Shown here: in pieces, positions 1 to 64,000 of the stretch
How the letters are laid out: each line of letters begins with the position of its first letter
Numbering within the stretch: the stretch's first letter is position 1
NCBI GenBank assembly: GCA_045047305.1
Contig: JASFYO010000036.1
Coordinates: 14,326-78,325 of the forward strand
Origin: Planctomycetota bacterium
Lineage (GTDB): Bacteria; Planctomycetota; UBA1135
Length of the DNA stretch: 64,000 bases
Direction of reading: 5' to 3'
Made by a program: the position numbers and the translations under genes
The notes under the pieces: generated by a model
Databases searched by the model: none
The model's input: only the letters and a program-made list of their open reading frames with translations
Told to the model about the DNA's origin: nothing

Positions 1-2186
1 ACGATCTCCTGCACTCCTCCCTGCAACCGAACTTCCTGCGAGGTCATGCCTGGCGCAAGCACCAACGCTGGGAAGTCGCCGCCTGGAAGGAACAAGTCTG
101 CGTCACCAAGTGAATTACAAAACCCACGCATTTGATTTTTGCGTTCTTCGTGACCTTGAATACGCGCATAAGGGATTGCCTCCCCCAACGTATTCTTCAC
201 TCGAACTTTGGCCAGAACGACCTTGCCACGCATGTCAATTTCCGCCAAACGCGCATCCGTGGCACCAGAGTTCCATACAGGCAAAACGAAATCGAAGGAT
301 GCAAACACCGTCGCTTGTTTTTCGTGGATCAAATCCAAACGCCCTGCGCTTACGACCAGGCCCTCCGCGTGAAAGGTACCGTCGTCATCAAGGCCTAGAA
401 TGCGAGGGTCGCTGGTCGATCCATCTGCGAGAAACCTCATCGCGAAAACATTGGCTGGAATAGCAGGGTCGAAGAGAACGCGCCCGACGAGCTGCCCGCC
501 CTTTTGCAGTACGATTTCGGTTTGGTAACTCCCTGCAAGAAGGGTCTCATGGTAGGGCAGGAAACCCTCTGCTGAAATTTCGAGTTCAAATTCAGGACCA
601 TGTGCATTGCCAAAGAGAACGAAGCTTCCGTCCTTCTTGGAAAAAGCGAAGTCGAAACTGTCGTACTGTTCATAATGACTGGAGGCAAAGAGCATCAACC
701 CCTGCTGAGGTTCTCCTGCCTCATTCACAACTCGCCCTGAAATTAGAAGTTGGCTCGAATCTAAGCGCAGGCGACCAAGGTCCTTCACCCCTGGCAGAAG
801 CGCACCAAGTGCAAGACTCCCCCTCATGGGCTTCCCATCAAAAGACGGCGCGGTTTGCAGGTCGAGGACGGTGGTGGCATCAAACCAAGAACTGTAACTA
901 GCTGCATCGATTTCGATGCGGACGACACCGTCTGCATCTGTGGGATAAAGGGCATCACCGGAGTGATGACTATTTCCTGTTTGATAACCAGCCAGTAGAT
1001 CTTGATTCCTGATGGGTTCTCTACTTTCATCCAAAACCTGCACTTGAACTACACGGTCAGGGTCAGCAGCTTCCATCTGCAAGAGAACTTCTTCATCCGC
1101 CACCCTGGGGCCCCAGCCAAAGCCAAAGCGCTGTTCACGGCCTCGCTCTGTCCGTACCGAAACCACCAAACGCATATCTAAACCGACAAATGGGTAGACA
1201 CTGCGGCCATCGCTCATGGTGTTTGCAAACACTCCTTTCTCTGCGTTATTCCATTTGCGGGCATCACGATGCCAACCAGTTCCAGGGTTTGCATCCCAAG
1301 CCATTTGTACCGAAAGCCCTGGCTGCTTAGCTTCCACATCATCGACCACGACCACTTGCCCCATGGCTGGCAATGTCAAAGTCATGGTCTCGTTTCCGCT
1401 TGGAATTCCAGCGAGCACAGGATGCTGCAGCAAAACCAACGGATGAACACGCAGCCGTGAAGCCGGACGTGTGGAAGCCCAGTGAGATAGGTGTGGAATA
1501 TGCGCGATACCTTCCTGGTTGGATAGAACACGAGAATCCAAAATGGGGAAAACTCTTTCTTCCAGAACCGAAGCCAAACACACTGGCATACCTACGATCG
1601 GTCGGTGGAAGGCATCCACGACTTTCACCTGAAGGCTCTGATCTTGCCACATCTTCAACACCCGCATTTGACTTGGAAACTGAAAAGAGTACCCAAAAAG
1701 TTCTCCCTTTCTAGCGACAAAGACCTGATTGTCCCCTATCTCTGGCACCTCGACGTGTCCGTGCACATCACTGAAATACTCTTCCGAATATTCCGCCGCA
1801 AGGACTTCTGGATCGGTTTCATTTTTGGAAACATCCCACATGCTTCGCTCTCGCCTTTCGAGATTTCTTTGGTATGTCCAGACCGAGGCATGGGCAATCG
1901 GTTCTCCAGTTTCACCAGAGATTAAGCGCACAAGAAGCTTCGGTTGGGATACTGCAACTTCCTCAGGAACTCCCGCAGCAGGAATCTCTGGACCACCAAG
2001 CTCCAAGCGCTCACGAGAAACTTCCTCCGTGTCAGCCTGATTGGGCAGTTCCAGCTCTGCTGCATGGAGTGGCATGGTGGGCTCGTTTAAGTCAGCTGAC
2101 TCCTCCTCGCTGAATGAGAGTGCACAAGTCCAATAAAAAAGCCCTCCGATGACGAAGATAAAAACAAGCAATAGGGAGTGTCGCAT
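1..2186 (-). CDS. Signal-anchored multi-beta-sandwich envelope protein, subfamily A; the 3' end runs off the left edge of the window
   Basis: This gene is absent from the ORF track because it has no stop inside the window. Hand translation of the minus strand from ATG 2186..2184 (MRHSLLLVFIFVIGGLFYWTCALSF...) stays open down to position 3, and I spot-checked several segments. It has one N-terminal helix, an acidic linker and then beta-rich modules. It is colinear with 13457..15973 and 45677..47362 (LISGRVVNEAGEP; VLQKGGQLVGRVLFDPAIPANVF; AEIDMRGKVVLAKV). Confidence 0.7.
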   Translation of the reverse strand, partial: MRHSLLLVFIFVIGGLFYWTCALSFSEEESADLNEPTMPLHAAELELPNQADTEEVSRERLELGGPEIPAAGVPEEVAVSQPKLLVRLISGETGEPIAHASVWTYQRNLERRERSMWDVSKNETDPEVLAAEYSEEYFSDVHGHVEVPEIGDNQVFVARKGELFGYSFQFPSQMRVLKMWQDQSLQVKVVDAFHRPIVGMPVCLASVLEERVFPILDSRVLSNQEGIAHIPHLSHWASTRPASRLRVHPLVLLQHPVLAGIPSGNETMTLTLPAMGQVVVVDDVEAKQPGLSVQMAWDANPGTGWHRDARKWNNAEKGVFANTMSDGRSVYPFVGLDMRLVVSVRTERGREQRFGFGWGPRVADEEVLLQMEAADPDRVVQVQVLDESREPIRNQDLLAGYQTGNSHHSGDALYPTDADGVVRIEIDAASYSSWFDATTVLDLQTAPSFDGKPMRGSLALGALLPGVKDLGRLRLDSSQLLISGRVVNEAGEPQQGLMLFASSHYEQYDSFDFAFSKKDGSFVLFGNAHGPEFELEISAEGFLPYHETLLAGSYQTEIVLQKGGQLVGRVLFDPAIPANVFAMRFLADGSTSDPRILGLDDDGTFHAEGLVVSAGRLDLIHEKQATVFASFDFVLPVWNSGATDARLAEIDMRGKVVLAKVRVKNTLGEAIPYARIQGHEERKNQMRGFCNSLGDADLFLPGGDFPALVLAPGMTSQEVRLQGGVQEI

Positions 2187-2249
2187 GGGCTTATGGGCAA
2201 CCACCTCAGCCATCGGACTCAGGTGGTTTTTATAGTAACGGGCTATCGC

Positions 2250-3299
2250 TTAGACGTCGAGAACGCCAAGAGTCACTCGAATCGTGCGGATGGAGCGCTT
2301 GCTCAAAATCTTCACTTTCACCGAGCTCCCTGGTGAAACCGCAGCGATCCGCGCTTTCACTTGATTGGCGGTTTGAATCTCACGACCATCGATTTCGAGG
2401 ATGACGTCGCCCTGACGAATACCAGCCTTATGCGCAGGTCCGTTTTTAACCACAGACCAGACCTCGACACCATAAGTATGCTCCAAACCTCTAAGTTTGG
2501 CACCTTGCGCGTCAAGGCCCTTCACACTGACACCAATCCAACCACGACGAATCGTTCCAGTCTCGGCAAGGTCATGGACGTAGCGTTTCGCAATCGCGGT
2601 TGGGATGGCATAACCAATGCCGCGCCACATAGGTTCCCCACCACCGCCCCCACCACCAATGGCGGTGTTGATTCCAATCACTTCGCCGTTCATGTTCACC
2701 AAGGGGCCGCCGGAGGAACCGCGATCAATAAAGGCATCGAACTGAAGGAAGTCCTCATAAGAGCCTTTCACCATCTTCAATTGTCGACCGAGAGCACTAA
2801 TCACCCCCAAACTCGTGGTGCCCTCCATGCCGAGCGGACTACCAATGGCCATGACGAGGTGGCCTGGACGAATCAAATCGCTATCGCCCCATGCGAGTTG
2901 GTGCTTGGCCGAACCCGGCGGAATATCGAGCACAGCCAAATCGGTTTGTTTATCGACGCCCAAAAGAACACCACGAACAATGCGGCCATCGTGAAACTGC
3001 ACCGTGGCGGAGGTGCTGCCATCCATCACGTGGGCATTGGTGACCACGATGCCTTTGATTGCGTCGACCACGAAGCCGGTGCCGAGGCCACGCCCCATCT
3101 CACCCCCAGAATTTCTGGCCACACTTAAATAGACCGTGCCGCTAGAAACCTTTGCAGCTAGATCTGCGCTCTGCTCCGAAAACTCCAACAAGGTCATAGC
3201 CTTGTCTGGCGTCTCGGATTGAGCGCTACGGCTCCAAAGCACGACAAAAGAGCTCACCAAAATGGCGGTCCACAAGATTTTCTTACTTTTTATGTTCAT
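2250..3299 (-). CDS. htrA: HtrA/DegP-family periplasmic serine protease (S1C) with one PDZ domain
   Basis: The product is 349 aa with a signal peptide (MNIKSKKILWTAILVSSFVVLWS). Catalytic triad contexts are present: VVTNAHVM, DLAVLDI and DRGSSGGPLVN. The C-terminal PDZ-like region includes GIRQGDVILEIDGREI. Confidence 0.9.
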   Translation of the reverse strand: MNIKSKKILWTAILVSSFVVLWSRSAQSETPDKAMTLLEFSEQSADLAAKVSSGTVYLSVARNSGGEMGRGLGTGFVVDAIKGIVVTNAHVMDGSTSATVQFHDGRIVRGVLLGVDKQTDLAVLDIPPGSAKHQLAWGDSDLIRPGHLVMAIGSPLGMEGTTSLGVISALGRQLKMVKGSYEDFLQFDAFIDRGSSGGPLVNMNGEVIGINTAIGGGGGGGEPMWRGIGYAIPTAIAKRYVHDLAETGTIRRGWIGVSVKGLDAQGAKLRGLEHTYGVEVWSVVKNGPAHKAGIRQGDVILEIDGREIQTANQVKARIAAVSPGSSVKVKILSKRSIRTIRVTLGVLDV

Positions 3300-3338
3300 G
3301 GGTGTGCTTTCTCTTACGCTGGAACCGAGTATTCGCTA

Positions 3339-6257
3339 ATGAAATCCTGGCCCTTAATCCTCGTTGTTCTCCTGCTCGGCGTATGCGCTTGGATTGTCCT
3401 TGCGCCAACGGAGCAGACCTCTATCGACACATCTTCTGGGTTCACCGAAGAGGTGAGCCCTGCTTCTACCTTAAGCGATGCTGTGGCCAGTTCCAGTAGG
3501 GATTTCAATGCTGCCGATGCTCTCGCTCGCACCGAAGTCACCTCTGGTCCAGCAGAAGCTTCACTCAATCCTTCTGCGGAGAACACACTCCCCTTCACGC
3601 GAGCCGCGGGCTCCTTGAAGCTGAAGCTCGTAGATGGCGATGGCAAAGGCATCCAAGACGCCAAAGTTCGCATCCACTTAGGTGGATCCGGCCCAGGCAT
3701 CGACGTCAAGGAATGGCAGAACCACAATCTTTTGGCAACTGGACTCGATGGCATCCTGCAAGTGGATGTGCCTTCCCATGTGGATCTGATGCTGAACATT
3801 GAAGGCTCCCAGTGGCATGAAGTGAGTCGACAAATCCAAGCAATTGCTGTTGGAGAAGAAGTGGATCTCGGTGAAATCGCCCTCGCTCCAGCCAACCATC
3901 TTTATGGCCAAGTGAAAGGCCCTGAAGGCCAAGCCATCGCCCATGCTTTCATCACCTTGCAAGAAGCAAATGGCTCCATGTGGGGCAACTTTGGGCAAAA
4001 GCAAACCAGGTCCGATGAGAGCGGTCATTACTCGCTCGATGGCGTGCGCCGTGGACGTTATGAATTCGAAGTGAAGGCACAAGGATTTGCGCCGATGAAG
4101 TTAGATGCTCAAGAGGTGGATCAAAGCAAAGGCGAGTTCGAATTGGATTTGGAACTCACCTATGGTGACAGCACGCGCGGCCAAGTCGTAGATGAAGAGG
4201 GCACCCCGATCCCCAATGCTCATGTTTATCTCGTCGCAGTTGATGCAAACAATTATTGGCGAGAGAATCACCCTGCCTTACCAAAAGAAGACTCACAAAT
4301 CCTCTCTGATGCAGATGGCCGCTTTTCCATTCAAGGATTAAGCGACGACACCTCCTTGCACATAGGGGCACGCGCTGAAGGTTATGGCGTTGGCTTTGCC
4401 GATGAGGTGAAAGCAAATGGCGATGCCTTGGTACGCTTGACACAACATTTTGCACTCCGCGGCACCGTGGTTGATAAGCAAGGGAATCCGGTGGAGCATG
4501 CCTCCATCAGCTTGGTGCCCTCGGACCCTGGAGAAGATGACAACCGCAACATTTCCACCCAATCCAAGGAAGACGGAAGCTTCGAATTGAAGCCGCAAGC
4601 GCCTGGTTCCTGGAATTTAAGCCTGACTTCCGCATTGGGCAATATCGAGCAGCAAACGGTGCAATTGGGGCCAGACACCGAAGCTCTTGCTCTCATACTT
4701 CCGCTGCAAAATCCGCTCAACATCCGAGTGGTGGATAGCGCAGGTAAAGCTCTTGCTGGTGTCAAAGTTTGGCTGAAGAAACCGGAAAACCAAAAAAACT
4801 TAGAGTCAGCGTTAACATCCCTTGGATATAGCGGTAGCGTGAGTTTCAGCTTCAAACTGAGTGGGCAGTTCGACAATCACTCGACCACTCAAACCGATGA
4901 AAACGGCGTTGCCCATTTCGCCGATCTCCCACCAGAAAAGTACAAGCTCCGATTAAATCTATTGGGCTATGCTCAATTGGAAAAAGACTTCGACGTCACC
5001 GGTGTCGCCCAGGAAGATGAGTTCACCTTAGAGAGCAGTGCTTTCTTACGTGTACGTTTGGTGAACAGCAATGGGGAATCGGTTAGCAATGTTCAAGTTG
5101 GATTACGCACCACAGAAACGGGTGACGATTTAGAGCAGAAAAGAACCGACGATGCCGGCCGGGCAGTTTGGAATAATCTGGAGGAAGGCGATTACCAAGT
5201 CTCCTATCGTGCCAACGATGCCGACGGCTGGTGGTGGGATCAAGATGAGGATGGAGACCGTAGTCCTGACCAAGCCGTGGTGTCGGTCAAAGCCGGCGAG
5301 ACCAAAGACTTTGAGCTCATCATCAACGACCTCGCCTTGCTCACGGTACGCGTGACTCGTCATGGCATTCCGGCCTCCGATGTCAAAGTGCAACTGCAAG
5401 AGGTTAAGAAAAACAATCGTCGTCGGTTTGGCAACAATGACGATCATGGACGCCCGACCGATGGACGCGGCAGCATCATTTTGCCGGCAGTCAAAGCAGG
5501 CAAATATGACATTGTGATTAAGGGGCGAAAATCCTCACCAGCCACTAAAGAGCGCGTGGAACTTTATGTTGGGCCACAAACCATAGAAGTGGAGTTAGAT
5601 GGCAGTGAGGTGCGTGGGTCCCTGATGGGAACGGCTGGACCTTTGGTGGGCGCCACAGTGGCCCTGGTGCCCTACGTCGACCCCAATGCCAGCGGCAAAA
5701 ACCGCCGTCGCAACAGTATCAGCATCATTTCCTACAGTATAACTGGGGAGAATCCGGTGATTAAGTTTGGCAAAAGTGGCGAGCAAGACACCAATACCCG
5801 GTCCAGCAGCCAAGGTAGCTACGTCTTCCTCGATGTTCCGGATGGGCAATGGACCATCATCGCCCGTGCTGATGGCTATGGCACCTGGACTTCGCAGCCG
5901 ATTGCGGTGCAGGGTGGACAAAGCGTAGACCTCGGCTCCTACCGCCTTTTCCCAGGAGGGATCATCACCGGCCACGACTACAATTGGACCCCTCCTTCCC
6001 AAGAAGAAGAGGAAGAGCGGTTCTGGGGCTGGGGAAGCTCGCTGCGTCTGGAGGATGGCAAAGGCGAGATGCTTTCCATGGCCAACCTAGATGAACGAGG
6101 CGATTTCTCCTTCCAGGACCTTCCGGAGGGGATTTATGTACTAATTGCCGACCAATTCACCTCCGAAAAAATCCATATCTCCGCCGGCGAAAGAGTTTCA
6201 CATGACATTCCGCTGGAGCAACCGAAAGAAGATGAAAAGCCAAAACAGGAACAATAG
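3339..6257 (+). CDS. Signal-anchored multi-beta-sandwich envelope protein, subfamily B (carboxypeptidase-regulatory-like repeats)
   Basis: The track ORF starts at TTG 3219, which would overlap htrA. ATG 3339 gives MKSWPLILVVLLLGVCAWIVLAP, a signal anchor. The body contains many repeats of the pattern G.V.D..G.P...A.V ... D..G.F....L..G.Y. It is colinear with 59260..62148 (AGRAVWNNLEEGDYQVSYRA versus TGRAVWPRLESGRYEVGYRE, and shared ARADGYGTWTS / ARGYERWTS). The C-terminal tail is charged (EQPKEDEKPKQEQ). Confidence 0.8.
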   Translation: MKSWPLILVVLLLGVCAWIVLAPTEQTSIDTSSGFTEEVSPASTLSDAVASSSRDFNAADALARTEVTSGPAEASLNPSAENTLPFTRAAGSLKLKLVDGDGKGIQDAKVRIHLGGSGPGIDVKEWQNHNLLATGLDGILQVDVPSHVDLMLNIEGSQWHEVSRQIQAIAVGEEVDLGEIALAPANHLYGQVKGPEGQAIAHAFITLQEANGSMWGNFGQKQTRSDESGHYSLDGVRRGRYEFEVKAQGFAPMKLDAQEVDQSKGEFELDLELTYGDSTRGQVVDEEGTPIPNAHVYLVAVDANNYWRENHPALPKEDSQILSDADGRFSIQGLSDDTSLHIGARAEGYGVGFADEVKANGDALVRLTQHFALRGTVVDKQGNPVEHASISLVPSDPGEDDNRNISTQSKEDGSFELKPQAPGSWNLSLTSALGNIEQQTVQLGPDTEALALILPLQNPLNIRVVDSAGKALAGVKVWLKKPENQKNLESALTSLGYSGSVSFSFKLSGQFDNHSTTQTDENGVAHFADLPPEKYKLRLNLLGYAQLEKDFDVTGVAQEDEFTLESSAFLRVRLVNSNGESVSNVQVGLRTTETGDDLEQKRTDDAGRAVWNNLEEGDYQVSYRANDADGWWWDQDEDGDRSPDQAVVSVKAGETKDFELIINDLALLTVRVTRHGIPASDVKVQLQEVKKNNRRRFGNNDDHGRPTDGRGSIILPAVKAGKYDIVIKGRKSSPATKERVELYVGPQTIEVELDGSEVRGSLMGTAGPLVGATVALVPYVDPNASGKNRRRNSISIISYSITGENPVIKFGKSGEQDTNTRSSSQGSYVFLDVPDGQWTIIARADGYGTWTSQPIAVQGGQSVDLGSYRLFPGGIITGHDYNWTPPSQEEEEERFWGWGSSLRLEDGKGEMLSMANLDERGDFSFQDLPEGIYVLIADQFTSEKIHISAGERVSHDIPLEQPKEDEKPKQEQ

Positions 6258-6287
6258 TTCCACCTAGGATTAGAAAGTAGAAAGACG

Positions 6288-6316
6288 TCGCCAACTTGGG
6301 TGGGAAGACGTAAAAT
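6288..6316 (+). promoter_or_regulatory. Candidate sigma70-type promoter upstream of nqrA
   Basis: TCGCCA (6288..6293) is followed by a 17-nt spacer and TAAAAT (6311..6316), inside the 147-nt gap before nqrA. The -35 match is weak. This is pattern only. Confidence 0.2.
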
Positions 6317-6404
6317 CTGCGGCGTTTTCCGAGTCTTGATGTCCAATCGAGAGGGCAGGAAACATCCCTTTAGCTCCCGAACCCAAAGGCTGGAATTCGG
6401 TCTG

Positions 6405-7751
6405 ATGGCGGTCCACAAAATCAAACAGGGTCTGGATTTACCAATCCATGGTGCCCTCGAAAATCACTCACTGGTCGACGGACCCTCCGTCGACCGCGTC
6501 GCCTTGCTGCCCCAGGAATCCTGGGGGATCAAGGTTCAAATGTTGGCCCACGAGGGCGACAAGGTCCAAATCGGCAGTCCGCTCTTCCGCGATCGCCGCG
6601 ACCCGGATGTGGTGTTTACCTCTCCAGGCGCAGGCACTGTGGAAGCAGTCAATCGTGGTGCGAAACGCGCTGTGCTGTCGGTGGTGGTCAAGCTAGATGG
6701 TTCCGCAGATGCGGTTTCCTTCGATAAGCTAGATCCTGGCACCTGCGATCGCGCTGCATTAGTCACCGCATTGACGGCTTCCGGGCTATGGCCAAACTTA
6801 CGTCAACGTCCGTTTGACAAGGTGGCTGTATCCGCAGAAACCCCACGCAGCATCTTCGTCACCGCGATGGACACCCAACCGCTGGCGCCTTCTCCGAAGG
6901 AAATGCTCGCAGGCCGGGAAGAAGCGTTCAAGCTCGGACTGACTGCGCTGTGCAAACTCTCTGGCGGTGCCACTTACTTGTGCACCAAGGCCGGCGAGGA
7001 CTGGGCGGAGCTTTCCGTCGACGGCGTCAGCCAAGAGCAATTCGCCGGACCGCACCCTGCAGGCAACGCGGGCGTGCACATCAACGCGTTGGATCCGGTG
7101 AATATGGAGCGCAAGGTTTGGCATATTGATTATCAAGGCGTCGCCGAAATTGGTGAGTTCTTGCTGAGCGGTGTAGTTCCAACCGAGCGTCGTGTGGCCG
7201 TGGTTGGACCTGCTGCTGAAAAATGCGCGGTTTACAAAACCCGTCGCGGAGCTACCACTTCGGCATTCACTTCGGCGTGCTCGCCAAAGGGAGTGCGCTT
7301 CGTCGCAGGCTCCTTGCTGAGTGGCGCCACGGCAGATCCAGGATCGGACAAAGGTTACCTCGGGCGTTACACCCACCAGCTAAGCTTGGTCGACGATGCA
7401 CCAGAACGCGAGTTTCTCGGTTGGGTCAAGCCTGTCGGCACTCGTTGGTCACTCACCAACACTTACTTCGCAAAGTTTGTGAAGAAGAAGTTCCGCATTG
7501 ACACCGACATCAATGGTGGCGTACGGGCCATCGTTCCATTGGGTAACTACGAGAAGGTTATGCCGATGGACATTCTCCCGACTCACCTAATTAAATCACT
7601 CGCCGCCAATGATGTGGAAACGGCTGAAAAACTGGGCGCTCTGGAACTGGGCGAAGAAGATCTGGCACTTTGTCAGTACGTCTGCCCCTCCAAGATTGAC
7701 ATTACCGACATGTTACGTGCCATGCTGACCCGAATCGAGAAGGAGGGCTAA
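6405..7751 (+). CDS. nqrA: Na+-translocating NADH:quinone oxidoreductase subunit A
   Basis: The N-terminus MAVHKIKQGLDLPIHG is the canonical NqrA start, followed by FTSPGAGTVEAVNRGAKRAVLSVVV. It is the first gene of an nqrABCDEF series. The 35 extra residues from the GTG 6300 start are not NqrA-like. Confidence 0.92.
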   Translation: MAVHKIKQGLDLPIHGALENHSLVDGPSVDRVALLPQESWGIKVQMLAHEGDKVQIGSPLFRDRRDPDVVFTSPGAGTVEAVNRGAKRAVLSVVVKLDGSADAVSFDKLDPGTCDRAALVTALTASGLWPNLRQRPFDKVAVSAETPRSIFVTAMDTQPLAPSPKEMLAGREEAFKLGLTALCKLSGGATYLCTKAGEDWAELSVDGVSQEQFAGPHPAGNAGVHINALDPVNMERKVWHIDYQGVAEIGEFLLSGVVPTERRVAVVGPAAEKCAVYKTRRGATTSAFTSACSPKGVRFVAGSLLSGATADPGSDKGYLGRYTHQLSLVDDAPEREFLGWVKPVGTRWSLTNTYFAKFVKKKFRIDTDINGGVRAIVPLGNYEKVMPMDILPTHLIKSLAANDVETAEKLGALELGEEDLALCQYVCPSKIDITDMLRAMLTRIEKEG

Positions 7752-7760
7752 GGGCAGACC

Positions 7761-7919
7761 ATGGAAAAAGTCATTCCGCGCTCCAACGGCGTTTTTGCTC
7801 ACCCGCTGCGTCTACAGAACCAGCCCCTATCAAACAATAGGGGCAGAACCTGCTTCCTTGCTGGCAAGCAAAACCACTCGCCGGCCCCCGAAAGCACTTC
7901 CTCCACGGCCTGCTCATGA
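7761..7919 (+). CDS. Unannotated 52-codon ORF filling the nqrA-nqrB spacer (hypothetical; may not be translated)
   Basis: ATG 7761 lies 10 nt after the nqrA stop, with AAGGAGGG 13-14 nt upstream. The stop TGA 7917..7919 overlaps the nqrB ATG as ATGA. The product [52 protein letters not shown] is not hydrophobic. Rare codons (CTA x2, AGG, AGA) argue against translation. Confidence 0.2.
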
Positions 7920-9112
7920 AGTTCCTACGCAAAAAACTCGACGCTGTGGCGCCACTCTTTGAAAAGGGTGGCAAGTTTGAGAAGTGGTACCCGCTTTACG
8001 AAGCCGGTGACAGCTTTCTCTGGACTCCAGGGCTTCGCACCAAGTCCGGACCGCACGTCCGCGACATCATCGACCTGAAACGCATGATGAGCATGGTGGT
8101 GATCGCCCTCATGCCATGTATTTTGTGGGCGCTGTTTAACAACGGTTACCAAGCCATGCTGGCCGATTCCAGCTACGGTTTGGCCGCCGCCGACTCCATC
8201 TCCTTCGATGTGGTGATGAAAGCTTCGTGGATTGGCTTACTCGCCTTCCTCCCACTTTACATCGTGACACTGGCGGCAGGTGGTGCGGTGGAAACCTTGT
8301 TCGCAGTGGTGCGCAAACACGAAATCAACGAGGGCTTCCTCGTCACTTCGATGTTATTCCCGCTCATCGTGCCAGTCGACATCCCACTATGGCAAGTCGC
8401 AATCGGCATCATCTTCGGTACCTTGATTGGTAAAGAGGTGTTTGGTGGAACCGGCATGAACATCCTCAACCCGGCCCTCACCGGACGTTTGTTCTTGTTC
8501 ATCGCTTACCCGGCGCAAATCTCGGGTGAGGTATGGACCAAGTTGCCAAGTGATCCAAGCCTCGCGGTCGATGGTCACACTGGAGCTACGGCACTTTCTC
8601 AGTTTTACAGCCATGGTGCTGCTGCAACCGCCGACATGAATTGGATGGACTCCTTCCTCGGACTCATGCCGGGATCTTTTGCGGAGACATCCACCCTTGC
8701 CTGCTTGATTGGCGCTGCAATCCTGATTCTTAGTGGAGTTGGAAGTTGGCGCATCATGCTCGGCAGCTTGCTCGGCATGATTGGCATGAGTTATTTACTC
8801 AACGCCTTTGCCCCCGACGAAAGCCACTACATGGCTTTGGATTGGACCTGGCACCTAGTCGTCGGCGGTTTCGCCTTCGGCACCGTGTTTATGGCCACCG
8901 ACCCAGTTTCGGCGGCTCAAACCGACCGCGGTAAATGGATTTACGGAGTGCTGATTGGACTGCTCACAGTCCTGGTTCGCGTGTTAAATCCCGCGTACCC
9001 AGAAGGCATGATGCTTGCCATCATCTTCATGAACGTGTTCGCACCTACCATCGACTACTACGTGGTCAAAGCAAACATCAAGCGTCGGGAGAAGCGCCTT
9101 GGAGTTCAGTAA
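7916..9112 (+). CDS. nqrB: Na+-NQR subunit B
   Basis: The N-terminus is [30 protein letters not shown]. The protein is polytopic and carries the FMN-attachment motif [10 protein letters not shown]. Confidence 0.93.
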
Positions 9113-9863
9113 CAAATACATCATTGGCTTTGCCTTGGCATTGTGCTTGGTTTGCTCCTTGGCTGTGTCCACCACCGCAGTGGTGCTCAAGGACAAGCAA
9201 GACGCCAACGCCCTACTCGACATGCAGAGTCAGATCTTGCGCGTCGCCGGCCTAATCGATGCCGACGCCAAACCGACATCGGAAGAGGCCACGGCTATGT
9301 TCGCTAACATCAAAGCGCTAAAGGTCTCTCCCACTACCGGCGAGATTTTGGGCGAGATGGAGTTCAATCCAAAGAACATCATCAAAGCCTCGAAAGACGC
9401 AAGTCTCAGTACCGCGACCACCAGTGAGGCCGCTAGAAAAGCAAGAGTCAGTCGTATTCCAAATCACCTGATGGTGCTCCAGGTCACAGACCCTGGAAAT
9501 GAATGCTACGTATTCTTGCTCTGGGGCAATGGATTGTGGTCGACCCTATACGGCTACATTGCTTTGGAAGCAGATCTCAAGACCGTGAAGGGCCTTACCT
9601 TTTACGAACAAGGAGAGACTGCTGGTTTGGGTGGCGAAATCGTCAACCCGAACTGGACTGCACAATGGCCAGGTAAAAAGGTCTTCGATGCAGATGGCAA
9701 TTTGGCCTTAACTGTGACCAAGTTTGGCAAGGTCAAGAATCCAGAATCTCAGGTCGATGGCATTTCTGGAGCCACCATTACAAGTCGCGCTGTGGGGAAT
9801 ACCATGCAAACTTGGCTTGGTGATGAAGCTTATGGCAAGTTCCTCAAAGCGGAGGGCAAGTGA
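9099..9863 (+). CDS. nqrC: Na+-NQR subunit C
   Basis: A TTG start overlaps nqrB by 14 nt. The protein has a single N-terminal helix ([13 protein letters not shown]) and the covalent-FMN motif [12 protein letters not shown]. Confidence 0.9.
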
Positions 9864-10486
9864 TGAATAAGGAAACCAAAGACATCCTTCTGGGGCCTGT
9901 CCACCTGAAGAACCCGATTACCTTGCAAGTACTTGGTATTTGTTCGGCACTTGCGGTAACCACACAACTTCAGCCAGCATTCGTCATGAGCGCCGCCCTC
10001 ATGTTCGTGTTGGTCGGCTCCAACGTGACCATCTCGTTGTTGCGCAATAAAATCCCTGGCAGCATTCGAGTCATCACGCAACTGGCCATCATCGCTTCCT
10101 TGGTGATTCTGGCTGACCAGATCATGAAGGCCTACTTGTTCGATGTGAGTAAGCAGCTTTCGGTGTTCGTCGGTTTGATCATTACCAACTGCATTGTGAT
10201 GGGCCGCGCCGAAGCCTTTGCCATGGCTAATCCACCGGCGAAAGCCGCTTTAGATGGCATCGGTAACGCGCTTGGTTATTCGGTGATCCTCATCATCGTC
10301 GGCTTCTTCCGCGAACTACTTGGCTCCGGAAAACTGCTTGGACACGTGGTCATGCCAACTGTCAATAACGGCGGCTGGTACAGCCCGAACGGCCTCATGG
10401 TGCTGTCACCGGGCGCTTTCTTCATCATTGGCCTACTCATCTGGGCGCAACGCACCTACGCCAAAGAGCTGGTGGAGGAGAACTAA
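9863..10486 (+). CDS. nqrD: Na+-NQR subunit D
   Basis: Diagnostic stretches are [18 protein letters not shown] and [16 protein letters not shown]. The ATG at 9863 overlaps the nqrC stop (TGATG). The track start at GTG 9860 is one codon earlier. Confidence 0.92.
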
Positions 10487-11103
10487 TGGAACTCATCAAC
10501 TTGTTCCTCAAAGCCACGTTCATCGAGAACATGGCACTCGCTTTTTTCCTCGGCATGTGTTCCTTCTTGGCCGTGTCGAAAAAGGTAGACACGGCTGTCG
10601 GCCTTGGCGTTGCTGTGATTTTCGTGCTTGCGATCACCACGCCCCTCAACAACCTCATTTACGAGTACCTGTTGAAAGAAGGAGCGCTTAGCTGGCTTCT
10701 TGGGGCTGAAAAAGCTTCGACGGTGAATTTAGAGTTCTTAACCTTCATCGTGTTCATTGCCACGATTGCTGCCATTGTGCAGATTGTAGAAATGGCCATC
10801 GATAAGTTCTCGCCGGCTCTCTACGGATCGCTAGGCGTGTTCCTCCCCTTGATCGCTGTGAACTGTGCCATTCTTGGTGGTTCGCTATTCATGGTTCAAC
10901 GTGAGTACAACCTAGTTGAAAGTACAGTTTTTGGCATTGGAGCCGGAACTGGGTTTGCTCTTGCGATTGTGGCGCTTGCCGCGATTCGTGAAAAAATGAA
11001 ATACTCAAACGTCCCCCATGGCTTACGCGGCCTTGGCATCACCTTCATTACTGCTGGGCTCATGGCTATGGGTTTCATGATATTTGGAGGCATTCAGCTT
11101 TAG
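10486..11103 (+). CDS. nqrE: Na+-NQR subunit E
   Basis: [20 protein letters not shown] and AVNCAILGG mark it as an NqrD/RnfA-type paralog. Its start overlaps the nqrD stop by 1 nt (TAATG). Confidence 0.92.
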
Positions 11104-11119
11104 GCGCTGAGAAAGGATC

Positions 11120-12352
11120 ATGGATACCACAGTAATTTTCATGGGCGTCGGCGGCTTTACCGTCATTGTCATCGCCTTGGTTTTCATTCTGCTCGCTGCC
11201 AAATCAAAGCTGGTTTCTAGCGGAAACGTAAAGATGGTGGTCAACGGCAAAGAGGCCGACGCCTTCTCCGTCCCAGCTGGCGGTAACTTGCTCACCACCT
11301 TGGCTGAGCAAAAGATTTTCATCCCATCCGCATGTGGCGGTGGTGGCACTTGCGGCCAGTGCTTAGTGCAAATCGATGAGGGTGGCGGCGCATTACTTCC
11401 AACCGAAGAAACACACATCAACCGCGGCATGGCGAAAGACCACTGGCGCTTGTCATGTCAGGTCAAGGTCAAGGAAGACATGAAACTGCACGTCGACGAG
11501 TCCATCTTCTCGGTCAAAAAATGGGAGTGCGATGTGGTTTCGAACCACAACGTGGCCACTTTCATCAAGGAATTTGTAGTGCAGCTCCCTGAAGGTGAGC
11601 AAATCGACTACCAATCGGGCGGTTACATCCAGATTGAAATTCCTCCGCACAAAATCCCATACACCGATTACGACATCGAAGACGAGTACCGCGAGGACTG
11701 GGACAACTTCAAGATTTGGGAGAACACTTCCATTACCACCGACACCGTGGAGCGCGCTTATTCCATGGCTTCTTATCCTGCGGAAGGCAACCGCATCATG
11801 CTGAATGTTCGTATTGCAACGCCTCCCCCGCGTTCCGAAGGCATTCCAACTGGCAAAGGATCAAGCTACATCTTTGACCAGAAGCCTGGCGACAAGGTGA
11901 TCATATCCGGGCCATTTGGAGAGTTTTTCCTGAAGGACAATGATCGCGAAATGGTGTTCATCGGCGGTGGCGCAGGCATGGCGCCTATGCGTTCGCACCT
12001 GATGCACTTGTTCCGTACCTTGAAGACCGACAAGAAAGTGTCGTTCTGGTACGGCGCACGTTCTCTACGGGAAGCCTTCTACGTTCATGAGTTCGATGCC
12101 ATCGCCGAGGATTTCCCGAACTTCGAGTGGCACCTGGCGTTGAGCGATCCATTGCCGGAAGACAACTGGAAGGGCAAAACTGGATTCATTCACCAGGTAC
12201 TCATGGATAGTTACCTCAATGACCACGAAGCCCCTGAGGAATGTCAGTACTACATGTGCGGACCTCCAATGATGAACAAAGCCTGCCAGAACATGCTGAG
12301 TGAGCTTGGCGTAGAGCCTGAAGACGTCTTCCTCGACGACTTCGGCGGTTAA
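11120..12352 (+). CDS. nqrF: Na+-NQR subunit F (2Fe-2S, FAD, NADH-binding)
   Basis: It has an N-terminal helix, the 2Fe-2S motif [10 protein letters not shown], the flavin site RAYSMASYP and the NADH site [12 protein letters not shown]. Confidence 0.93.
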
Positions 12353-12391
12353 GTTTTCCTGGCCCCCACCAACATCCGGTAACATGTCCAA

Positions 12392-13447
12392 ATGGACGGT
12401 TGCCGGATGTTTCTTTTTGGGGTTGTACTTTTATTCCCAGCGCTCAGCTGTGGGCAAAAGCCGCATACTCTGACTCTTGTAGAAGCGCCTGCGGGCATAG
12501 TTTTCCAGCTCCAAGGCGACACTATGGGTGTGCGCTGGAATGTCACCACCATGGGTGCGGACGGGGAGCTAACGAGCATCACCGAGGACTTGCAAAATGC
12601 AGTTGGGCAGGTCGATGATCATATGTCCACCTATAAGCCGGATTCAGAAATCAGTCGTTTCGGTACAGCCTCTGCGCATCAAGATTTTGCAGTTTCCGCA
12701 GACACAGCTTTTGTGGTCCAAGAAGCATTACGCATTTCCGCTCTCACCGATGGAGCTTTCGATGCCACCGTCATGCCTCTCGTCGACCTGTGGGGATTTG
12801 GTCCAGCAAAGGCCAGCGACTCCGCCCCTAGTGCAGAGCAAATTGCAGATGCCCTCAGCCGGTGCGGATATCAAAAGGTCCAACTTCCAGCCGTCCATAC
12901 GCTGCGAAAATCCGTCGAAGGACTGCGCCTAGACCTCTCTGCGATTGCCAAGGGTTACGGCGTTGATGCCATGTGCGCGGCGCTCGATGCCGCCGGACAC
13001 CAAAATTACTTGGTCGAAGTTGGTGGAGAGCTTCGTGTCAAAGGAGTTTCTTCCGACGGCACCCCATGGCGCATAGGTATTGACACTCCGCGCGACATGA
13101 CCCTTCCCGGCACCCAACTGCAAGGCGCGATGGAAGTTGGCGACATCGCGATTGCCACTAGCGGCGATTACCGCAACTTCCGTGAAATCGACGGTAAGCG
13201 TGTGTCGCACACCATCGACCCACGCAGCGGATATCCGGTCGACCACGGTTTGGCTTCGGTCAGCATTCTCGCCCCTACCTGCCTCGAAGCCGACGCGCTG
13301 GCGACCGCATGCATGGTGCTCGGCCCCGAGGAAGCTTTAGCGTTGATTGAACGTCTGGATAACGTGGAGATTTTCTTGTTGGTACGCGATGGTGATGGAT
13401 TTCTTGAACAAAGCAGTAAGGGATTCCCAGAAATTGAAACGCTCTAA
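12392..13447 (+). CDS. apbE: FAD:protein FMN transferase (flavinylates NqrB and NqrC)
   Basis: There is a lipoprotein-like leader (LLFPALSCGQ). ApbE-type motifs MSTYKPDSEISRFG and IATSGDYRNF are present. It sits directly after nqrF. An alternative start is ATG 12407. Confidence 0.88.
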   Translation: MDGCRMFLFGVVLLFPALSCGQKPHTLTLVEAPAGIVFQLQGDTMGVRWNVTTMGADGELTSITEDLQNAVGQVDDHMSTYKPDSEISRFGTASAHQDFAVSADTAFVVQEALRISALTDGAFDATVMPLVDLWGFGPAKASDSAPSAEQIADALSRCGYQKVQLPAVHTLRKSVEGLRLDLSAIAKGYGVDAMCAALDAAGHQNYLVEVGGELRVKGVSSDGTPWRIGIDTPRDMTLPGTQLQGAMEVGDIAIATSGDYRNFREIDGKRVSHTIDPRSGYPVDHGLASVSILAPTCLEADALATACMVLGPEEALALIERLDNVEIFLLVRDGDGFLEQSSKGFPEIETL

Positions 13448-13456
13448 AGCACCCCT

Positions 13457-15973
13457 GTGAAAAATTCCCTCCTATGGATTGTTGTTAGCTTCTTAGCAAT
13501 CGGTGCATGGTGGGTCTGGGACTCCACTACGAAGCCTCTCGATAAAAATGCCCTGAACGAGGCTGCAGAGATTGCCCCAAGCGCGATCGAGCCTATAGCT
13601 GCTACCGAAGTCGCCCCTCCACCCACTCCAGAAAGAAGTCAGCTATCCAGCCAGCCAGTTCTGGAGACCCTCGAGGCTTCAGCCGATCAAATCCTCTTGA
13701 CCGTGGTCCAGGCAAGCACGGGAGAAGCTATTCCAGACATGGAAATTCTATGGCAAGAATTCCCTCCAACGGAACACCTTGCTTTGGACGAGTTGGATTC
13801 CATTCTCGCGCAGTCGGGCAATCATGGACGGACGAATCAAGCAGGCCAAATTTTATTACCCAACAACGGTCTAGGCTTAGAAGTGATCGCGCAAGGCCGG
13901 GGCCGGTATGGCCATGCACGTAGATGGTGGAAAGATAAATCCGAATCCATGCAGATCAAAGCAGCCATGGATCAAACGGTGCGCGTTTTCGTAACTCTCG
14001 CCGATGGCCGCCCGGCACAAGACGTCGTGGTGAAATACGTGCAAATCTACGGCAAAGAAATGAGTCGATCGCGGCATTCTTCACGCACCAACGCCCAAGG
14101 GCTTGCACAGCTAGAACATTTACAAGTTTCCATGGTCGATGCAGACTCAAATCTCATGCAGGCCATCCTAGTTGGTGTTCCCACTGGAGAAACGGTTCAA
14201 GAGCTATTCCACTTGCGGGACGGACCACCCAAGGAAATTCGTTTTCAGTTGCCCGCTACGGGCTTCGTCAAGGTAGTGATGAAGCAAGCTAACGGCATCA
14301 TTTTCCCAGACGGAACCTTAGTGCGGCTACAAAAGAACGGCGAGATAAGCAGCAATAATGAGTCCCTTCTTGGTTTAGACACGCGTAAAACCATTAACGG
14401 TCAAGTTCTTTTTCCGGTTGGGCTAAACCTCAACCTAGTCGCTAGCACTTATCTGCAAGAGCATCGGAGTACGCTCACTGCGTCTGGGAAAGGCCCTACC
14501 TTGCCCGGCGAAACCGTCACCTTGAACTTTCAGCAGGAGGAAGAACCCTGCTTTATTAGCGGTCGTTTTGTGCAAAAAGATGGCACGCCTATATCCAATA
14601 AACAAATAAGCGGCAATCTGGCTTCGCGCAGTATAGGCCAAGGTTTTCGCACTCAAACCGAAGCAGACGGCCACTTCAAATTGCCCATTCGCGACCGCCA
14701 TTTCTCCACCGAAGACCCTTATGACGATGGCATCCCCTTCCGCATTGCACAGTTTGCCTACAAGCCCCATGCCGGAGAGATGTGGTCTGGCCAGTTGCAT
14801 CTCAATCGCACCTTAATGCCGGGAGAAAACCAAGTGGGTGACATCGTCCTTGGTGCTGAACTTTTGATCTCCGGGCAGGTAGTGGATCAATATGGCAACC
14901 CTGTACCAGAAGCTTATTTAGGTGTGCGTGGCACCAGCACGGAATGGAAGACCTTCAGGGGGGATCCACTCAAAGTTAACGTTGGTGGTAGCTATTTGAA
15001 TTCAGGGTCGGACGGGCGTTTTGCAATACACGGAACCGATTCCGTTTCCTTATTGCTTATCAAAGTTTTGTGTCCTGGATATGTCATGCAGGACTTCGAA
15101 CGGAACCCGGGTATGGCGGACCAAACCTTGGTGGTGCAGAAAGGAGAAGCTTGGGATATCCAATTATTGCTCGACCCTGAGATTCCAACTTCCGCTTTCA
15201 ACGCAAGCCTGCATATTGATTTCGGAAATGGAAGAAGCAGCGTGCGTTCGGTCTATTTCAAACCTCAAGATGGCGTGCTCACCGCAAGGGTCGATAGCCC
15301 AGAGCCCGGCATATACACCTTCAAACTCACCAGCGCAGTTCTGCACGAAGAAATCCTTGCGATTCCGGGAGTCCAATTCATTCCTGGTAATCCCTTAGAT
15401 CCAAGGCTGAGCCCCATCGACTTACGCGGGAAAATTTTCAAACGCAGCCTGCATGTGATTGGAGCAGACGGCGAAGCTCCACCCTCCTACACTTTTGCCC
15501 CTCCGAGTCGTAGCAGAGGCGCGTTGCTGCCGAATGATTCCGAGCTCTACACCGCAATGCGGAGTTGGGAAGTTCAAGTTTGGCAAGATTCCAAAGCGCA
15601 GAAGGTCGTCATTCAACAACCTCAAACCGAGGTCTACCTGGAAAGCCCTTACCTCGTGGAAGTAGTCTTGGATCCGTTCCCGACCTTAAGGCCAGGCAGT
15701 AAATTATGGATTAACCTAACCCAACAGGAGCACTCCATCCATTCGGAACACCTTCTGAATCCAGGTGAGCCGTTGCTTTTCAAACTCCGGGCCGATGGCA
15801 AATACACTATTCACTTTAACGAGAAGTTCGCTGAAGTAGATGCGACAGGAAGCGGCAACCAAAGTCTTTGCTTCGGTCCAGAAAATCAACTGACTCTTCA
15901 CGCAGAGGCACTAGCGTCTGAGAAAATAAGCAAATGGCAGTTTGATGGCAGCCAGTTGCACCCGAAAGACTAG
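13457..15973 (+). CDS. Signal-anchored multi-beta-sandwich envelope protein, subfamily A
   Basis: A GTG start lies 9 nt after the apbE stop. The anchor is MKNSLLWIVVSFLAIGAWWVW. The protein is colinear with <1..2186 and 45677..47362 (LISGQVVDQYGNP; VVQKGEAWDIQLLLDPEIPTSAF; SPIDLRGKIFKRSL). Confidence 0.8.
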   Translation: MKNSLLWIVVSFLAIGAWWVWDSTTKPLDKNALNEAAEIAPSAIEPIAATEVAPPPTPERSQLSSQPVLETLEASADQILLTVVQASTGEAIPDMEILWQEFPPTEHLALDELDSILAQSGNHGRTNQAGQILLPNNGLGLEVIAQGRGRYGHARRWWKDKSESMQIKAAMDQTVRVFVTLADGRPAQDVVVKYVQIYGKEMSRSRHSSRTNAQGLAQLEHLQVSMVDADSNLMQAILVGVPTGETVQELFHLRDGPPKEIRFQLPATGFVKVVMKQANGIIFPDGTLVRLQKNGEISSNNESLLGLDTRKTINGQVLFPVGLNLNLVASTYLQEHRSTLTASGKGPTLPGETVTLNFQQEEEPCFISGRFVQKDGTPISNKQISGNLASRSIGQGFRTQTEADGHFKLPIRDRHFSTEDPYDDGIPFRIAQFAYKPHAGEMWSGQLHLNRTLMPGENQVGDIVLGAELLISGQVVDQYGNPVPEAYLGVRGTSTEWKTFRGDPLKVNVGGSYLNSGSDGRFAIHGTDSVSLLLIKVLCPGYVMQDFERNPGMADQTLVVQKGEAWDIQLLLDPEIPTSAFNASLHIDFGNGRSSVRSVYFKPQDGVLTARVDSPEPGIYTFKLTSAVLHEEILAIPGVQFIPGNPLDPRLSPIDLRGKIFKRSLHVIGADGEAPPSYTFAPPSRSRGALLPNDSELYTAMRSWEVQVWQDSKAQKVVIQQPQTEVYLESPYLVEVVLDPFPTLRPGSKLWINLTQQEHSIHSEHLLNPGEPLLFKLRADGKYTIHFNEKFAEVDATGSGNQSLCFGPENQLTLHAEALASEKISKWQFDGSQLHPKD

Positions 15974-15979
15974 TCGCGA

Positions 15980-16261
15980 CTAAACCTCAAAAGCAGGTCC
16001 GCCTTCGCGCACCTTCTTGAAGTAGTCCTTGCGCTTAGGGTTGCCAAGCTCTGCAAGCAGCACCATTTCATTGCCTTCATCGGAGGCACAGATGTCTGCG
16101 TCCTTGCGTGCACACACGCAGTCGCCGAGCAAATCGGCCTCTACGGCATCGGCAGAGCCACCACAGGACTTCGCGAGCTTTTTACCGTTTACAATCACCC
16201 CAACTGCCATCGCGACAATCGCGACCGCAAACACAGCGAAGCCAAGCAGGATGGTAGTCAT
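15980..16261 (-). CDS. nqrM: Na+-NQR maturation protein NqrM (DUF539)
   Basis: The product is 93 aa with one N-terminal TM helix (MTTILLGFAVFAVAIVAMAVGVIV). That is followed by KSCGG and three further Cys (DCVC...IC), giving four Cys in total. This is the described NqrM architecture. Confidence 0.72.
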   Translation of the reverse strand: MTTILLGFAVFAVAIVAMAVGVIVNGKKLAKSCGGSADAVEADLLGDCVCARKDADICASDEGNEMVLLAELGNPKRKDYFKKVREGGPAFEV

Positions 16262-16306
16262 GGTGCTCTATTTTAGCACCATTTCAGCGTTCCTCCAGAG
16301 CAGACT

Positions 16307-16564
16307 TTAGATCTGGAATTCGTCGTCAAGGTCGAGAGCGTAGTAAGTGCCCCCATCGACCATTGGCTCAGCACGCACAAGACGGCCGCGGTATTCCTTG
16401 CCATCGATTTTTACCACCACCGAAATCCGCCCAGTGGCGCGGATCAGTAAACCATGGGAGGAAGCATTCACGGTTTCGCCCTCAAGCGAACCCGCAGCAA
16501 GCATCATCGCGGTCGGTGCAGTGTGTTCCTTGCGCTCCGAGCGCCTTCTATCGTATTCGGTCAT
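16307..16564 (-). CDS. Stand-alone PilZ-domain protein (putative c-di-GMP receptor)
   Basis: The product is 85 aa. It has an RxxxR motif (RRRSER) 22 residues upstream of a (D/N)xSxxG motif (NASSHG). Confidence 0.65.
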   Translation of the reverse strand: MTEYDRRRSERKEHTAPTAMMLAAGSLEGETVNASSHGLLIRATGRISVVVKIDGKEYRGRLVRAEPMVDGGTYYALDLDDEFQI

Positions 16565-16583
16565 CGTTGGTCGTTCTTAGGGG

Positions 16584-17315
16584 CTAGTTGCGGTCAGGGA
16601 ACATGTAAGGGAAGATTCCCTCGATGATCATTTCCTTGCCGTCTTCGTCGATGGGATCTTCGTTCATGAAGACGTCAAACAAAGCGTAACAAACATGTAG
16701 ATTTTCAATCACTGGATATTTGTGATTATTCACGATGGTATGCAGCTTGCCGCCAGTTTCCCAAATGAAAATGATTTCATCGCCTTCATCTAATTGACCA
16801 GATGCGAAATAACCACGCAGCTGCTTCATCGCAGCCAGGCCGATATCCAAAGCCTTCTTGTCTTTGGCAATCTTCTTGATACCAGGCTCAAGGATGTCAT
16901 CGAAAGCTTCGGCAACATCTTCGCCATCGACATCTCGGGCCATGACCCAACGCAGCGACTTGTTGTACTTATCCGAAAGGAACGCCTTATGGAACTTTTT
17001 ATCCTTAAGTGCACGCTTCAGGCTCATGTTGCCGGCAGCTTTGCGCAAAATCGGCAATGCAGCTTCACGGTCGGCGTACCAACCAAATCCATAAACGTCC
17101 ACTTGAAAGATGGTCTTCTCTCGCACGCCGGTGCCAAAAAGATGGTGACGCTGGCCGCCTAGAGAATCCAGGTCCATCCAAATCGGGAATGGTATACCGG
17201 TTTCAGTCTCAATGACAGTAGGCGCGACTTCCTTAGCCTTCTTAGGCTCTTGGGTCTGCGCGAAAGCTGCGAGTGGCAGCAGGGCAAGCAAGGTGATGGC
17301 GATGGGTCGAAGCAT
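16584..17315 (-). CDS. Secreted chalcone-isomerase-like family protein
   Basis: ATG 17315 is preceded by GGAGG 7 nt upstream and gives the signal peptide MLRPIAITLLALLPLAAFAQ. The core FGTGVREKTIFQVDVYGFGWYAD resembles bacterial chalcone-isomerase-like proteins. The track start at TTG 17363 is less likely. Confidence 0.55.
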   Translation of the reverse strand: MLRPIAITLLALLPLAAFAQTQEPKKAKEVAPTVIETETGIPFPIWMDLDSLGGQRHHLFGTGVREKTIFQVDVYGFGWYADREAALPILRKAAGNMSLKRALKDKKFHKAFLSDKYNKSLRWVMARDVDGEDVAEAFDDILEPGIKKIAKDKKALDIGLAAMKQLRGYFASGQLDEGDEIIFIWETGGKLHTIVNNHKYPVIENLHVCYALFDVFMNEDPIDEDGKEMIIEGIFPYMFPDRN

Positions 17316-17359
17316 GGTTTTTCCTCCGCCAGCAGTATAGGTGTTCAGGCTAGGTCGCT

Positions 17360-17860
17360 TCAAGACAGCCTACGGCGGCACTCTTGGACGAATTCCGCAG
17401 CCCCTGAGCCGTCCAGAGGCACGACCACAGCCGCCGTCGGCGATAATTGAAGGTATGCGCGCCCCTCATCCTCTACGATTCCAACCAGCGACGCCCACGG
17501 AAGGCAACTTTCCGCCGTGGCAATACGAGCATCGATCCCCTCCTCCGTGATCTCTAAACAATAGTCGCCGAGAATCGCGGCCGCTGCTCCGGCGCGCTCC
17601 AGTTTGCGTAAATGTTTATGTGTGCGAAACTCAGCCAATTTCGGATAAAGAATGATCCACGCAAAGGCCAGACTCATCATGGAGCCACCCACCACCCAGT
17701 CGCCCAAACTCAAACCTGCAAAAATGCCAAAGGTGAAGTAAACCACCGGCAACCCGATGTGACTGATTTTGCGCGCGCGGGCTAAGCTCGGCACGGTGCG
17801 GTTCACGTACAACGTGAACGCTGCCCAATCTTCAAAGCGCAAGGTGTATTCAAGCTTCAT
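17360..17860 (-). CDS. Membrane protein with YcxB-like C-terminal domain
   Basis: Two central hydrophobic helices are followed by CLEITEEGIDARIATAESCLPWASLVGIVEDEGRAYLQL, which has a YcxB-like pattern. Confidence 0.5.
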   Translation of the reverse strand: MKLEYTLRFEDWAAFTLYVNRTVPSLARARKISHIGLPVVYFTFGIFAGLSLGDWVVGGSMMSLAFAWIILYPKLAEFRTHKHLRKLERAGAAAAILGDYCLEITEEGIDARIATAESCLPWASLVGIVEDEGRAYLQLSPTAAVVVPLDGSGAAEFVQECRRRLS

Positions 17861-17871
17861 GGCGGATGCGG

Positions 17872-18033
17872 CTAAAGGTCTTCAGGCGGGATGGGGTCGT
17901 CGTCGAGCAGCATGCGATGGCTTGGCGTATCTAAGTCATCAAATTGACCACGACGGACGGCCCAAGTAAATCCCCATACTGCAGCCGCGGCAATGAGCAG
18001 GGCTAAAGGAAGTACGATGAAGAGAACCGTCAT
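17872..18033 (-). CDS. ccoS: cbb3 oxidase maturation protein CcoS
   Basis: This 53-aa ORF is below the track threshold and was translated by hand: MTVLFIVLPLALLIAAAAVWGFTWAVRRGQFDDLDTPSHRMLLDDDPIPPEDL. It carries the CcoS signature W-A-x-x-x-GQFDDL. Its ATG overlaps the ccoI stop as ATGA. Confidence 0.8.
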   Translation of the reverse strand: MTVLFIVLPLALLIAAAAVWGFTWAVRRGQFDDLDTPSHRMLLDDDPIPPEDL

Positions 18034-20483
18034 GAGGATTGGAAGGATTTAGAGCGCCAAGCAATGCTAACCACAGTCAGCGAACTCACCGGCATCAGGA
18101 CCGCGGCGACCAAGGGGTTTAGTAAACCGGCCATCGCGAGCGTCACACCAAGTGCATTGTAAGCGAGTGATACCAACAGATTGCACCGGATGACGCCTAC
18201 GCTACGAGCAGCTCCCTCGAGCAAACGCGCAATGCCGTTCGTGCCCGGAATGGAAAGGAAAACGTCGGCGGCGGCGAGGGAAGCTTCGGCACTTCCATGC
18301 ACGGCAATCCCTACATCTGCGGCGGCGAGTGCAGCGGCATCGTTCCAACCATCTCCGACCATAAGCACCGGTCGGGGGTGGGACGACGCCTTTTCTTTTG
18401 CCATAAATGCTTCCACCATTTCCAGCTTAGCCTCAGGAGTCATTTCGCCCTTGCAACGTTCCGGATCGATTTCCAGTTTTCGTGCCACCGCTTGCACTAC
18501 CGAGGGGTGGTCGCCCGACAACATGTGCAACTCCCAACCCTTCTGCTTGAGCTTTTGCACCACCTCCCGGGCATCGGCTTGCAGCGGATCGCCGATTCCA
18601 GCAACCACAACTTCATCACCCTGGCAAATGGCCACCGGCGAAAGTGCTTGGGCAATCACGGTATCCAGTTGCTCTTGTGGAACGACCAGCCCCATGGACT
18701 GCACCCACGCCGGAGAGCCAATGCAATATTGCACTCCACCGACCTTGCCCCGAACCCCTCCTCCAGGGATGACCGCAAGCTCCGCGACGGCCGGTAACTC
18801 CACATCCTCCGCGACTAAGTCGCGCAAGGCTAAGGCGAAAGGATGGGAAGCGTGTTGCTCCAATGCTGCGGTGGCGGCAGCTAGCTTTCTACTACCTACC
18901 CAATGCACCACCGACATTTTGCCTTGCGTCAGAGTGCCGGTCTTATCTAACAACAAAATACCTGGCTTCGACAAGCGCTCCAATGCATCGCCGCCCTTGA
19001 TTAGAATTCCGGCTCGTGCTGCACGTCCGACCGCAGCAACCACGGCAAGTGGAGTGGCGAGTCCAAGTGCACACGGGCAAGCCACGATGAGGAGTGCGAT
19101 GGCATGTTCCAGCGCATCGGTCGAACCTTGGTAGGTCCAAAAGGCATAAGTTATAAAAGCCAAGGCTAAAACCACGATGGTAAAGGTGCCAGAAACCCGA
19201 TCGGCCAAACGTACCATTTTGCCTGGGCGTTTCGCATACTCCTCCACTAACTGCATCAAACGCCCGACGCGACTGTCTTCTCCACTCGCCTTAACCTCGA
19301 GTTCCACACGCTCGCCGAGGTTAATGCTCCCGGCATAAACCACATCGCCAGGATGAAATTTCTTCGGCGCGGACTCTCCGCTAAGCACTTTCAAATCAAA
19401 GCTTGTACTGGCCGAAAGTAAGGTGCCATCGGCCGGAATGGTTTCGCTACCTAACACCTCGATGCGGTCGCCAGGCCGGAGCGACAAAATCGGGACTTGC
19501 TCGCTGCCGTGCTGCAAAATCCGCGTAGCAGATCCAGGCGTGAGCGCATGCATGAGTTCCAGGGCCTCGTACGCCCGACGTTGCTGTTTTTGCTGCACGA
19601 AACGTCCGACCAAAAGGAAGAACACTAAAATCGCTACCGACTCGAAGTAGACCTCCCCGATGTTGTGAAAGGTGTTCCAGGCACCGCCCAAAAATCCAGC
19701 ACTCAGTCCAAGTGCAATCGGTAGGTCCATATGCGGAGTGCGTGTACGTAAGGCTGCCCATGCTCCACGAAAAAAAATGCGTCCGGGCCACAACAAAATG
19801 AGTGCGGTTAATCCCAACGAACTCCAACGGAAGAAATTGCGGTACACATCTTCCATGCCGGAAAGAAAACCGCCATAGAGCGCGAAGGCAATCATCATCA
19901 CGTTGCCCGCAATCGCTCCAGCCACTCCAATCCGCATCAAGGCTGCCCGCGATTCCGCACGCCGACGCTCTTGCTCTTCTCCCTCCACCACCGGATGCGG
20001 TGGATAACCCAAACGATCCAAGGCCACCGCGATTTGCGCCAAGGAGACGATGCCTTCTTGCCATTGCAACTGCACTAAAGAGCGTCCCATATCTAAGCGC
20101 GACTCAATCAAACCCGGAAGGATGCTGGGCAATTTCTCAACTAGCCATACGCAAGCTGCGCAATGCACCCCTTCCAAAAAGAAAGTTGTATGCGCAATGC
20201 CATCCTGAACCTCGACATAACGATCTTGGAAATCGGCATGATCAAATTCAAAAAAAGCGCGTCCGGAACTCACCGCGGGCCGTGCATCGTCCTGGGTGTT
20301 GGCGACTAAATCGTAGTAGCGCTGCAATCCAAACGACTGCAATGTTTCAAAAACCACCTTGCACCCAGCACAACAGAACTGGTGTTGCGCTCCCGCCTCG
20401 ACCAAACCCTCGGGCACCGGAAGACTGCAGTGAGTGCAGTCGACCTTAGTGGCCGTGGGCTTCGACTGGGGTACTGGGTTCAC
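18030..20483 (-). CDS. ccoI: Copper-translocating P1B-type ATPase CcoI/FixI
   Basis: Motifs present are the transport site CPC (VACPCALGLATP), the phosphorylation site DKTGTLT and the hinge GDGWNDAAAL. N-terminal Cys pairs are CTHCSLP and CCAGCK. The gene lies within a cco cluster. Confidence 0.9.
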   Translation of the reverse strand: MNPVPQSKPTATKVDCTHCSLPVPEGLVEAGAQHQFCCAGCKVVFETLQSFGLQRYYDLVANTQDDARPAVSSGRAFFEFDHADFQDRYVEVQDGIAHTTFFLEGVHCAACVWLVEKLPSILPGLIESRLDMGRSLVQLQWQEGIVSLAQIAVALDRLGYPPHPVVEGEEQERRRAESRAALMRIGVAGAIAGNVMMIAFALYGGFLSGMEDVYRNFFRWSSLGLTALILLWPGRIFFRGAWAALRTRTPHMDLPIALGLSAGFLGGAWNTFHNIGEVYFESVAILVFFLLVGRFVQQKQQRRAYEALELMHALTPGSATRILQHGSEQVPILSLRPGDRIEVLGSETIPADGTLLSASTSFDLKVLSGESAPKKFHPGDVVYAGSINLGERVELEVKASGEDSRVGRLMQLVEEYAKRPGKMVRLADRVSGTFTIVVLALAFITYAFWTYQGSTDALEHAIALLIVACPCALGLATPLAVVAAVGRAARAGILIKGGDALERLSKPGILLLDKTGTLTQGKMSVVHWVGSRKLAAATAALEQHASHPFALALRDLVAEDVELPAVAELAVIPGGGVRGKVGGVQYCIGSPAWVQSMGLVVPQEQLDTVIAQALSPVAICQGDEVVVAGIGDPLQADAREVVQKLKQKGWELHMLSGDHPSVVQAVARKLEIDPERCKGEMTPEAKLEMVEAFMAKEKASSHPRPVLMVGDGWNDAAALAAADVGIAVHGSAEASLAAADVFLSIPGTNGIARLLEGAARSVGVIRCNLLVSLAYNALGVTLAMAGLLNPLVAAVLMPVSSLTVVSIAWRSKSFQSS

Positions 20484-21189
20484 AACAAGCAGGCGTGGTT
20501 TGCCCCGCTACTTGAGCCGCGGCAAAGGAAGGTACATCCAGGCGTCCGAGAACGGCCATTAAGCCGACCACAACCAAGAGCACCGCAGAAAAGGAAGGTA
20601 CATGACGCTGCATCGGACCTGCAAGTTTTTGCACGCCGACACCTACTGCTGCGAGCGCTGGAACCGTTCCCGCCCAGAAAACCATCATGCTGACGGCACC
20701 CCACCACGGACTTCCAGTGGCTGCAGCCCCGGCTGCGAATAGATAAAGCCAACCGCAGGGTAATAAGGCTGTGAGCAGCCCCAAAGTGAGGCCACGTAAA
20801 AGTGGTCCACGTTGGGTCACTTTGGAGAATCCAGCTTGATAAAAGCGCTGCAAAAAAGCGGGAACCGGAAGCTTGACCTGCTTTCCACGTACACGCAGTA
20901 AAAGAATGGCGCCGTAAGAAATCATCATCAGGCCGGCAAGCATGATGGCAATACGTCCGAGGCCGAGTGCATTACCGCCAAGATCAATGGCAGCTCCGAA
21001 ACTTCCGGCGAGAAAACCAATCAAGCTGTAGCTGAGAAAACGTCCGCCGTGATACGCAAGTTGTGCATGCTGGCGTGCGCCGGATTGGGGGGATGCGGAA
21101 AGAAAGGCCACCACGCCTCCGCACATGCCCGCGCAGTGCAAGCTCCCCAACAGGCTTGCCACAAACACGGTGCCGAGTAGGGTTATCAT
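20446..21189 (-). CDS. DsbD_2 / TauE-SafE-like membrane protein with HCxxMCGG motif
   Basis: The protein is polytopic, with an N-terminal LGSLHCAGMCGGVVAF and a later LLPCGWLY. Its 3' end overlaps the ccoI start by 38 nt. Confidence 0.65.
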   Translation of the reverse strand: MITLLGTVFVASLLGSLHCAGMCGGVVAFLSASPQSGARQHAQLAYHGGRFLSYSLIGFLAGSFGAAIDLGGNALGLGRIAIMLAGLMMISYGAILLLRVRGKQVKLPVPAFLQRFYQAGFSKVTQRGPLLRGLTLGLLTALLPCGWLYLFAAGAAATGSPWWGAVSMMVFWAGTVPALAAVGVGVQKLAGPMQRHVPSFSAVLLVVVGLMAVLGRLDVPSFAAAQVAGQTTPACCEPSTPVEAHGH

Positions 21190-21683
21190 GATTTGGAAAC
21201 TTGGATTTCGCGATCAACGATTTCCCTTAAATCTCCACTCCAAAGTTCTTCGCCACGAGTGAACTGCAATTGCCAGCGCCAGATCCCGGAGCGCCGCAAC
21301 GGAATTTGGGTTGCGTAAGTGCCTGGTATTGCTTCGAGCAGCTGCGGCTCAAAAAACTGTTTTGGATAAGCGTTGTGAAAGGCTTTCAAGTGACTGGTCA
21401 ATCCTGTCACCGGATGGCCATCACGATCGGTGATGACAAAAGCCACATCGGAATTGCCTTTGGACTGCGCATGCGTAGTCTGAAATACGACCTTCCAGCC
21501 GAGAGCCTCTGAGGCACGCACCTCTTCCATGTGCGCATCCCAATTTTCCGCGGCCTCATAATAATTCTCCACCGCAGCAAAGTGAGGGTCGCCAAGCGCC
21601 AATTGAATCCGCCATACGGCAAAAATAACCGTTGAGAAAAGGACCCAAAAGGGCATCCACTTCCAGGCATTTTCGGCTTTCAT
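21186..21683 (-). CDS. ccoH: FixH/CcoH family cbb3 assembly protein
   Basis: The product is 165 aa with one N-terminal helix (WKWMPFWVLFSTVIFAVW). It sits between ccoG and ccoI, and its size and topology match FixH. Confidence 0.65.
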   Translation of the reverse strand: MKAENAWKWMPFWVLFSTVIFAVWRIQLALGDPHFAAVENYYEAAENWDAHMEEVRASEALGWKVVFQTTHAQSKGNSDVAFVITDRDGHPVTGLTSHLKAFHNAYPKQFFEPQLLEAIPGTYATQIPLRRSGIWRWQLQFTRGEELWSGDLREIVDREIQVSKS

Positions 21684-21687
21684 GATT

Positions 21688-23088
21688 TCACTTAGAGCTT
21701 ACCAGATTGGGACCAAATAGGGTCTTCTCTAGCTTGGCGTGGAACTCTTCCCCGTCACTAATGGTGATGTGCAACATGGCTTTACCCTCGATAAAACTTT
21801 CCGCCGGAGTAAACACAGGAAGGTTCACTTTCTGCATGCCGTAAGCCTCCAAGGTGATTGGGAAAGGATTTCCTTTGACCACAGAAGGCCCTTGCACCTC
21901 CAGGGTGTAAGTACGTGATTCGGGTGAGCGGTTGCTAATCCGCAAGCTCACTGGCTGCACGATTTCGTTGCCAGACTGCGCCGGCACCGAACCTTGGTTG
22001 CGTAAGATCATCGCTTCTGAGGATGCGCGGTGGCTCAAGCCAAATCCTAGTCCGCCAAAAATAGCCAGCAGCAAAAGCGGGTAGACCACTAGGCGTGGAC
22101 GAAACTTCTTACGCATGACGCCCGCTAGTGAATTTTGTGAGGCAAAACGAATTAAGCCCTTGGGCCTTTCAATTTTCTCCATCACCGTATCGCAAGCATC
22201 GATGCATTGAGTGCAGGCAATGCATTCCAATTGCAGTCCGTCGCGGATATCAATCCCGGTTGGGCATGCTGCCACGCACAAACCACAGTCAATACAGTCC
22301 CCTTGGCTGTCGACATTCTCGACATGACTCTTTTTGCCACGCGGCTCGCCACGTTTTTCATCGTATCCCACAATCAAGGAGTCGCGGTCAAGTAGCACTG
22401 ATTGCAAACGCGCATACGGACACACCAAAGTGCACATTTGCTCGCGGAAGAATACGAAGTCGAACATCATCAGTGCAGTCACAGCAAGGACCACGCCAAA
22501 TGCAGCTGGGTGATCGCCAGGCATATGCCAGCTCCAGGACCAAACTTCTGCGGGGCCAGCAAAGTAAGCGAGGAAGGTATTCGATAGATGAAGCGAGAAC
22601 ACCAAGAAGATGGCGTACTTCAGAACCTTGCGCCACAAGGCCACCTTCTTTTTGGAGTTACCGCTTTTGTTGCCCTCGGCCCAACGTTCGATCGGGCGGT
22701 AAAGGAATTCCAGGTACACCGTTTGTGGACAAGCCCAACCGCACCAACCGCGTCCGAGAATAGCGGTAATCAGGAAGATTCCGAAGAACACCCCAATCAA
22801 GAGCAAGGCCAGCAACAAGACCTCGGTGGGTTGGAAAGTGGTGCCGAAGAAAGTGAATTCACGGTGCACCACATCCAGCAGCATGACTGGGCGTCCCCCA
22901 ATCGTCATCCACGGGATGGCGCTGAACATGATCATCAAAATCCACGCCACCACACGACGCCGGCTCCACCATTTCCCCATAGCGGCCTTAGGGCGTATCC
23001 AACGACGGGTGCCGTCTGGATTTAAGGTCGAAAGGACGCGTTCTAGGGGATCCACCAAGTTGTCTGACATCGTTCTGCTCCAGTCCAC
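21688..23088 (-). CDS. ccoG: cbb3 oxidase accessory ferredoxin-like membrane protein CcoG/FixG
   Basis: It has the CGWACPQ motif, two 4Fe-4S motifs (CIDCGLCVAACP and CIACTQCIDAC) and a C-terminal beta-rich domain. Confidence 0.88.
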   Translation of the reverse strand: MDWSRTMSDNLVDPLERVLSTLNPDGTRRWIRPKAAMGKWWSRRRVVAWILMIMFSAIPWMTIGGRPVMLLDVVHREFTFFGTTFQPTEVLLLALLLIGVFFGIFLITAILGRGWCGWACPQTVYLEFLYRPIERWAEGNKSGNSKKKVALWRKVLKYAIFLVFSLHLSNTFLAYFAGPAEVWSWSWHMPGDHPAAFGVVLAVTALMMFDFVFFREQMCTLVCPYARLQSVLLDRDSLIVGYDEKRGEPRGKKSHVENVDSQGDCIDCGLCVAACPTGIDIRDGLQLECIACTQCIDACDTVMEKIERPKGLIRFASQNSLAGVMRKKFRPRLVVYPLLLLAIFGGLGFGLSHRASSEAMILRNQGSVPAQSGNEIVQPVSLRISNRSPESRTYTLEVQGPSVVKGNPFPITLEAYGMQKVNLPVFTPAESFIEGKAMLHITISDGEEFHAKLEKTLFGPNLVSSK

Positions 23089-23131
23089 TCAGTGTGATTT
23101 TGCCAAGCAAGGTTCCAAGGCAAACATGGAA

Positions 23132-23734
23132 TTATTGACTACCCCAAGCAGGCATTTTCTCGCCTTCCGCTGCCTTCGGATTGGCAGGTGTGGTGCCACG
23201 CAAACTAGCAACGAAAACCGCGACATCTGCGATTTCGTTCTCGTTCATAGTGGCAGACTGCGACAACATTGCAGTACCTGGAACACCATGGGTGATGACT
23301 CTCACGATGTCTTCCATCGACTGAATGTTCTTACCGAAATCGTCGCAGAAGTTGGGTCCTAGTCCGATGACGCCTCCACCATCCGGCGCATGGCATGCGG
23401 TGCACCCTACAGTCGCAAACTTAGCTTTCCCGCGAGCAAGGTGGGCTGGATCTTGCATCAAAGCAAACAATCCTTCTGCACTGGTATCTGCTTGTGGACG
23501 TGCCGCTTCCCGCGCAAGCTGAGCCGCGACATCGGCCTCGTAATGATCGTAGACCGTGTTGCCGTCGGCAAAGTGGTACCACCAGGTGTAAGGGATTGCG
23601 AACAGGATCGATCCCAGGAAAATGGCTTTCCACCATCCAGGCAACGGATTATCGAATTCCTGAATGCCATCGTAATTGTGCTCGAGGAGGATGTCCTCTT
23701 GTGTTGAGTCCGGAAGTTTTTGCTGATCAGACAT
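23132..23734 (-). CDS. ccoP: cbb3 oxidase subunit III (CcoP), monoheme form
   Basis: The FixP N-terminal signature DGIQEFDNPLPGWW is followed by one TM helix. Only one CxxCH motif (CTACH) occurs in 200 aa. Confidence 0.8.
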   Translation of the reverse strand: MSDQQKLPDSTQEDILLEHNYDGIQEFDNPLPGWWKAIFLGSILFAIPYTWWYHFADGNTVYDHYEADVAAQLAREAARPQADTSAEGLFALMQDPAHLARGKAKFATVGCTACHAPDGGGVIGLGPNFCDDFGKNIQSMEDIVRVITHGVPGTAMLSQSATMNENEIADVAVFVASLRGTTPANPKAAEGEKMPAWGSQ

Positions 23735-23921
23735 TGCGCGTCTCCTTTGCGCGGGAGTCCGGAGTGGAAGCGAGTTGGCCTTCCTCTAAGGGCAACCTGG
23801 ATTCAGTTGGGAACTGCTTCGCGCGGCGCGAGAAGAAGGCCCATAGAATCACGCCGACGAAAAAGAGGCAAAAAAACAACATGGTCATCTGCTTGATGAA
23901 AGAGAGATTGAAGTATTCCAC
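23727..23921 (-). CDS. ccoQ: cbb3 oxidase small subunit CcoQ/FixQ-like
   Basis: The product is 64 aa with one helix (MLFFCLFFVGVILWAFFSRR). It lies between ccoNO and ccoP. Confidence 0.5.
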   Translation of the reverse strand: MEYFNLSFIKQMTMLFFCLFFVGVILWAFFSRRAKQFPTESRLPLEEGQLASTPDSRAKETRNV

Positions 23922-26173
23922 TACTTGCCCCCCTCGCCAAGATTCCCATCGTTGGATGTGGTCTCAGGCATCTTGCCGATGTCGGTTCCGAGGCGTTGCA
24001 GATAAGCGATGAGCGCAACCACTTGTTTGGTTTCAAACCCGCTCAGGCTTGCACTCTCCTTTTCGATCTGCGCTGCAATCTGCGCTGCCTGCTGCCGCGC
24101 ATTTTCAGCACCATTGGCGATTTCCTCATCCGTGTAAGGCACACCTAAAATTTGGTTCGCCTTCATGTGGCGCGGAATGACATCGAAATCAATCTCCTTC
24201 TTGAGCATGTGCGCATAAGGAGGCATGATCGATCCGACCGACGTCTCCTGTGGGTCATTCAAGTGCCGCAGGTGCCAGCTTGCCGTCAGCGGACGGGTGC
24301 CCACACGATGCAAATCTGGGCCAATGCGTCGAGAGCCCCACTGGAATGGGTGGTCGTACACAAACTCGCCTGCCTTGCTGTACTCACCGAATCTCTCGGT
24401 TTCAAAGTGCAACGGGCGCACCATTTGCGAGTGACAGTTGTAGCAACCTTCTGCGACGTACATATCACGACCAGCCAACTCCAATGGCGTGTACGGTTTC
24501 ACTGAGGCAATGGTTGGCACATTGGAATCGATGACGAAGGTTGGAATGATCTCGAACAAGGATGCCGAGACAATGGCAACCACAACCCAAATGGTAAATT
24601 TGAGCGGCTTGCCTTCCCAAGCGCGGTGCCAGTTCATGGCCCGGAAGCCACCGGTGCTTGGAGCAGCCTTGTAGTTCGGATCCAAAGCAGGTGCTTCGTA
24701 AACCGGTTCCGCATAAGTAGCTGGGCGGTTCTTCCAGGTAAGTATGAGGTTCGTCAATCCGAGAATGGCGCCGGTCAAGTAGAGGCCACCACCGAATGCG
24801 CGAATCCAGTACATCGGGATGAGAGGTCTGACGGTCTCGAGGAAGTCTGGATATTCCAAGGTCCCTTCAGCAGTGAACGCGCGCCACATCAAGCCTTGAG
24901 TCAGGCCAGCCGCGTAAATCGCCACGATGTAAAGCACAATGCCGATGGTGCCCATCCAGAAGTGCATGTTGACCCACTTTGGTTTGGCGACCTCTGTCTG
25001 GAACAAACGGGGCATCAGCCAGTAAACCATGCCGAAAATCATGAAGCCCACCCAACCGAGAGTGCCGGCATGCACGTGCGCGATAGTCCAGTCGGTGTAG
25101 TGGCTCAACGAGTTCACCGACTTAATCGACAGTAATGGACCCTCGAAAGTGGACATGCCGTAAAAGGTGATGGCCACAACGTAAAATTTAAGGATAGGGT
25201 CGGTTGATACGCGGTGCCAAGCGCCACGCAAAGTCAGTAAACCGTTCAACATACCGCCCCAAGACGGCATCCACAGCATCACCGAAAACAGCATGGCTAA
25301 GGTCGATGCCCATTCCGGCAACGCGGTGTAATGCAGATGGTGAGGTCCGGCCCAGATGTAGATAAACACCAGGGACCAAAAGTGCAGAATGGACAGTTTG
25401 TAACTGAACACCGGGCGCTCAGCAGCCTTCGGCAAGAAGTAGTACATCAGGCCGAGGAAGGGCGTGGTCAAAAAGAAGGCCACTGCATTATGTCCATACC
25501 ACCACTGCATGAAGGCGTCTTGGACACCAGCGTACAGCGAGTAAGACTTCATCGGGCCGGCGATCACCCACAGGTTGTTAAAGATATGCAGAACCGCAAT
25601 CGCGATAATCGTTGCGATGTAGAACCACAGCGCCACATACAAGTGACGTTCGCGGCGAATCTTCAAGGTGCCGAAAAAGTTAACCGCAAACACCAACCAG
25701 ATGATGGTGATAGCGATGTCGATTGGCCATTCCAGTTCCGCGTATTCCTTACCTTGGGTAAAACCAAACGGCAGCGTGAACACCGCGGACAAAATAATCG
25801 TCTGCCAACCCCAGAAGTGAATGTTCGACAACTTGTCGCTGAACATCCTCGTTTTCAATAAGCGCTGACTGGAGTAATACACTGCCGCAAAAATTCCGTT
25901 GCCGGCAAAAGCGAAAATCACTGCATTGGTATGCAGCGGGCGAAGACGTCCGAAGGTGGTCCACTCAAGTCCAAGGTTGAAACGGGAGTCTGCGAGTTGC
26001 AGCGCGATGATGACACCGACCAAGAGGCCTACAACCCCCCAGATAAAGCATGCGAATACGAATTTACGGACAATGCCGTCGTCGTATGTGAATCGTTCGA
26101 GTGCTCTCGCCGTAACGGAAGAAGTCAGATCGTTCATGATTTTTAGAAGTCCTGCGGAATGGCAGAACGGCAT
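23921..26173 (-). CDS. ccoNO: Fused cbb3 oxidase subunits I+II (CcoN-CcoO)
   Basis: The N-terminal ~480 aa form a polytopic heme-copper subunit I (ERFTYDDGIVRKF... with many TM helices). The C-terminal part is CcoO (PYTPLELAGRDMYVAEGCYNCHSQMVRP). A strong SD, GGGAGG, sits 7 nt upstream of ATG 26173. Confidence 0.9.
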   Translation of the reverse strand: MPFCHSAGLLKIMNDLTSSVTARALERFTYDDGIVRKFVFACFIWGVVGLLVGVIIALQLADSRFNLGLEWTTFGRLRPLHTNAVIFAFAGNGIFAAVYYSSQRLLKTRMFSDKLSNIHFWGWQTIILSAVFTLPFGFTQGKEYAELEWPIDIAITIIWLVFAVNFFGTLKIRRERHLYVALWFYIATIIAIAVLHIFNNLWVIAGPMKSYSLYAGVQDAFMQWWYGHNAVAFFLTTPFLGLMYYFLPKAAERPVFSYKLSILHFWSLVFIYIWAGPHHLHYTALPEWASTLAMLFSVMLWMPSWGGMLNGLLTLRGAWHRVSTDPILKFYVVAITFYGMSTFEGPLLSIKSVNSLSHYTDWTIAHVHAGTLGWVGFMIFGMVYWLMPRLFQTEVAKPKWVNMHFWMGTIGIVLYIVAIYAAGLTQGLMWRAFTAEGTLEYPDFLETVRPLIPMYWIRAFGGGLYLTGAILGLTNLILTWKNRPATYAEPVYEAPALDPNYKAAPSTGGFRAMNWHRAWEGKPLKFTIWVVVAIVSASLFEIIPTFVIDSNVPTIASVKPYTPLELAGRDMYVAEGCYNCHSQMVRPLHFETERFGEYSKAGEFVYDHPFQWGSRRIGPDLHRVGTRPLTASWHLRHLNDPQETSVGSIMPPYAHMLKKEIDFDVIPRHMKANQILGVPYTDEEIANGAENARQQAAQIAAQIEKESASLSGFETKQVVALIAYLQRLGTDIGKMPETTSNDGNLGEGGK

Positions 26174-26300
26174 GATACTGCCTCCCTAAAGCAATAAAAT
26201 AGTATTTACTCTTATTTCAAAAGGCTTACTCTAAGGTATCTTGAAACCTTTTCCCGGAATTTGGCCTGATCCAGGAATGGCAACATAATTCTCTATTGTC

Positions 26301-27329
26301 TCAAATCCGTAACAATACTTTGCCGAAGGCTTTACGCCCTGAAACCCTTTCATGGGCACTGGCGACATCCATCAAATCAAACTTGGAGTCAATCACAGGG
26401 CTCAATTTCCCCTGAAACACCAGCTGCGAGAGCTGCTTCACCTCTCCGAGCCCGCCCATCGTGCTACCGAGCAAACTTAAACTCTTAAAGAAGATTGGAG
26501 CGAAATTTATTTCCATTTCAGCTCCGCTAGTCACGCCACAGGTCACCAAGCGTCCACCTTTCGCCAACGCCCAAATCCCTTTGGGAAGAGTATCCACACC
26601 TATGTGATCCACAATGACATCTAGCCCGGCCTTCTGCGTCCAAGCCTTGGCAGCTTGAACCCAGTCTTCGGTACGGTAGTTGACGCCAAAGTCCGCGCCA
26701 TTCCCCAGGCCTTGAGCTACCTTTTCATCGCTGCCGGCAGTCACCATCACCGATGCCCCGTGCAGCTTTGCGATTTGAGTTGCCGCAACCGAAACTCCGC
26801 TTCCTGCAGCGTGCACCAACACTTTGTCCCAGGCCTTTAGTTGGCAGCGCGTCATCAGCATGTGCCAGGCAGTTAAAAATGTGAGCGGGAAAGCTGCTGC
26901 CTCATCTAATGGGAAGTCATCGGGTACGGGAATCAAGTTTTCTGCGCGCACTACCGCAAACTCAGCATTACCCCCATCGCAAGTCTCTCCGTAGATCCCA
27001 TAGTCCCGCGCCAAATTGTGGTGGCCTGCGGCAGCTTGCACGCTTGGTGCTACGGTAAAACCAGGAGCGATAGTCACCCGTTGGCCGAGAACCGAGGCAT
27101 CGACGCCAGCTCCCAACTTTTCGACCACCCCACTAAAATCACAGCCTGGCGTGATAGGAAATGGAAACTTGTGGCCGGGGACGCCTCGCCTCACCCAAGT
27201 GTCTAGATGGTTGAGTGCAGCCCATGCGACTTGAATGCGCACTTCCAGAGGACCGGGTTCCGGAACAGGGATCTGCTCTAGGCGGAGGACGTCGAAGGAT
27301 CCGTGCTCATGGATGCGGACAGCTTGCAT
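26301..27329 (-). CDS. Zinc-type alcohol dehydrogenase / NADPH:quinone oxidoreductase family (MDR superfamily)
   Basis: The N-terminus is MQAVRIHEHGSFDVLRLEQIPVPEPGPLEVRIQV. The Rossmann segment is VLVHAAGSGVSVAATQIAKLHGA. Confidence 0.8.
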   Translation of the reverse strand: MQAVRIHEHGSFDVLRLEQIPVPEPGPLEVRIQVAWAALNHLDTWVRRGVPGHKFPFPITPGCDFSGVVEKLGAGVDASVLGQRVTIAPGFTVAPSVQAAAGHHNLARDYGIYGETCDGGNAEFAVVRAENLIPVPDDFPLDEAAAFPLTFLTAWHMLMTRCQLKAWDKVLVHAAGSGVSVAATQIAKLHGASVMVTAGSDEKVAQGLGNGADFGVNYRTEDWVQAAKAWTQKAGLDVIVDHIGVDTLPKGIWALAKGGRLVTCGVTSGAEMEINFAPIFFKSLSLLGSTMGGLGEVKQLSQLVFQGKLSPVIDSKFDLMDVASAHERVSGRKAFGKVLLRI

Positions 27330-27347
27330 CCAGGAATACTAGCGCCG

Positions 27348-28661
27348 CTATGGAATGATGCGGCAGGCTCCACGGTTCTCCATCGCTAAGCGATAGAGGA
27401 AGGCACGTTCCTTTGGGCTTGCTCCCAGGGAAATAGTGCTGATGCGATTGCCCCGCCAGCGATTCCACCGCGCCACCCGTGCCAAAATACGTAGTGGGTC
27501 CACAATCTCACCGACGGATGGGGCGCCGTCACTTAGCAAAAGCACTTCCTCGACCCCTTCTTCTCCAAAAGCACGGTCCAAACCACCAAAAAGATTGGTT
27601 CCACCGGCAAAGGTATGCGCCTCCACGAATTCGGTGGCCTGGGCAAGAACCATTTGTGACACCGGCACCATTTTCTGCTGAAAATCATACAGATCCGATC
27701 CAAAAAAAATCACGTTAAAGCGCGCGGTCGACGGCAAGCGCGGAAGCATCTTCACAAATTCTGCAACCGACTTACTTGCACGAGTTTCTTGACGCTGTCC
27801 TGGCAAAACCCCATTCATGGATCCGGAGCTGTCCAAAACAAAAACCACGCGATCACTGTAAATCGGGATGCCCATGTAGGAGAGGGTCGCAGCCTCAGCA
27901 TTTGGATCTGGCTCACGGCGAAACTCGGTGCCGTCGGCCTTGTGCTTTAGATAGAAATGCTTCCAGGTTTTGTAATCATTGGCAATGCGGTAGCCAGTAA
28001 TAACTTGGAGCATCTCCACCACTTCATTCGCAGCACGCCCCTCGGCGACAGCGAGCAAGTCGATAAGAGCAGAGACATAATCTTGACTCGGTTCGCGACG
28101 CAGCACATCTAAGCACTCATAAAGCATGGCGCCTTCTTCCATTTGCAATCGGCGCAAGGCTTCCACCTCTGCAAAATGTGATTCGCGGTCGGCAAGTGCG
28201 CGCAAGGCTGCCATCCGTACCATGGGCTTTTCTTTGCGGTCGCGAAGGAATTGACGCCCCATCAACTCCCCAGTTTCACTTTGGAGCACCAAGGCATAAG
28301 TTACTTCGGCGCGCACTTCGGGCCTGCGGTCACGCTTCATGCCGGCCAACTCCTTCAAACCTTTAGGCCCGGCAAGGCCCAAACACCGCGCATAATCGGC
28401 CATGGAATCACCGCGTGCCATCGATTTCACATGGCGCAAGGCCTCGTAAGGAACTGGCTCCGAGCGATAAGCCAAAAGTTCCAAAGCCAACATCCGCACT
28501 TCTCCGCTTTGCGCCCGGTCTTTCAGCGATGCCACTAACTGAGCCTGGTTCGGCTCGGCAATCCGACCGAACGGACGATAGGAACTTCCATTCTTATAGA
28601 TTTCGCCCGTAGAAATGGGGCTTTGGAATGCCAGGAGAAGAAGAAGACTTAGGAATGCCAT
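27348..28661 (-). CDS. Secreted VWA-domain protein with N-terminal HEAT/ARM-like repeats
   Basis: There is a signal peptide (MAFLSLLLLLAFQSP). The N-terminal half has helical repeats. The C-terminal VWA domain carries the MIDAS motif VVFVLDSSGSMN. Confidence 0.75.
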   Translation of the reverse strand: MAFLSLLLLLAFQSPISTGEIYKNGSSYRPFGRIAEPNQAQLVASLKDRAQSGEVRMLALELLAYRSEPVPYEALRHVKSMARGDSMADYARCLGLAGPKGLKELAGMKRDRRPEVRAEVTYALVLQSETGELMGRQFLRDRKEKPMVRMAALRALADRESHFAEVEALRRLQMEEGAMLYECLDVLRREPSQDYVSALIDLLAVAEGRAANEVVEMLQVITGYRIANDYKTWKHFYLKHKADGTEFRREPDPNAEAATLSYMGIPIYSDRVVFVLDSSGSMNGVLPGQRQETRASKSVAEFVKMLPRLPSTARFNVIFFGSDLYDFQQKMVPVSQMVLAQATEFVEAHTFAGGTNLFGGLDRAFGEEGVEEVLLLSDGAPSVGEIVDPLRILARVARWNRWRGNRISTISLGASPKERAFLYRLAMENRGACRIIP

Positions 28662-28680
28662 GGCGGTGCTCCCTTACAGT

Positions 28681-29028
28681 ATGCACATGCTCCTCCGCAT
28701 TAACCTTGAACTTCCAGGTTTCCAGGATGCTCTGGCCGAATTCTTGCCTAAGGGCATGACGGTCGATTCTTGTGAAATGGACGAAAACGCACTCCGTTTG
28801 GCGTGCCGCGCCCCCATCATCGGCAAGCTAGTGCTGAAAGCTAAGGTCAGCGTGAAAGCCGGTGGATTAAGCCTGCGTGGCTTCGAATTAGAAGGTGCTG
28901 GCCTGGCACGCTCGATGGTGCTTGGCAAATTACGCGACAAGCTTTCCGGATTGGATGTCCGCAGCGGCTCCATGCGGGTCTGGGGGGATAGCGATGGGTC
29001 GGTAGCGTATCTATCATGGCCCCTATGA
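28681..29028 (+). CDS. Hypothetical small protein (start uncertain: 28660, 28681 or 28687)
   Basis: The coding-like translation is MHMLLRINLELPGFQDALAEFLPKGMTVDSCEMDENALRLACRAPIIGKLVLKAKVSVKAGGLSLRGFELEG.... The opposite-strand ORF 28674..29129 is R/S-rich and looks spurious. The 3' end overlaps the next gene by 13 nt. Confidence 0.5.
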   Translation: MHMLLRINLELPGFQDALAEFLPKGMTVDSCEMDENALRLACRAPIIGKLVLKAKVSVKAGGLSLRGFELEGAGLARSMVLGKLRDKLSGLDVRSGSMRVWGDSDGSVAYLSWPL

Positions 29029-31220
29029 AGGTGCAGAACCTGCTTCAAGGCGTCCTTGTTGGCGCTTGCATGGCCGGATGGGCTAGTTTGATCGAGGCGT
29101 TCTCGGTCTACAGCGCATTCCCATATCACGCCGACCCACTCGTTTGGGCGGCCCTCCTACCTAAATACCTCCTCTGCGGCGGCGTTCTAGGCCTCCTGTG
29201 CAGTTTAGCTTTGCCTTTGGTGAGCAGCTCCAAGGCGCGCAAGGACGATTTCAACCTTCATCACGGCATCCTCACTTTGGTTGCTGGCGTGAGCTTGGTG
29301 TTGCTGCTCGAAGCCCGCATGGTTTGGGTCCCGGTCGACGTCTCGACTCTCAGCACCAAGATGCTGGTGACCTTTGCCATGATCCTTGGTGGTGGTGTGG
29401 TGGCCTATGCGGTGCTTTACCGCCTGGCCTCCACCTCTTTTGGGTGGGCCTTCAGCTCCTTCTTTAGTCGCTTCGCCACCGTGGTCGGACTAGGCGTTTT
29501 AGTTGTGCTTGGCACGATTTCCATCGTACTCCCCGTGCGCCCGGCCTTACTCGCCGAACCTGACCGCGCCAGTGCCGCCATCGACGGCTCACCCAATGTA
29601 TTGTTTTTGGTGCTCGACACCACCTCGGCACGTCACCTTGGCACCTACGGTTATCACCGCGCGACTAGCCCGCAGCTCGATGCCTTCGCAGAAGAAGGCG
29701 TGGTCTTTGAAAATGCTTTTTCTGCCGCGCCGTGGACCCTGCCTTCGCACTGCTCCATGTTTACGGGTCTCCTGCCTAACTCGCACGGCACTGGCTGGAC
29801 CCGCCCCCGCCTGCCCGATGGCATGGCCGACGTTAAAGATTTAGTGCACTATGATGTCCACACGATTTCAGAAGAACTTGCACTTCGTGGCTACGACACC
29901 GCGACGGTAGCGGAAAAATCTTGGCTAACCTTTAACTCCGGCTTGTCTCAAGGCTTCGAAAAGTTTTATGACTACTCGTTGCCAAACCTTGAAGAGCGCT
30001 TCTTCCTCCATCGTTTCTGGACCCGCTACCGCAACAAGTTTGGTTCTCGGGTCACGCCTCCAGTCGACAAAGGAGGCGCGCGAATCGTGGAGACTGCGTT
30101 AGATTGGATCGGCGGAAATCGCAGCCGTGATCAAGACCGCCCGTTCTTCCTGTTCATGAACCTGAACGAGGCGCATGATCCATATCAACCACCAGAAGAA
30201 TTCTGGGGCCATTTCTTGCCCGAAGGCATTTCGATTGCCGACAGTCATGAACTCGATGCGCGCAACAATACCCAGGGTCAACATGAAATTATTCTTGGGG
30301 ATTGGGACATCAATGATCGAGACATGGAAATCTTCAAGTCGCTTTACGATGACGAGATCCTCTACCAAGATGGCTTGCTCGGACGCCTACTCGATGGCAT
30401 CGAAGAGCTCGGGCTTATGGAAGACACGCTCATCGTGATTACGGCAGATCATGGAGAGGAATTCGGCGAGCTCGATCACCGCGTAGGGCACCAGTTAGCT
30501 TTGGCCGACACCTTGCTGCATGTACCACTCATCATGCGCTACCCAAGTCAGTTACCCGCTGGCCGCCGTGTCGAGTCCCTGGCATCCACCATCGACATTT
30601 ACCCGACCATCTTAGATGTAATCGAAAACGCACATGGGCAAGGCCCTCCTGCGCCAACCGTGGAGCTCCTTTCCATCGAAGGAGTCAGTCAACTGCCAGC
30701 GATGCAAGACGGCATTCCGGTGCGGGACATAGTGATGGCGCACTACTTCAACCCGACTTCGTACCTCACCGGATTCGATGAATGGAATACCGATTACCCA
30801 GACGGAGGCTTGAGGGAGGAAGTCTCCCGCACTATGCGCTCCATCGATGTTCTACGCAGCGCCGATCACAAACTCTATATCTTTGGTGATGGGCAACGCG
30901 CTTTCATCAATTTAGCCGACGACCCACAGGAACTCGGCAGTATTGCGCAGACCATCCCTGAAAATATGGAAGAGCGCGCAGCCTTCTTTGAAGAACGCTT
31001 CTGGCGCCAGCTTGCCTCGTACGAAAGCGCACGGGAGATTCTAGTTGGTCAGCTTTCTTGGCACCGTCGCAACGTGAAGTGGCACAATGCGAAAGTGAAC
31101 ATAGATGCGAGCAACGTCACGTCGCTGGAGCAAACGGGATACGTAGGATCGACCGATAGCGACGGCACCGAAGCCAAGGAGCCGCTTACTCTGCCGCCGG
31201 TTCTGGATCTACCGAAATAG
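29016..31220 (+). CDS. Membrane-anchored sulfatase-like hydrolase/transferase (alkaline-phosphatase superfamily, LtaS/EptA-like layout)
   Basis: About 190 aa of TM helices precede the catalytic domain. That domain contains NVLFLVLDTTSARHLGTYGY (Thr/Ser nucleophile context rather than CxPxR), LFMNLNEAHDPY and ITADHGEEFGE. Confidence 0.7.
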   Translation: MAPMKVQNLLQGVLVGACMAGWASLIEAFSVYSAFPYHADPLVWAALLPKYLLCGGVLGLLCSLALPLVSSSKARKDDFNLHHGILTLVAGVSLVLLLEARMVWVPVDVSTLSTKMLVTFAMILGGGVVAYAVLYRLASTSFGWAFSSFFSRFATVVGLGVLVVLGTISIVLPVRPALLAEPDRASAAIDGSPNVLFLVLDTTSARHLGTYGYHRATSPQLDAFAEEGVVFENAFSAAPWTLPSHCSMFTGLLPNSHGTGWTRPRLPDGMADVKDLVHYDVHTISEELALRGYDTATVAEKSWLTFNSGLSQGFEKFYDYSLPNLEERFFLHRFWTRYRNKFGSRVTPPVDKGGARIVETALDWIGGNRSRDQDRPFFLFMNLNEAHDPYQPPEEFWGHFLPEGISIADSHELDARNNTQGQHEIILGDWDINDRDMEIFKSLYDDEILYQDGLLGRLLDGIEELGLMEDTLIVITADHGEEFGELDHRVGHQLALADTLLHVPLIMRYPSQLPAGRRVESLASTIDIYPTILDVIENAHGQGPPAPTVELLSIEGVSQLPAMQDGIPVRDIVMAHYFNPTSYLTGFDEWNTDYPDGGLREEVSRTMRSIDVLRSADHKLYIFGDGQRAFINLADDPQELGSIAQTIPENMEERAAFFEERFWRQLASYESAREILVGQLSWHRRNVKWHNAKVNIDASNVTSLEQTGYVGSTDSDGTEAKEPLTLPPVLDLPK

Positions 31221-33078
31221 CTTCCAGCACCCCGTACTGCTCCGCCCACGGACGCAAATCCCAAACCTCGGTACCTAAGTTGCCGAGGTTTTTGCTTGGC
31301 TCACCAAACATCTTTTCGATGATGGCACGACCTTGAGTCGACTGTTCCACCAAGTTATCCATGAACTGTTTGACGCCAAACAAGCGCATTTTTTCACCAT
31401 TCTTGACCGCAGGGTTAAAGCGGAATGGCATCAATGCCACCATCAGCTTCTGTTGCGCTGTTTCAGCTGGCTGCGGCGCACGGGAAGGAGCACGGAAGTC
31501 TGGCCTGCGGTGAAACACCACGAAGCGCACATCCTTATCCACCACCAGCTCGCGACGCCAAGCCTCTAACTCGCCGTCGCTAAGAATTTCTAAATCAACC
31601 GGCAGGAACTGCGGCAGCCCGAGGATGTCGGTATCGACTTCCGCTGGATGCAAAGCGCGCATCAAATCAGTCTGCAGTCCATCCAAAGCACTCGGCAAAA
31701 TGTGAGAGGTATAGCCCGCCAGCAAACGCTTCTGGTGAGAAGTTTGCAGCCACATGGTGTAGGCATCGCGGTAATCAATCGGCATTTCGAGAACGGCGTA
31801 ATCCATTGGATCTTCTGCCATCACCTCGTAGACCTTCGCCTGGCGCATGGCGATCGGTTTAGGTTTGGGCAGCTGCAACTCAAAGGCCATCAACACGATG
31901 AGCAAAAAGGTGGCTACGGCTCCGCGTTGAATCTGGATTTCTCGCAGGCCATAGGCAATCACACCAGTGATGCCCAGAATAAGCAAAATCAAGAAACGAT
32001 GCGGCACGCGAATCATGTTCAGCACTGGAAGGTGAGGAAATAGCGCCATCGGCATCGGAATGTTTTCCATCGCCCGATTCATCACCACCAAATGTGGGCC
32101 TTGCACCAGCAAAAATCCAAGCAAGAGTAGGCACCAAAAACTGCCAACACCCTTAGTCCGCACCCGCCATGCAGTAAATAACAGGATGAGCATAGTGGAC
32201 CACCCTAAAATGACCGGCCAAAACAGATGCCCGCCCAATCCATTTGGCGACATCCCGGTTAACTGCATTTCGCCGACATAGCGGATTGGATCCTCCAACT
32301 CGCCTCCTCCACCGGCTTCACCCATTTGATCCATCAACGGGCGCACGCCCGGAAGCATCAGCGCGGCGGCAATCCCACCCATCACTAGCAGCTGCAACCA
32401 GAACTTGGTGTCGGCGAAACGTTTATCACGCAGCATCTTCACCAGCAACAACGCGCCGCCGGCCATGGCGCAGAAAATTGGTTGATACCAATCGGTATAG
32501 CCGGAAAGGGCCAACATCGTTGCGGTAAAAATCACCGCCTTCCACGAACGGTGATCGTACATCCACAACAGCCCAAGCAACACCAATGCCATCCATTGGA
32601 ACTGCACGTTGTTTAACTGCGTAATCATCGCAGTGTGATATGGATTGAAGGTAAAAAACACCCCCGCGCCAAAGGCTGCAAGCGGAGCACCCGTGAGGTA
32701 ACGCGCTAAAGCCCATCCACCAAGCCCGCTGAACAGGAAGGCGGAGAGGAATAAGACGGTATGCGCTGTTCCAACCGTCAAGCCCAAGCTTTGCTGCAAA
32801 ACAGCCGCGGGTATCGAGTTGGTGAAGGAGATGGTGTGGAACGCCAGCGAGGTGCCCGTAGGAGAGAACAAGCGGTCCGTTTGGTAATAGGCTTGTCCTG
32901 CTTCTTGTGCGTGGTCCACCCACCACAGATTCCAACTGTTCTGGAAGAAGTCGCGACCGACCGACCATACCTGATCAGGATCCACCACCATGGGCCAAAA
33001 ATAAATAGCCGTCAGCCCTGCGAAACCAACCAACACCAGGAAGATTTCGCTAGCGGTGAGTTTCTGTCCTTCGTTCAT
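31186..33078 (-). CDS. Large polytopic membrane protein, GT-C/YfhO-like (function unassigned)
   Basis: The product is 630 aa. The N-terminal ~400 aa hold more than 10 predicted helices and the C-terminal part is a soluble domain. The 3' end overlaps the convergent sulfatase-like gene by 35 nt. Confidence 0.5.
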   Translation of the reverse strand: MNEGQKLTASEIFLVLVGFAGLTAIYFWPMVVDPDQVWSVGRDFFQNSWNLWWVDHAQEAGQAYYQTDRLFSPTGTSLAFHTISFTNSIPAAVLQQSLGLTVGTAHTVLFLSAFLFSGLGGWALARYLTGAPLAAFGAGVFFTFNPYHTAMITQLNNVQFQWMALVLLGLLWMYDHRSWKAVIFTATMLALSGYTDWYQPIFCAMAGGALLLVKMLRDKRFADTKFWLQLLVMGGIAAALMLPGVRPLMDQMGEAGGGGELEDPIRYVGEMQLTGMSPNGLGGHLFWPVILGWSTMLILLFTAWRVRTKGVGSFWCLLLLGFLLVQGPHLVVMNRAMENIPMPMALFPHLPVLNMIRVPHRFLILLILGITGVIAYGLREIQIQRGAVATFLLIVLMAFELQLPKPKPIAMRQAKVYEVMAEDPMDYAVLEMPIDYRDAYTMWLQTSHQKRLLAGYTSHILPSALDGLQTDLMRALHPAEVDTDILGLPQFLPVDLEILSDGELEAWRRELVVDKDVRFVVFHRRPDFRAPSRAPQPAETAQQKLMVALMPFRFNPAVKNGEKMRLFGVKQFMDNLVEQSTQGRAIIEKMFGEPSKNLGNLGTEVWDLRPWAEQYGVLEAISVDPEPAAE

Positions 33079-33491
33079 GCCAGCAGTGCAGCGCCTAAGA
33101 GGTAAACCGCATGCGCAGCGCCAAGCACCGTGAGGTCATAAGGTTTCCACTGCCAACTTCGGCGCTTTCTGCGCATCACCCAAGCAATGCTTGCTGCTTC
33201 TATGTTCCAAAACCATAACCAAGCCGCCACAAGCGCCACAACCCAGCCTAAGGTGTTGCCATCTAACTGAGAATCACTGAGACCCAAAGCACCGGATGCA
33301 TAAAGCACATAGCCTCCGCCTAGGCTGACCACCCGCGCCAGCAATAAAAGTTTCACCGTAGGGCGGAAGCTACGCCCTATCGTGAACCAGATGACCCACC
33401 AATGCAGGAAAAGGACAATCGGGACCAGGATGGGATGAAGGCAGGCGTGGAACAGTTCCGCTAACGGGCTCACGCCAAGGCCTCCTGGCAA
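33075..33491 (-). CDS. Hypothetical 4-helix membrane protein
   Basis: The product is 138 aa and hydrophobic. It has a 4-nt ATGA overlap with the downstream gene. Confidence 0.55.
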   Translation of the reverse strand: MPGGLGVSPLAELFHACLHPILVPIVLFLHWWVIWFTIGRSFRPTVKLLLLARVVSLGGGYVLYASGALGLSDSQLDGNTLGWVVALVAAWLWFWNIEAASIAWVMRRKRRSWQWKPYDLTVLGAAHAVYLLGAALLA

Positions 33492-33778
33492 CGCGAGCGT
33501 AATTCCTCGATAGTGAAGAGTCCGGTATCGTGGCCGTCATCGAACAGCACGCGATAAGCGTAGCGGCCGACGGGTTGCATATCCTTTAATCCAATGTCTT
33601 CCGGAACCTTTTCCGGATCCACTTGGCGCGCTCCGGTGATTTCATTCACGCAAAAAGCACAAGGGCAACTAATGCGTAACTCGCGAATGCCTAAGGCACT
33701 CACGAGTCCGTCCGACCAGGTAAACCTTAATTGGTCACCTTCCCGCTTTAGGCCGGTAAGCCGGGAGTCCATCGCCAA
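33470..33778 (-). CDS. DUF971 family protein (gamma-butyrobetaine-hydroxylase-like N-terminal domain)
   Basis: The motifs LRISCPCAFCVNEITG and YRVLFDDGHDTGLF match the DUF971 pattern. Confidence 0.65.
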   Translation of the reverse strand: MAMDSRLTGLKREGDQLRFTWSDGLVSALGIRELRISCPCAFCVNEITGARQVDPEKVPEDIGLKDMQPVGRYAYRVLFDDGHDTGLFTIEELRSRCQEALA

Positions 33779-33793
33779 GCTCGACCTTCGAGG

Positions 33794-34537
33794 TCAGGCT
33801 TCCATCTCCCGATCTTCTTGCGGCGATTTATCGTAACGCGCACGCACATTTTGCCGACCCATGTCGCGCAAGCGCAGGGAAGACTTACGCAGCCCAAGAT
33901 CATGCGCTTTGGAGACTACGCTTTTCACCGTTCGGTTTAAGTGATCGGCAATCGAAAGATTATCTTGTTCCGGGTAAAGTCGCCGAAGCTCCTCCACCTC
34001 CTCCGGACGCCAACGTGGCATCTTGACTGGAGGTCCAGAGCCAGCGCGGCGCTGGTAGCCCTTGTCTTTCGCTAGACAAAGTTCCTTCGCCTTTTCTTCG
34101 ATTCGATCCGCAGGGCGGCCAAGGATTAACGAAACGTCTTCAGTGGCGCGGGTGCCATAAAAACGCTTCAGGAGTTGCAGGTCAGCCGATGTCCAAGCGC
34201 GCTGTTGCACTTCGCCGCGAAGCTGGTGCACCTTGCGTTCAATCTCTCCGACAGGTCGGCGCAGAATGCGGGCGATGACATCGAAATCCGTAGCGCCAAG
34301 ATAGCCTTTCAGCTTGCGCACTTCCTTCGCTGTCCACGGGCCCATTTGGGCCTCGCCTTCAAAAACTTTGCCAATCATGCGGCGGACACTCTGCACTGTG
34401 CGGTTCAATTCCTGCGCAATCTGAACTTCTGTTTTGAAGCCATACATGCGTCGCAACCTTTCAATTTCCGGATAGGACCATCGTCCTTTCCGGCGACCTT
34501 GAGGGTTTGGGGAGTTCATTCCGTCAGATGCGGTCAT
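33794..34537 (-). CDS. Protein made of four tandem Myb/SANT-like helix-turn-helix repeats
   Basis: Four ~55-60-aa repeats are present: GRWSYPEIERLRRMYGFKTEVQIAQELNRTVQSVRRMIGKV; GPWTAKEVRKLKGYLGATDFDVIARILRRPVGEIERKVHQL; RAWTSADLQLLKRFYGTRATEDVSLILGRPADRIEEKAKEL; PRWRPEEVEELRRLYPEQDNLSIADHLNRTVKSVVSKAHDL. Confidence 0.6.
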   Translation of the reverse strand: MTASDGMNSPNPQGRRKGRWSYPEIERLRRMYGFKTEVQIAQELNRTVQSVRRMIGKVFEGEAQMGPWTAKEVRKLKGYLGATDFDVIARILRRPVGEIERKVHQLRGEVQQRAWTSADLQLLKRFYGTRATEDVSLILGRPADRIEEKAKELCLAKDKGYQRRAGSGPPVKMPRWRPEEVEELRRLYPEQDNLSIADHLNRTVKSVVSKAHDLGLRKSSLRLRDMGRQNVRARYDKSPQEDREMEA

Positions 34538-34647
34538 CGCAGTTGATTCTCGCTCGGGTTCCAGGGAGCGGGGTGGGGTGTGGAGTCAAACTCCACGTGT
34601 GTTCCAGTATCAGACAATTCATGGCCTCCGTGCAATGAAAAATCGTG

Positions 34648-36402
34648 CTAAGTCTTGTGGGAACCTACGCTTTCGACAACTTTCTGCCATGCCTGCGAGG
34701 TCAAATCATCCAAAATGCCTAAAGCATCCTTAGATGTACTCGCACGCGCAGCCTGTCGCGCAGTTTCCCGTAAAGACTCAATATCGACCTCTCGCAGCAA
34801 GGCTTTAATTTCTGGGACAAAAAGTGGGGACATGGAGAGGCCTCCAAAGCCCACTCCTGCGAGGAAAAACGCTCCTGCGGGCTGTCCGGCCATCTCGCCA
34901 CAAACCGAGGCTGGGACGCCAGCTTCTTGGCAAACCCTTGCGATGTAACGCAAGACGCGCAAATTCGCCGGATGATAGGGTTGATACAAATCGGAGACCC
35001 AAGGATTATCGCGGTCAACCGCAAACAAGTATTGAGTGAGGTCATTGGTGCCTACGGAAATGAAATCCACCTCCTTCACCAGGTCCGGCAAGGCCATGGC
35101 GGCGGCAGGAACTTCAATCATCACCCCAAAACGCACGCCCAGGTCTTCCGTACCGGCGATCGCGTAGAGCAAATCCTTCGCTTGGCGCACCTCCTCCACC
35201 GTGGTCACCATGGGCAACATAATGTTGACGCCACCATGCCCCCGGCATTCGCGCAATGCCTGCAGTTGCATCAGAAATAAATCTTGCCATTTCAAGCTCA
35301 AACGCAATCCGCGCCAACCCAATGCAGGGTTCGCTTCTTCCGGAGTGCTGAAGTAGCGAAGCGGCTTGTCTCCACCGATGTCCAGAGTGCGAAAGGTGAC
35401 GGTTTTGCCAGGAAAGCAGTTTAGCACCGAACTGTAGATTTCTTTCTGCTCCTCCACCGATGGGAAGGATGGGCGTTCCATATAAGCAAACTCAGTACGA
35501 AACAATCCAACTCCGCTAACCGTTTCCAAATCGAACATGTCCAAATCACGTGGCGACTCAATGTTCACCAAGATTTTGACTTCGGTGCCATCCGCGGTGT
35601 GTCCGGCTTCTTTTGCGGCATCGGCCAAGACATCGCGTACGTGCGAGAGTTCCGAGGAGCGGGTGAGTGCAGCTTCTTGCTCTTCGGTGGTTGCGCCGAG
35701 AATGACCGTAGCGCTATCACCGTAAACCACACAAGGTTGGCCAGAACGTGCCCGTTCATCGACTCCTTCCATACCGGTCACGGTTGGAATGCCATAACTA
35801 CGCGCGATCACTGCGCCGTGGCTGTAACGTCCTCCACGCGAACAAATGATGGCGGCGATTTTTTCGCGCGGATAGCTCACCACCAAAGTTGGGGTCAGCT
35901 CTTCCGCAACCAATACCAAACTTCCAGAGCCAACACTACGCGCCGCCTCAACATCGCTTTCGCTGAGTTGCTCGAGCACGGAATTCCATGGATCGCGCAA
36001 GTCGGCGGCCCAGGATTTCATGTCGCCACCTTCTAAGCTATCAAACAACTTGCCGAACTTATCCAGCAGGGCTTGAATGGCTGATTCTGGTGCCATCAGC
36101 TCGTCCATCACCCAGCGACGCAAATCCTTAACCGCTTCCGGGTCCATCAACACTGCAGCTTGGGCGGCGTAAATGGCAGCATCTTGCAGACCAAGTTCTT
36201 TCGCCGTGGCTGCTTGGATTTCCTCAAGCTTCTTAAGCGCAGCCGTTCGCGCATCCGTAAGGATTTTCCACGACGGCTCGGCATCGTGCGCATCGATGCG
36301 ACGCAAGGGAATGCGCCTTTTGGTGTGAGTTAGGGCTACGAACACGGAGCCAACCCCCACACCAGGTGCGATGTACGTTCCGTTTAGCTCGATGCGTTCC
36401 AA
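34648..36402 (-). CDS. ptsI: Phosphoenolpyruvate-protein phosphotransferase (PTS enzyme I)
   Basis: The phosphohistidine loop is GGRYSHGAVIARSYGIPTV. The PEP-binding barrel has FISVGTNDLTQY and VCGEMAG. At 584 aa with no GAF domain it matches EI rather than PtsP. Confidence 0.88.
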   Translation of the reverse strand: MERIELNGTYIAPGVGVGSVFVALTHTKRRIPLRRIDAHDAEPSWKILTDARTAALKKLEEIQAATAKELGLQDAAIYAAQAAVLMDPEAVKDLRRWVMDELMAPESAIQALLDKFGKLFDSLEGGDMKSWAADLRDPWNSVLEQLSESDVEAARSVGSGSLVLVAEELTPTLVVSYPREKIAAIICSRGGRYSHGAVIARSYGIPTVTGMEGVDERARSGQPCVVYGDSATVILGATTEEQEAALTRSSELSHVRDVLADAAKEAGHTADGTEVKILVNIESPRDLDMFDLETVSGVGLFRTEFAYMERPSFPSVEEQKEIYSSVLNCFPGKTVTFRTLDIGGDKPLRYFSTPEEANPALGWRGLRLSLKWQDLFLMQLQALRECRGHGGVNIMLPMVTTVEEVRQAKDLLYAIAGTEDLGVRFGVMIEVPAAAMALPDLVKEVDFISVGTNDLTQYLFAVDRDNPWVSDLYQPYHPANLRVLRYIARVCQEAGVPASVCGEMAGQPAGAFFLAGVGFGGLSMSPLFVPEIKALLREVDIESLRETARQAARASTSKDALGILDDLTSQAWQKVVESVGSHKT

Positions 36403-36410
36403 AGCTTACC

Positions 36411-37877
36411 TCAACTGCTCACGACCGCAGCTTGCGGACGCGTCCAAGAATCCATCTTGTTTTGCATGACCGAGATGAGTTGATCGACTGCCACGCGTTC
36501 CTGCGCCATCGAATCCCGCTCACGCAGAGTGACGGTTCCATCAGTCAATGATTCACCATCGATGGTGATACAAAAAGGCGTACCAATCTCATCCTGACGG
36601 CGATAACGGCGTCCAATCGATTGATTCTCCTCGATGGCAGTGCGGAACTGCTTGCGCAACATGGCTTCGACTTCGGCTGCCTTCTCCGGCATGCCATCCT
36701 TTTTCACCAAAGGAAAAACCGCAACCGTGACTGGTGCGATTTTCGGGTGAAAGCGTAATACCACACGCTGCTCTTTGCCTTCTCCTTCTTCATCGTATGC
36801 ATCGACGAGGAAAGTCATGGCCGTACGATCGCAACCGGCAGCAGGCTCAATCACGTAAGGCGAAATGTGCTCGTTCTCTTGATTGTCAAACCAAGTTAAG
36901 GAAGTACCGCTCGCTTCCGAGTGCTTCTTCAAATCATAGTCAGTGCGATTCGCAATGCCCTCCAACTCGGACCAGCCGAATGGAAAGAGGTATTCCACAT
37001 CGCCACAGCCGGCGGCATAGTGCGCCAACTCATCTTGCTCATGCTCACGCATGCGTAACTTTTCTGGATTCACGCCAAGATCCAAGTACCACTGAAAACG
37101 TTCCTTCTGCCAATATTCATACCACTTTGGCGCTTCTTCCGGACGGCAGAAAAATTCCATCTCCATTTGCTCAAACTCACGCGTGCGAAACACAAAATTG
37201 CCCGGGGTGATTTCGTTGCGGAAACTTTTACCAATCTGCGCGATGCCGAAGGGCAGTTTCTTGCGCGTGGAAGTGACCACGTTATTGAAGTTAATGAAAA
37301 TGCCTTGGGCCGTTTCCGGGCGCAGATACGCCACCGAAGCACTGTCCTGCAACGCACCAACGTGGGTTTCAAACATCAAGTTGAACTGGCGGACATCGGT
37401 CCAATCGTCGGTGCCGGAAACCGGACACTTGATTTTCTCATCCATGATGAGCTGACGCAGGCCTTCATTGTCGGAGATGACGGCATTCAACTTGGCGGTC
37501 AAGGCCTCCACGCGATCCATCTTGCCCTTCTTGCGATACTTCTCGATCTTTTTTTCGACCAAATGATCCGCACGATAACGGGCCTTAGAGGTTTTGTTAT
37601 CAATCAGAGGGTCCGAAAAACCGCCGACGTGGCCGGAAGCGCGCCAAACATCGGGCGATTGAATGATGGCAGAGTCCAAGCCAACAACATCCTGGCGTGA
37701 GTAGACCATGGCTTCCCACCAAGCATCTTTCACGCGGCGTTTCAGCTCCACGCCCAGCGGGCCCCAATCGTACGTAGCCCCTTGTCCACCATAGATTTCC
37801 GACGCTGGGAATACGAATCCCCTGCGCTTGCACAGGGAGACAATCTTGTCCATCACATTGGGAGCGGGCTTAGCCAT
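36411..37877 (-). CDS. glyQS: Glycine--tRNA ligase, homodimeric (GlyQS) type
   Basis: The N-terminus is MDKIVSLCKRRGFVFPASEIYGGQGATYDWGPLG. Class II motifs and a C-terminal anticodon-binding domain are present. Confidence 0.9.
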   Translation of the reverse strand: MAKPAPNVMDKIVSLCKRRGFVFPASEIYGGQGATYDWGPLGVELKRRVKDAWWEAMVYSRQDVVGLDSAIIQSPDVWRASGHVGGFSDPLIDNKTSKARYRADHLVEKKIEKYRKKGKMDRVEALTAKLNAVISDNEGLRQLIMDEKIKCPVSGTDDWTDVRQFNLMFETHVGALQDSASVAYLRPETAQGIFINFNNVVTSTRKKLPFGIAQIGKSFRNEITPGNFVFRTREFEQMEMEFFCRPEEAPKWYEYWQKERFQWYLDLGVNPEKLRMREHEQDELAHYAAGCGDVEYLFPFGWSELEGIANRTDYDLKKHSEASGTSLTWFDNQENEHISPYVIEPAAGCDRTAMTFLVDAYDEEGEGKEQRVVLRFHPKIAPVTVAVFPLVKKDGMPEKAAEVEAMLRKQFRTAIEENQSIGRRYRRQDEIGTPFCITIDGESLTDGTVTLRERDSMAQERVAVDQLISVMQNKMDSWTRPQAAVVSS

Positions 37878-38289
37878 GACCGCGTGATTCTAACTGCTCC
37901 CGCAAGTCAGCAATCACACCGTCGCGGTCGTTCTCAATCCGCTGTTTTAGCTCCACGGGCACTCCAGTCTCTGGATCGTGCTTAGCCCCCCATTGTGCGA
38001 GATCAATGAGAATTGGCACTAGGTCGAGGCCCTTCCTGGTGAGCGAATAAATTTTGCGGCGGCCATCCTCAGGGTCGGCAGCACAGGCGACGATGCCTTG
38101 CTCCGTCAAACATTGCAAGCGATCGCTCAGCACATTGGTAGCAATGCCCTCACCGGAGTTTTCGAACTCTGAAAAGCGTTGCGAGCCAAACATGACCATG
38201 TCGCGGACCACTAGCATCGTCCAGCGGTCGCCGAGCAAATCGAGGCAAAACGAAATGGGACATGCGGAGCGACGATCCTGCAGCGGCAT
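37870..38289 (-). CDS. HxlR-family winged-helix transcriptional regulator
   Basis: CPISFCLDLLGDRWTMLVVRDM is the HxlR signature. The 3' end overlaps the glyQS start by 8 nt. Confidence 0.85.
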   Translation of the reverse strand: MPLQDRRSACPISFCLDLLGDRWTMLVVRDMVMFGSQRFSEFENSGEGIATNVLSDRLQCLTEQGIVACAADPEDGRRKIYSLTRKGLDLVPILIDLAQWGAKHDPETGVPVELKQRIENDRDGVIADLREQLESRGHG

Positions 38290-38311
38290 TTCATGATTCT
38301 ACCAGATTTTA

Positions 38312-38354
38312 GCTTGCACATCGCAAGCGTTTATTATAGCTTTCATATCGCAAG
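38312..38354. promoter_or_regulatory. Candidate operator in the hxlR/GST divergent region
   Basis: An inverted repeat GCTTGCacatcGCAAGC lies at 38312..38328. The octamer ATCGCAAG occurs twice (38320..38327 and 38347..38354), 27 bp apart. Confidence 0.3.
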
Positions 38355-38383
38355 TGATAATCCCTGCCCTCTGGGCCACCAAA

Positions 38384-39019
38384 ATGACACAGCTCAAGCT
38401 TTACACTCTTCCCCTTTCACCCTTCAATACCAAGGTCCGGTTGGCGCTGAAACTCAAAGGCCTGACCTACGAAGAGGTCAAATTCTCCGGCTTTGATGAC
38501 CGTGACCCAGTCGTGGAGGTCTCCGGTCAGCCACTGACTCCCGTACTCGTCGACGGCGACAAAGCCATCTACGATTCTTTCGGAATCCTGCGCTACCTCG
38601 ATGCCAACTTCCCTGGCCCGCGACTCTTTTCCTCCAACCGGGAGACCATGCAAAGGATTCAAGAGTGGGAACGCTTTGGTGCAGAGCTTGGCGGCATTAT
38701 TAGCATGGTTTTAACTCAGGCTTTCAACGACAAAATCGACGACCAAGCCACCGCACAGGCACAAGCCTTGCTTGATACTGTCCCGCAAGCTCTCGAAGAT
38801 GCGCTTGCCGATTCAGATTACCTGATGGGCGACGTCATCACCGCTGCCGACTTAACCGTGGTGCCCTTTCTTCGCTTTCCAATTTGGGATGCGGATGACG
38901 TGGATTTTCCGCTGGCTAAGTTTGTTGCCGAACGCTTGACCCTCAGCGCAAAGTTCTCCAGAGTTCATGCCTGGGTTGCACGGGTAATGGAATTGGATCG
39001 CGAAGTGGTTGCGAACTAG
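38384..39019 (+). CDS. Glutathione S-transferase family protein
   Basis: MTQLKLYTLPLSPFNTKVRLALKLKGL is a thioredoxin-like N-domain, followed by an alpha-helical C-domain. The gene is divergent from the HxlR regulator. ATG 38384 is preferred over the track start at 38354. Confidence 0.8.
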   Translation: MTQLKLYTLPLSPFNTKVRLALKLKGLTYEEVKFSGFDDRDPVVEVSGQPLTPVLVDGDKAIYDSFGILRYLDANFPGPRLFSSNRETMQRIQEWERFGAELGGIISMVLTQAFNDKIDDQATAQAQALLDTVPQALEDALADSDYLMGDVITAADLTVVPFLRFPIWDADDVDFPLAKFVAERLTLSAKFSRVHAWVARVMELDREVVAN

Positions 39020-39035
39020 AAGGCTTCACATATAC

Positions 39036-39075
39036 AACAGCCCGGCCTACCGGAATGGTGGACCGGGCTGTTTTC
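39036..39075 (+). terminator. Rho-independent terminator after the GST gene
   Basis: Stem ACAGCCCGG (39037..39045) pairs with CCGGGCTGT (39063..39071) and is followed by TTTT. Confidence 0.6.
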
Positions 39076-39166
39076 AAGCATTTGCTTTTACTGATACACA
39101 TAAATGGCTCATGAATCGACGCGTATTTTCGCTGCCCACCATCCCCCCTCATTACGCGATTAGCGA

Positions 39167-40675
39167 TTAATCTTCCAAGTGAATTTGCATATTGGAGGAG
39201 AGTGATAACTCAGTAAACACCTCTCCCCCTCCCTTTTCCAAGAAAACAGCTACTACCATTTTGTCATTAGGATTTCCCCATGGCAATGTTCCCCGGCCGA
39301 ACTCATCGCACGTTATTTCTGGATAAACACGGAACCAAGGATAATCCTGAAAGGGTTGCACCAAAACCTTGGCATTTCGCGCTACCAATCCCTCTGAATC
39401 ATAAATCTGGAACGAAATCCCAGGGTTCTCAGAACCTAACTTTCCCTCCATTATCCATTCCAACGGGACGGCTTCAGAAAAAACAATTTCATTCAGCGTC
39501 AATTCTTCTGAATAATATTCGCCAGAGGGGTGAACAATCTCAAGCAAATATCGGCTCCCGCTAGGCATTTCTGCGGCAAAGGAACCCGATTTGTCTAATT
39601 TAAAAGAAGATCGCGCCACTCTTGTTTCCACGCCGTTTGCGTCACGCTTCCCAGTTAAGGAAAATCCTTTACGATGATCATCACCAGAAAAATCACTCCC
39701 ATCATTACTCAAAAGTACGGATACGTTAACAGAATATTCAGAGGATGGGAGGGTTGAAACCACCTTGCCATGAAGCACTGGTTTCGGGGCCAACTCCAAA
39801 ACGACATCTGGTAGTGGGCCAGGACTTACATCCATTTTGAAAGAAGTTGATGAAAACCCGGCAGCGTTTACTTTCGCAATCATTATTCCAGAAACTGGGG
39901 AATCAACTTCGCAATTGCCATTCGGGCCCGAAACTGCATGAACATTTATTATGGGAAATCCGTCCTCTTCGCACAAAGATTTATATTGGGCTAGGATAGG
40001 ATCTGGATGGTTGCTCGGATATGGGGATATCCTTTTTTTATTCAGAGTTGCTACCTCATTAGTATATTTCCTCCAACCCTCCTCCGAAACAAATGACATC
40101 GATACGGAAATCTCATCTACCTTTAACTTTGTAACTGAGTTCCTCGCCGAGATTTGAAAATGAGACAAAAATGGCAATGCCAAATTTAGACTATTCCCTG
40201 TTGCAGACCAAATCAAATTTTCAACAGGGCTGGAATAAGTAGAAAACCCGTTAACAGTAGGAACCTCATAAGAAACCGACTTATCTCCGGATTTCAACAA
40301 AAAGCTTTCAACCACATTGCCTGCCTCTGGATCGTCCACAAGGACGTCCAATCTAGTTTTTACAGATTGGAGTCCTAAACTGCGAAGGGCAATCACCTTT
40401 GCCCCAGTAGCCATGTCTGTAATATTCAGTTTTAGCCTAGGAGAAAGGCTTTGCCTAATGAACTTTGCGGACAATGCTGCATCCCCATTTTCCTCAATTG
40501 ACCTTGCCCCCCCCACCAATAGATAGTCCCTCCCTTCTGAGGAAGAGTTTTCCTTCATCAACAACCAAGAAAGCAGGAACACTAAGAAAAGTATTCCTGC
40601 AATGAGTGCAGTGCGAGATGACAAGTTACGGAGCCCCACCGACTCCCGGATCTCCGACTGTGCCCTGGCTCCCAT
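39167..40675 (-). CDS. Signal-anchored beta-rich hypothetical protein, low-GC, containing an in-frame G8 tract
   Basis: The anchor is RTALIAGILFLVFLLSWLLM, followed by Ser/Asn/Val-rich beta-type sequence. The start is uncertain. ATG 40675 overlaps the upstream gene by 50 nt. GTG 40639 and TTG 40624 (1 nt after the upstream stop) are alternatives. The track start at 40735 overlaps by 110 nt. Sampled 60-nt lines are 40-52% GC against 53-60% elsewhere. Confidence 0.7.
   Translation of the reverse strand: MGARAQSEIRESVGLRNLSSRTALIAGILFLVFLLSWLLMKENSSSEGRDYLLVGGARSIEENGDAALSAKFIRQSLSPRLKLNITDMATGAKVIALRSLGLQSVKTRLDVLVDDPEAGNVVESFLLKSGDKSVSYEVPTVNGFSTYSSPVENLIWSATGNSLNLALPFLSHFQISARNSVTKLKVDEISVSMSFVSEEGWRKYTNEVATLNKKRISPYPSNHPDPILAQYKSLCEEDGFPIINVHAVSGPNGNCEVDSPVSGIMIAKVNAAGFSSTSFKMDVSPGPLPDVVLELAPKPVLHGKVVSTLPSSEYSVNVSVLLSNDGSDFSGDDHRKGFSLTGKRDANGVETRVARSSFKLDKSGSFAAEMPSGSRYLLEIVHPSGEYYSEELTLNEIVFSEAVPLEWIMEGKLGSENPGISFQIYDSEGLVARNAKVLVQPFQDYPWFRVYPEITCDEFGRGTLPWGNPNDKMVVAVFLEKGGGEVFTELSLSSNMQIHLED
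40507..40514 (-). repeat. Poly-G(8) homopolymer tract inside the CDS (codons GTG GGG GGG GCA = VGGA)
   Basis: The plus strand reads accttgCCCCCCCCaccaat. Reading through the sequence I found only two G/C runs of 8, and this is one of them. Confidence 0.9.
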
Positions 40676-41315
40676 TTCCTGCGCCACCTGTACCGGGGGT
40701 TCCAATATTTCCGGGTGCCGCCCCGTTTCCACCAACTGCTAATCCATCTCCAGCGCCAGTGAGCAAAGCGTCGCCACCATTGCCGGCACTCCCTGCGCTG
40801 CCTCCACGGCCGCCATAGTTGTTCTGCCCCTCCGAAGATGATCCCGGATCCCCATCTCCTCCATCACCCCCGGTGCCTCCGGTGCCTCCATTTCCTGCAT
40901 GGGCACATCCTTTCCCGCCGGCAGCTACGCTTGCTGCCGCATTTCCCCCATGAGCACCATGTTGGCCGGGCGCGCCATTCCCGCCGTTAAATCCAGCAGC
41001 TCCGTTTCCCCCGTCTCCCCCATTGCCGCCAAATCCTCCGATTGCATAGCCGGATTCGCCATTCTTCACAACAACGAGAGCTGGAGGCCCTCCAGTGGGT
41101 ACCCCACCTGGTCCTCCAGCCGCACCACTTGAAGAGGGGCTATTCCCAGCCCCTCCAGAATTGCCGTTACCAGGAATGTCGGAGAGAGCGTCTTGGTCGT
41201 TGTGAATAGCAGCACATTCGGCTTTGGTTAATGTATTACCAAACGGTGTTGATTGCAATCCTACCCTAAGCAAGCTGGAACCTAGAATCACGAGGGAAAG
41301 CGTAGATTTCTTCAT
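40626..41315 (-). CDS. Secreted glycine-rich (GGxGG / PGRS-like) repeat protein
   Basis: A signal peptide (MKKSTLSLVILGSSLLRVGLQ) is followed by ~170 aa of GGFGGNGGDGGNGAAGFNGGNGAPG...GNGGTGGTGGDGGDGDPG...GTPGTGGAGNGSQG. The antisense Pro-rich ORF 40606..40818 is its shadow. Confidence 0.75.
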   Translation of the reverse strand: MKKSTLSLVILGSSLLRVGLQSTPFGNTLTKAECAAIHNDQDALSDIPGNGNSGGAGNSPSSSGAAGGPGGVPTGGPPALVVVKNGESGYAIGGFGGNGGDGGNGAAGFNGGNGAPGQHGAHGGNAAASVAAGGKGCAHAGNGGTGGTGGDGGDGDPGSSSEGQNNYGGRGGSAGSAGNGGDALLTGAGDGLAVGGNGAAPGNIGTPGTGGAGNGSQGTVGDPGVGGAP

Positions 41316-41331
41316 TTCTTCATTTCTTCAT
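41308..41331 (-). repeat. Perfect 3x tandem octamer (ATGAAGAA)3 that includes the start codon of the Gly-rich gene
   Basis: The plus strand reads ttcttcat x3 at 41308-15, 41316-23 and 41324-31. On the coding strand the first two copies form ATG AAG AAA TGA mini-ORFs (MKK*). Each mini-ORF's stop overlaps the next ATG. Confidence 0.9.
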
Positions 41332-41393
41332 AATAGCGCCACTGACTTAAATCACAGTAAGGAATATGTAAAAAAGCCTCCACCCCATGATTA

Positions 41394-41775
41394 TTACGCT
41401 GTCTGCTTGCGAATGAATCGAACAAAATGGGAGTTGCAGTGAAAATATGGGCAAGAATAAAAATACGTGTAGCGTGGTAACACCAACAAAGTAGCGGGGA
41501 GAGTGAGGGTCTTACTCGATCGACTGCAACGAAACTCAGGCAACGGCCCTTCGGATGGTCTCCAGGAGAATTCCCATTCGGCATAGACCTTACTGCGGAA
41601 GTTGATTTTCACTTTAGCATCGCGCCATGCACGACCAGCAACAATGTCGATGCCATCCGCACCACCGGCGCCCCCCCCACGGCTAAACAGGTTGCAGTCA
41701 TGGACAAACTCTGACCTTAATCATGAGGCACAATTCCTGGTGGAAATACCAAATGCTCCAGCACCTCTGGATAAG
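41394..41775 (-). other. Unassigned 380-460 bp region with long open alternate frames; possible decayed or phase-off gene
   Basis: No convincing intact CDS is present. One minus frame is open from 41716 to 41394. An ATG at 41701 precedes a G8 tract and stops after 30 codons at 41609. See the findings for detail. Confidence 0.3.
41681..41688 (-). repeat. Poly-G(8) homopolymer tract, 7 codons downstream of ATG 41701
   Basis: The plus strand reads ccggcgCCCCCCCCacggc. This is the second of the two 8-nt G/C runs in the window. Confidence 0.9.
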
Positions 41776-42699
41776 TCAAAAACACCGCGACATAAGTTCC
41801 GCTGCCCTGCGGGTGCACCTCCACCCCATCGGCTGCTCTTCCCCTTGACAAATCTTGAAGCGAAAATCGTGGTAGGACATGCGGTTGTCTTGACGTAAGG
41901 AGCCGATAAAAAAACCATCCGGATAGAACTCCAACTCCTTCCATGATTGATGCAGACTCATCCCATATCCGCCCCCCAGGGCACTAGCCTCGGTGCAAAG
42001 ATTACCTCTAGGCATGCGCTCCTCCACCCATGGCGGTAAGCGATCAAGGAAATCCTTCGAACGACTGCCCCTGGCCTTGATCGTAATCAGCGCCTCGGTG
42101 GTGGAGCGGAGCAAGCTGCCGTCAGGGTGAAATAAAAGTAAGTGGATATCCTCCTCCCCCGGCATTTTCACGAAACGCTCGACGAAGGTAAACGCGCCTT
42201 GGACCTCAAACGCTTCCTCCGTGGCCGAACCTGCAACAGCATTCAGCACATAGATGCGGTACCACCCCTCCGGAAGCTGATCAATCAACAGGCGCCCGTC
42301 CACCGACTCGCCTTGATACTGTTTTTGATCTCCAGCAGTCCAGGTTTCGAATGCACCGACAGCCAAACGCCACAGCTCAATCGTCCCGGAAACGGGTAGC
42401 TGCGTCGCAGCATCGAAAAAATGCAATTCAAGCGCGCTAGAGCCCAACTCTACCGGCTCGGGCTCGGCTTCCTCCCACTCCAGGAACTCCTCCTCAGGCA
42501 GTGCCTCAATCTCCTCCTTCACCGTTTCTTGCTGACGTTCGAGTTGCGGACGACGGGCATCGGCCACCGTAGGTGCTGACTCCAGTTCCGTTGGAGCCGG
42601 GCGCTCGGCAAAAGGGGGCATCGCGGTCGCCGGTTCGTCCTTCCACATCACCACGATGAGGGCAAGCAGGACGATGATGATGACCAGAAGACGGCGCAT
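41776..42699 (-). CDS. Signal-anchored hypothetical protein with one or two beta-sandwich-like modules
   Basis: The anchor is MRRLLVIIIVLLALIVVMW, followed by a Pro/Glu-rich linker and then DGRLLIDQLPEGWYRIYVLN-type modules. The last ~15 residues (WRCTRRAAELMSRCF) look non-native. See the frameshift finding. Confidence 0.65.
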   Translation of the reverse strand: MRRLLVIIIVLLALIVVMWKDEPATAMPPFAERPAPTELESAPTVADARRPQLERQQETVKEEIEALPEEEFLEWEEAEPEPVELGSSALELHFFDAATQLPVSGTIELWRLAVGAFETWTAGDQKQYQGESVDGRLLIDQLPEGWYRIYVLNAVAGSATEEAFEVQGAFTFVERFVKMPGEEDIHLLLFHPDGSLLRSTTEALITIKARGSRSKDFLDRLPPWVEERMPRGNLCTEASALGGGYGMSLHQSWKELEFYPDGFFIGSLRQDNRMSYHDFRFKICQGEEQPMGWRCTRRAAELMSRCF

Positions 42700-42808
42700 A
42701 GGAGGGCAACGGTGGAGTTGGGATTTGGTTCAAGCCAAGGATGGAGAATGCTCTGGATTTACCCAGAAAATCGGCTGAACCGCCGCCCCACTGTACCGTT
42801 AGCCACTC

Positions 42809-44875
42809 ATGGTTCCCATCCTCCTCCTCATCCTCGCAGCGCAAACTGCACAAGAACCGGCCCAAAGCCCCGAGGTCTTGGTCACTGCCTCGGCGTTTCC
42901 CGAGGATCCGCTGCAGCAACCATTTTCTTCGGAAACGCTGGATGCAACCTGGTTGCGTACGCGAGCCAGGACCATCCCTGAAGCTCTCCAAATGCTGCCT
43001 GGTGTGATGGTGCAGAAAACGGCATCAGGACAGTCGTCGCCCTACCTACGGGGCTTCACAGGCTTCCGCACCCAGATGCTTGTCGACGGAATCCCTTTGA
43101 ACCATGCGGCTATGCGCTCCGGCCCGAACCAGTACTGGAGCACCTTGGATGCCCTAACCGTGGAGCGCCTGGAATTGGTGCGCGGAACCTCGAGTGTCCT
43201 GTATGGATCCGATGCCATTGGCGGCACCGTGAATGCCATCAGCCGGCGCGCAAAAGTTGGCGGCGAAGGTGTGCGCTTGGGCGGCGGAAGCTTCACTCGC
43301 TATTCCAGCGCAGACAATGCTTGGACCCAACGCGCAGAAGTGTCCCTAAGTTCTGGATCGGAGTGGGGATTCCTCGGTGGGTCTACGGTTTCCAACTATG
43401 GAGATCTGAGATCGGGTGGCGGCGAACTTCCTGAGACCGGCTACTCCCAATTCAACGGAGATTTTCGCTTTGACCGCTACCTTAGTAACGGCGTGGTGTG
43501 GACCACGGCAGGCCAAACAGTGCGCCAAGTGAATGTTCCACGTACCCACAAAACCATTTTCGCAGTTCCATTCCAGGGCACCAGTGTCGGTAGTGAGTTG
43601 CAGCGCGACCAGGATCAGCGCAGGGACCTTTTCTACAGCCGACTATCGTGGGATCGTGGCAGCAATTGGATGAAACGCGGTGAAGTCACCTTGAGTTACC
43701 AACGCCACAAAGAAATCCGCGATCGAATCCGCAGCGGAGACCGCCGGGATCTGCAAGGATTCGATCTCAACGATCTGGGCTTAACCGCACGTTTTGAAAG
43801 CGATTCAAGCTCTTCTGGCGTTTGGTCATGGGGTACCGAGCTACACCGCCAAACCGCAGATAGCTTCCGCGATAACTTCGTTGCGGGAAGCTTCACTGGC
43901 TCCGCCATTCAAGGCGCAATTGGCGACAACAGCTCTTACGACAGCGCTGCGTTTTACCTTCAGAGAGAAATGTTCGTACGCGAAGACATCAGCTTGATTC
44001 CAGGCTTACGCGCAAGTTGGTTCTCGTTGCAATCCGATCGCGTGGATAACCCAGACCCGGGCGGTCCAGCGATTTTGCAATTGGATGAAAGTTGGACTGC
44101 TTTAACTGGCAGTTTGCGTGGTGTATGGGATCTCGGCCAAGAAAAAACAGTTTATGCCGGTTTATCGCAAGGCTTTCGCGCACCGAACTTGTCGGACCTA
44201 ACCTCGCTCGATGCCACGAGTGCGGTGGAAACTCCATCGCCCGATTTGAATCCAGAAAACTACTTGCAGCTCGAGATTGGAAGCAAGGGACGCGATGGTC
44301 GTTGGAGTTGGCAGACCTCGGTCTACCAAACTTGGATTGATAACATGATTGTCCAATCCCCTACCGGAGCCTTCATCGGTGGCACCCCCGAGGTGCAAAA
44401 AAGCAATGCCGGAGATGGCTGGGTACACGGCGTAGAAGTCGATGTGCAAATGGAAATCGATGCGCAGTGGACAGCATTCGCAACCGGTAGTTGGATGAAC
44501 GGCGAAGTCGATCAAGTCCAGTTGCCCGGTGGAGCTACCAGCCGCGAACCACTTAGCCGTTTGGCACCGCTACAGGGCACGACCGGTGTACGCTGGCAGC
44601 AAAACCAAGGTTCTTGGTGGGGAGAGGCCTGGATGTGGGCTGTCGATAACCAAGATAAGCTTGCGCTCCGTGACACCACCGACACCTCACGCATTCCAGC
44701 CGGCGGCACTCCAGGATTCACCATATTTGGGCTATCCGGAGGCGTGAAAATCAACGAAAATGCACGCTGGTCGTTATCTCTCGAGAACCTCGGCGATAAG
44801 AACTATCGCGTCCACGGTTCTGGTTTGAACGGCCCTGGCTTTAACTTAGTGACCACCTTCGAATTGAACTTCTGA
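42809..44875 (+). CDS. TonB-dependent outer-membrane receptor
   Basis: Plug motifs are IPEALQMLPGVMV, SPYLRGF and DGIPLN. A long beta-barrel follows, ending in the terminal aromatic TTFELNF. Confidence 0.88.
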   Translation: MVPILLLILAAQTAQEPAQSPEVLVTASAFPEDPLQQPFSSETLDATWLRTRARTIPEALQMLPGVMVQKTASGQSSPYLRGFTGFRTQMLVDGIPLNHAAMRSGPNQYWSTLDALTVERLELVRGTSSVLYGSDAIGGTVNAISRRAKVGGEGVRLGGGSFTRYSSADNAWTQRAEVSLSSGSEWGFLGGSTVSNYGDLRSGGGELPETGYSQFNGDFRFDRYLSNGVVWTTAGQTVRQVNVPRTHKTIFAVPFQGTSVGSELQRDQDQRRDLFYSRLSWDRGSNWMKRGEVTLSYQRHKEIRDRIRSGDRRDLQGFDLNDLGLTARFESDSSSSGVWSWGTELHRQTADSFRDNFVAGSFTGSAIQGAIGDNSSYDSAAFYLQREMFVREDISLIPGLRASWFSLQSDRVDNPDPGGPAILQLDESWTALTGSLRGVWDLGQEKTVYAGLSQGFRAPNLSDLTSLDATSAVETPSPDLNPENYLQLEIGSKGRDGRWSWQTSVYQTWIDNMIVQSPTGAFIGGTPEVQKSNAGDGWVHGVEVDVQMEIDAQWTAFATGSWMNGEVDQVQLPGGATSREPLSRLAPLQGTTGVRWQQNQGSWWGEAWMWAVDNQDKLALRDTTDTSRIPAGGTPGFTIFGLSGGVKINENARWSLSLENLGDKNYRVHGSGLNGPGFNLVTTFELNF

Positions 44876-44913
44876 AATCAACCACTACCCCGCCGCGGCA
44901 CCTGCTGAAAGCC

Positions 44914-45615
44914 GTGCTTGGATCGGTGACCTTCCACGTCGCGGTTGGGGTAGGGTTGTTAAGTACCGCATGGTGGTGGGCTTCGGATGTGGATGAACAT
45001 CAACCTCCGAAGCTTGCGGTCGCTCTAAAGGAAGAAGTTCCAGAGGTCAGCGAAGACGAGCCGGATTTCGAAGTCCAACCGCCAATCGAACTGGAACCAG
45101 TGGTACTACCGGTAGTGGAAGTGGAGGCTTCCCCTTTGGCTGAGTTGGAGGAACTACCGCCGGCAAAGGAATACCTGGCGGTGCGCCCATGGATGCCGCA
45201 ACAGTTGCGCTATCGGCCGACCACGCTTCCTCCCCATTTGCGTGAACAGACCAAGCCGGTGGAAGAGCAAAGGCTGACTGATTCCGCCGTTTCCAATACC
45301 GCAGTCCCTCGAGCGCCGGCACCACGGGCCTCGGTTTTACTGGCACCGCAGATCGATGCAGAGCAATGCCCTCCTCCGGAGTACCCACGGCGTGCCCGGC
45401 GTATGCGCTGGGAAGGTGTAACCCAATTAATTGTGACGGTCGATGTGAATGGAAATCCCATCGCAATCAAAGTATCTGTTTCCAGCGGCCACCAAATCCT
45501 CGATGATGCCGCAATCCAGGCGGTTCAGACCTGGCATTTTCACCCTGCAAACCGAGACCAGGTAGCCGAGGTTGGCGACTTACTGGTACCGATTCGGTTT
45601 GATATTAAGGAATAA
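44914..45615 (+). CDS. tonB: TonB-family energy transducer
   Basis: It has a GTG start, an N-terminal helix (VTFHVAVGVGLLSTAWW), a Pro/Glu-rich spacer and the C-terminal YPRRARRMRWEGVTQLIVTVDVNGNP...HQILDDAAIQAVQTWHFHPA. Confidence 0.8.
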   Translation: MLGSVTFHVAVGVGLLSTAWWWASDVDEHQPPKLAVALKEEVPEVSEDEPDFEVQPPIELEPVVLPVVEVEASPLAELEELPPAKEYLAVRPWMPQQLRYRPTTLPPHLREQTKPVEEQRLTDSAVSNTAVPRAPAPRASVLLAPQIDAEQCPPPEYPRRARRMRWEGVTQLIVTVDVNGNPIAIKVSVSSGHQILDDAAIQAVQTWHFHPANRDQVAEVGDLLVPIRFDIKE

Positions 45616-45676
45616 GCTTCCTGTGCTTCCGTTTGCTTCCGCCGAGTCGTAAGTGAAATACGCCGAGCCCCATCTA

Positions 45677-47362
45677 CTAGTAAACGATAGAAGACGGAAG
45701 GCTCAGCCCGTGAAGTTTTGAGTTGGTGCTTCGCTTCATGGTGGATTCCAAGGTTAGAAACTCAACCGGAATGGAATAAGTTTGCACCTCAGCTGAATTC
45801 CGAATCTGAACCTGGAAAAGCTGGCCTTGGGCGTCCGTCGCATCCGCACCCACGGCCACAGAAGGCCCTCTTGGCGACGATCTCTGTAGATAGAACCGCA
45901 CCAAAGTAGATCCACTCCAAGGAAGACTGATGGTGATGGTCCCATCGGTTTCAAAATAGGACGTTTCAACTTTTCTACCGCTTGGATTTCCATCGGCGTC
46001 CACCTTCCAAAGTCGTGCATAGAAATCCCATTCGTCGGACAAGCCAGCAAAGGCATTCACCCTTAGCTGGATAGGGAAGCCTTCCTGAAGCACCACGGTT
46101 TCGTCTTGCATGAGGTTCAACACCTGAACCGTCATCTTGCCCACACATGAAATTTCCAGATCGAATAGAGGAGTGCGCCCAATCATGTGGATGATTCCCT
46201 TTTTACCGTCCTGAGCTACACCGCCGTTCAAATCGCGAACAGATGCATACTTCAAAAAAGAGCCGTATTCATCTTTCACCTTTATCTTGATTTGGTGCAA
46301 GATTCCGCGGGCATCTAAATCGGGGAGGATGACTTCTTTGGATCCCGAGGGAATAAACACCTCTTTCCAGCGATAGAGTTCTATTTTGGTACGAGCATGG
46401 CGAAGCACCAAATCCACATTCCCAGGCGGAACTTTCCGGAACGAATACCCTCCTTTCGAGCGGGACAGCCAGCGATCAACCAGGACCGCTTTGGAGATTT
46501 CACCTGCATCACCGACCATCTGCAATTCAAAATGGCTGGCCTTGAATTCCGGATCTAATAGAACTTTCCCCTCCACCCTCAGGGATTGCAATAGCGCGAA
46601 GCGGACTCCCCTATCGCCAACACTTACACTCCGACGGAAGCTCAGGAAACCCTTGCAACTCGCTTCCAGCAAGAGCTCTCCCTCGGCATCACTTCCCTTA
46701 ATTTCAAAGTTGCCGCGCGAGTCAGTGTAGGTCATCGATTCTGGCAGAGGCTCCCAACGCCTTTGTTGGGAGCCTTTTCGTGAAACCGATATTTTTGCCG
46801 CAGCCACACGATCTCCGTAAGCATCTAGCACCACCCCTGCGACCATGACGGGGAATACGTCGACCACAAAGTCCCCCAACGCGAACACCTTGTCCTTGGG
46901 ATCCCAACTAAAGTCAGCTTGAGCCCCGCGCGCAGGCCGGGTTTGAGTCTTGCGTATGGCAACCGCAAAGGTGCGAGTCGCCGGCAGCATCATGTATCGC
47001 TCAAGGGGGAAGTGAAAGTTGCCGCTGGCATCCGTCCGTAATTTGCGACGGTAGCGCACATCGCTTTTATCCGATTCAACCCTTATGCTTACTTTGAATT
47101 CGAGGTTTGAAGCTACCATCCCCTCAGCATTCAAAATCCGGCCCGACAAGACGTAACCTTCGGCAGACACATCGACTTCGCTTGGTTGTACCGTCGACTC
47201 ACGGGTCATGCTTATTGCCGGCAAGTCCGTTGCGTTGGGCCGCAGTGGCTCAAGCTTAATTTCAGGAGTATCCCCTTGGCTAGTTGGCGGTTCAGGCTGG
47301 ACAAACATGACCAATCCAATCACCCCAATCACTAACCCGAGCAGAAGAAAAGCCCTTTGCAT
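45677..47362 (-). CDS. Signal-anchored multi-beta-sandwich envelope protein, subfamily A (short member)
   Basis: The anchor is MQRAFLLLGLVIGVIGLVMFV. It shares the subfamily A landmarks LRVEGKVLLDPEFKASHF and LPDLDARGILHQIKIKVKD. Confidence 0.78.
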   Translation of the reverse strand: MQRAFLLLGLVIGVIGLVMFVQPEPPTSQGDTPEIKLEPLRPNATDLPAISMTRESTVQPSEVDVSAEGYVLSGRILNAEGMVASNLEFKVSIRVESDKSDVRYRRKLRTDASGNFHFPLERYMMLPATRTFAVAIRKTQTRPARGAQADFSWDPKDKVFALGDFVVDVFPVMVAGVVLDAYGDRVAAAKISVSRKGSQQRRWEPLPESMTYTDSRGNFEIKGSDAEGELLLEASCKGFLSFRRSVSVGDRGVRFALLQSLRVEGKVLLDPEFKASHFELQMVGDAGEISKAVLVDRWLSRSKGGYSFRKVPPGNVDLVLRHARTKIELYRWKEVFIPSGSKEVILPDLDARGILHQIKIKVKDEYGSFLKYASVRDLNGGVAQDGKKGIIHMIGRTPLFDLEISCVGKMTVQVLNLMQDETVVLQEGFPIQLRVNAFAGLSDEWDFYARLWKVDADGNPSGRKVETSYFETDGTITISLPWSGSTLVRFYLQRSSPRGPSVAVGADATDAQGQLFQVQIRNSAEVQTYSIPVEFLTLESTMKRSTNSKLHGLSLPSSIVY

Positions 47363-47387
47363 AGATGGAGTTTAGCAGGCTGTAGGT

Positions 47388-48080
47388 CTATTCAATTCCC
47401 AGAGAGGGTTGCTGTACGACAGCAAGGTCTTCTAGGCGTATCGCCGTGAGCATTCCCCCGTAAACGCAACCGGTATCTAGGCCGTAGGCAAGCGGCTCAC
47501 CGTCTTCGCTTTGGTGCATGCCAGCGGCAGATTGAGCGTGACCAAAGAGGACAAATTCGGGACCCTCCCAGGCTTCATGCCACAACGGAGCACCGGGACG
47601 GTCGTGGCAACGGCTGAGACGGATGATTTCGGCTGCTTGCATATCTTCGACCTTGCGCCCTGGGAGTACGGAAGCGTGAACCAAAATCCAATTACGTTGC
47701 GTGTTTGGCGCCGCCCATGCAGAGCCGTTACAAACACCGCGCAAAAAGTATTTTCGGCCTTGTAAAAAATCGAAAAACTCTTCGGCTACGGGAAGCGCAG
47801 AAGGGTCCATCTTGGCTTGGTTGTCGCCACGCAAATCGCCGCCATAGCCCGTTGCGGCACCTTGCTTCAACAAAGCCCGCTCATGATTGCCGAGAACCAT
47901 GTCGAAAGTATCGCCTAGGCCTTGCAGGATGCGTAATACCCCAACCGGGTCGGGGCCGCGGTGAAAAAGATCGCCGGCGGAGAGGAATCGATCACCAGGT
48001 TGCAGGTCGATAGTTGCTAACAGCAATGCCAACTCTTTTGCGCAACCGTGAACGTCGCCCACCACCCAGGTGGATGTCAT
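47388..48080 (-). CDS. PPP-family metallophosphoesterase (ApaH/PrpE-like)
   Basis: Motifs GDVHG, GDLFHRGPD and GNHE are present. ATG 48080 overlaps the pepF stop as ATGA. Confidence 0.82.
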   Translation of the reverse strand: MTSTWVVGDVHGCAKELALLLATIDLQPGDRFLSAGDLFHRGPDPVGVLRILQGLGDTFDMVLGNHERALLKQGAATGYGGDLRGDNQAKMDPSALPVAEEFFDFLQGRKYFLRGVCNGSAWAAPNTQRNWILVHASVLPGRKVEDMQAAEIIRLSRCHDRPGAPLWHEAWEGPEFVLFGHAQSAAGMHQSEDGEPLAYGLDTGCVYGGMLTAIRLEDLAVVQQPSLGIE

Positions 48081-49807
48081 ACCGATTTCGCGATTTCTTC
48101 CGTCCACGCCGCTTCTACTTCCGCCATGAGATCACCTAAGTGGTCGCCTCGTGGGTCGAACTTCAAGCCGGCGGCCTCGAACAGTTCCGGAAGCTTACGC
48201 GAGCCACCGAGAGCCAAACCTTCGACGTAACGGTCGACGGCTTCGCTCGGATTGTTGCGGTAGCGCACCCACAGCTGACAGGCGCCCATTTGCGCGAGCG
48301 CATATTCGATGTAGTAAAACGGCACTACAAAAATATGCAATTGACGATGCCACAGCGTTGCGCGTTGCTCCGTTAACCCACTCCAATCAACGCCAGCGGA
48401 AAAGCGTTCCTGAATCGCCATCCATGCATCCCTCCGCTGCTCGCGCGTGTGATTTTCATGGGTGTAAATCCACTGCTGGAAGCCATCGACGGCAGCGACC
48501 CATGGAAAGGTAGTGGCCATGCCTTCTAAAGCGTGAATGCGGGTGCTGCGTGCATCAGCGGCAGGGTAGACCTCGGCGTAATGCTCGGTGGCCATGGCCT
48601 CCATCCCCATGGAGGCGACCTCGGCGAACTCTAGTGGTGGCATGCGATAAGCAACTGGCTCCAGGTCACGACACAGCAATCCGTTCAAGGCATGCCCGCC
48701 TTCATGCACTAAAGTTTCGACATCGCCGTGGGTGGTACCGGAATTAGCGAAGATGATCGGTACGCGGCGGCGTTCCAGGGTTTCCATAAAGCCACCCGGT
48801 GCTTTATGCGGGCGCGTTTCTAAATCGAGCAATCCTTGCTCGAACATCCAGCGCAGTTCACTGCCGAAGGAATCACGCACACCCGACATCATCTTGGAGG
48901 CAACATCGACTTGGCCTTGTGCACTGGCAAAAGGTTCGAAAGCTTTATCCGATTCGGGATCGACGGCCAAATCCCACGGGCGCAGCGGATCCAACTGCAA
49001 CAGTTCTTTACGTCGCGCGGACATGCGCCTCGCCACAGGCATCACGTACTTGGCGACATTCTCCTGAAACGCCAAACAATCTTCCGGGGTGTAATCAAAC
49101 CGCGCTTTGGCTTCGTGCATATAGTCGCGGTAATTATCAAAGCCAGCAATCTTTGCCTGACGCTGGCGCAACTCCATCAGATCCTCAAAAAGTGTCTCCA
49201 GTTTCTCCGCATCTGCCATGCGCCGTCCCGAGGTCGTGCGCCAACTCGATTCACGTACTTCACGGTCTGGACTCTCCGAGTACTTGGCCATGGCAGACAA
49301 GGTGTGCTCTTCCCCGTTGTACTCCACCATCATCGCGCCCACGATGCGATCGTATTGATTGCTAAGTTTCTCTTCCTCGGCCTCCAATGCGACATTCTCC
49401 TCTCGAAACAAACGCACACCCAACTCAACCTCGCGGTCATACACCTCCCACTTCGAGGAATCCAGCTCCTTGCGAAATGGGCAATCCAAATACTTGCGAT
49501 CTAAGCGGTCATCAATCGGCTTGATCAACGGCAAGGTAATGGTTTGGAAATCCATGTAAGACTTTTCCAAGGCTTCGTCATCTGTTTTGCACACGCTGGC
49601 ATACATCCGCGCGACGGCTTCTTCGCCAATGCAACTATCCAACTCGGAGCGATCGAGAATCCACTTCTCTAAATCCCCGACCGAATGCAATTCGCGTTGC
49701 TCCAACTCCAATAACCATGGCTCCATGGCAGCAAAGTCGATGGGAGCAAAACCTTGCGGCAAGTAACGTAGTGCAGGAACGGGGTGGGAAATGGTGGATG
49801 GATTCAT
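48077..49807 (-). CDS. pepF: M3-family oligoendopeptidase F
   Basis: The product is 576 aa with the zinc site VHEGGHAL (HExxH) and a downstream Glu. Confidence 0.82.
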   Translation of the reverse strand: MNPSTISHPVPALRYLPQGFAPIDFAAMEPWLLELEQRELHSVGDLEKWILDRSELDSCIGEEAVARMYASVCKTDDEALEKSYMDFQTITLPLIKPIDDRLDRKYLDCPFRKELDSSKWEVYDREVELGVRLFREENVALEAEEEKLSNQYDRIVGAMMVEYNGEEHTLSAMAKYSESPDREVRESSWRTTSGRRMADAEKLETLFEDLMELRQRQAKIAGFDNYRDYMHEAKARFDYTPEDCLAFQENVAKYVMPVARRMSARRKELLQLDPLRPWDLAVDPESDKAFEPFASAQGQVDVASKMMSGVRDSFGSELRWMFEQGLLDLETRPHKAPGGFMETLERRRVPIIFANSGTTHGDVETLVHEGGHALNGLLCRDLEPVAYRMPPLEFAEVASMGMEAMATEHYAEVYPAADARSTRIHALEGMATTFPWVAAVDGFQQWIYTHENHTREQRRDAWMAIQERFSAGVDWSGLTEQRATLWHRQLHIFVVPFYYIEYALAQMGACQLWVRYRNNPSEAVDRYVEGLALGGSRKLPELFEAAGLKFDPRGDHLGDLMAEVEAAWTEEIAKSV

Positions 49808-50799
49808 CGTTCTGCTTTGGATGGACGTTGCATGAGGTTTTTGACCGCTTCTAGTGGGTTAGCCTCGTTAAAAAGAATTTCGTAAACCTGACGCGTGATC
49901 GGCATATCCACGCCCAGGTCATCGGCCGCAGTAAAGATCGCCTTACAGGTCCAAACACCTTCCGAGACTTTCTCGGTGCGTGCAAGTATGTCTTTGAGTT
50001 TTTCGCCTTTGCCGATGGCTTCGCCCAAAGAGCGGTTACGCGAGTGCTGGGAATAGCAGGTCACCATGAGGTCGCCGGAACCGGAAAGACCAAAGAAGGT
50101 TTCCTTCTGCGCGCCTTTCTCGACGCCAAAACGCGCCATTTCTACTAAGCCGCGAGATACCAATGCGGCTTTTGCGTTATCGCCCAGGCCAACTCCATCG
50201 GCGATGCCAGCACCCAGTGCGATGATGTTCTTTAATGCACCACCGAGTTCTGCGCCAATCAAATCGTCGGAAGTGTAAACACGTAATGCTGCACTACTCA
50301 GGTGCGCTTGCGCCATGGCGGACATGGCCGACGTATTTGCCGCTGCAACCACGGAAGTGGCTAGACCGCGCGCGGTTTCCTCGGCATGAGAAGGGCCGGT
50401 AACCACGCCAATGGGAATATCACTGCCGAGGACATCGGCGATGATTTCAGTCGGGCGCTTAAGGGTGGAAAGTTCGAGGCCCTTGGATGCAGAGAAAATG
50501 GGAAAGCCAGCAAGGCGTCCGCCGAAAGATTCAAGAGTGGGGCGAATGAACTGGGTCGGGACCACCGAATACACATCCTCCACGCCGTCTAGGGCGGCAT
50601 CCATGTCATGGGTCCAAAGGACGTCGGCAGGAATTTCGATTCCAGGGAGATACTTGCGGTTATCCCGCGAGGCAGCAACCTCTGCGGTGTATTCCGGATC
50701 ACGACCCCAAACGTGAACCTCTCTGCCAGCACGATGCAAAGACATCGCTATGGCCATGCCCCAGCCGCCGTCGCCAATCACCAAACTTTTGCCCGACAT
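49804..50799 (-). CDS. gpsA: NAD(P)H-dependent glycerol-3-phosphate dehydrogenase
   Basis: The Rossmann segment is VIGDGGWGMAIA. The motif GALKNIIALGAGIADG is present. The gene is adjacent to plsY. Confidence 0.9.
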   Translation of the reverse strand: MSGKSLVIGDGGWGMAIAMSLHRAGREVHVWGRDPEYTAEVAASRDNRKYLPGIEIPADVLWTHDMDAALDGVEDVYSVVPTQFIRPTLESFGGRLAGFPIFSASKGLELSTLKRPTEIIADVLGSDIPIGVVTGPSHAEETARGLATSVVAAANTSAMSAMAQAHLSSAALRVYTSDDLIGAELGGALKNIIALGAGIADGVGLGDNAKAALVSRGLVEMARFGVEKGAQKETFFGLSGSGDLMVTCYSQHSRNRSLGEAIGKGEKLKDILARTEKVSEGVWTCKAIFTAADDLGVDMPITRQVYEILFNEANPLEAVKNLMQRPSKAER

Positions 50800-50803
50800 C
50801 TTC

Positions 50804-51382
50804 CTAGGTCTCCTTTCCTTGCATCATCTGCTTTAAGTTACTGCGATGGGTGAAGAATAAAAACAGGCCACCGCCTAGACCAAACCAAAAGATCCAAACG
50901 TGAGCATCGAAAGCCCAAGCCGCCAACGGCAAAGCCATGCCGAAGGCTAAGGAACCCAAAGCCACTAGGCCGAAAACTTTTTTCACCAGAATCCACGACA
51001 ACCCAGCAGCCAAAAAAACTAGCGGGGCCAAGGCCAAAAAGGCACCACTCAAGGTCGCCACGCCTTTACCGCCGCGGAATCCATTCCAGAATGGAAGGAT
51101 GTGCCCAACATAGGCACTTGCTCCAGCAACCACACTAGCTTCGACTCCCCACAGCCAATCTGTCAGCAAAACCGGGAACAAGCCTTTGAACATGTCGAGC
51201 AGATACACCGCCAAACCTATCTTTTTTCCCATAGCGCGAGCGGCATTGGTAGCACCAGGGTTACCGCTTCCGACCGCACGTAGGTCTACTCCTTTTGCTT
51301 TTGCAAAGAGCAAAGAAAAGGACACAGAACCGAGCAAATAGCTCGCAATTCCACTGCTAGTTAGCGTCATCCAGGGCGTCAT
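50804..51382 (-). CDS. plsY: Glycerol-3-phosphate acyltransferase PlsY
   Basis: The product is 192 aa and polytopic, with the GSGNPGATNA motif. Confidence 0.9.
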   Translation of the reverse strand: MTPWMTLTSSGIASYLLGSVSFSLLFAKAKGVDLRAVGSGNPGATNAARAMGKKIGLAVYLLDMFKGLFPVLLTDWLWGVEASVVAGASAYVGHILPFWNGFRGGKGVATLSGAFLALAPLVFLAAGLSWILVKKVFGLVALGSLAFGMALPLAAWAFDAHVWIFWFGLGGGLFLFFTHRSNLKQMMQGKET

Positions 51383-51418
51383 TGAGGGTCAGGATAACGT
51401 GGCGAAAACAAAAAAGAC

Positions 51419-51446
51419 TTGACCCAATCTCAAACGACGCTATCAA
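51419..51446 (+). promoter_or_regulatory. Candidate sigma70 promoter for the ferredoxin gene
   Basis: TTGACC (51419..51424) is followed by a 16-nt spacer and TATCAA (51441..51446), about 55 nt before the start codon. Confidence 0.3.
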
Positions 51447-51500
51447 CATGCATTCACAGAGGATAATCCCCCCTGTCCATTAACCAATCAGAGAAGAATT

Positions 51501-51773
51501 TTGACTTACGTCATCGCCGAACCCTGCGTCAACACTAAGGATACTGCCTGTGTTGATGTTTGCCCCGTAGAGTGCATTTACGAGACCGAGCCCGAGCCGG
51601 ATCAAAGCACCCTCATGCTCCCGATGTTCATCCATCCGGATGAATGCATCGATTGTGGCGCCTGCGAGCCAGAGTGCCCCGTAGATGCGATTTTCCCAGA
51701 AGAAGATGTCCCAGATGACTGGGCACCATTCATTCAGGCCAACGCAGACCTCGCCTCGGAAGCCGATATGTAG
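51501..51773 (+). CDS. fdxA: Ferredoxin (FdxA-like, 4Fe-4S/3Fe-4S type)
   Basis: A TTG start gives MTYVIAEPCVNTKDTACVDVCPVECIYE. The second cluster motif is CIDCGACEPECP. Confidence 0.85.
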   Translation: MTYVIAEPCVNTKDTACVDVCPVECIYETEPEPDQSTLMLPMFIHPDECIDCGACEPECPVDAIFPEEDVPDDWAPFIQANADLASEADM

Positions 51774-51837
51774 CCTGAGGGGCTTCACTGCCGCTCTCTA
51801 AGTGCTGGGCTCCTCCAGCGCACTCCGCACAAAAAAG

Positions 51838-51873
51838 AAAACCGAGCTCCTTGCGGGGCCCGGTTCCTTTTTT

Positions 51874-51874
<1 letters not shown>
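51838..51874. terminator. Bidirectional rho-independent terminator shared by the ferredoxin gene and tRNA-Gly
   Basis: The sequence is AAAAAAGAAAACCGAGCTCCttgcGGGGCCCGGTTCCTTTTTTT. A GC-rich stem is flanked by an A-run and a T-run. Confidence 0.65.
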
Positions 51875-51949
<75 letters not shown>

Positions 51950-51990
51950 GTGGTTGAGGGGCGAAAAGATACGCCACCCCGCACTCATTG

Positions 51991-53040
51991 TCAACGACCT
52001 CTTGCTGGAGAATCTTGAGACAAAAGGAAGCGTGGTTCTTCACCTTGCAAGCCGAACAGCTCCACCGCTCTTCTTTGGACCAATTCCTGGACATCTTGCA
52101 GCTCGCGATCGGCCAGGCTGATCTGTCCACCAGCCATGCGGCCGTGACCGCCACAGGCGCCCTCCTCTCCGATGATAAAGCGAAGAGCTGGGTATGCATC
52201 GGCGTCAGGCATGTCGCAGCGCAAGGAGAGCTGGTAACGGCCGTCACAGGCGCCACCGGCGAGCGACCATTGTTGGCCTTCAAGGCGCAAAAACCAGTCA
52301 GCCACTTCGGCGACCGCTTCGGGGCTCTGGACTTCCCCCATTAAGGTTAAAAGCAGGCGGCCGAAATCCTGGCAAGAATCCATCGCCACGCGCATTTGCT
52401 GAAAATATTTCCGTGTCAGGGGCGGCTGATCAATCGCGCCAATGATTTGACGGTCAGCCAGCTTTTCTAAATGACGAAAGGCCTGTTCATCGAACTCGGT
52501 TGCACCACGGAGCAGATTGTTGGTGTCATAACGCACTCCGCAGTACAAAGCGGTGGCGGTGCGTTTATCCGGCTCTACGCCATAGTGCTGCAGCAGAAAG
52601 AAAACCATGGTTGAGGTGGCTCCATAGGAAGAATCCACCCACTTCCACGGATACTCCTCCGTCTTTTCACCGTCTCCTTCTGCCGCAGGCCCATCATGGT
52701 GATCAATGATGCCGAGCACAGGTAAAGCACCGGGCGGATGGGTGTGGCTAAATCCAGGTTGCGAATCCACCACCAAAATGCCCTGAAAATCGGCCGGATC
52801 GACCCCACCTTTCGGCAGAGCTTTAATCGCCAGCAGTTTGCGCATGGCGACGTTTTCTGCTCGGCGAATGCGCCCTTCCAGAACTAAGCTCGACTGCAGG
52901 CCGAACTTCTTCTCGAGCAGATACTCCAAACCCACAATCGCTCCCAATCCATCTGGATCTGGGTGACGGTGGGTGCATAAGACGAGGGCTCCTGAGGAGG
53001 GAAGCACCTCGGCGAAGCGGCTTAAAAGCTCTTCTTTCAT
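51991..53040 (-). CDS. DHH-family phosphoesterase (NrnA-like oligoribonuclease / pAp phosphatase)
   Basis: Motifs are CTHRHPDPDGLGA and GIIDHHD, followed by a C-terminal DHHA1-like region. Confidence 0.78.
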   Translation of the reverse strand: MKEELLSRFAEVLPSSGALVLCTHRHPDPDGLGAIVGLEYLLEKKFGLQSSLVLEGRIRRAENVAMRKLLAIKALPKGGVDPADFQGILVVDSQPGFSHTHPPGALPVLGIIDHHDGPAAEGDGEKTEEYPWKWVDSSYGATSTMVFFLLQHYGVEPDKRTATALYCGVRYDTNNLLRGATEFDEQAFRHLEKLADRQIIGAIDQPPLTRKYFQQMRVAMDSCQDFGRLLLTLMGEVQSPEAVAEVADWFLRLEGQQWSLAGGACDGRYQLSLRCDMPDADAYPALRFIIGEEGACGGHGRMAGGQISLADRELQDVQELVQRRAVELFGLQGEEPRFLLSQDSPARGR

Positions 53041-53885
53041 GAGGGAAGTCGCGACTCTAAAGTCGTCCGGGCTTCTGCCAGGACCTCACCAGGATACGAC
53101 GGCGCAACCGCCAAGATGCGCGTGGAGGTCCGGGGAAGGTAGTCAGCAACCAAGCTCCAATCGACTTGGCCGATGCCAGGTGGTAAGTGATCTGCCCCGC
53201 CTGCGAAGTCATGCAAAGTACTTCCATGCAATGAGTTAGAGAATCTATCCAGCCATTCACCTGGATGCTCCAAGCCGCCTGCATGACGCTTTTCCAAGAG
53301 CCCAGAATCGTGCCAAAATCCTATTTTCAAATCCCGAATTTCATGCAGCAAAAGCTCCATCCGGGCAGGATTCAACAAGCTAGCAGCGGAGGCTTCAGGG
53401 CAAATCGCGATGCGCAAACCTGCTGCGCTACGTCGTAACTCGTGTAGGTACCCCGCAAACCGCTCCAGCTGGCGCTCCGACTCCAACTCTGACTGGACTA
53501 AAATTTCCTCAACCACCTCTTCTTCCGGCTGAATACGCTCTCCAGCATGGACCCGTGCCAAAAGCTTGCCAGCGCGCAAACGCAAGGCGGCGCGTGAGTC
53601 GAGCCCCGCAGGAACCACGACCTGACTGCAAGAATGGCACTTGAGTGAGCGCAAAGTGACGCTAATCGGCACCTCTTGCCACAGGGGTAGCTCTTCTTTG
53701 CCCTCTCCTAGTGCCGACAGACTTAGAGCCGAAACGTAGTTGGGGGCTTGGAGGCCAGATACAGATCCTGCCAAAGGGCCGGGGCGGAACATGCCCAAAC
53801 CGCGGAATCCATGCATCCGTGCTTGCTCCAACTGCCCTAAAAGACCGTCAGATTGGGTTCCGAACCATAGGTTGGCGAGTTCCAT
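53037..53885 (-). CDS. Hypothetical protein, possibly a xylose-isomerase-like TIM-barrel
   Basis: Support is weak. The C-terminal STLHDFAGGADHLPPGIGQVDWSLVADYLP resembles the sugar-phosphate isomerase/epimerase pattern. Starts are ATG 53885 or TTG 53924. Confidence 0.35.
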   Translation of the reverse strand: MELANLWFGTQSDGLLGQLEQARMHGFRGLGMFRPGPLAGSVSGLQAPNYVSALSLSALGEGKEELPLWQEVPISVTLRSLKCHSCSQVVVPAGLDSRAALRLRAGKLLARVHAGERIQPEEEVVEEILVQSELESERQLERFAGYLHELRRSAAGLRIAICPEASAASLLNPARMELLLHEIRDLKIGFWHDSGLLEKRHAGGLEHPGEWLDRFSNSLHGSTLHDFAGGADHLPPGIGQVDWSLVADYLPRTSTRILAVAPSYPGEVLAEARTTLESRLPS

Positions 53886-54036
53886 TTCCTCATTTTCGCC
53901 AAAATTTGCCGTACTGGGAAGCAATTCTGGCCGCCAATGAGGATTGGGATTCCCCCAGGCCGTAATTTTTCTCTAAAATAGGGACACTTCGGCTAATTGA
54001 CGCGGAATAATCCGCCCCATCCGAAGTCTAAGAAAC

Positions 54037-54720
54037 ATGATTCGATTCCTTCTGCCCGTTCTTCTTCTGGCGTTTGGCTCTTGCCAAGTCCCAAACCAAA
54101 GCAGTAAAGCTTCTTCCACTCAGGCCGCCATGGCTGTGGAAGTTGCTGACGATGCAGCTTGTACCGACTATGAAGAGGCAACCAGCGCCTCCATGGAAGC
54201 ACCAAGCGATTGTTGTGGCGCGGATGCCGATGTCACCGCCACCGCTATGGCAGCTGAGAGCGATTGCTGCTCCGAAGGTGCTGAAGTGGCCATGGCCGCC
54301 AACATGGATGCATGCGCAATGCAAGCCGCTGGTGTCTGCGCAGACGGAGACGACTGCCCAATGCAAGCTGCTGGCAACGAAGATTGCGACATGATGGGCA
54401 CCAAAGATTGCCCTATGGAGCAAGCCAAAGCGAAGGCTGCTGCTGCAGCTGCTGTCCAAGCAAGCCTGATCATGGGTGAAGGCTGCTGCGCCGGCAAAAC
54501 CGTCGCAGAAGCTTGTCCTGATTGTGCTGCCAAAGCAACTGCTGCTGCAATGAAGCAGTGCGAAGGTATGGACCCAGCCGAGTGCGAAGCTAAAGGTGGA
54601 TGTCCAAGTATGGAGGCTCCGGCTTCTGTGAAGACTGGTGCGACCGAAGCCACTCAGGCTGGTGCCGCAAAGGAAGACTCCTCTTGCTGCTCTAGCAAGT
54701 CTGCTGAACCTTCTAACTAA
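54037..54720 (+). CDS. Acidic, Cys/Met/Ala-rich putative lipoprotein (candidate metal-binding protein)
   Basis: The leader is MIRFLLPVLLLAFGS|C. I count 20 Cys (four CC pairs) and 15 Met in 227 aa. Recurring units are (D/E)-C-(P/D/A)-M (DACAMQAAG, DDCPMQAAG, EDCDMMG, KDCPMEQA), SDCC x2 and SMEAP x2. Confidence 0.7.
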   Translation: MIRFLLPVLLLAFGSCQVPNQSSKASSTQAAMAVEVADDAACTDYEEATSASMEAPSDCCGADADVTATAMAAESDCCSEGAEVAMAANMDACAMQAAGVCADGDDCPMQAAGNEDCDMMGTKDCPMEQAKAKAAAAAAVQASLIMGEGCCAGKTVAEACPDCAAKATAAAMKQCEGMDPAECEAKGGCPSMEAPASVKTGATEATQAGAAKEDSSCCSSKSAEPSN

Positions 54721-54735
54721 GCTTCTTCAACCACA

Positions 54736-54775
54736 AAAACCGTCACCCGTTTACGCGGGTGACGGTTTTCTTTTT
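54736..54775. terminator. Bidirectional rho-independent terminator between the Cys/Met-rich gene and purB
   Basis: Stem CCGTCACCCG (54740..54749) pairs with CGGGTGACGG (54756..54765). It is flanked by AAAAA and TTTTCTTTTT. Confidence 0.7.
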
Positions 54776-54789
54776 GCAGCAACAGCAGC

Positions 54790-56229
54790 TCAAACCTTAA
54801 TCCCGCCTTCTGGAACCGAAACGTCGGAACGCTCGGCAAGCACTGGCGCGACCACTTCCTGCAAGTACTCCTCCACCTGTTCTGGGGCGCGTCCAACGAA
54901 GTGCTTAGGGTCGACGAGATCGTGGAGCGTATCCGCAACCGCCGCAAAAGCAGGGTCGGCAGCAATACGTTCGAGCAAATCGTTTTGTCCATCCCCTGCC
55001 TTCAAGCGGAAGGCGGCCTCATGACTATGCACGCGAATCAACTCATGCAGCTCCTGGCGATCGCCGCCGGCCTGAACACACGCCATCAAAATCGATTCCG
55101 TAGCCATGAAAGGCATCTCCTTCGCTAAGTTTTGCCCGATGACATTTGGATAAGGCACCAAACCCGAAGCCACGTCCTGTACTAGCAGCAAAATAGCATC
55201 GGCAGCAAGGAAGGACTCAGGAATCACAATGCGTCGGTTGGCCGAGTCATCCAAAGTGCGTTCCATCCACTGATTCGATGCCGTATCCAAAGCGTTCGGC
55301 GCCAAATGCAAAAGGTAGCGCGACAATGCGCCAATACGTTCACTGCGCATAGGATTACGTTTGTAAGGCATCGCGGAAGAACCAATCTGCTTCTTGCCAA
55401 ATGGCTCCTCCAACTCGCGACGATGAGCCATGAGGCGGACGTCGACGGCAAATTTGGAGGCGGATGCTGCAATACCAGAGACCGCGTTCAGCACCACGCC
55501 ATCCCATTTGCGCGGGTAGGTTTGCCCACAAACGGAAACACTACGCGAGAAACCCATGCGCTTGGTAATGCGCTCGTCCAACTCCCGCACTTTTTTGTGG
55601 TCGCCATCGAATAGCTGCAAAAAGGAAGCCTGGGTGCCTGTAGTTCCCTTGACGCCACGGAATGGCAGGCGTGCAAGCGCATCCTCCACCTCTTCCAAGT
55701 CGAGCATGAAATCTTGCAGCCACAAGCAAGCACGCTTGCCCATAGTGGTTGGCTGTGCCGGCTGAAAGTGAGTGAACCCCAAAACCGGCAAATCCTTTTG
55801 TTCACGGACAAACCCAGAGAGCGCCCGAATCACACCGACTAGGCGTGCGCGTAGAATTCCTAAACCGCGTTGCATGCAAACCAAATCGGCGCCATCGGCC
55901 ACGTAACAAGAAGTGGCACCTAGGTGGATGATCGGCATGGCTGCTGGAGCTTTTTCTCCATAAGCATGCACATGAGCCATGACATCGTGACGCAACTCGC
56001 GTTCGAGATCCGCAACCCGATCGAAATCGATGTCTTCTCGTGCGTCCTTAAGCTCCTGCACCTGTTCCGCGCTGATGGCGAGGCCAAGCTCGCGTTCGCT
56101 TTCAGCAAGAGCAATCCAAAGATCGCGCCAGACTAAGGACCGGCTGCGGTAGGAAAAGTTTCTCTGCATGGCGCTACTGGCGTAGCGGGTGGCGAGTGGA
56201 GAAGAGTAGGTGTCGTGGGTGTCCGTCAT
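54790..56229 (-). CDS. purB: Adenylosuccinate lyase
   Basis: The start at ATG 56229 gives MTDTHDTYSSPLATRYASSAMQRNF. The fumarate-lyase signature GSSAMPYKRNP is present. The 48 extra residues of the track ORF overlap the VanZ gene. The ATG overlaps the VanZ stop as ATGA. Confidence 0.9.
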   Translation of the reverse strand: MTDTHDTYSSPLATRYASSAMQRNFSYRSRSLVWRDLWIALAESERELGLAISAEQVQELKDAREDIDFDRVADLERELRHDVMAHVHAYGEKAPAAMPIIHLGATSCYVADGADLVCMQRGLGILRARLVGVIRALSGFVREQKDLPVLGFTHFQPAQPTTMGKRACLWLQDFMLDLEEVEDALARLPFRGVKGTTGTQASFLQLFDGDHKKVRELDERITKRMGFSRSVSVCGQTYPRKWDGVVLNAVSGIAASASKFAVDVRLMAHRRELEEPFGKKQIGSSAMPYKRNPMRSERIGALSRYLLHLAPNALDTASNQWMERTLDDSANRRIVIPESFLAADAILLLVQDVASGLVPYPNVIGQNLAKEMPFMATESILMACVQAGGDRQELHELIRVHSHEAAFRLKAGDGQNDLLERIAADPAFAAVADTLHDLVDPKHFVGRAPEQVEEYLQEVVAPVLAERSDVSVPEGGIKV

Positions 56230-56723
56230 CGGAAGAAGGAAAGTGGAAGTTCCGGAGCAAAGGAAGGCAGGCAATTCCATGCCAAACCCAAAGCTAGAAG
56301 GAATACCAAAGGGATCGCATGGTGGCGAATCCACTGTGGTGTCTGCGAGAGATGAGCGACGTAGGCGCCACAAAAGGCACCGTAACCATCACTTCCGAGA
56401 TCCCACAGAGAAGAAGATCGGTCGCCGACATAGCCTTGATGAAGTTCGTCCAGAACTCCAATACTGAGTGCGAAAACCACAGCCAAGCTCCAGTCGGCAA
56501 GAGAATTGCTGGGGCGCTTTAGCGCGAGTAACAAGCTTAAACCAACACCGGCGTACATAGGTTGATGCAGCAGGTTGGTAAAATAAGACCAAGCGCCGCC
56601 AGCACTTGCAGGTCGGTAGCCGCCGGGTAGACCACCCAGGATATAGATGGCAAGTAGAGCGCCCAGACACGCAGCGATGCGCACCGACTTAGGAAGTTCT
56701 AGGAGCCGGTCGTAGCGCATCAT
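56226..56723 (-). CDS. VanZ-like family membrane protein
   Basis: It has four helices and the motif VLDELHQGYVGDRSSSLWDLGSDGYGA. Confidence 0.65.
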   Translation of the reverse strand: MMRYDRLLELPKSVRIAACLGALLAIYILGGLPGGYRPASAGGAWSYFTNLLHQPMYAGVGLSLLLALKRPSNSLADWSLAVVFALSIGVLDELHQGYVGDRSSSLWDLGSDGYGAFCGAYVAHLSQTPQWIRHHAIPLVFLLALGLAWNCLPSFAPELPLSFFR

Positions 56724-57580
56724 GCGACAATCGGCTGCAAAAGCATCGAAAGGTCTAGCGCTGGAACCGAATGAGTCAAACCGCCCATGGAAACGCGATC
56801 GATCCCCATGGCTTCAAGGTCGGAGAGCTCATCGATGGAATAGCCACCGCTTGCTTCTAACTCGGCTTGAGGAAATTCCTTGCGCAGCCTAACCGCGACA
56901 TCGCGCAGAGCTTCGCCTTGGAAATTATCCAGTAACACATAAGCAGCACCTGCCGCAAGGGCTGCACGCGCTTGCTCATAGGTTTCCGCTTCAATGCCCA
57001 CTTTACGTCCGCCGGCATGCTGGATCGCAGCAACGACTGTATCCGCATAACTCAAACCAGAAAGCGCAAAGTGATTCTCCTTGAGCAGCAGTTGATCTTC
57101 CAAATCACGCCGATGATTCTCGCCACCGCCTAATACGACAGCTTCTTTCTGCGCATCGCGTAACAGCGGAACGGTTTTTCGAGTATCCAAAACTCGCACA
57201 GCCCCTGCATTCGCTACAGCCTTTGCGGTTTGCGTTGCGACACCACTAAGTTGCTGCATGAAGTTCAAGGCGGTGCGTTCCGCAGCAAGAATGCCGACGG
57301 CAGAGCCGGTGCAGCTAAGCACCTTTTCTCCGGCAATCACAGCATCTCCATCTTGCTTCCACCACTGGATATCCATGCTGGGATCACATTGAAGCAAAGC
57401 AGCATCAGCGTAAATGCAGCCAGCTAAAACCCCATCTGCACGGGCAATAATCTGTGCTGTGGCACGCGCAGTCGGCGGCACGACTGCCGAGGATGTGGCA
57501 TCTACCGTCGCATGATCTTCCTCGAGAGCCAAAGCCACCATGCGAGTGACAGCCTCGAGGCGTTCAGAACCCCTATTCAT
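56720..57580 (-). CDS. nadC: Nicotinate-nucleotide pyrophosphorylase (quinolinate phosphoribosyltransferase)
   Basis: Motifs are VLDTRKTVPLLRDAQKEAVVLGGGENHR and YVLLDNF. Confidence 0.88.
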   Translation of the reverse strand: MNRGSERLEAVTRMVALALEEDHATVDATSSAVVPPTARATAQIIARADGVLAGCIYADAALLQCDPSMDIQWWKQDGDAVIAGEKVLSCTGSAVGILAAERTALNFMQQLSGVATQTAKAVANAGAVRVLDTRKTVPLLRDAQKEAVVLGGGENHRRDLEDQLLLKENHFALSGLSYADTVVAAIQHAGGRKVGIEAETYEQARAALAAGAAYVLLDNFQGEALRDVAVRLRKEFPQAELEASGGYSIDELSDLEAMGIDRVSMGGLTHSVPALDLSMLLQPIVA

Positions 57581-57908
57581 CCCTATATTCTAACGAAGCG
57601 TACCAAGCCGCTACATCCCTAGCTGTAGTCTCCCCGACGCCAGGAAGGAGTGCCAAGCGTGGTGGCGTAAGTGGCAGCTGCAAGAAAGCCCGATGCTCCA
57701 CAATCTGACCAGCACGGTAGGCCCCAACTCCTGGCAACCAACTGAGACGCAAGGCGTCGTCGTGGGCGAGGTCTGGGACCAAAGTTTCGGGACCACCACC
57801 GGGGGCGGTCCAGCCGGGCAAGCGTTCTGCATGGGGTAATGCAACACCACGGATGGCGGCAAGCAGTAACAGGGCGGCAAGCAAGATGTCGTGGGTCCAA
57901 TTGTGCAC
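57573..57908 (-). CDS. ComEA-like helix-hairpin-helix protein
   Basis: An N-terminal helix is followed by two HhH motifs (LPGVGAYRAGQIVEHR and LPGVGETTARDV). Confidence 0.55.
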   Translation of the reverse strand: MHNWTHDILLAALLLLAAIRGVALPHAERLPGWTAPGGGPETLVPDLAHDDALRLSWLPGVGAYRAGQIVEHRAFLQLPLTPPRLALLPGVGETTARDVAAWYASLEYRDE

Positions 57909-57922
57909 CCAATGAAGACGAC

Positions 57923-58675
57923 TTAAGCAGCGCTTGGCTCGCCTTTTTCTTGCTGGCGTAAAAGATGGTCGATCGCAAGGTCCACGGCTTCGTCATCTTG
58001 GAGTAAAAGCAAAGGCGAACCGCGGAGTTTGCCTGGCACCGCAATGTACACATGTTCCTCCTCCACCATCAAAGTCGCGAGTGGTCCACTTGCGCTTGTC
58101 AGCAATAATGGCCAATCGCCTCCCTTACACAAGACTTCGGGTTGCAGTACCGAACAGGCCTGCAATAGGCGGCGCAAGTAACGCGTTTCGATAGAACCTG
58201 GCAACATGGCAAGATAATCCAAGTTATTGCTGGTGGAAATCATCTCATCTAAGAAGATGAACGGAGTGCGTCGGCCGTTGATCGGTGGCTCTACGCGAAA
58301 GCAGCGCAAGGGAAAAGCGGTGGCCAATAGCTGCAAACGCTCACGGGCGTCATGCGGAAAGTTGGGTGCTAGAAGAAACAGACGCGGCTCATTGGGGCGC
58401 GCGAAGAGGTCGCGGTAACGCTCACCTCCGCCACGCAAGCGCGCGATGAGGAGGAGGATTTGATCGTAGGTGGAAGGGTCGAAAGACTCCACATGGAGCA
58501 TCAAACAAGGCCGCCCTAAGCCGTCCACCCCACAAACGTCGACTGAGATATCAGAGCCCAACTCCAATCCATGCTCAAGCATCCGCAGCCCTGGTTCCAA
58601 GGATTCCGGATGATGCACGAGCCACTTTAAGAATTCATCAAAATCCCAGCTCGGCTTTTCCTTAGGGGGGGTCAC
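57923..58675 (-). CDS. Hypothetical protein with an N-terminal NucS/DUF91-like (PD-(D/E)XK-like) signature
   Basis: The GTG start overlaps the ruvC stop (GTGA). FLKWLVHHPESLEPGLRMLEHGLELGSDISVDVCGVDGLGRPCLMLHVE resembles the nuclease-domain pattern, but the Lys after the Glu is missing. A C7 run sits in codons 2-4. Confidence 0.35.
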   Translation of the reverse strand: MTPPKEKPSWDFDEFLKWLVHHPESLEPGLRMLEHGLELGSDISVDVCGVDGLGRPCLMLHVESFDPSTYDQILLLIARLRGGGERYRDLFARPNEPRLFLLAPNFPHDARERLQLLATAFPLRCFRVEPPINGRRTPFIFLDEMISTSNNLDYLAMLPGSIETRYLRRLLQACSVLQPEVLCKGGDWPLLLTSASGPLATLMVEEEHVYIAVPGKLRGSPLLLLQDDEAVDLAIDHLLRQQEKGEPSAA

Positions 58676-59250
58676 TGAAAAGTCGCTCCAGGAGGAAGCT
58701 TACCGCGATTTCGTGGCTCAATACCCCCAGAATCCCGTGTTTTCAAGGATGTCGCATCTAGGGCGGCCGGAGCGAGCAGCGCACAAGCCGCCACCGCAAG
58801 AGCATCCGATTCGTCCGCCGTAACCGGCTCAAAGTCCACCAGACCATAATGCACAGCAACCAAATGCTCCACTTGGTCCTTGGTTGCAGACCCGATTCCT
58901 GCGACACGAGCCTTGACCGTAGCGGGCGTCAGCTCCACCAGAGGCACGCCAAAGGCCTCTGCGGTCATGAGTACCACCCCGCGGGCTTCACCAATGCGCA
59001 AGGCCGATTGCGCATTCTTACCAAAAAAAGCCGCTTCCAAAGCCACTTCCTGAGGCTGATACTTCTCAAAAACCTCAAGTAAATGCTGGTGCAAACGGTG
59101 CAGCCGAACCCCCATTGCCAGCGGTGCGCGGCCAAGAGTCCAAGCACCAGAATCTATCCGGGCAAGCTGACCACGATCGTTGGACTCGGCAATTGCCCAG
59201 CCCACAACCTGGCTTCCAGGATCAATCCCCAAGATGCGGCGTAGCAACAC
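58672..59250 (-). CDS. ruvC: Holliday-junction resolvase RuvC
   Basis: The N-terminal ILGIDPGSQVVGWAI carries the first catalytic Asp. The fold pattern is RNase H-like and the C-terminal acidic residues are present (ADESDALAVA). Confidence 0.85.
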   Translation of the reverse strand: MLLRRILGIDPGSQVVGWAIAESNDRGQLARIDSGAWTLGRAPLAMGVRLHRLHQHLLEVFEKYQPQEVALEAAFFGKNAQSALRIGEARGVVLMTAEAFGVPLVELTPATVKARVAGIGSATKDQVEHLVAVHYGLVDFEPVTADESDALAVAACALLAPAALDATSLKTRDSGGIEPRNRGKLPPGATFQ

Positions 59251-59259
59251 AGGTGCATG

Positions 59260-62148
59260 CTACTTCTTCGGAAGGTCATGATTCAGCTGCTCTCCTGCGG
59301 TAATCACCAAAGCCTTGGAAGTGTAATCTCCATGATTCACGGTGTAAGTGCCAGGCGCAAGGTCGTTGAAGCTATAACGGCCATCGGAGCCTGTCATGGC
59401 AATATCAACCATGCCACCGTCTTCATCTTGCAACATGATGAGCGCGTTGGGCCCAAACATACTGCGTCCGGTTAACTCTGGATCATAAGTCGCGTCCGCA
59501 CCAGAGATGCTCGCACCCTTTTGTAAGCGATGAGTACCGAGGTCGACGTCGTCCCCTTCCCCTACCTTGAACGGCTCGGAAGTCCAACGCTCATAACCAC
59601 GGGCGCGACATTTCACCACCCAGGTTCCAGCTGGGACATCGGTAAAACGGAAGTCGCCATCGGCGTCAGAAACCGCACTGGCATCATTGGGACTGCCGCT
59701 CGCCATCTGAACCGCTGGGCCTTCACCATTGTCGACCACCATGATGGCAATCCCCTGGGTGCGAGTAGCGCCTTCTTCTCCTCCACTATCGCGTTCTAAG
59801 CTAAGGCTAGCGCCTACCATCGGGCGGCTGTCTGCGAAAAGATTTCCTTTCACCATGGCACCGGGAATCTCGATTTCAAACTCTTGGCTTCCACCTGCAA
59901 GCTCCACTTCCTTTCTCACTTGCGGCGCTTGATTGCCGGCACGCACCACCAAAATGTACTTGCCAGGCTCTTTGGGCTCGAGCAGTGCACGGCCGGATGC
60001 ATTGGTGGTGCTTCCTTTCGGCGTGCTTAAATCCATTCCTTGTGGACCAAGGCCATTCGGCGGATTCTCTAACCAAGCTTGCACTCCACCAGCCGGGCTA
60101 CCGTTTCGGGTAACCAAAACAGAGGCCAACCCTAGGTCATGGATTTTCATGACCACCTCAACTCGCGCATCTCCGCGCACGTCGACCTGCTCCACGGGAT
60201 GCATCGTTCCCTCCTGCAGCGGCCCCCCCAACATGATGACCATGCCACCCATTTCAGCTTCGGCCTCGCGATAGCCAACTTCATAGCGCCCCGATTCCAA
60301 TCGCGGCCAAACTGCACGGCCAGTGGTATCGCTTATTTGGCTTAGAGTCTCACCTTCGCGGTCCAGGGGCTTTAGATAGACATCGACGCGTGGAAGTGCC
60401 ACCTTATCGGGAGTCATGACGAAGACCACTAGCTGCGAGGCTGCGGGAAGCATGACTTCCTCCACCTGCGCATCATCGACTCGATCAAAACGATGGGTGC
60501 GATCCGCGTGGCCCTTGGCATGGACCTCGATCTCGTAAGTGCCTACGGGAACTCCATAGATTACCGCGCGGCCGAAGGCATCGCTGGTGCCACGAAAACC
60601 GCGGCCAATGGAAGTCATGCGCGTTTCGGATTCGGTATCCCCATCCGAGGATGCATCATGCGCGAACTCGACTTCGAAATCCCCCCAGGAACCTTCGGAC
60701 CGAATGTCGTGCAGGGAAACATCGGCTCCAGCAACAGCATTTCCATCTGAGCCCAAAACTGAAACCACCAAATGGCGGGCTGGTTCTAAGGTGACCGCCA
60801 ACCCGCTCACGTTTTCCGTCAACGCGACAGGGAAATCCACCAACTGCCCTAATGGCGAAAAGACTTGCAAGGTGTAATCACCTGGTCGTAATCCCTGAAT
60901 GGAAAAGCTGCCATCTTGCGCTGTCACTTGTTCCGAACCACGACGCATCCCTCCCACATCGCCAAGCTGCGCTTCCAAACTGCGCGCTAGGCGGACTTCC
61001 GCACCGGCAACGGGCTTGCCATTTGGCCCGACCACCTTGCCTGCGAAAGTCAAACTGCGCGTCAGGTGGACCACCAGTTCCTCTCCTGCTGCGGGGAGTT
61101 TCTTGCGCTGGGTTGCGAACCCCTCGCCACGAATCACCACCGAGTCCAACTCGGATTCCAACCCAGCCAAAGTGAATCGACCTTGGCTATCCGTGTGTGC
61201 ACCGATGCGACTCTGCAAAGGAACAGACTCCGACATTTCCGTAAAGCCAATATCAAAGAGCATGCGATTGGGACCTACCACAGCGCCAACCACCGGCCGA
61301 TGATCTTCATCCAGTACCACGCCGCTAACGCTGCGGCCAGCACCCATGTGTAAGTCCAAAGCTTGCGTAACTCCGCGCCCGTTCACCACCACGGGATCGG
61401 CTTGCGCCGGCGCGAATCCATCAGAGAATGCGCGTAAGCGGTAGGTCCCAGCCGGAATACCACCAATTTCATAAGCCCCATTTTCATCCGTCGTGACCTC
61501 GTGATTCACCTGCGATCCCATCATGATCGAGGACCCGCTTTCACTCAGATGAATACGCGACAGGGCAAGCGGATTCCCTTCTGGGTCCAATACGCGCCCT
61601 GCAATCGTATCGGCGGTGGCCAAGGTCAAGGATCCCAAATCTAGCTCTTCGCCAGGCTGCAACGCTGCCAACTGGTAGGACTGTGGAGCCCAAAAATCCC
61701 CGCTACTCACTAATTCTAGGGCGACATCAGAAGGCACTTGCATACGCACCGAGCCACTGGAGTCACTGGCCCCTTCGCCCATAATTTCGGCCTTGCCAAA
61801 GCGTTGCGAAGTTTGTGCGCGTAAGTAACTTCCAGCAATAGCGCGCCCATTGGAATCGACCAACTTAGCTCGAACCCAAGAGGCTTCCTCAGTGCTAGCC
61901 GCAAGCCTGACTGCACCACCTTCGGGATTCATATTCGAACGTGTCATGCCAGCAGGAGCCTCCACCCGGTCGGCAGCTTGAATTCCCTCGGCCTCCGCGG
62001 ATTCGCCTGCAGTGGCGCCGCCGACCGCAGCTGAGACTTGAGTAACCTCCCCTAGCGGATTCACATCCGTCGGCGATTGATAGAAGAAAAACACAGCTCC
62101 ACCACAGAGGGCGAGCAAAACGAGAATGGCTGGGAGAATGCGTGGCAT
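59260..62148 (-). CDS. Signal-anchored multi-beta-sandwich envelope protein, subfamily B
   Basis: ATG 62148 gives MPRILPAILVLLALCGGAVFFFY, a signal anchor. The track start at 62214 adds 22 non-hydrophobic residues. The protein is colinear with 3339..6257 through to the C-terminus (DGDFRFTDVPAGTWVVKCRARGYERWTS versus QGSYVFLDVPDGQWTIIARADGYGTWTS). Confidence 0.8.
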   Translation of the reverse strand: MPRILPAILVLLALCGGAVFFFYQSPTDVNPLGEVTQVSAAVGGATAGESAEAEGIQAADRVEAPAGMTRSNMNPEGGAVRLAASTEEASWVRAKLVDSNGRAIAGSYLRAQTSQRFGKAEIMGEGASDSSGSVRMQVPSDVALELVSSGDFWAPQSYQLAALQPGEELDLGSLTLATADTIAGRVLDPEGNPLALSRIHLSESGSSIMMGSQVNHEVTTDENGAYEIGGIPAGTYRLRAFSDGFAPAQADPVVVNGRGVTQALDLHMGAGRSVSGVVLDEDHRPVVGAVVGPNRMLFDIGFTEMSESVPLQSRIGAHTDSQGRFTLAGLESELDSVVIRGEGFATQRKKLPAAGEELVVHLTRSLTFAGKVVGPNGKPVAGAEVRLARSLEAQLGDVGGMRRGSEQVTAQDGSFSIQGLRPGDYTLQVFSPLGQLVDFPVALTENVSGLAVTLEPARHLVVSVLGSDGNAVAGADVSLHDIRSEGSWGDFEVEFAHDASSDGDTESETRMTSIGRGFRGTSDAFGRAVIYGVPVGTYEIEVHAKGHADRTHRFDRVDDAQVEEVMLPAASQLVVFVMTPDKVALPRVDVYLKPLDREGETLSQISDTTGRAVWPRLESGRYEVGYREAEAEMGGMVIMLGGPLQEGTMHPVEQVDVRGDARVEVVMKIHDLGLASVLVTRNGSPAGGVQAWLENPPNGLGPQGMDLSTPKGSTTNASGRALLEPKEPGKYILVVRAGNQAPQVRKEVELAGGSQEFEIEIPGAMVKGNLFADSRPMVGASLSLERDSGGEEGATRTQGIAIMVVDNGEGPAVQMASGSPNDASAVSDADGDFRFTDVPAGTWVVKCRARGYERWTSEPFKVGEGDDVDLGTHRLQKGASISGADATYDPELTGRSMFGPNALIMLQDEDGGMVDIAMTGSDGRYSFNDLAPGTYTVNHGDYTSKALVITAGEQLNHDLPKK

Positions 62149-62253
62149 GGTCAACGAAGGCTGGGCCTGGATTCTATAACGACCGAGGTAGTCGAACGTT
62201 GGGATTTCTTTCAACTTTTCGTGCCGACCAATTCTAGGTGCTACCCTTTGCGC

Positions 62254-62967
62254 ATGACTGCAGATACCGCTGCCGTATTAGTCGCCGCCGGCCGAGGTCG
62301 TCGCATGGGGGGCATAAACAAAGCTCTCTTACGCCTAGGAGAGCGTCCGCTGCTGGATTACAGCCTTCGGACCCTGCTCGCGTCGCCATCGATTGGGCGC
62401 ATTGTTTTAGTCATGAACGCGATGGACTTGCAGCGCTTCACCGACGAATGGCACTGCACACCAAGCGAAATGGGAGTCGACGAAATCGTTGCAGGAGGCT
62501 CCGAACGCTGGCTATCAAGCCAAAATGGTTGCATAGCTGCAGGCAAGGATTTCCCCTACCTTTTGGTCCACGATGCAGCGCGCCCCCTGCTTCAGGCAAG
62601 CGATTTGGAATCCGTGCTTCAAGCCGCACGCAAAACCGGTGCTGCCCTTGCTGCCGAGCCACTTGCAGACACGCTCAAGCAAAGTTGCACCGATACCCGA
62701 GTGCAGACCACGGTTCCGCGTGAAGGTTTATGGCGCGCGCAAACCCCGCAAGTCGCGAAAACGGAATGGATGCTGCAAGCCTTTGCTGATTGGAACCCCG
62801 CGGTCGACGGCCTCCCCACCGATGAATCCATGATGCTCGAAAAAATTGGGCATCCAGTCGAGTTAGTTCCCTGCCAGGGACCCAACTTCAAAATCACTTT
62901 ACCGCGCGACTTACTTCTCGCCGAAGCCTTGATGCGTGAAACCCAAGCTGTGCAACATGATTCCTGA
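62254..62967 (+). CDS. ispD: 2-C-methyl-D-erythritol 4-phosphate cytidylyltransferase
   Basis: ATG 62254 gives MTADTAAVLVAAGRGRRMGGINKALLRLGERPLL. The upstream part of the track ORF overlaps the divergent gene. Confidence 0.88.
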   Translation: MTADTAAVLVAAGRGRRMGGINKALLRLGERPLLDYSLRTLLASPSIGRIVLVMNAMDLQRFTDEWHCTPSEMGVDEIVAGGSERWLSSQNGCIAAGKDFPYLLVHDAARPLLQASDLESVLQAARKTGAALAAEPLADTLKQSCTDTRVQTTVPREGLWRAQTPQVAKTEWMLQAFADWNPAVDGLPTDESMMLEKIGHPVELVPCQGPNFKITLPRDLLLAEALMRETQAVQHDS

Positions 62968-63442
62968 TTCTGTTCCCCGCATAGGATTGGGTTGGGATCG
63001 CCATTCCTTAGTGGAAAACCGTCCCTGCATTTTGGGTGGAGTTCCTATTCCCAATGCCGTCGGCCCCAGTGGCCACTCCGATGCCGATGTCCTCCTGCAT
63101 GCGCTTTGCGATGCCCTGCTTGGCGCCGCCGGTCTAGATGATCTCGGCACCATGTTTCCGGACGCGGAGCCACAATGGAAAGGTGCAGCCAGCACCCAGT
63201 TTGTCGAGGCCGCGATGAAGTTACTGCGCGCCAAAAAACTGCAAGTCGCTTCCGCCGACCTAGTAGTCATCTGCGACACTCCAAAGTTATCTCCACACCG
63301 TGACGTAATCCGAGAGAACTTAGCGCAAATGCTGGAGCTACCTGTGGACCGCGTCAACCTGAAGGGCAAGACCACGGAAGGTGGTTCTGGCGGCGCGATT
63401 GAAGTGCAGGCAGTGGTCTTGCTGGTCAACCGAAACGACTAA
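62957..63442 (+). CDS. ispF: 2-C-methyl-D-erythritol 2,4-cyclodiphosphate synthase
   Basis: Motifs are RIGLGWDRHSL and GHSDADVLLHALCDALLGAAGLDDLG. It overlaps ispD by 11 nt in a different frame, so the two are not fused. Confidence 0.88.
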   Translation: MIPDSVPRIGLGWDRHSLVENRPCILGGVPIPNAVGPSGHSDADVLLHALCDALLGAAGLDDLGTMFPDAEPQWKGAASTQFVEAAMKLLRAKKLQVASADLVVICDTPKLSPHRDVIRENLAQMLELPVDRVNLKGKTTEGGSGGAIEVQAVVLLVNRND

Positions 63443-64000
63443 GCAGGGGTTTCCGCATCAGGCGAACCCACTTGTAGTGCCCACATTTTGGCGTAGCTAC
63501 CACCGCGTCCGAGCAAGTCATCATGCGAACCGCTTTCGATGATGCGCCCACCTTCTAGAACCAAAATCTTATCGGCGCTGCGAATGGTGCCGAGGCGATG
63601 CGCAATCACAAAGGTGGTGCGACCTTCCATCAGGTTTTCCAAAGCCTCTTGCACTTTACGTTCGGATTCTGAATCTAGAGCACTGGTAGCTTCGTCGAGG
63701 AGCAGGACATCGGCATCCTTGAGCAGGGCGCGGGCAATCGTCACACGTTGCGCTTGACCGCCGCTTAAGCGCGCACCAGAGTCACCAACTTGGGTATCCA
63801 AGCCATCTGGCATCTGCTCCAAAGTATCCATTAAGTTAGCCGCCTTACATGCAGCCAGAATGGCTTCTTCACTGGCATCCAGAGTGCCGTAGCGAATGTT
63901 ATCGCGGATGGATGCCTGAAACAGGAATGGCTGTTGCTGCACCACCGCGAGATGATCCATCCAATCTCCCTTGCGCAGATCGCGCAGATCGGTTCCATCC
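63439..64000 (-). CDS. ABC exporter ATP-binding domain (MsbA-like), C-terminal part; the 5' end lies beyond the right edge
   Basis: It has the Q-loop VVQQQPFLF, the signature LSGGQAQR, Walker B LLLDEATSALD and the H-loop IAHRL. The frame stays open upstream of the track Met to position 64000 (…GTDLRDLRKGDW-MDHL…). Confidence 0.85.
   Translation of the reverse strand, partial: DGTDLRDLRKGDWMDHLAVVQQQPFLFQASIRDNIRYGTLDASEEAILAACKAANLMDTLEQMPDGLDTQVGDSGARLSGGQAQRVTIARALLKDADVLLLDEATSALDSESERKVQEALENLMEGRTTFVIAHRLGTIRSADKILVLEGGRIIESGSHDDLLGRGGSYAKMWALQVGSPDAETPA

Follow-up and report, generated by a model that had tools for sequence, protein, structure and literature searches.

Two families of predicted membrane-anchored beta-sandwich proteins in a planctomycetal genome region

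The envelope of Planctomycetota is unusual, with a large and irregular periplasm, and to our knowledge very few planctomycetal envelope proteins have been characterised. A continuous stretch of 64,000 nucleotides from the metagenome-assembled genome (MAG) of an uncultured planctomycete (contig JASFYO010000036.1, QM477_ locus tags; hereafter the window) raises the question of what kind of envelope proteins are encoded by seven of its genes. A sequence-only reading had assigned them to one family of signal-anchored beta-sandwich-repeat proteins with two subfamilies and had suggested an uncharacterised envelope scaffold or adhesion system. Here, we analysed how the seven proteins are related to each other and to known proteins, how they may be placed in the membrane and which role they may have.

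Seven genes and two protein families

All seven open reading frames, termed A1 to A7 in the following, are present in the window, and each encodes an N-terminal hydrophobic helix. A1 (1..2186, minus strand; MFK5956245.1, QM477_07355, 'hypothetical protein') belongs to family A and runs off the window edge; its full-length product (P0014) has 839 amino acids, and the 728 amino acids encoded inside the window are 100% identical to it over those 728. A2 (3339..6257, plus strand; MFK5956247.1) is located directly upstream of the nqr operon and encodes a family B protein of 972 amino acids, in which membrane helix and tether precede nine CarboxypepD_reg modules. A3 (13457..15973, plus strand) starts 10 nt after apbE and encodes a family A protein of 838 amino acids. 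A4 (39167..40675, minus strand; QM477_07525) encodes an orphan single-pass membrane protein, the true start of which is probably codon 18 (window position 40624), where it is also placed by NCBI (P0013); from this PGAP start the protein has 485 amino acids. A5 (41776..42699, minus strand; QM477_07535) is an orphan as well, with 307 amino acids. A6 (45677..47362, minus strand; MFK5956284.1) encodes a short family A member of 561 amino acids, in which anchor and tether are followed by modules 4-8 only. A7 (59260..62148, minus strand; MFK5956298.1), which ends 10 nt upstream of ruvC, encodes a family B protein of 962 amino acids with nine modules. The names given by PGAP are either 'hypothetical' or, for A2, A6 and A7, 'carboxypeptidase regulatory-like domain-containing protein'. 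As described before, the genes are scattered between core operons, with nqr-apbE, ruvC, plsY-gpsA and cco as neighbours.

Each of the seven proteins contains a single N-terminal hydrophobic segment and no further convincing membrane segment; that of A3 is slightly below the KD-19 cut-off and reaches 2.04 with a 17-residue window. The helix is followed by an acidic stretch rich in Pro, Ser and Ala, and in the window proteins of families A and B it is preceded by only two to four residues.

In BLASTP comparisons with compositional adjustment, A2 and A7 were colinear over about 960 amino acids up to the C-terminus (residues 5-957 and 6-959, respectively; E 8e-96, 28.6% identity), while A1, A3 and A6 were connected by E-values of 4e-16 (A1 and A3), 5e-11 (A1 and A6) and 2e-9 (A3 and A6). 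The two proposed subfamilies are thus real, and as the E-values of these five proteins hold under compositional adjustment, a compositional artefact was ruled out. The same five proteins exceeded the gathering threshold (32.3 bits) of the Pfam model PF13620 (CarboxypepD_reg), with 233.5 bits for A7, 213.1 bits for A2 (in seven stretches), 56.0 bits for A6, 38.6 bits for A1 and 36.2 bits for A3. An HMM built from the window modules, for which E-values are circular, detected nine modules each in A2 and A7, four to five in A1, four in A3 and two to three in A6, and it matched no other open reading frame of the window. The motifs that had been quoted for the two subfamilies (LISG.VV, LLDPEIP, IDLRGK and GRAVW..LE.G.Y.V.YR) were all found. 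Colinearity does not extend from family A to family B, which have only the type of domain and the plan of anchor and tether in common; the family A profile described below matched A2 and A7 module by module only. The definition of family B is based on Pfam, BLAST and synteny.

The plan of a helix that is followed by an acidic linker and a tandem array of CarboxypepD_reg-type beta-sandwiches, which had been ascribed to all seven proteins, was found in these five, but no relationship was detectable for A4 and A5. Their best BLASTP E-values against the other window proteins were no better than 0.4, Pfam gave no match at E<=1, PDB sequence searches returned nothing, and homologues were absent from the collections searched, including two metagenome scans. 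The comparison of A4 with the module profile was not significant (hhalign, P=0.015, probability 3%), and A4 had no match in the family A HMM. A5 was matched by this HMM at positions 1-114 only (16.5 bits), and in hhalign its residues 1-110 were aligned just with anchor and tether of the family A profile (probability 69%), which was likewise not significant. Furthermore, a mixed profile of A4 and A5 retrieved A4 alone and missed A5, although the latter was present in the searched collection. Judged from these comparisons, a place of A4 in either family is not supported, and membership of A5 in family A is unproven, as only anchor and tether appear to be alike. At the coordinates given before, the seven genes together cover 14,630 nt (22.9%) of the window, which is in line with the earlier estimate; the five supported genes account for 12,197 nt or 19.1%.

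Family A, an eight-module full-length family

Eight fixed modules and a DPRLxPIDLRG junction set family A apart as a full-length family of its own. An exhaustive profile search revealed 7095 matches at E<1e-3; at E<1e-30, there were 387 cluster representatives, most of them with about 860 amino acids and colinear over the full length. Of the 7095 matches, the best 150 were mostly 850-880 amino acids long, and nearly the whole profile was matched in one stretch. Despite the near-constant length of about 850-880 amino acids, the identity within the family is only 20-25%, and paralogues are mutually 21-28% identical. In a family HMM built from 80 sequences, including A1, A3 and A6 themselves, A3 covers positions 4-851, A1 positions 1-742 (E 1e-160, cut at the window edge) and A6 positions 376-856 (E 7e-113). 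For this subfamily, the loose repeats of 80-100 amino acids described before have to be corrected to a fixed eight-domain architecture, which is conserved over the full length in hundreds of proteins. A3 had also been considered a near-orphan of a restricted lineage, based on a word-indexed search that gave three close orthologues and generic repeat proteins. This was rejected, as the exhaustive search gave hundreds of homologues that the word-indexed search had hidden, which is a practical warning for homology searches of this kind.

Every named family A member is a protein from a Planctomycetota MAG with a 'hypothetical' or domain-level name. Just one or two of the eight domains are detected by Pfam, and no Pfam or NCBIfam model spans the whole protein. 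The label PF13620/PF13715 thus describes single domains and is functionless, whereas family A is a full-length family. Among the generic proteins with this label, the multi-repeat proteins P0006, P0007 and P0011 also begin with a helix and a tether.

The full architecture is represented by A3 (plus strand), in which the membrane helix (13466..13519, amino acids 4-21) precedes an acidic disordered tether (13520-13687, amino acids 22-77). Module 5 (14858..15133, amino acids 468-559) is the main module recognised by Pfam as CarboxypepD_reg and contains the family-invariant residues G473, G520 and F522. The most conserved stretch of the family is the junction of modules 6 and 7 (15380..15436, amino acids 642-660; consensus DPRLxP(I/L)DLRG), with 2.47 bits per column compared to approximately 1.5 in the modules. 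At this site, D655 (A3 numbering) is present in 138 of 140 sequences and L656 and R657 in 128 of 140, and the DLRG motif occurs in A1, A3 and A6. Conservation in family A concerns G, P, D, L and R residues located in turns and junctions and not residues of a catalytic type. Pfam and NCBIfam scans of the window proteins detected no catalytic domain, which agrees with the earlier observation that a catalytic motif is lacking.

The AlphaFold model of A3, which was based on an 80-sequence alignment (pLDDT 88.7, pTM 0.79), consists of a helix (residues 4-21), a disordered region (22-68, pLDDT <50) and an all-beta part (78-838) that we divided into eight seven-stranded beta-sandwiches. Structure prediction was applied to A3 and A6; the expected beta-sandwich modules were predicted for A3, while the A6 model from a six-sequence alignment was unusable (pLDDT 43). 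Foldseek neighbours of the A3 model were strings of domains, namely MG arrays of the A2M family, BaTIE and Gram-positive pilins. The best matches (A2ML1, 7q62, 1e-9) were aligned over approximately 970-1000 columns with TM-scores of about 0.09 and an rmsd >30 A, which indicates that the overall arrangement differs from that of A2M. Bacterial A2Ms are periplasmic and anchored to the inner membrane, and weak Pfam matches to MG2, MG4 and bMG3 were detected in the window proteins, those of A1 and A3 being below their cut-offs. An identity as A2M or thioester protein was rejected based on the low TM-score, the all-beta ectodomain and the lack of a CxEQ motif, a helical thioester domain and a lipobox.

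Another likeness concerns NOMO of the BOS complex and POM152, which are eukaryotic proteins that cross the membrane once, carry 8-12 Ig-like or transthyretin-like domains in the lumen and share with the window proteins a single anchor and a string of beta-sandwiches. Similar to these, the window proteins could be periplasmic spacers or struts, i.e. length-defined rods on the cytoplasmic membrane that set or keep the distance to the wall or the outer membrane, a task that NOMO and POM152 have in lumenal spaces of eukaryotes. This would fit the conserved length at low identity and the pTM of the A3 model, which implies a defined inter-domain geometry. Module-level Pfam matches to beta-sandwich models of NOMO and EMC7 and a PDB match to NOMO2 (9c7v_B) point in the same direction. 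BaTIE is a top structural neighbour of A3, as has been reported for NOMO1, a rod of approximately 27 nm, the lengthening of which widens the ER lumen (PMC8327139; PMC12262048). However, a known wall- or outer-membrane-binding domain is absent at the far end of the window proteins, their length is not uniform in this genome (five modules in A6, nine in family B), and many divergent paralogues would not be expected for a simple ruler. Overall, we consider a function as strut unlikely. Furthermore, NOMO is a type I protein with a membrane helix near the C-terminus (PMC8327139), whereas the anchor of the window proteins is N-terminal. A NOMO/BOS subunit, with about 12 lumenal domains, a C-terminal helix and NCLN and TMEM147 as partners, was rejected for this reason. 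NOMO and the window proteins are not colinear and the matches reflect only the common fold; the match of A2 to Pfam NOMO_3rd (45 bits) overlaps stronger PF13620 matches of the same fold class.

Membrane topology and fusions to ECF sigma domains

An N-terminal helix is present in 126 of 140 family A members. The uncharged span of this helix is 21 residues long in the median, with a net charge of +1.5 on the N-terminal side and of -3.9 over the next 30 amino acids. A lipobox was detected in only one of the 126 members, and the pattern [LVI][ASTVI][GAS]C was absent from all seven window proteins, which were therefore rejected as lipoproteins. In 11 of the best 150 family A matches, and in about 8% among the matches listed, an ECF sigma domain is located N-terminal to the membrane helix. 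The family A profile starts at the helix behind this domain, and the sigma domains are mutually homologous. All eight fusions tested (P0071, P0093, P0099, P0110, P0131, P0142, P0144 and P0161) passed the TIGR02937 model, and one contig encodes five sigma fusions within 23 kb. The position of a cytoplasmic ECF sigma domain before the homologous helix indicates an N-in, C-out topology. This supports, indirectly, the previous assumption of inner-membrane-anchored, periplasm-facing proteins, and we infer from these sequence data an uncleaved anchor and a periplasmic location of the window proteins.

Alternatively, the helix could be a cleaved Sec signal and the arrays could be secreted or exported to the cell surface, for example as adhesins or as subunits of an S-layer type. 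The module fold is shared with Gram-positive pilins, BaTIE, SdrD B-repeats (CnaB/prealbumin-like) and the S-layer proteins Kustd1514 and SlaB (8qox_B). Both A2 and A7 match Pfam SpaA and SdrD_B, and likeness to SdrD and Bap adhesin models and to the S-layer model NF052345 was also seen; these PDB and NCBIfam matches are at the level of modules. Fast divergence and copy-number variation would be typical of surface proteins as well. Nevertheless, the uncharged span with its median of 21 residues, usually followed directly by acidic residues, argues against cleavage. The helix of A2 ends in A-P, and proline at position +1 is unfavourable for signal peptidase I. The homologous helix must cross the membrane in the sigma fusions. 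The Kustd1514 family (NF052345) was rejected, as A2 and A7 scored 39 and 35.9 bits, respectively, compared to a curated cut-off of 1400. Unlike the Gram-positive arrays, the window proteins have an N-terminal helix anchor, no C-terminal sortase signal and a diderm host. No lipobox, C-terminal sorting signal or C-terminal LPXTG was found; matches to LPXTG are internal and structural (residue 265 in A3, residue 780 in A1), which led to the rejection of sortase substrates, and the one in A3 falls at the conserved module 2/3 junction of family A. Secretion to the surface is, in our view, an improbable explanation, and cell-surface adhesion is, because of the anchor, the less likely half of the original suggestion of an envelope scaffold or adhesion system.

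As sigma-fused homologues exist, the window proteins could also take part in signalling themselves, as anti-sigma factors or as sensors in an ECF pathway. In addition, the gene for a serine protease of the DegP/DegS type that contains one PDZ domain (2250..3299, minus strand) adjoins A1 and A2, being upstream of the former and divergent from the latter. Yet the cytoplasmic part of the window proteins comprises only two to four residues without an anti-sigma domain, no sigma or anti-sigma Pfam match was obtained for them, and an ECF sigma gene was not found in the window. Anti-sigma factors were rejected due to the missing cytoplasmic domain, and for the same reason the sigma link cannot apply to the window copies directly, which makes a signalling role of these copies very unlikely. 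The order of sigma domain, helix and ectodomain, seen in about 8% of the family A matches listed, resembles that of ECF sigma factors with membrane-spanning C-terminal extensions (planctomycetal examples in PMC7671368; ECF01-Gob, PMC5766207), which differ from the window proteins in having a sigma domain. Planctomycetal ECF sigma genes are reported to be inserted into genes that already existed and to acquire unrelated C-terminal extensions in this way (PMC7671368), so the fusions may reveal little about the role of the ectodomain. No description of the family A ectodomain as an ECF extension was found in the main texts of the ECF papers examined.

Gene neighbourhood and proposed role

A2 and A3 flank nqrA-F and apbE (6300..13447, plus strand), and the order A2, nqrA-F, apbE, A3 is kept in six related contigs. 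A2 orthologues with 58-64% identity are located upstream of nqr in L001, L003, L005 and L009, and A3 orthologues are syntenic and 62-80% identical. The relatives carry one to three tandem family A copies after apbE. In L008 and L009, the apbE-adjacent family A gene is only about 27% identical, compared to 58-95% for the flanking proteins and 74-95% for the Nqr proteins.

The conserved order and the gap of 10 nt between apbE and A3, in which no terminator-like site was found, may indicate an accessory function of A2 and A3 for the Na+-NQR complex; around A3, promoter- and terminator-like sites were no more frequent than expected by chance. However, synteny with these close relatives extends over the entire region, cco genes included, and the nqr adjacency may be inherited gene order. 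The varying copy number at this site and the low identity between genera in comparison to the Nqr proteins also speak against such a function, as do the unrelated contexts of other family members, and we regard it as highly improbable. Around the family members, no conserved functional neighbour pointing to a ligand or partner was found.

With moderate confidence, we propose that A1, A2, A3, A6 and A7 are bitopic N-in/C-out membrane proteins with a non-enzymatic periplasmic array for binding or scaffolding. Two to four cytoplasmic residues would be followed by the helix that serves as anchor, by an acidic tether that is flexible and 45-70 amino acids long, and by the array of transthyretin-like seven-stranded beta-sandwiches. 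The anchor would hold the array at the membrane, the tether would supply reach, and the fast-diverging surfaces of the array may bind a partner in the envelope or periplasm, which could be a glycan, the wall or a protein; an enzymatic step would not be involved. In the sigma-fused relatives, an ECF sigma factor would be tethered to the membrane with the ectodomain as its outer half, and the release of the sigma factor could be gated by the binding state or the proteolysis of this ectodomain. This sigma output would be absent from the window copies.

It may even be speculated, as a long shot, that the family A ectodomain serves Planctomycetota in two ways, as an extracytoplasmic module not described before. 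In the fused form, it would provide the half that senses, or that is gated by proteolysis, in a one-polypeptide transmembrane ECF system that has expanded into many paralogues. In the unfused form, as in the window, it would be a rigid strut of fixed length, as a prokaryotic counterpart of NOMO or POM152, that ties or spaces membrane and wall in the unusually large periplasm.

The five proteins carry a generic PF13620 domain label without function and form two uncharacterised families. Both are abundant, with about 19% of the window and tandem arrays in relatives, and both are quick to evolve and, as their N-termini suggest, anchored in the inner membrane. With a profile, a confident structural model and a natural link to ECF sigma signalling, family A is now testable.

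Seven open reading frames and two protein families

Translation confirmed all seven open reading frames named by the sequence-only reading, A1 (1-2186, minus strand), A2 (3339-6257, plus), A3 (13457-15973, plus), A4 (39167-40675, minus), A5 (41776-42699, minus), A6 (45677-47362, minus) and A7 (59260-62148, minus), and the sequence motifs quoted for them were all found in the proteins. Each protein begins with a single strongly hydrophobic segment that is followed by an acidic stretch rich in proline, serine and alanine; there is no convincing membrane segment elsewhere. The two proposed subfamilies were both significant in an all-versus-all BLASTP comparison with compositional adjustment. A2 and A7 (family B) are colinear across ~960 amino acids (E 8e-96, 28.6% identity), and A1, A3 and A6 (family A) are connected by E-values of 4e-16 (A1 and A3), 5e-11 (A1 and A6) and 2e-9 (A3 and A6). 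No significant similarity was obtained for A4 and A5. Likewise, the Pfam domain CarboxypepD_reg (PF13620) scored above the gathering score in A1, A2, A3, A6 and A7, with seven matched stretches each in A2 and A7, while A4 and A5 remained without a match at E<=1. An HMM was also built iteratively on the beta-sandwich modules of the window itself, so that its E-values are circular. It assigned nine modules to both A2 and A7, four or five to A1, four to A3 and two or three to A6, and detected no further module-bearing open reading frame within the window. The observation of seven proteins on one plan is therefore partly confirmed: it holds for five proteins in two families, while for A4 and A5 the common ground is limited to the N-terminal helix, plus a family A-like tether in A5. 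The stated coverage of about 23% corresponds to 22.9% of the window if all seven genes are counted and decreases to 19.1% for the five supported genes.

Exact look-ups identified A1, 839 amino acids at full length, as MFK5956245.1 ('hypothetical protein') and A2 as MFK5956247.1 ('carboxypeptidase regulatory-like domain-containing protein'); A6 (MFK5956284.1) and A7 (MFK5956298.1) carry the same type of name. None of the seven proteins is matched by an NCBIfam model. A5 is MFK5956281.1, hypothetical protein QM477_07535, and A4 is 100% identical to the NCBI entry 'MAG: hypothetical protein QM477_07525 [Planctomycetota bacterium]'. For these two orphans, searches of Pfam, NCBIfam and PDB gave no match, and neither the protein collection nor two metagenome scans contained relatives beyond the proteins themselves. 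Profile comparison with hhalign was not significant for A4 against the module profile (P=0.015), and aligned residues 1-110 of A5, a compositionally simple region, with the segment of the family A profile that covers anchor and tether at 69% probability. Stretches resembling G.Y.L can be seen by eye in both proteins and are given no weight as evidence here.

Directly upstream of A4 lies a 229-amino-acid open reading frame (40626-41315, minus strand) whose N-terminus resembles a signal sequence and precedes Gly/Asn-rich repeats of the GGxGG type. It has no Pfam or NCBIfam match, and its exact sequence is absent from the protein collection. PGAP places the start of A4 at codon 18, whereby the overlap with the upstream gene disappears. 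As this leaves a gap of only 1-2 nt, the two genes are probably co-transcribed.

Size and predicted structure of family A

A word-indexed search with A3 retrieved three close orthologs only, and a profile of the paralogs added nothing but generic repeat proteins and even missed paralogs of its own query alignment. In contrast, an exhaustive HMMER search, for which A3, two of its orthologs, A1 and A6 were combined into a profile, yielded 7095 matches at E<1e-3; at E<1e-30 there were 387 cluster representatives. Most of the best 150 matches have a length of 850-880 amino acids, and they cover nearly the whole profile in one stretch. With three homologs of A3 set against hundreds of full-length relatives, a finding of 'few homologs' in a word-indexed search is unreliable for divergent repeat proteins of this kind. 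Pairwise identity between members is only ~20-28%. All members with a named source stem from Planctomycetota MAGs and none has a functional name.

An HMM built from 80 sequences aligned with A3 over positions 4-851 and with A1 over positions 1-742, where the window edge ends the match. A6 covers positions 376-856 only and thus represents a short form without the first three modules. A2 and A7 matched only module by module and in scrambled order; there is no colinearity between families A and B. Besides the eleven sigma-fused matches described below, one further long family A match, a 1218-amino-acid homolog from outside the window (P0067), has no sigma fusion. It appears to consist of a partial and a complete family A unit, the second anchor helix lying near residue 345, and could have arisen from a merged tandem pair or from a frameshift in the gene call.

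An AlphaFold model of A6 from six sequences reached a pLDDT of only 43, whereas A3 was modelled from the 80-sequence alignment with a pLDDT of 88.7 and a pTM of 0.79. The A3 model comprises a helix (amino acids 4-21), a disordered tether (22-77, with a low-confidence core at 22-68) and eight modules, each predicted to be a seven-stranded beta-sandwich. According to the secondary-structure string of the model, the modules span residues 78-156, 164-264, 268-359, 366-464, 468-559 (module 5, the principal Pfam-visible one), 565-641, 661-727 and 732-838. The high pTM implies a defined packing between the domains. A strut of fixed length would fit this confident inter-domain geometry as well as the tightly conserved length, and the eukaryotic NOMO offers a precedent (PMC8327139, PMC12262048).

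Foldseek comparison of the A3 model with the PDB returned domain strings only, namely the MG arrays of the A2M family (A2ML1, 7q62, at 1e-9), BaTIE (6fwv), Gram-positive pilins and SpyCEP. Since every match had a TM-score near 0.1 and an rmsd above 30 A, the overall arrangement of the model is shared by no solved protein in the PDB. A profile search of PDB sequences gave module-level matches only, including a transglutaminase-family fragment, SlaB, an intradiol dioxygenase beta-sandwich and NOMO2.

Per-column conservation is nearly uniform across the modules (~1.3-1.6 bits). The junction of modules 6 and 7, DPRLxP(I/L)DLRG, stands out at 2.47 bits, with D655 present in 138 of 140 sequences. 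Invariant positions are glycines, one phenylalanine, prolines and the Asp-Leu-Arg-Gly motif, a pattern of structural and not of catalytic type; in agreement with the sequence-only reading, a recognisable catalytic domain is absent. At the junction of modules 2 and 3 (A3 residues 265-269, window 14249-14263), a motif L-P-(P/A)-T-G is conserved family-wide; of 140 sequences, 132 have the P, 127 the G and 73 the T. Despite its similarity to a sortase motif, it lies inside the protein and probably has a structural role.

Genomic setting and copy-number variation

As had been proposed, the genes are scattered among ordinary core genes: a DegP/DegS-type protease, nqrA-F and apbE, cbb3 oxidase and assembly genes, ptsI, proS, a TonB-dependent receptor with TonB, plsY, gpsA, an M3 peptidase, purB, nadC and ruvC. 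The protease (2250-3299, minus strand; 349 amino acids, one PDZ domain) lies between A1 and A2, and its start is only ~40 nt from that of the divergent A2 (3299-3339). The TonB-dependent receptor (688 amino acids) and TonB (233 amino acids) are encoded between A5 and A6 (42809-45615, plus strand). A 750-amino-acid open reading frame (23921-26173, minus strand) combines COX1 (CcoN) and FixO (CcoO) in one fused cbb3 oxidase subunit and adjoins fixP, fixG, fixH, a DsbD_2-family gene and a P-type ATPase. Furthermore, the hypothetical 630-amino-acid QM477_07485 (31186-33078, minus strand) has no Pfam or NCBIfam match, and a 247-amino-acid protein (33794-34537, minus strand) shows a weak Myb-like DNA-binding match below the Pfam cut-off; the related contig L003 has a 619-amino-acid gene and a similar gene, respectively, at these positions.

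Six related contigs share the order A2, nqrA-F, apbE and family A gene(s), with chalcone-isomerase-like, ycxB-like and fixS/P-type ATPase (cco assembly) genes coming next on the opposite strand. Behind apbE, the window, L003, L005 and L009 each have a single family A gene, L001 has two and L008 three. Compared to the window, L001, L003 and L005 are 74-95% identical in flanking proteins, 62-80% in A3 and 59-64% in A2; for L008 and L009 the flanking proteins reach 55-88%, the family A gene at the A3 site ~27% and A2 58% (L009). The related MAG 'Planctomycetota bacterium NORP40' encodes an A3 ortholog with 80% identity as well as further family A members clustered elsewhere, including an extra cluster upstream of the homolog P0033. 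Family A copies at L001:12615-15155, L008:2872-10529 and L006:6752-9951 are 21-28% identical among themselves. The varying copy number, together with flanks conserved far above the family A gene, fit birth-and-death evolution of a tandem array, fast divergence, or both. An accessory role for NQR, suggested by the conserved gene order around nqrA-F and apbE, is unlikely because the family A gene at this site is variable and fast-evolving.

Membrane topology, sigma-factor fusions and likely role

The N-terminal helix is present in 126 of 140 family A members; the remainder resemble truncated gene calls. Its uncharged span has a median of 21 residues, and the net charge is +1.5 before the helix and -3.9 over the following 30 residues. 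One of the 126 members has a lipobox-like motif, and A1-A7 contain no thioester motif, lipobox or C-terminal sorting signal. Eleven of the best 150 matches carry N-terminal extensions of ~200-240 amino acids that are homologous to each other (31-55% identity) and represent ECF sigma factors (Pfam Sigma70_r2 and r4 in 7/7 tested; TIGR02937 passed by 8/8 tested). In these homologs the family A profile begins at the helix that comes after the sigma domain, so the helix must span the membrane and the beta-sandwich body must lie on its outer side. This is our strongest argument on topology, and for the unfused window proteins the most probable interpretation is an N-in/C-out anchor that stays uncleaved. 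The anchor evidence weakens the alternative of a surface adhesin or S-layer protein. That the window copies are signalling proteins themselves, as the fusions might suggest, fails since they are without a cytoplasmic domain.

The fused ectodomains have diverged to the same extent as other family members (median identity 24%, compared to 38% for the sigma domains), and a rough neighbour-joining tree of ectodomains places the fusions in ~6 places, which is weak evidence at such divergence. The contig L007 (620-23231) has, within 23 kb, five paralogous genes whose products (1002-1076 amino acids) each combine an ECF sigma domain with a membrane helix and a CarboxypepD_reg ectodomain; all but one of these five match the family A profile. 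According to Pinto et al., duplicated planctomycetal ECF genes insert into existing genes and thereby acquire unrelated C-terminal extensions (PMC7671368). This route could explain the origin of the fusions, and it weakens any functional conclusion drawn from them.

The domain type is well known, with three of the genes already labelled accordingly by PGAP, and single-pass domain strings are of a familiar kind. Family A, with its fixed eight-domain body and DLRG junction, its occurrence so far only in Planctomycetota MAGs and its employment as an extension of ECF sigma factors, is described nowhere in the searched sources, and no curated model covers it. The analysis shows the domain architecture and predicted fold, the absence of a recognisable catalytic domain, family size, copy-number variation and sigma fusions; a role as a non-enzymatic, membrane-tethered periplasmic binding or scaffold array is inferred. 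That family A acts as a strut or sensor has a low probability and would be the more interesting outcome if true. A recognition module fits best, given the paralog expansion, the fast surface divergence and the fact that sigma factors have taken up the domain array as their outer half.

Follow-up and report, generated by a model that had tools for sequence, protein, structure and literature searches.

The window analysed here is a 64,000-nt stretch from a Planctomycetota bacterium (UBA1135; assembly GCA_045047305.1, contig JASFYO010000036.1, positions 14,326-78,325, forward strand). It contains a low-GC islet situated between a GST gene and a gene encoding a TonB-dependent receptor. The features of the locus and its flanks are the following:

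36400..37550, minus strand: divergent tract within GlyRS, with 89.9% identity to L084, L085 and L086 as against 99.3% in 32071..36320
38354..39019, plus strand: GST gene, the conserved left flank (Pfam GST_N_3, 2e-18)
39036..39077, no strand: terminator made up of a hairpin (inverted repeat I3) and a T-run, on which the GST and ORF485 genes converge
about 39100..42790 (3.7 kb), no strand: variable slot, probably a replacement-type flexible islet, with the GST gene on its left and the TonB-dependent receptor gene on its right
39167..40624, minus strand: ORF485 (QM477_07525), a 485-aa N-terminally anchored protein with a transmembrane helix, a disordered linker and tandem beta-sandwich domains
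40507..40514, minus strand: G8 tract inside ORF485, read as GTG GGG GGG GCA (VGGA); it encodes part of the disordered linker that follows the transmembrane helix
40626..41315, minus strand: Gly-rich gene, encoding a 229-aa secreted protein of Gly-X-X triplet runs, its stop 1 nt ahead of the ORF485 start
41306..41331, minus strand: perfect array of 3.2 copies of the octamer ATGAAGAA, located where the Gly-rich gene begins
41316..41775, minus strand: 460-nt non-coding spacer upstream of the two genes, with 40% GC in 41316..41500
41671..41678, minus strand: non-coding G8 tract, the second of the two (C8 when read on the plus strand), which precedes the start of the Gly-rich gene by about 356 nt
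41776..42699, minus strand: gene for a 307-aa N-terminally anchored hypothetical protein (QM477_07535), of window-like composition yet specific to this slot
42809..44875, plus strand: gene for the TonB-dependent receptor, which is conserved and flanks the slot on its right (Pfam Plug and TonB_dep_Rec_b-barrel; synteny in L082, L087, L090 and L091)

The limits of the slot were set by synteny. Collinearity with the relatives L082, L083 and L090 extends over window positions 30012..39018 and resumes at 42791, and the GST protein shares 97.7% amino acid identity with L084 and L085 and 85% with L082. The terminator, with arms of 16 nt and a complementarity of 88%, aligns with L082 and L090, with paired changes in the stem; since it is conserved with relatives, it lies outside the replaced DNA. 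On the other side, the earlier note had let the islet end at the GC-normal gene at 41776. The composition of that gene is indeed normal, yet the gene still forms part of the variable slot. It yielded no Pfam or NCBIfam match, and the proposal that its product is a relative of the ORF485 family was rejected with an hhalign probability of 1.4%.

When compared to relatives at the level of the genus, the slot showed a different content at the same position. L082, L083 and L090 (approximately 81% nucleotide identity) keep both flanks and carry DUF4394-like and FG-GAP genes in between, L081 bears a Kelch/glyoxal-oxidase-like gene in addition to DUF4394-like and FG-GAP genes, and the slot is empty in L087-L089 and L091, where GlyRS adjoins the receptor gene. 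All of the relatives' slot genes have signal-peptide-like starts. None of the three window slot proteins gave a tblastn match at any relative's locus examined, nor did the window slot retain remnants of the genes that the relatives have there. In this comparison, which the earlier note had proposed, the cassette composed of ORF485 and the Gly-rich gene was absent from the locus in every relative examined, its place being occupied by other content or by none. A second copy of this exact locus was found in none of the collections searched, and the metagenome scan with ORF485 came back empty.

Contigs of the same species were available from JGI 3300023500 and Logan SRR5189950, possibly one sample given a single mismatch in 5756 nt. 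Their core identity to the window is 99.3%, and both stop 10-15 nt past the GST stop codon. Along the left flank the identity forms a mosaic of 99.3%, 89.9% and 97.7%, with mostly synonymous changes. The codon differences in the GlyRS tract comprise 108 synonymous and 12 non-synonymous changes, and on this pattern the tract is, as far as sequence can tell, a recombination footprint between strains of the same species. This 10%-divergent tract is situated 1.5 kb away from the slot and not at its edge, the comparison covering the left flank only. The contig ends and the flank mosaic suggest that the slot content may vary by presence and absence within the species. The 15 nt past the GST stop in L084 and L085 were considered as proof of different slot content and rejected, as an indel distinguishes the spacers before the conserved terminator.

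The compositional analysis revealed that ORF485 has a GC content of 43.8% compared with 54.1% for the whole window, in line with the hand counts of the earlier note (about 40-52% for the 522-aa form and the 41.32-41.60 kb stretch against 53-60% elsewhere). It constitutes the lowest-GC 1460-nt window of the 64 kb, at about -4.9 SD. GC at third codon positions (GC3) was 0.41 in ORF485 (z -3.9) and 0.43 in the Gly-rich gene (z -3.4), in contrast to 0.584 +/- 0.045 in the 45 other genes, a drop of approximately 17 points that is limited to these two genes. The Gly-rich gene has a high total GC (59%) and is low at third codon positions only. Tetranucleotide deviation reaches its maximum for the window at the islet, with z +7.7 at 1.5 kb and +6.0 at 2.2 kb. 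Codon choice is deviant in both cassette genes as well, with GGG accounting for 35% of the cassette's Gly codons compared to 13% in the window's remaining genes. The windowed GC, codon-usage and k-mer statistics for which the earlier note had called thus all deviate in the cassette, and the deviation covers both genes of the cassette as well as the AT-rich leader, the 307-aa gene excepted. The analysis supports an islet that is real, compositionally foreign and coding for envelope or surface-type proteins.

The longest form of the first of these proteins, at 39167..40735 on the minus strand, comprises 522 aa; the public annotation places a TTG start at 40624, one nucleotide past an upstream stop codon, resulting in 485 aa. 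A signal-anchored Ser/Asn-rich protein had been predicted here, and the N-terminal transmembrane helix and the abundance of Ser (12.8%) and of Asn (5.2%), both roughly double the average of the other genes, agree with this. The AlphaFold2 model of ORF485 (pLDDT 88.5; 39 only when modelled from the single sequence) consists of a transmembrane helix, a linker and tandem beta-sandwiches. Foldseek searches with the model matched pilin- and adhesin-like proteins, the best being the TIE protein and the Gram-positive pilins BcpA, SpaA and RrgB, at low whole-chain TM-scores (0.15-0.25), while the search against BFVD (predicted viral protein structures) gave generic Ig-array matches only. In an exhaustive HMMER search 28 distant relatives were recovered, the closest with 35% identity, indicating a rare family; a word-indexed protein search found ORF485 itself only. 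The Pfam domain CarboxypepD_reg (PF13620) was matched at E<=0.01 by 24 of the 29 family members. ORF485 itself had no Pfam match at E<=0.1 and stays below the PF13620 gathering threshold, its likeness to this domain being one of fold only.

The second protein was described beforehand as secreted and glycine-rich, and its 33% Gly and signal-peptide-like N-terminal segment bear this out, secretion being predicted. Gly residues recur with a lag-3 autocorrelation of 0.34, compared to 0.34-0.43 across all four family members. The protein had no Pfam match, and PDB sequence searches with the protein and with a profile returned nothing meaningful; the word-indexed protein search gave zero matches and missed the query itself, as did HMMER. 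Neighbours of ORF485 homologues proved more informative. The Gly-rich protein is 50% and 37% identical to such neighbours in L093 and L095, respectively, with conserved Cys, His and Glu positions, and in L096 the ORF485 homologue also has a similar Gly-rich neighbour. The gene caller took the wrong frame for the Gly-rich homologue in L095. Three of the ORF485 relatives (P0122, P0125 and P0129) each adjoin a homologous Gly-rich gene on unrelated metagenome contigs with a GC content of 50-70%, and one of the four family members sampled (P0124, in L094) lacks such a neighbour. Judged by this homology, the two genes of the low-GC core form a conserved pair, rare and previously unannotated.

Upstream of the pair, the spacer at 41316..41775 presumably contains the promoter and leader. 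About 450 bp of decayed coding sequence had been suspected in this region, an idea that did not hold, as the coding score is positive in no frame. The spacer showed no Pfam or Rfam match and resembled neither other parts of the window nor the relatives or their slot genes. A pseudogene or a remnant of the relatives' slot genes was therefore rejected, there being neither coding signal nor similarity, and so was a non-coding RNA in 41250..41850, since Rfam matched none at E<=1. A scan for sigma-70 promoters performed no better than shuffles.

Regarding mobility, the islet contains no tRNA, flanking direct or inverted repeat, or Rfam match, the nearest tRNA (Gly) being located at 51874, and no integrase is present among the annotated neighbouring genes, here or in the relatives' gene calls. 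Annotation and repeat searches thus confirmed the earlier observation that integrase, tRNA and flanking direct repeat are missing. The three slot proteins had no Pfam, NCBIfam, PADLOC or PHROGs match, including none to phage, plasmid or defence-system proteins; scanning IMG/VR with P0001 and P0122 produced no match, and neither did tblastn against plasmids and phages. The signatures of an integrase- or tRNA-associated island and of a prophage are absent from the locus.

We consider it probable that 39100..42790 is a small replacement-type flexible islet holding a horizontally acquired two-gene envelope cassette, and that its repeats are most likely by-products. A fixed chromosomal slot would extend from the GST gene to the TonB-dependent receptor gene, its secreted or envelope proteins varying from lineage to lineage; in this genome it would hold the 307-aa anchored protein together with the acquired two-gene operon. 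The Gly-rich gene would come first and be translationally coupled to ORF485 across the 1-nt spacer, and their products may cooperate in forming an envelope or surface structure. Homologous recombination within the conserved flanking regions, and not an integrase, would have brought in the cassette or would mediate its exchange. The lack of mobility genes and insertion scars is what would be expected if the genes were native, fast-evolving and lineage-specific, with low GC reflecting relaxed selection or low expression and the slot differences reflecting loss in the relatives, and the window-like composition of the neighbouring 307-aa gene points the same way. However, homologues of the linked pair are found in unrelated contigs of 50-70% GC, the pair is missing at every relative's locus examined, the relatives have unrelated genes there rather than remnants, and the GC3 shift is restricted to the cassette's two genes, all of which makes a native origin unlikely. 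The source of the window is a MAG, and the change in composition is abrupt, as it would be in a chimera produced by assembly or binning, or if the contig had received a piece of a mobile element or prophage. Against this, both junctions are contained in one contig whose flanks are collinear with several independent assemblies, the PHROGs, PADLOC, phage, plasmid and IMG/VR searches were empty, the junctions are free of tRNA and repeats, and an integrase is lacking among the annotated neighbours. We regard this explanation as extremely improbable.

The repeats of the islet require separate consideration. Runs of at least eight G or C occur twice in the whole window, both inside the islet, where the sole perfect threefold tandem repeat is located too. 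The earlier note was right in assigning both G8 tracts to the islet and in describing a threefold tandem octamer at a start codon; the second tract, however, lies at 41671..41678 and not at 41681..41688. The number of such runs expected per 64 kb is 0.8-2.3 under Markov models of order 1-5, with P(>=2) of 0.2-0.69, whereas approximately zero octamer arrays like this one are expected and none appeared in 100 order-3 Markov simulations. Only the octamer array, and not the G8 tracts, therefore exceeds chance. The placement of all three repeats within 5.8% of the window has a probability of about 2e-4 under uniform placement, calculated post hoc. In the array, the first two ATGs open mini-ORFs that encode MKK followed by a stop, the TGA overlapping the next ATG, and the third ATG (41315) is the start of the gene.

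These repeats had been taken to resemble a contingency locus, in which hypermutable G8 tracts and the octamer array would switch or tune a surface module by slipped-strand mispairing. Several observations are compatible with this proposal. The in-frame G8 tract is near the 5' end of ORF485, where slippage to G7 is computed to bring a stop after 62 aa and slippage to G9 after 42 aa, so that switching by truncation is mechanically possible; three rare repeats are all located within the slot defined by synteny, and the perfect octamer array is above chance. A change in octamer copy number would alter the count of decoy ATGs and mini-ORFs before the true start. Nevertheless, chance alone would give about as many G8 tracts, and the coding one, situated in the disordered linker, is accounted for by the cassette's preference for GGG codons. 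Since an ATG is present in every octamer unit, the last ATG is in frame whatever the copy number, and the array cannot alter the reading frame of the Gly-rich gene. Three homologous cassettes, distant homologues in each case, have neither tract nor array at the equivalent places. Poly-G tracts known to switch cover a range of lengths of which eight G is the low end. On balance, the contingency reading is decidedly unlikely. Most likely, both the G8 tracts and the octamer array arose as by-products of mutation and do not form an evolved switch, the array resembling what a recent slippage duplication of the gene's first 8 nt would leave behind. This explanation covers the clustering of the repeats in part only, the non-coding G8 tract falling outside the codon-usage argument.

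Simple-sequence-repeat contingency loci are known from Neisseria, Haemophilus and Campylobacter (PMC5084427, PMC8355987). The present locus is similar to these in having a 5' poly-G tract in an envelope-protein gene, where a slip would truncate the product, and a short tandem repeat at a start codon, and it differs from them in that the tracts are not enriched, comprise only 8 G and are unconserved in homologues, and in that the octamer never loses frame. The more far-reaching idea of an undescribed two-component surface structure, in Planctomycetota and other bacteria, whose expression is stochastically switched or tuned via the in-frame G8 tract and the ATG-bearing octamer, is very unlikely. 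If true, simple-sequence contingency loci would for the first time be known from a free-living planctomycete; so far nothing found here supports such switching.

What the locus reveals is a gene pair composed of a secreted Gly-X-X triplet protein, which escapes standard searches, and an anchored beta-sandwich partner. The predicted string of beta-sandwiches in ORF485 is like the CarboxypepD_reg/transthyretin-like and CnaB-type arrays of Gram-positive pilins and adhesins, in contrast to which ORF485 has an N-terminal transmembrane anchor and not a sortase signal. For its partner, glycine-triplet proteins that form PGII/PPII helices include the snow-flea antifreeze protein and the phage gp38 adhesins. 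A PGII-sandwich model has also been put forward for the PGRS domains of mycobacterial PE_PGRS proteins (PMC9436101). The Gly-rich protein resembles this PE_PGRS/PGII type in its Gly content of approximately 30-37%, with stretches of 5-10 triplets in which each third residue is Gly (GGN GGD GGN GAA ...), in its predicted secretion or surface association and in its polymorphic genomic context. Unlike these proteins, it has conserved Cys and His residues and adjoins a dedicated anchored beta-sandwich partner; lacking a PE domain and any Pfam match, it is not a PE_PGRS protein.

With respect to the slot as a whole, the closest comparison is with the replacement flexible genomic islands described in aquatic prokaryotes by Lopez-Perez, Martin-Cuadrado and Rodriguez-Valera in 2014 (PMC4033161), which are tens of kb in size and contain glycosylation or cell-wall genes. 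In both cases conserved genes enclose a fixed position at which the gene content differs among related genomes, integrase and tRNA are absent, a flank (here the left one) is rich in mostly synonymous substitutions between strains of the same species, and metagenome contigs break at the edge. Exposed or secreted products are a further likeness, in our case by prediction only, from the signal-peptide-like or transmembrane N-termini of all slot genes and from the beta-sandwich array. The slot differs in being tiny (3.7 kb, 3 genes), in belonging to a planctomycete MAG and in that its within-species alternatives are deduced rather than directly seen. Planctomycetota would thus have very small replacement-type slots for envelope proteins, following the same population-level pattern as described for marine Alteromonas, Salinibacter and Haloquadratum.

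The low-GC islet between the GST gene (38354..39019, plus strand) and the TonB-dependent receptor gene (42809..44875, plus strand) of a Planctomycetota MAG is real. It is most likely a small replacement-type variable slot that holds a conserved pair of genes for predicted envelope proteins, acquired by horizontal transfer. Its elements were located as follows:

39167..40624, minus strand: ORF485, annotated form of 485 aa with a TTG start at 40624 (MFK5956279.1, locus tag QM477_07525)
39167..40735, minus strand: longest form of ORF485, 522 aa
40507..40514: first C8 tract (plus strand), inside ORF485, G8 on the minus strand
40626..41315, minus strand: glycine-rich ORF of 229 aa, upstream of ORF485, stop codon at 40626..40628
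41306..41331, minus strand: perfect octamer array of 3.2 copies (TRF)
41671..41678: second C8 tract (plus strand), non-coding
41776..42699, minus strand: 307-aa gene of normal composition (GC3 0.64)

A single nucleotide separates the stop codon of the glycine-rich ORF from the annotated start of ORF485. The inventory in the earlier note was largely correct for the ORFs, the octamer array at a start codon and the two G8 tracts, which are the only G/C runs of at least 8 in the 64 kb; the second tract, placed there at 41681..41688, lies 10 nt further left. The listed ORF of the flanking GST gene has a GTG start and 221 aa (window 38354..38383), and the gene calls in relatives are of 211 aa and begin at an MT(N/Q)LKLY motif, so that the ATG 30 nt downstream is probably the true start.

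The claim of deviating composition was borne out. ORF485 has a GC content of 43.8% compared to 54.1% for the window and is the lowest-GC 1460-nt segment of the 64 kb, about 4.9 SD under the mean, while the glycine-rich gene reaches 59% overall because of its GGN codons. GC3 is low in both genes, at 0.41 (z -3.9) in ORF485 and 0.43 (z -3.4) in the glycine-rich gene, against 0.584 +/- 0.045 in the 45 other window genes. Their glycine codons of choice are GGA and GGG, in contrast to GGC in the other genes, and both avoid the NNG/NNC codons preferred elsewhere in the window. Whatever the scale, the tetranucleotide deviation peaked on the islet, with z +7.7 for 1.5 kb and +6.0 for 2.2 kb. These figures confirm the low-GC islet, which in the strict sense comprises the two genes and an AT-rich leader (41316..41500, 40% GC).

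The relatives were chosen via a ladder of GlyRS homologues, and their contigs were compared with the window. L082, L083 and L090 (about 81% nucleotide identity) are collinear with 30012..39018, L082 and L090 also with 42791..45611, and between the flanks they carry genes for a DUF4394-like protein (347 aa) and an FG-GAP protein (557 aa). L081 (about 80%) has a Kelch/glyoxal-oxidase-like gene in addition to DUF4394-like and FG-GAP genes. In L087-L089 and L091 (about 78% and 70%) the slot is empty and GlyRS lies directly beside the receptor gene. These more distant relatives also lack the HxlR regulator and GST genes (window 37870..39019), so the GlyRS-receptor interval has been filled in nested steps. 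Slot content thus differs among relatives, and tblastn of the window's three slot proteins, the cassette proteins among them, against all compared relatives' loci gave no match; remnants of the relatives' slot genes were likewise searched for in the window and none found. Every slot gene of the relatives encodes a signal-peptide-like N-terminal segment. Homology with L082 and L090 persists through the terminator hairpin of the GST gene (39036..39077), so the replaced DNA spans about 39100..42790; the 307-aa gene, GC-normal as the earlier note had it, accordingly forms part of the replacement rather than marking the outer limit. As had been noted, the slot has neither a tRNA nor flanking repeats, and none of the annotated neighbouring genes is an integrase. 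A second variable slot was observed at 45612..47406, between TonB_C and Metallophos genes. It contains MFK5956284.1, an N-anchored CarboxypepD_reg-like protein of 561 aa that the relatives do not match at the nucleotide level; at this position L082 and L090 have a protein merely 25% identical and L087-L089 have nothing.

ORF485 had no match in Pfam, NCBIfam, PADLOC or PHROGs. An exhaustive HMMER search of 1.84 billion representative proteins returned 28 distant relatives, mostly of 460-520 aa, the best 35% identical, and 24/29 family members match Pfam CarboxypepD_reg. The AlphaFold2 model built with the family alignment was confident (pLDDT 88.5, pTM 0.76), with a transmembrane helix (residues 2-24), a disordered linker (27-59) and a row of beta-sandwich domains that includes one helical insert. 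Among PDB entries, Foldseek matched Gram-positive pilins and the TIE protein of B. anthracis best (probability 1.0), with low whole-chain TM-scores, as expected of multi-domain arrays; BFVD, a collection of predicted viral protein structures, yielded generic Ig-like arrays. The family members P0122 (L093) and P0125 (L095) each come after a gene for a glycine-rich secreted protein of about 230 aa, with 50% and 37% full-length identity, respectively, to the window's 229-aa protein and conserved Cys, His and Glu positions. After P0129 (L096) comes a comparable protein of 220 aa (37% Gly), and P0124 (L094) has no such neighbour. The contigs bearing these family members range from 50% to 70% GC; the pair is thus a conserved module moving between very different genomes. 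The gene caller took the wrong frame across the glycine-rich gene of L095 (1..736), and a HMMER-based search with the window's glycine-rich protein did not even return the query itself; the family is likely missed or mis-annotated systematically in databases. In L096 the cassette homologue is immediately preceded by an ECF sigma factor and a putative anti-sigma gene (2145..3007), and a similar pair lies within the slot region of L081 (2471..3762), a hint of envelope-stress-type regulation of these variable genes.

The earlier note had likened the islet to contingency loci of phase-variable surface proteins. The three repeats do fall within 5.8% of the window, a post hoc observation, and this clustering is notable and only partly accounted for by foreign composition. 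Markov simulations (order 1-5) predict 0.8-2.3 G/C runs of at least 8 per 64 kb, so the two observed are unremarkable. The in-frame tract (GTG GGG GGG GCA, VGGA) lies within the disordered linker of ORF485, where GGG makes up 35% of Gly codons vs 13% in other window genes, and is therefore likely a by-product of this preference. A switch there is mechanically possible, since slippage by +/-1 would cut the protein short at 42 or 62 aa; homologous cassettes have no tract or array at equivalent places. The octamer array exceeds chance expectation in simulations and must be a genuine slippage duplication of the first 8 nt of the glycine-rich gene. With an ATG in every unit and the last always in frame, a change in copy number could do no more than tune translation and would not switch it. 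On the minus strand, each of the first two ATGs begins a short MKK-stop ORF, the two standing in tandem, and the TGA of each overlaps the ATG that follows (ATGA). The true start is preceded by this layout of the termination-reinitiation type. With the G8 count at chance, homologous cassettes lacking repeats at the equivalent places and an array that cannot switch, the contingency interpretation is unsupported and rates as unlikely. Nor was there any sign of the approximately 450 bp of decayed coding sequence proposed upstream: 41316..41775 scored positive in no frame under the window's codon model, had no Rfam match at E<=1, resembled nothing in the window, the relatives or the other cassette loci, and its open frames, including a G9-corrected frame of 102 codons, had no Pfam match. 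The stretch is treated as the cassette's upstream non-coding region. Within it (41394..41705, minus strand), one additional G in the non-coding G8 tract would fuse 10 codons starting at an ATG (MTATCLAVGG) with an open frame of 92 codons, which opens with a Gly-rich motif (GAGGADGIDIVAG); the joined frame has neither coding signal nor family match.

Over 32071..36320, three same-species contigs, L084 (JGI 3300023500), L085 (Logan SRR5189950) and L086 (JGI 3300009408), share 99.3% identity with the window. L084 and L085, which both end 10-15 nt beyond the GST stop, differ by one mismatch in 5756 nt and may therefore derive from a single sample. Within GlyRS, a tract of 1.15 kb (36400..37550) is only 89.9% identical, its differing codons comprising 108 synonymous and 12 non-synonymous changes; between 37551 and the GST stop the figure is 97.7%. 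Nearly all changes being synonymous and identity just to the left being 99.3%, the tract appears to be an imported recombination tract. Lopez-Perez et al. (PMC4033161) describe a mostly synonymous substitution peak next to the variable region for replacement flexible genomic islands that are swapped through homologous recombination. The peak beside this slot would fit that description; the evidence is one-sided and comes from the left flank. Regarding the glycine-rich partner, Gly occurs at each third residue, in runs, in 4/4 of these proteins (lag-3 autocorrelation 0.34-0.43), a sequence signature known from PGII/PPII-helix proteins, PGRS domains among them (PMC9436101). The cassette protein has no PE domain.
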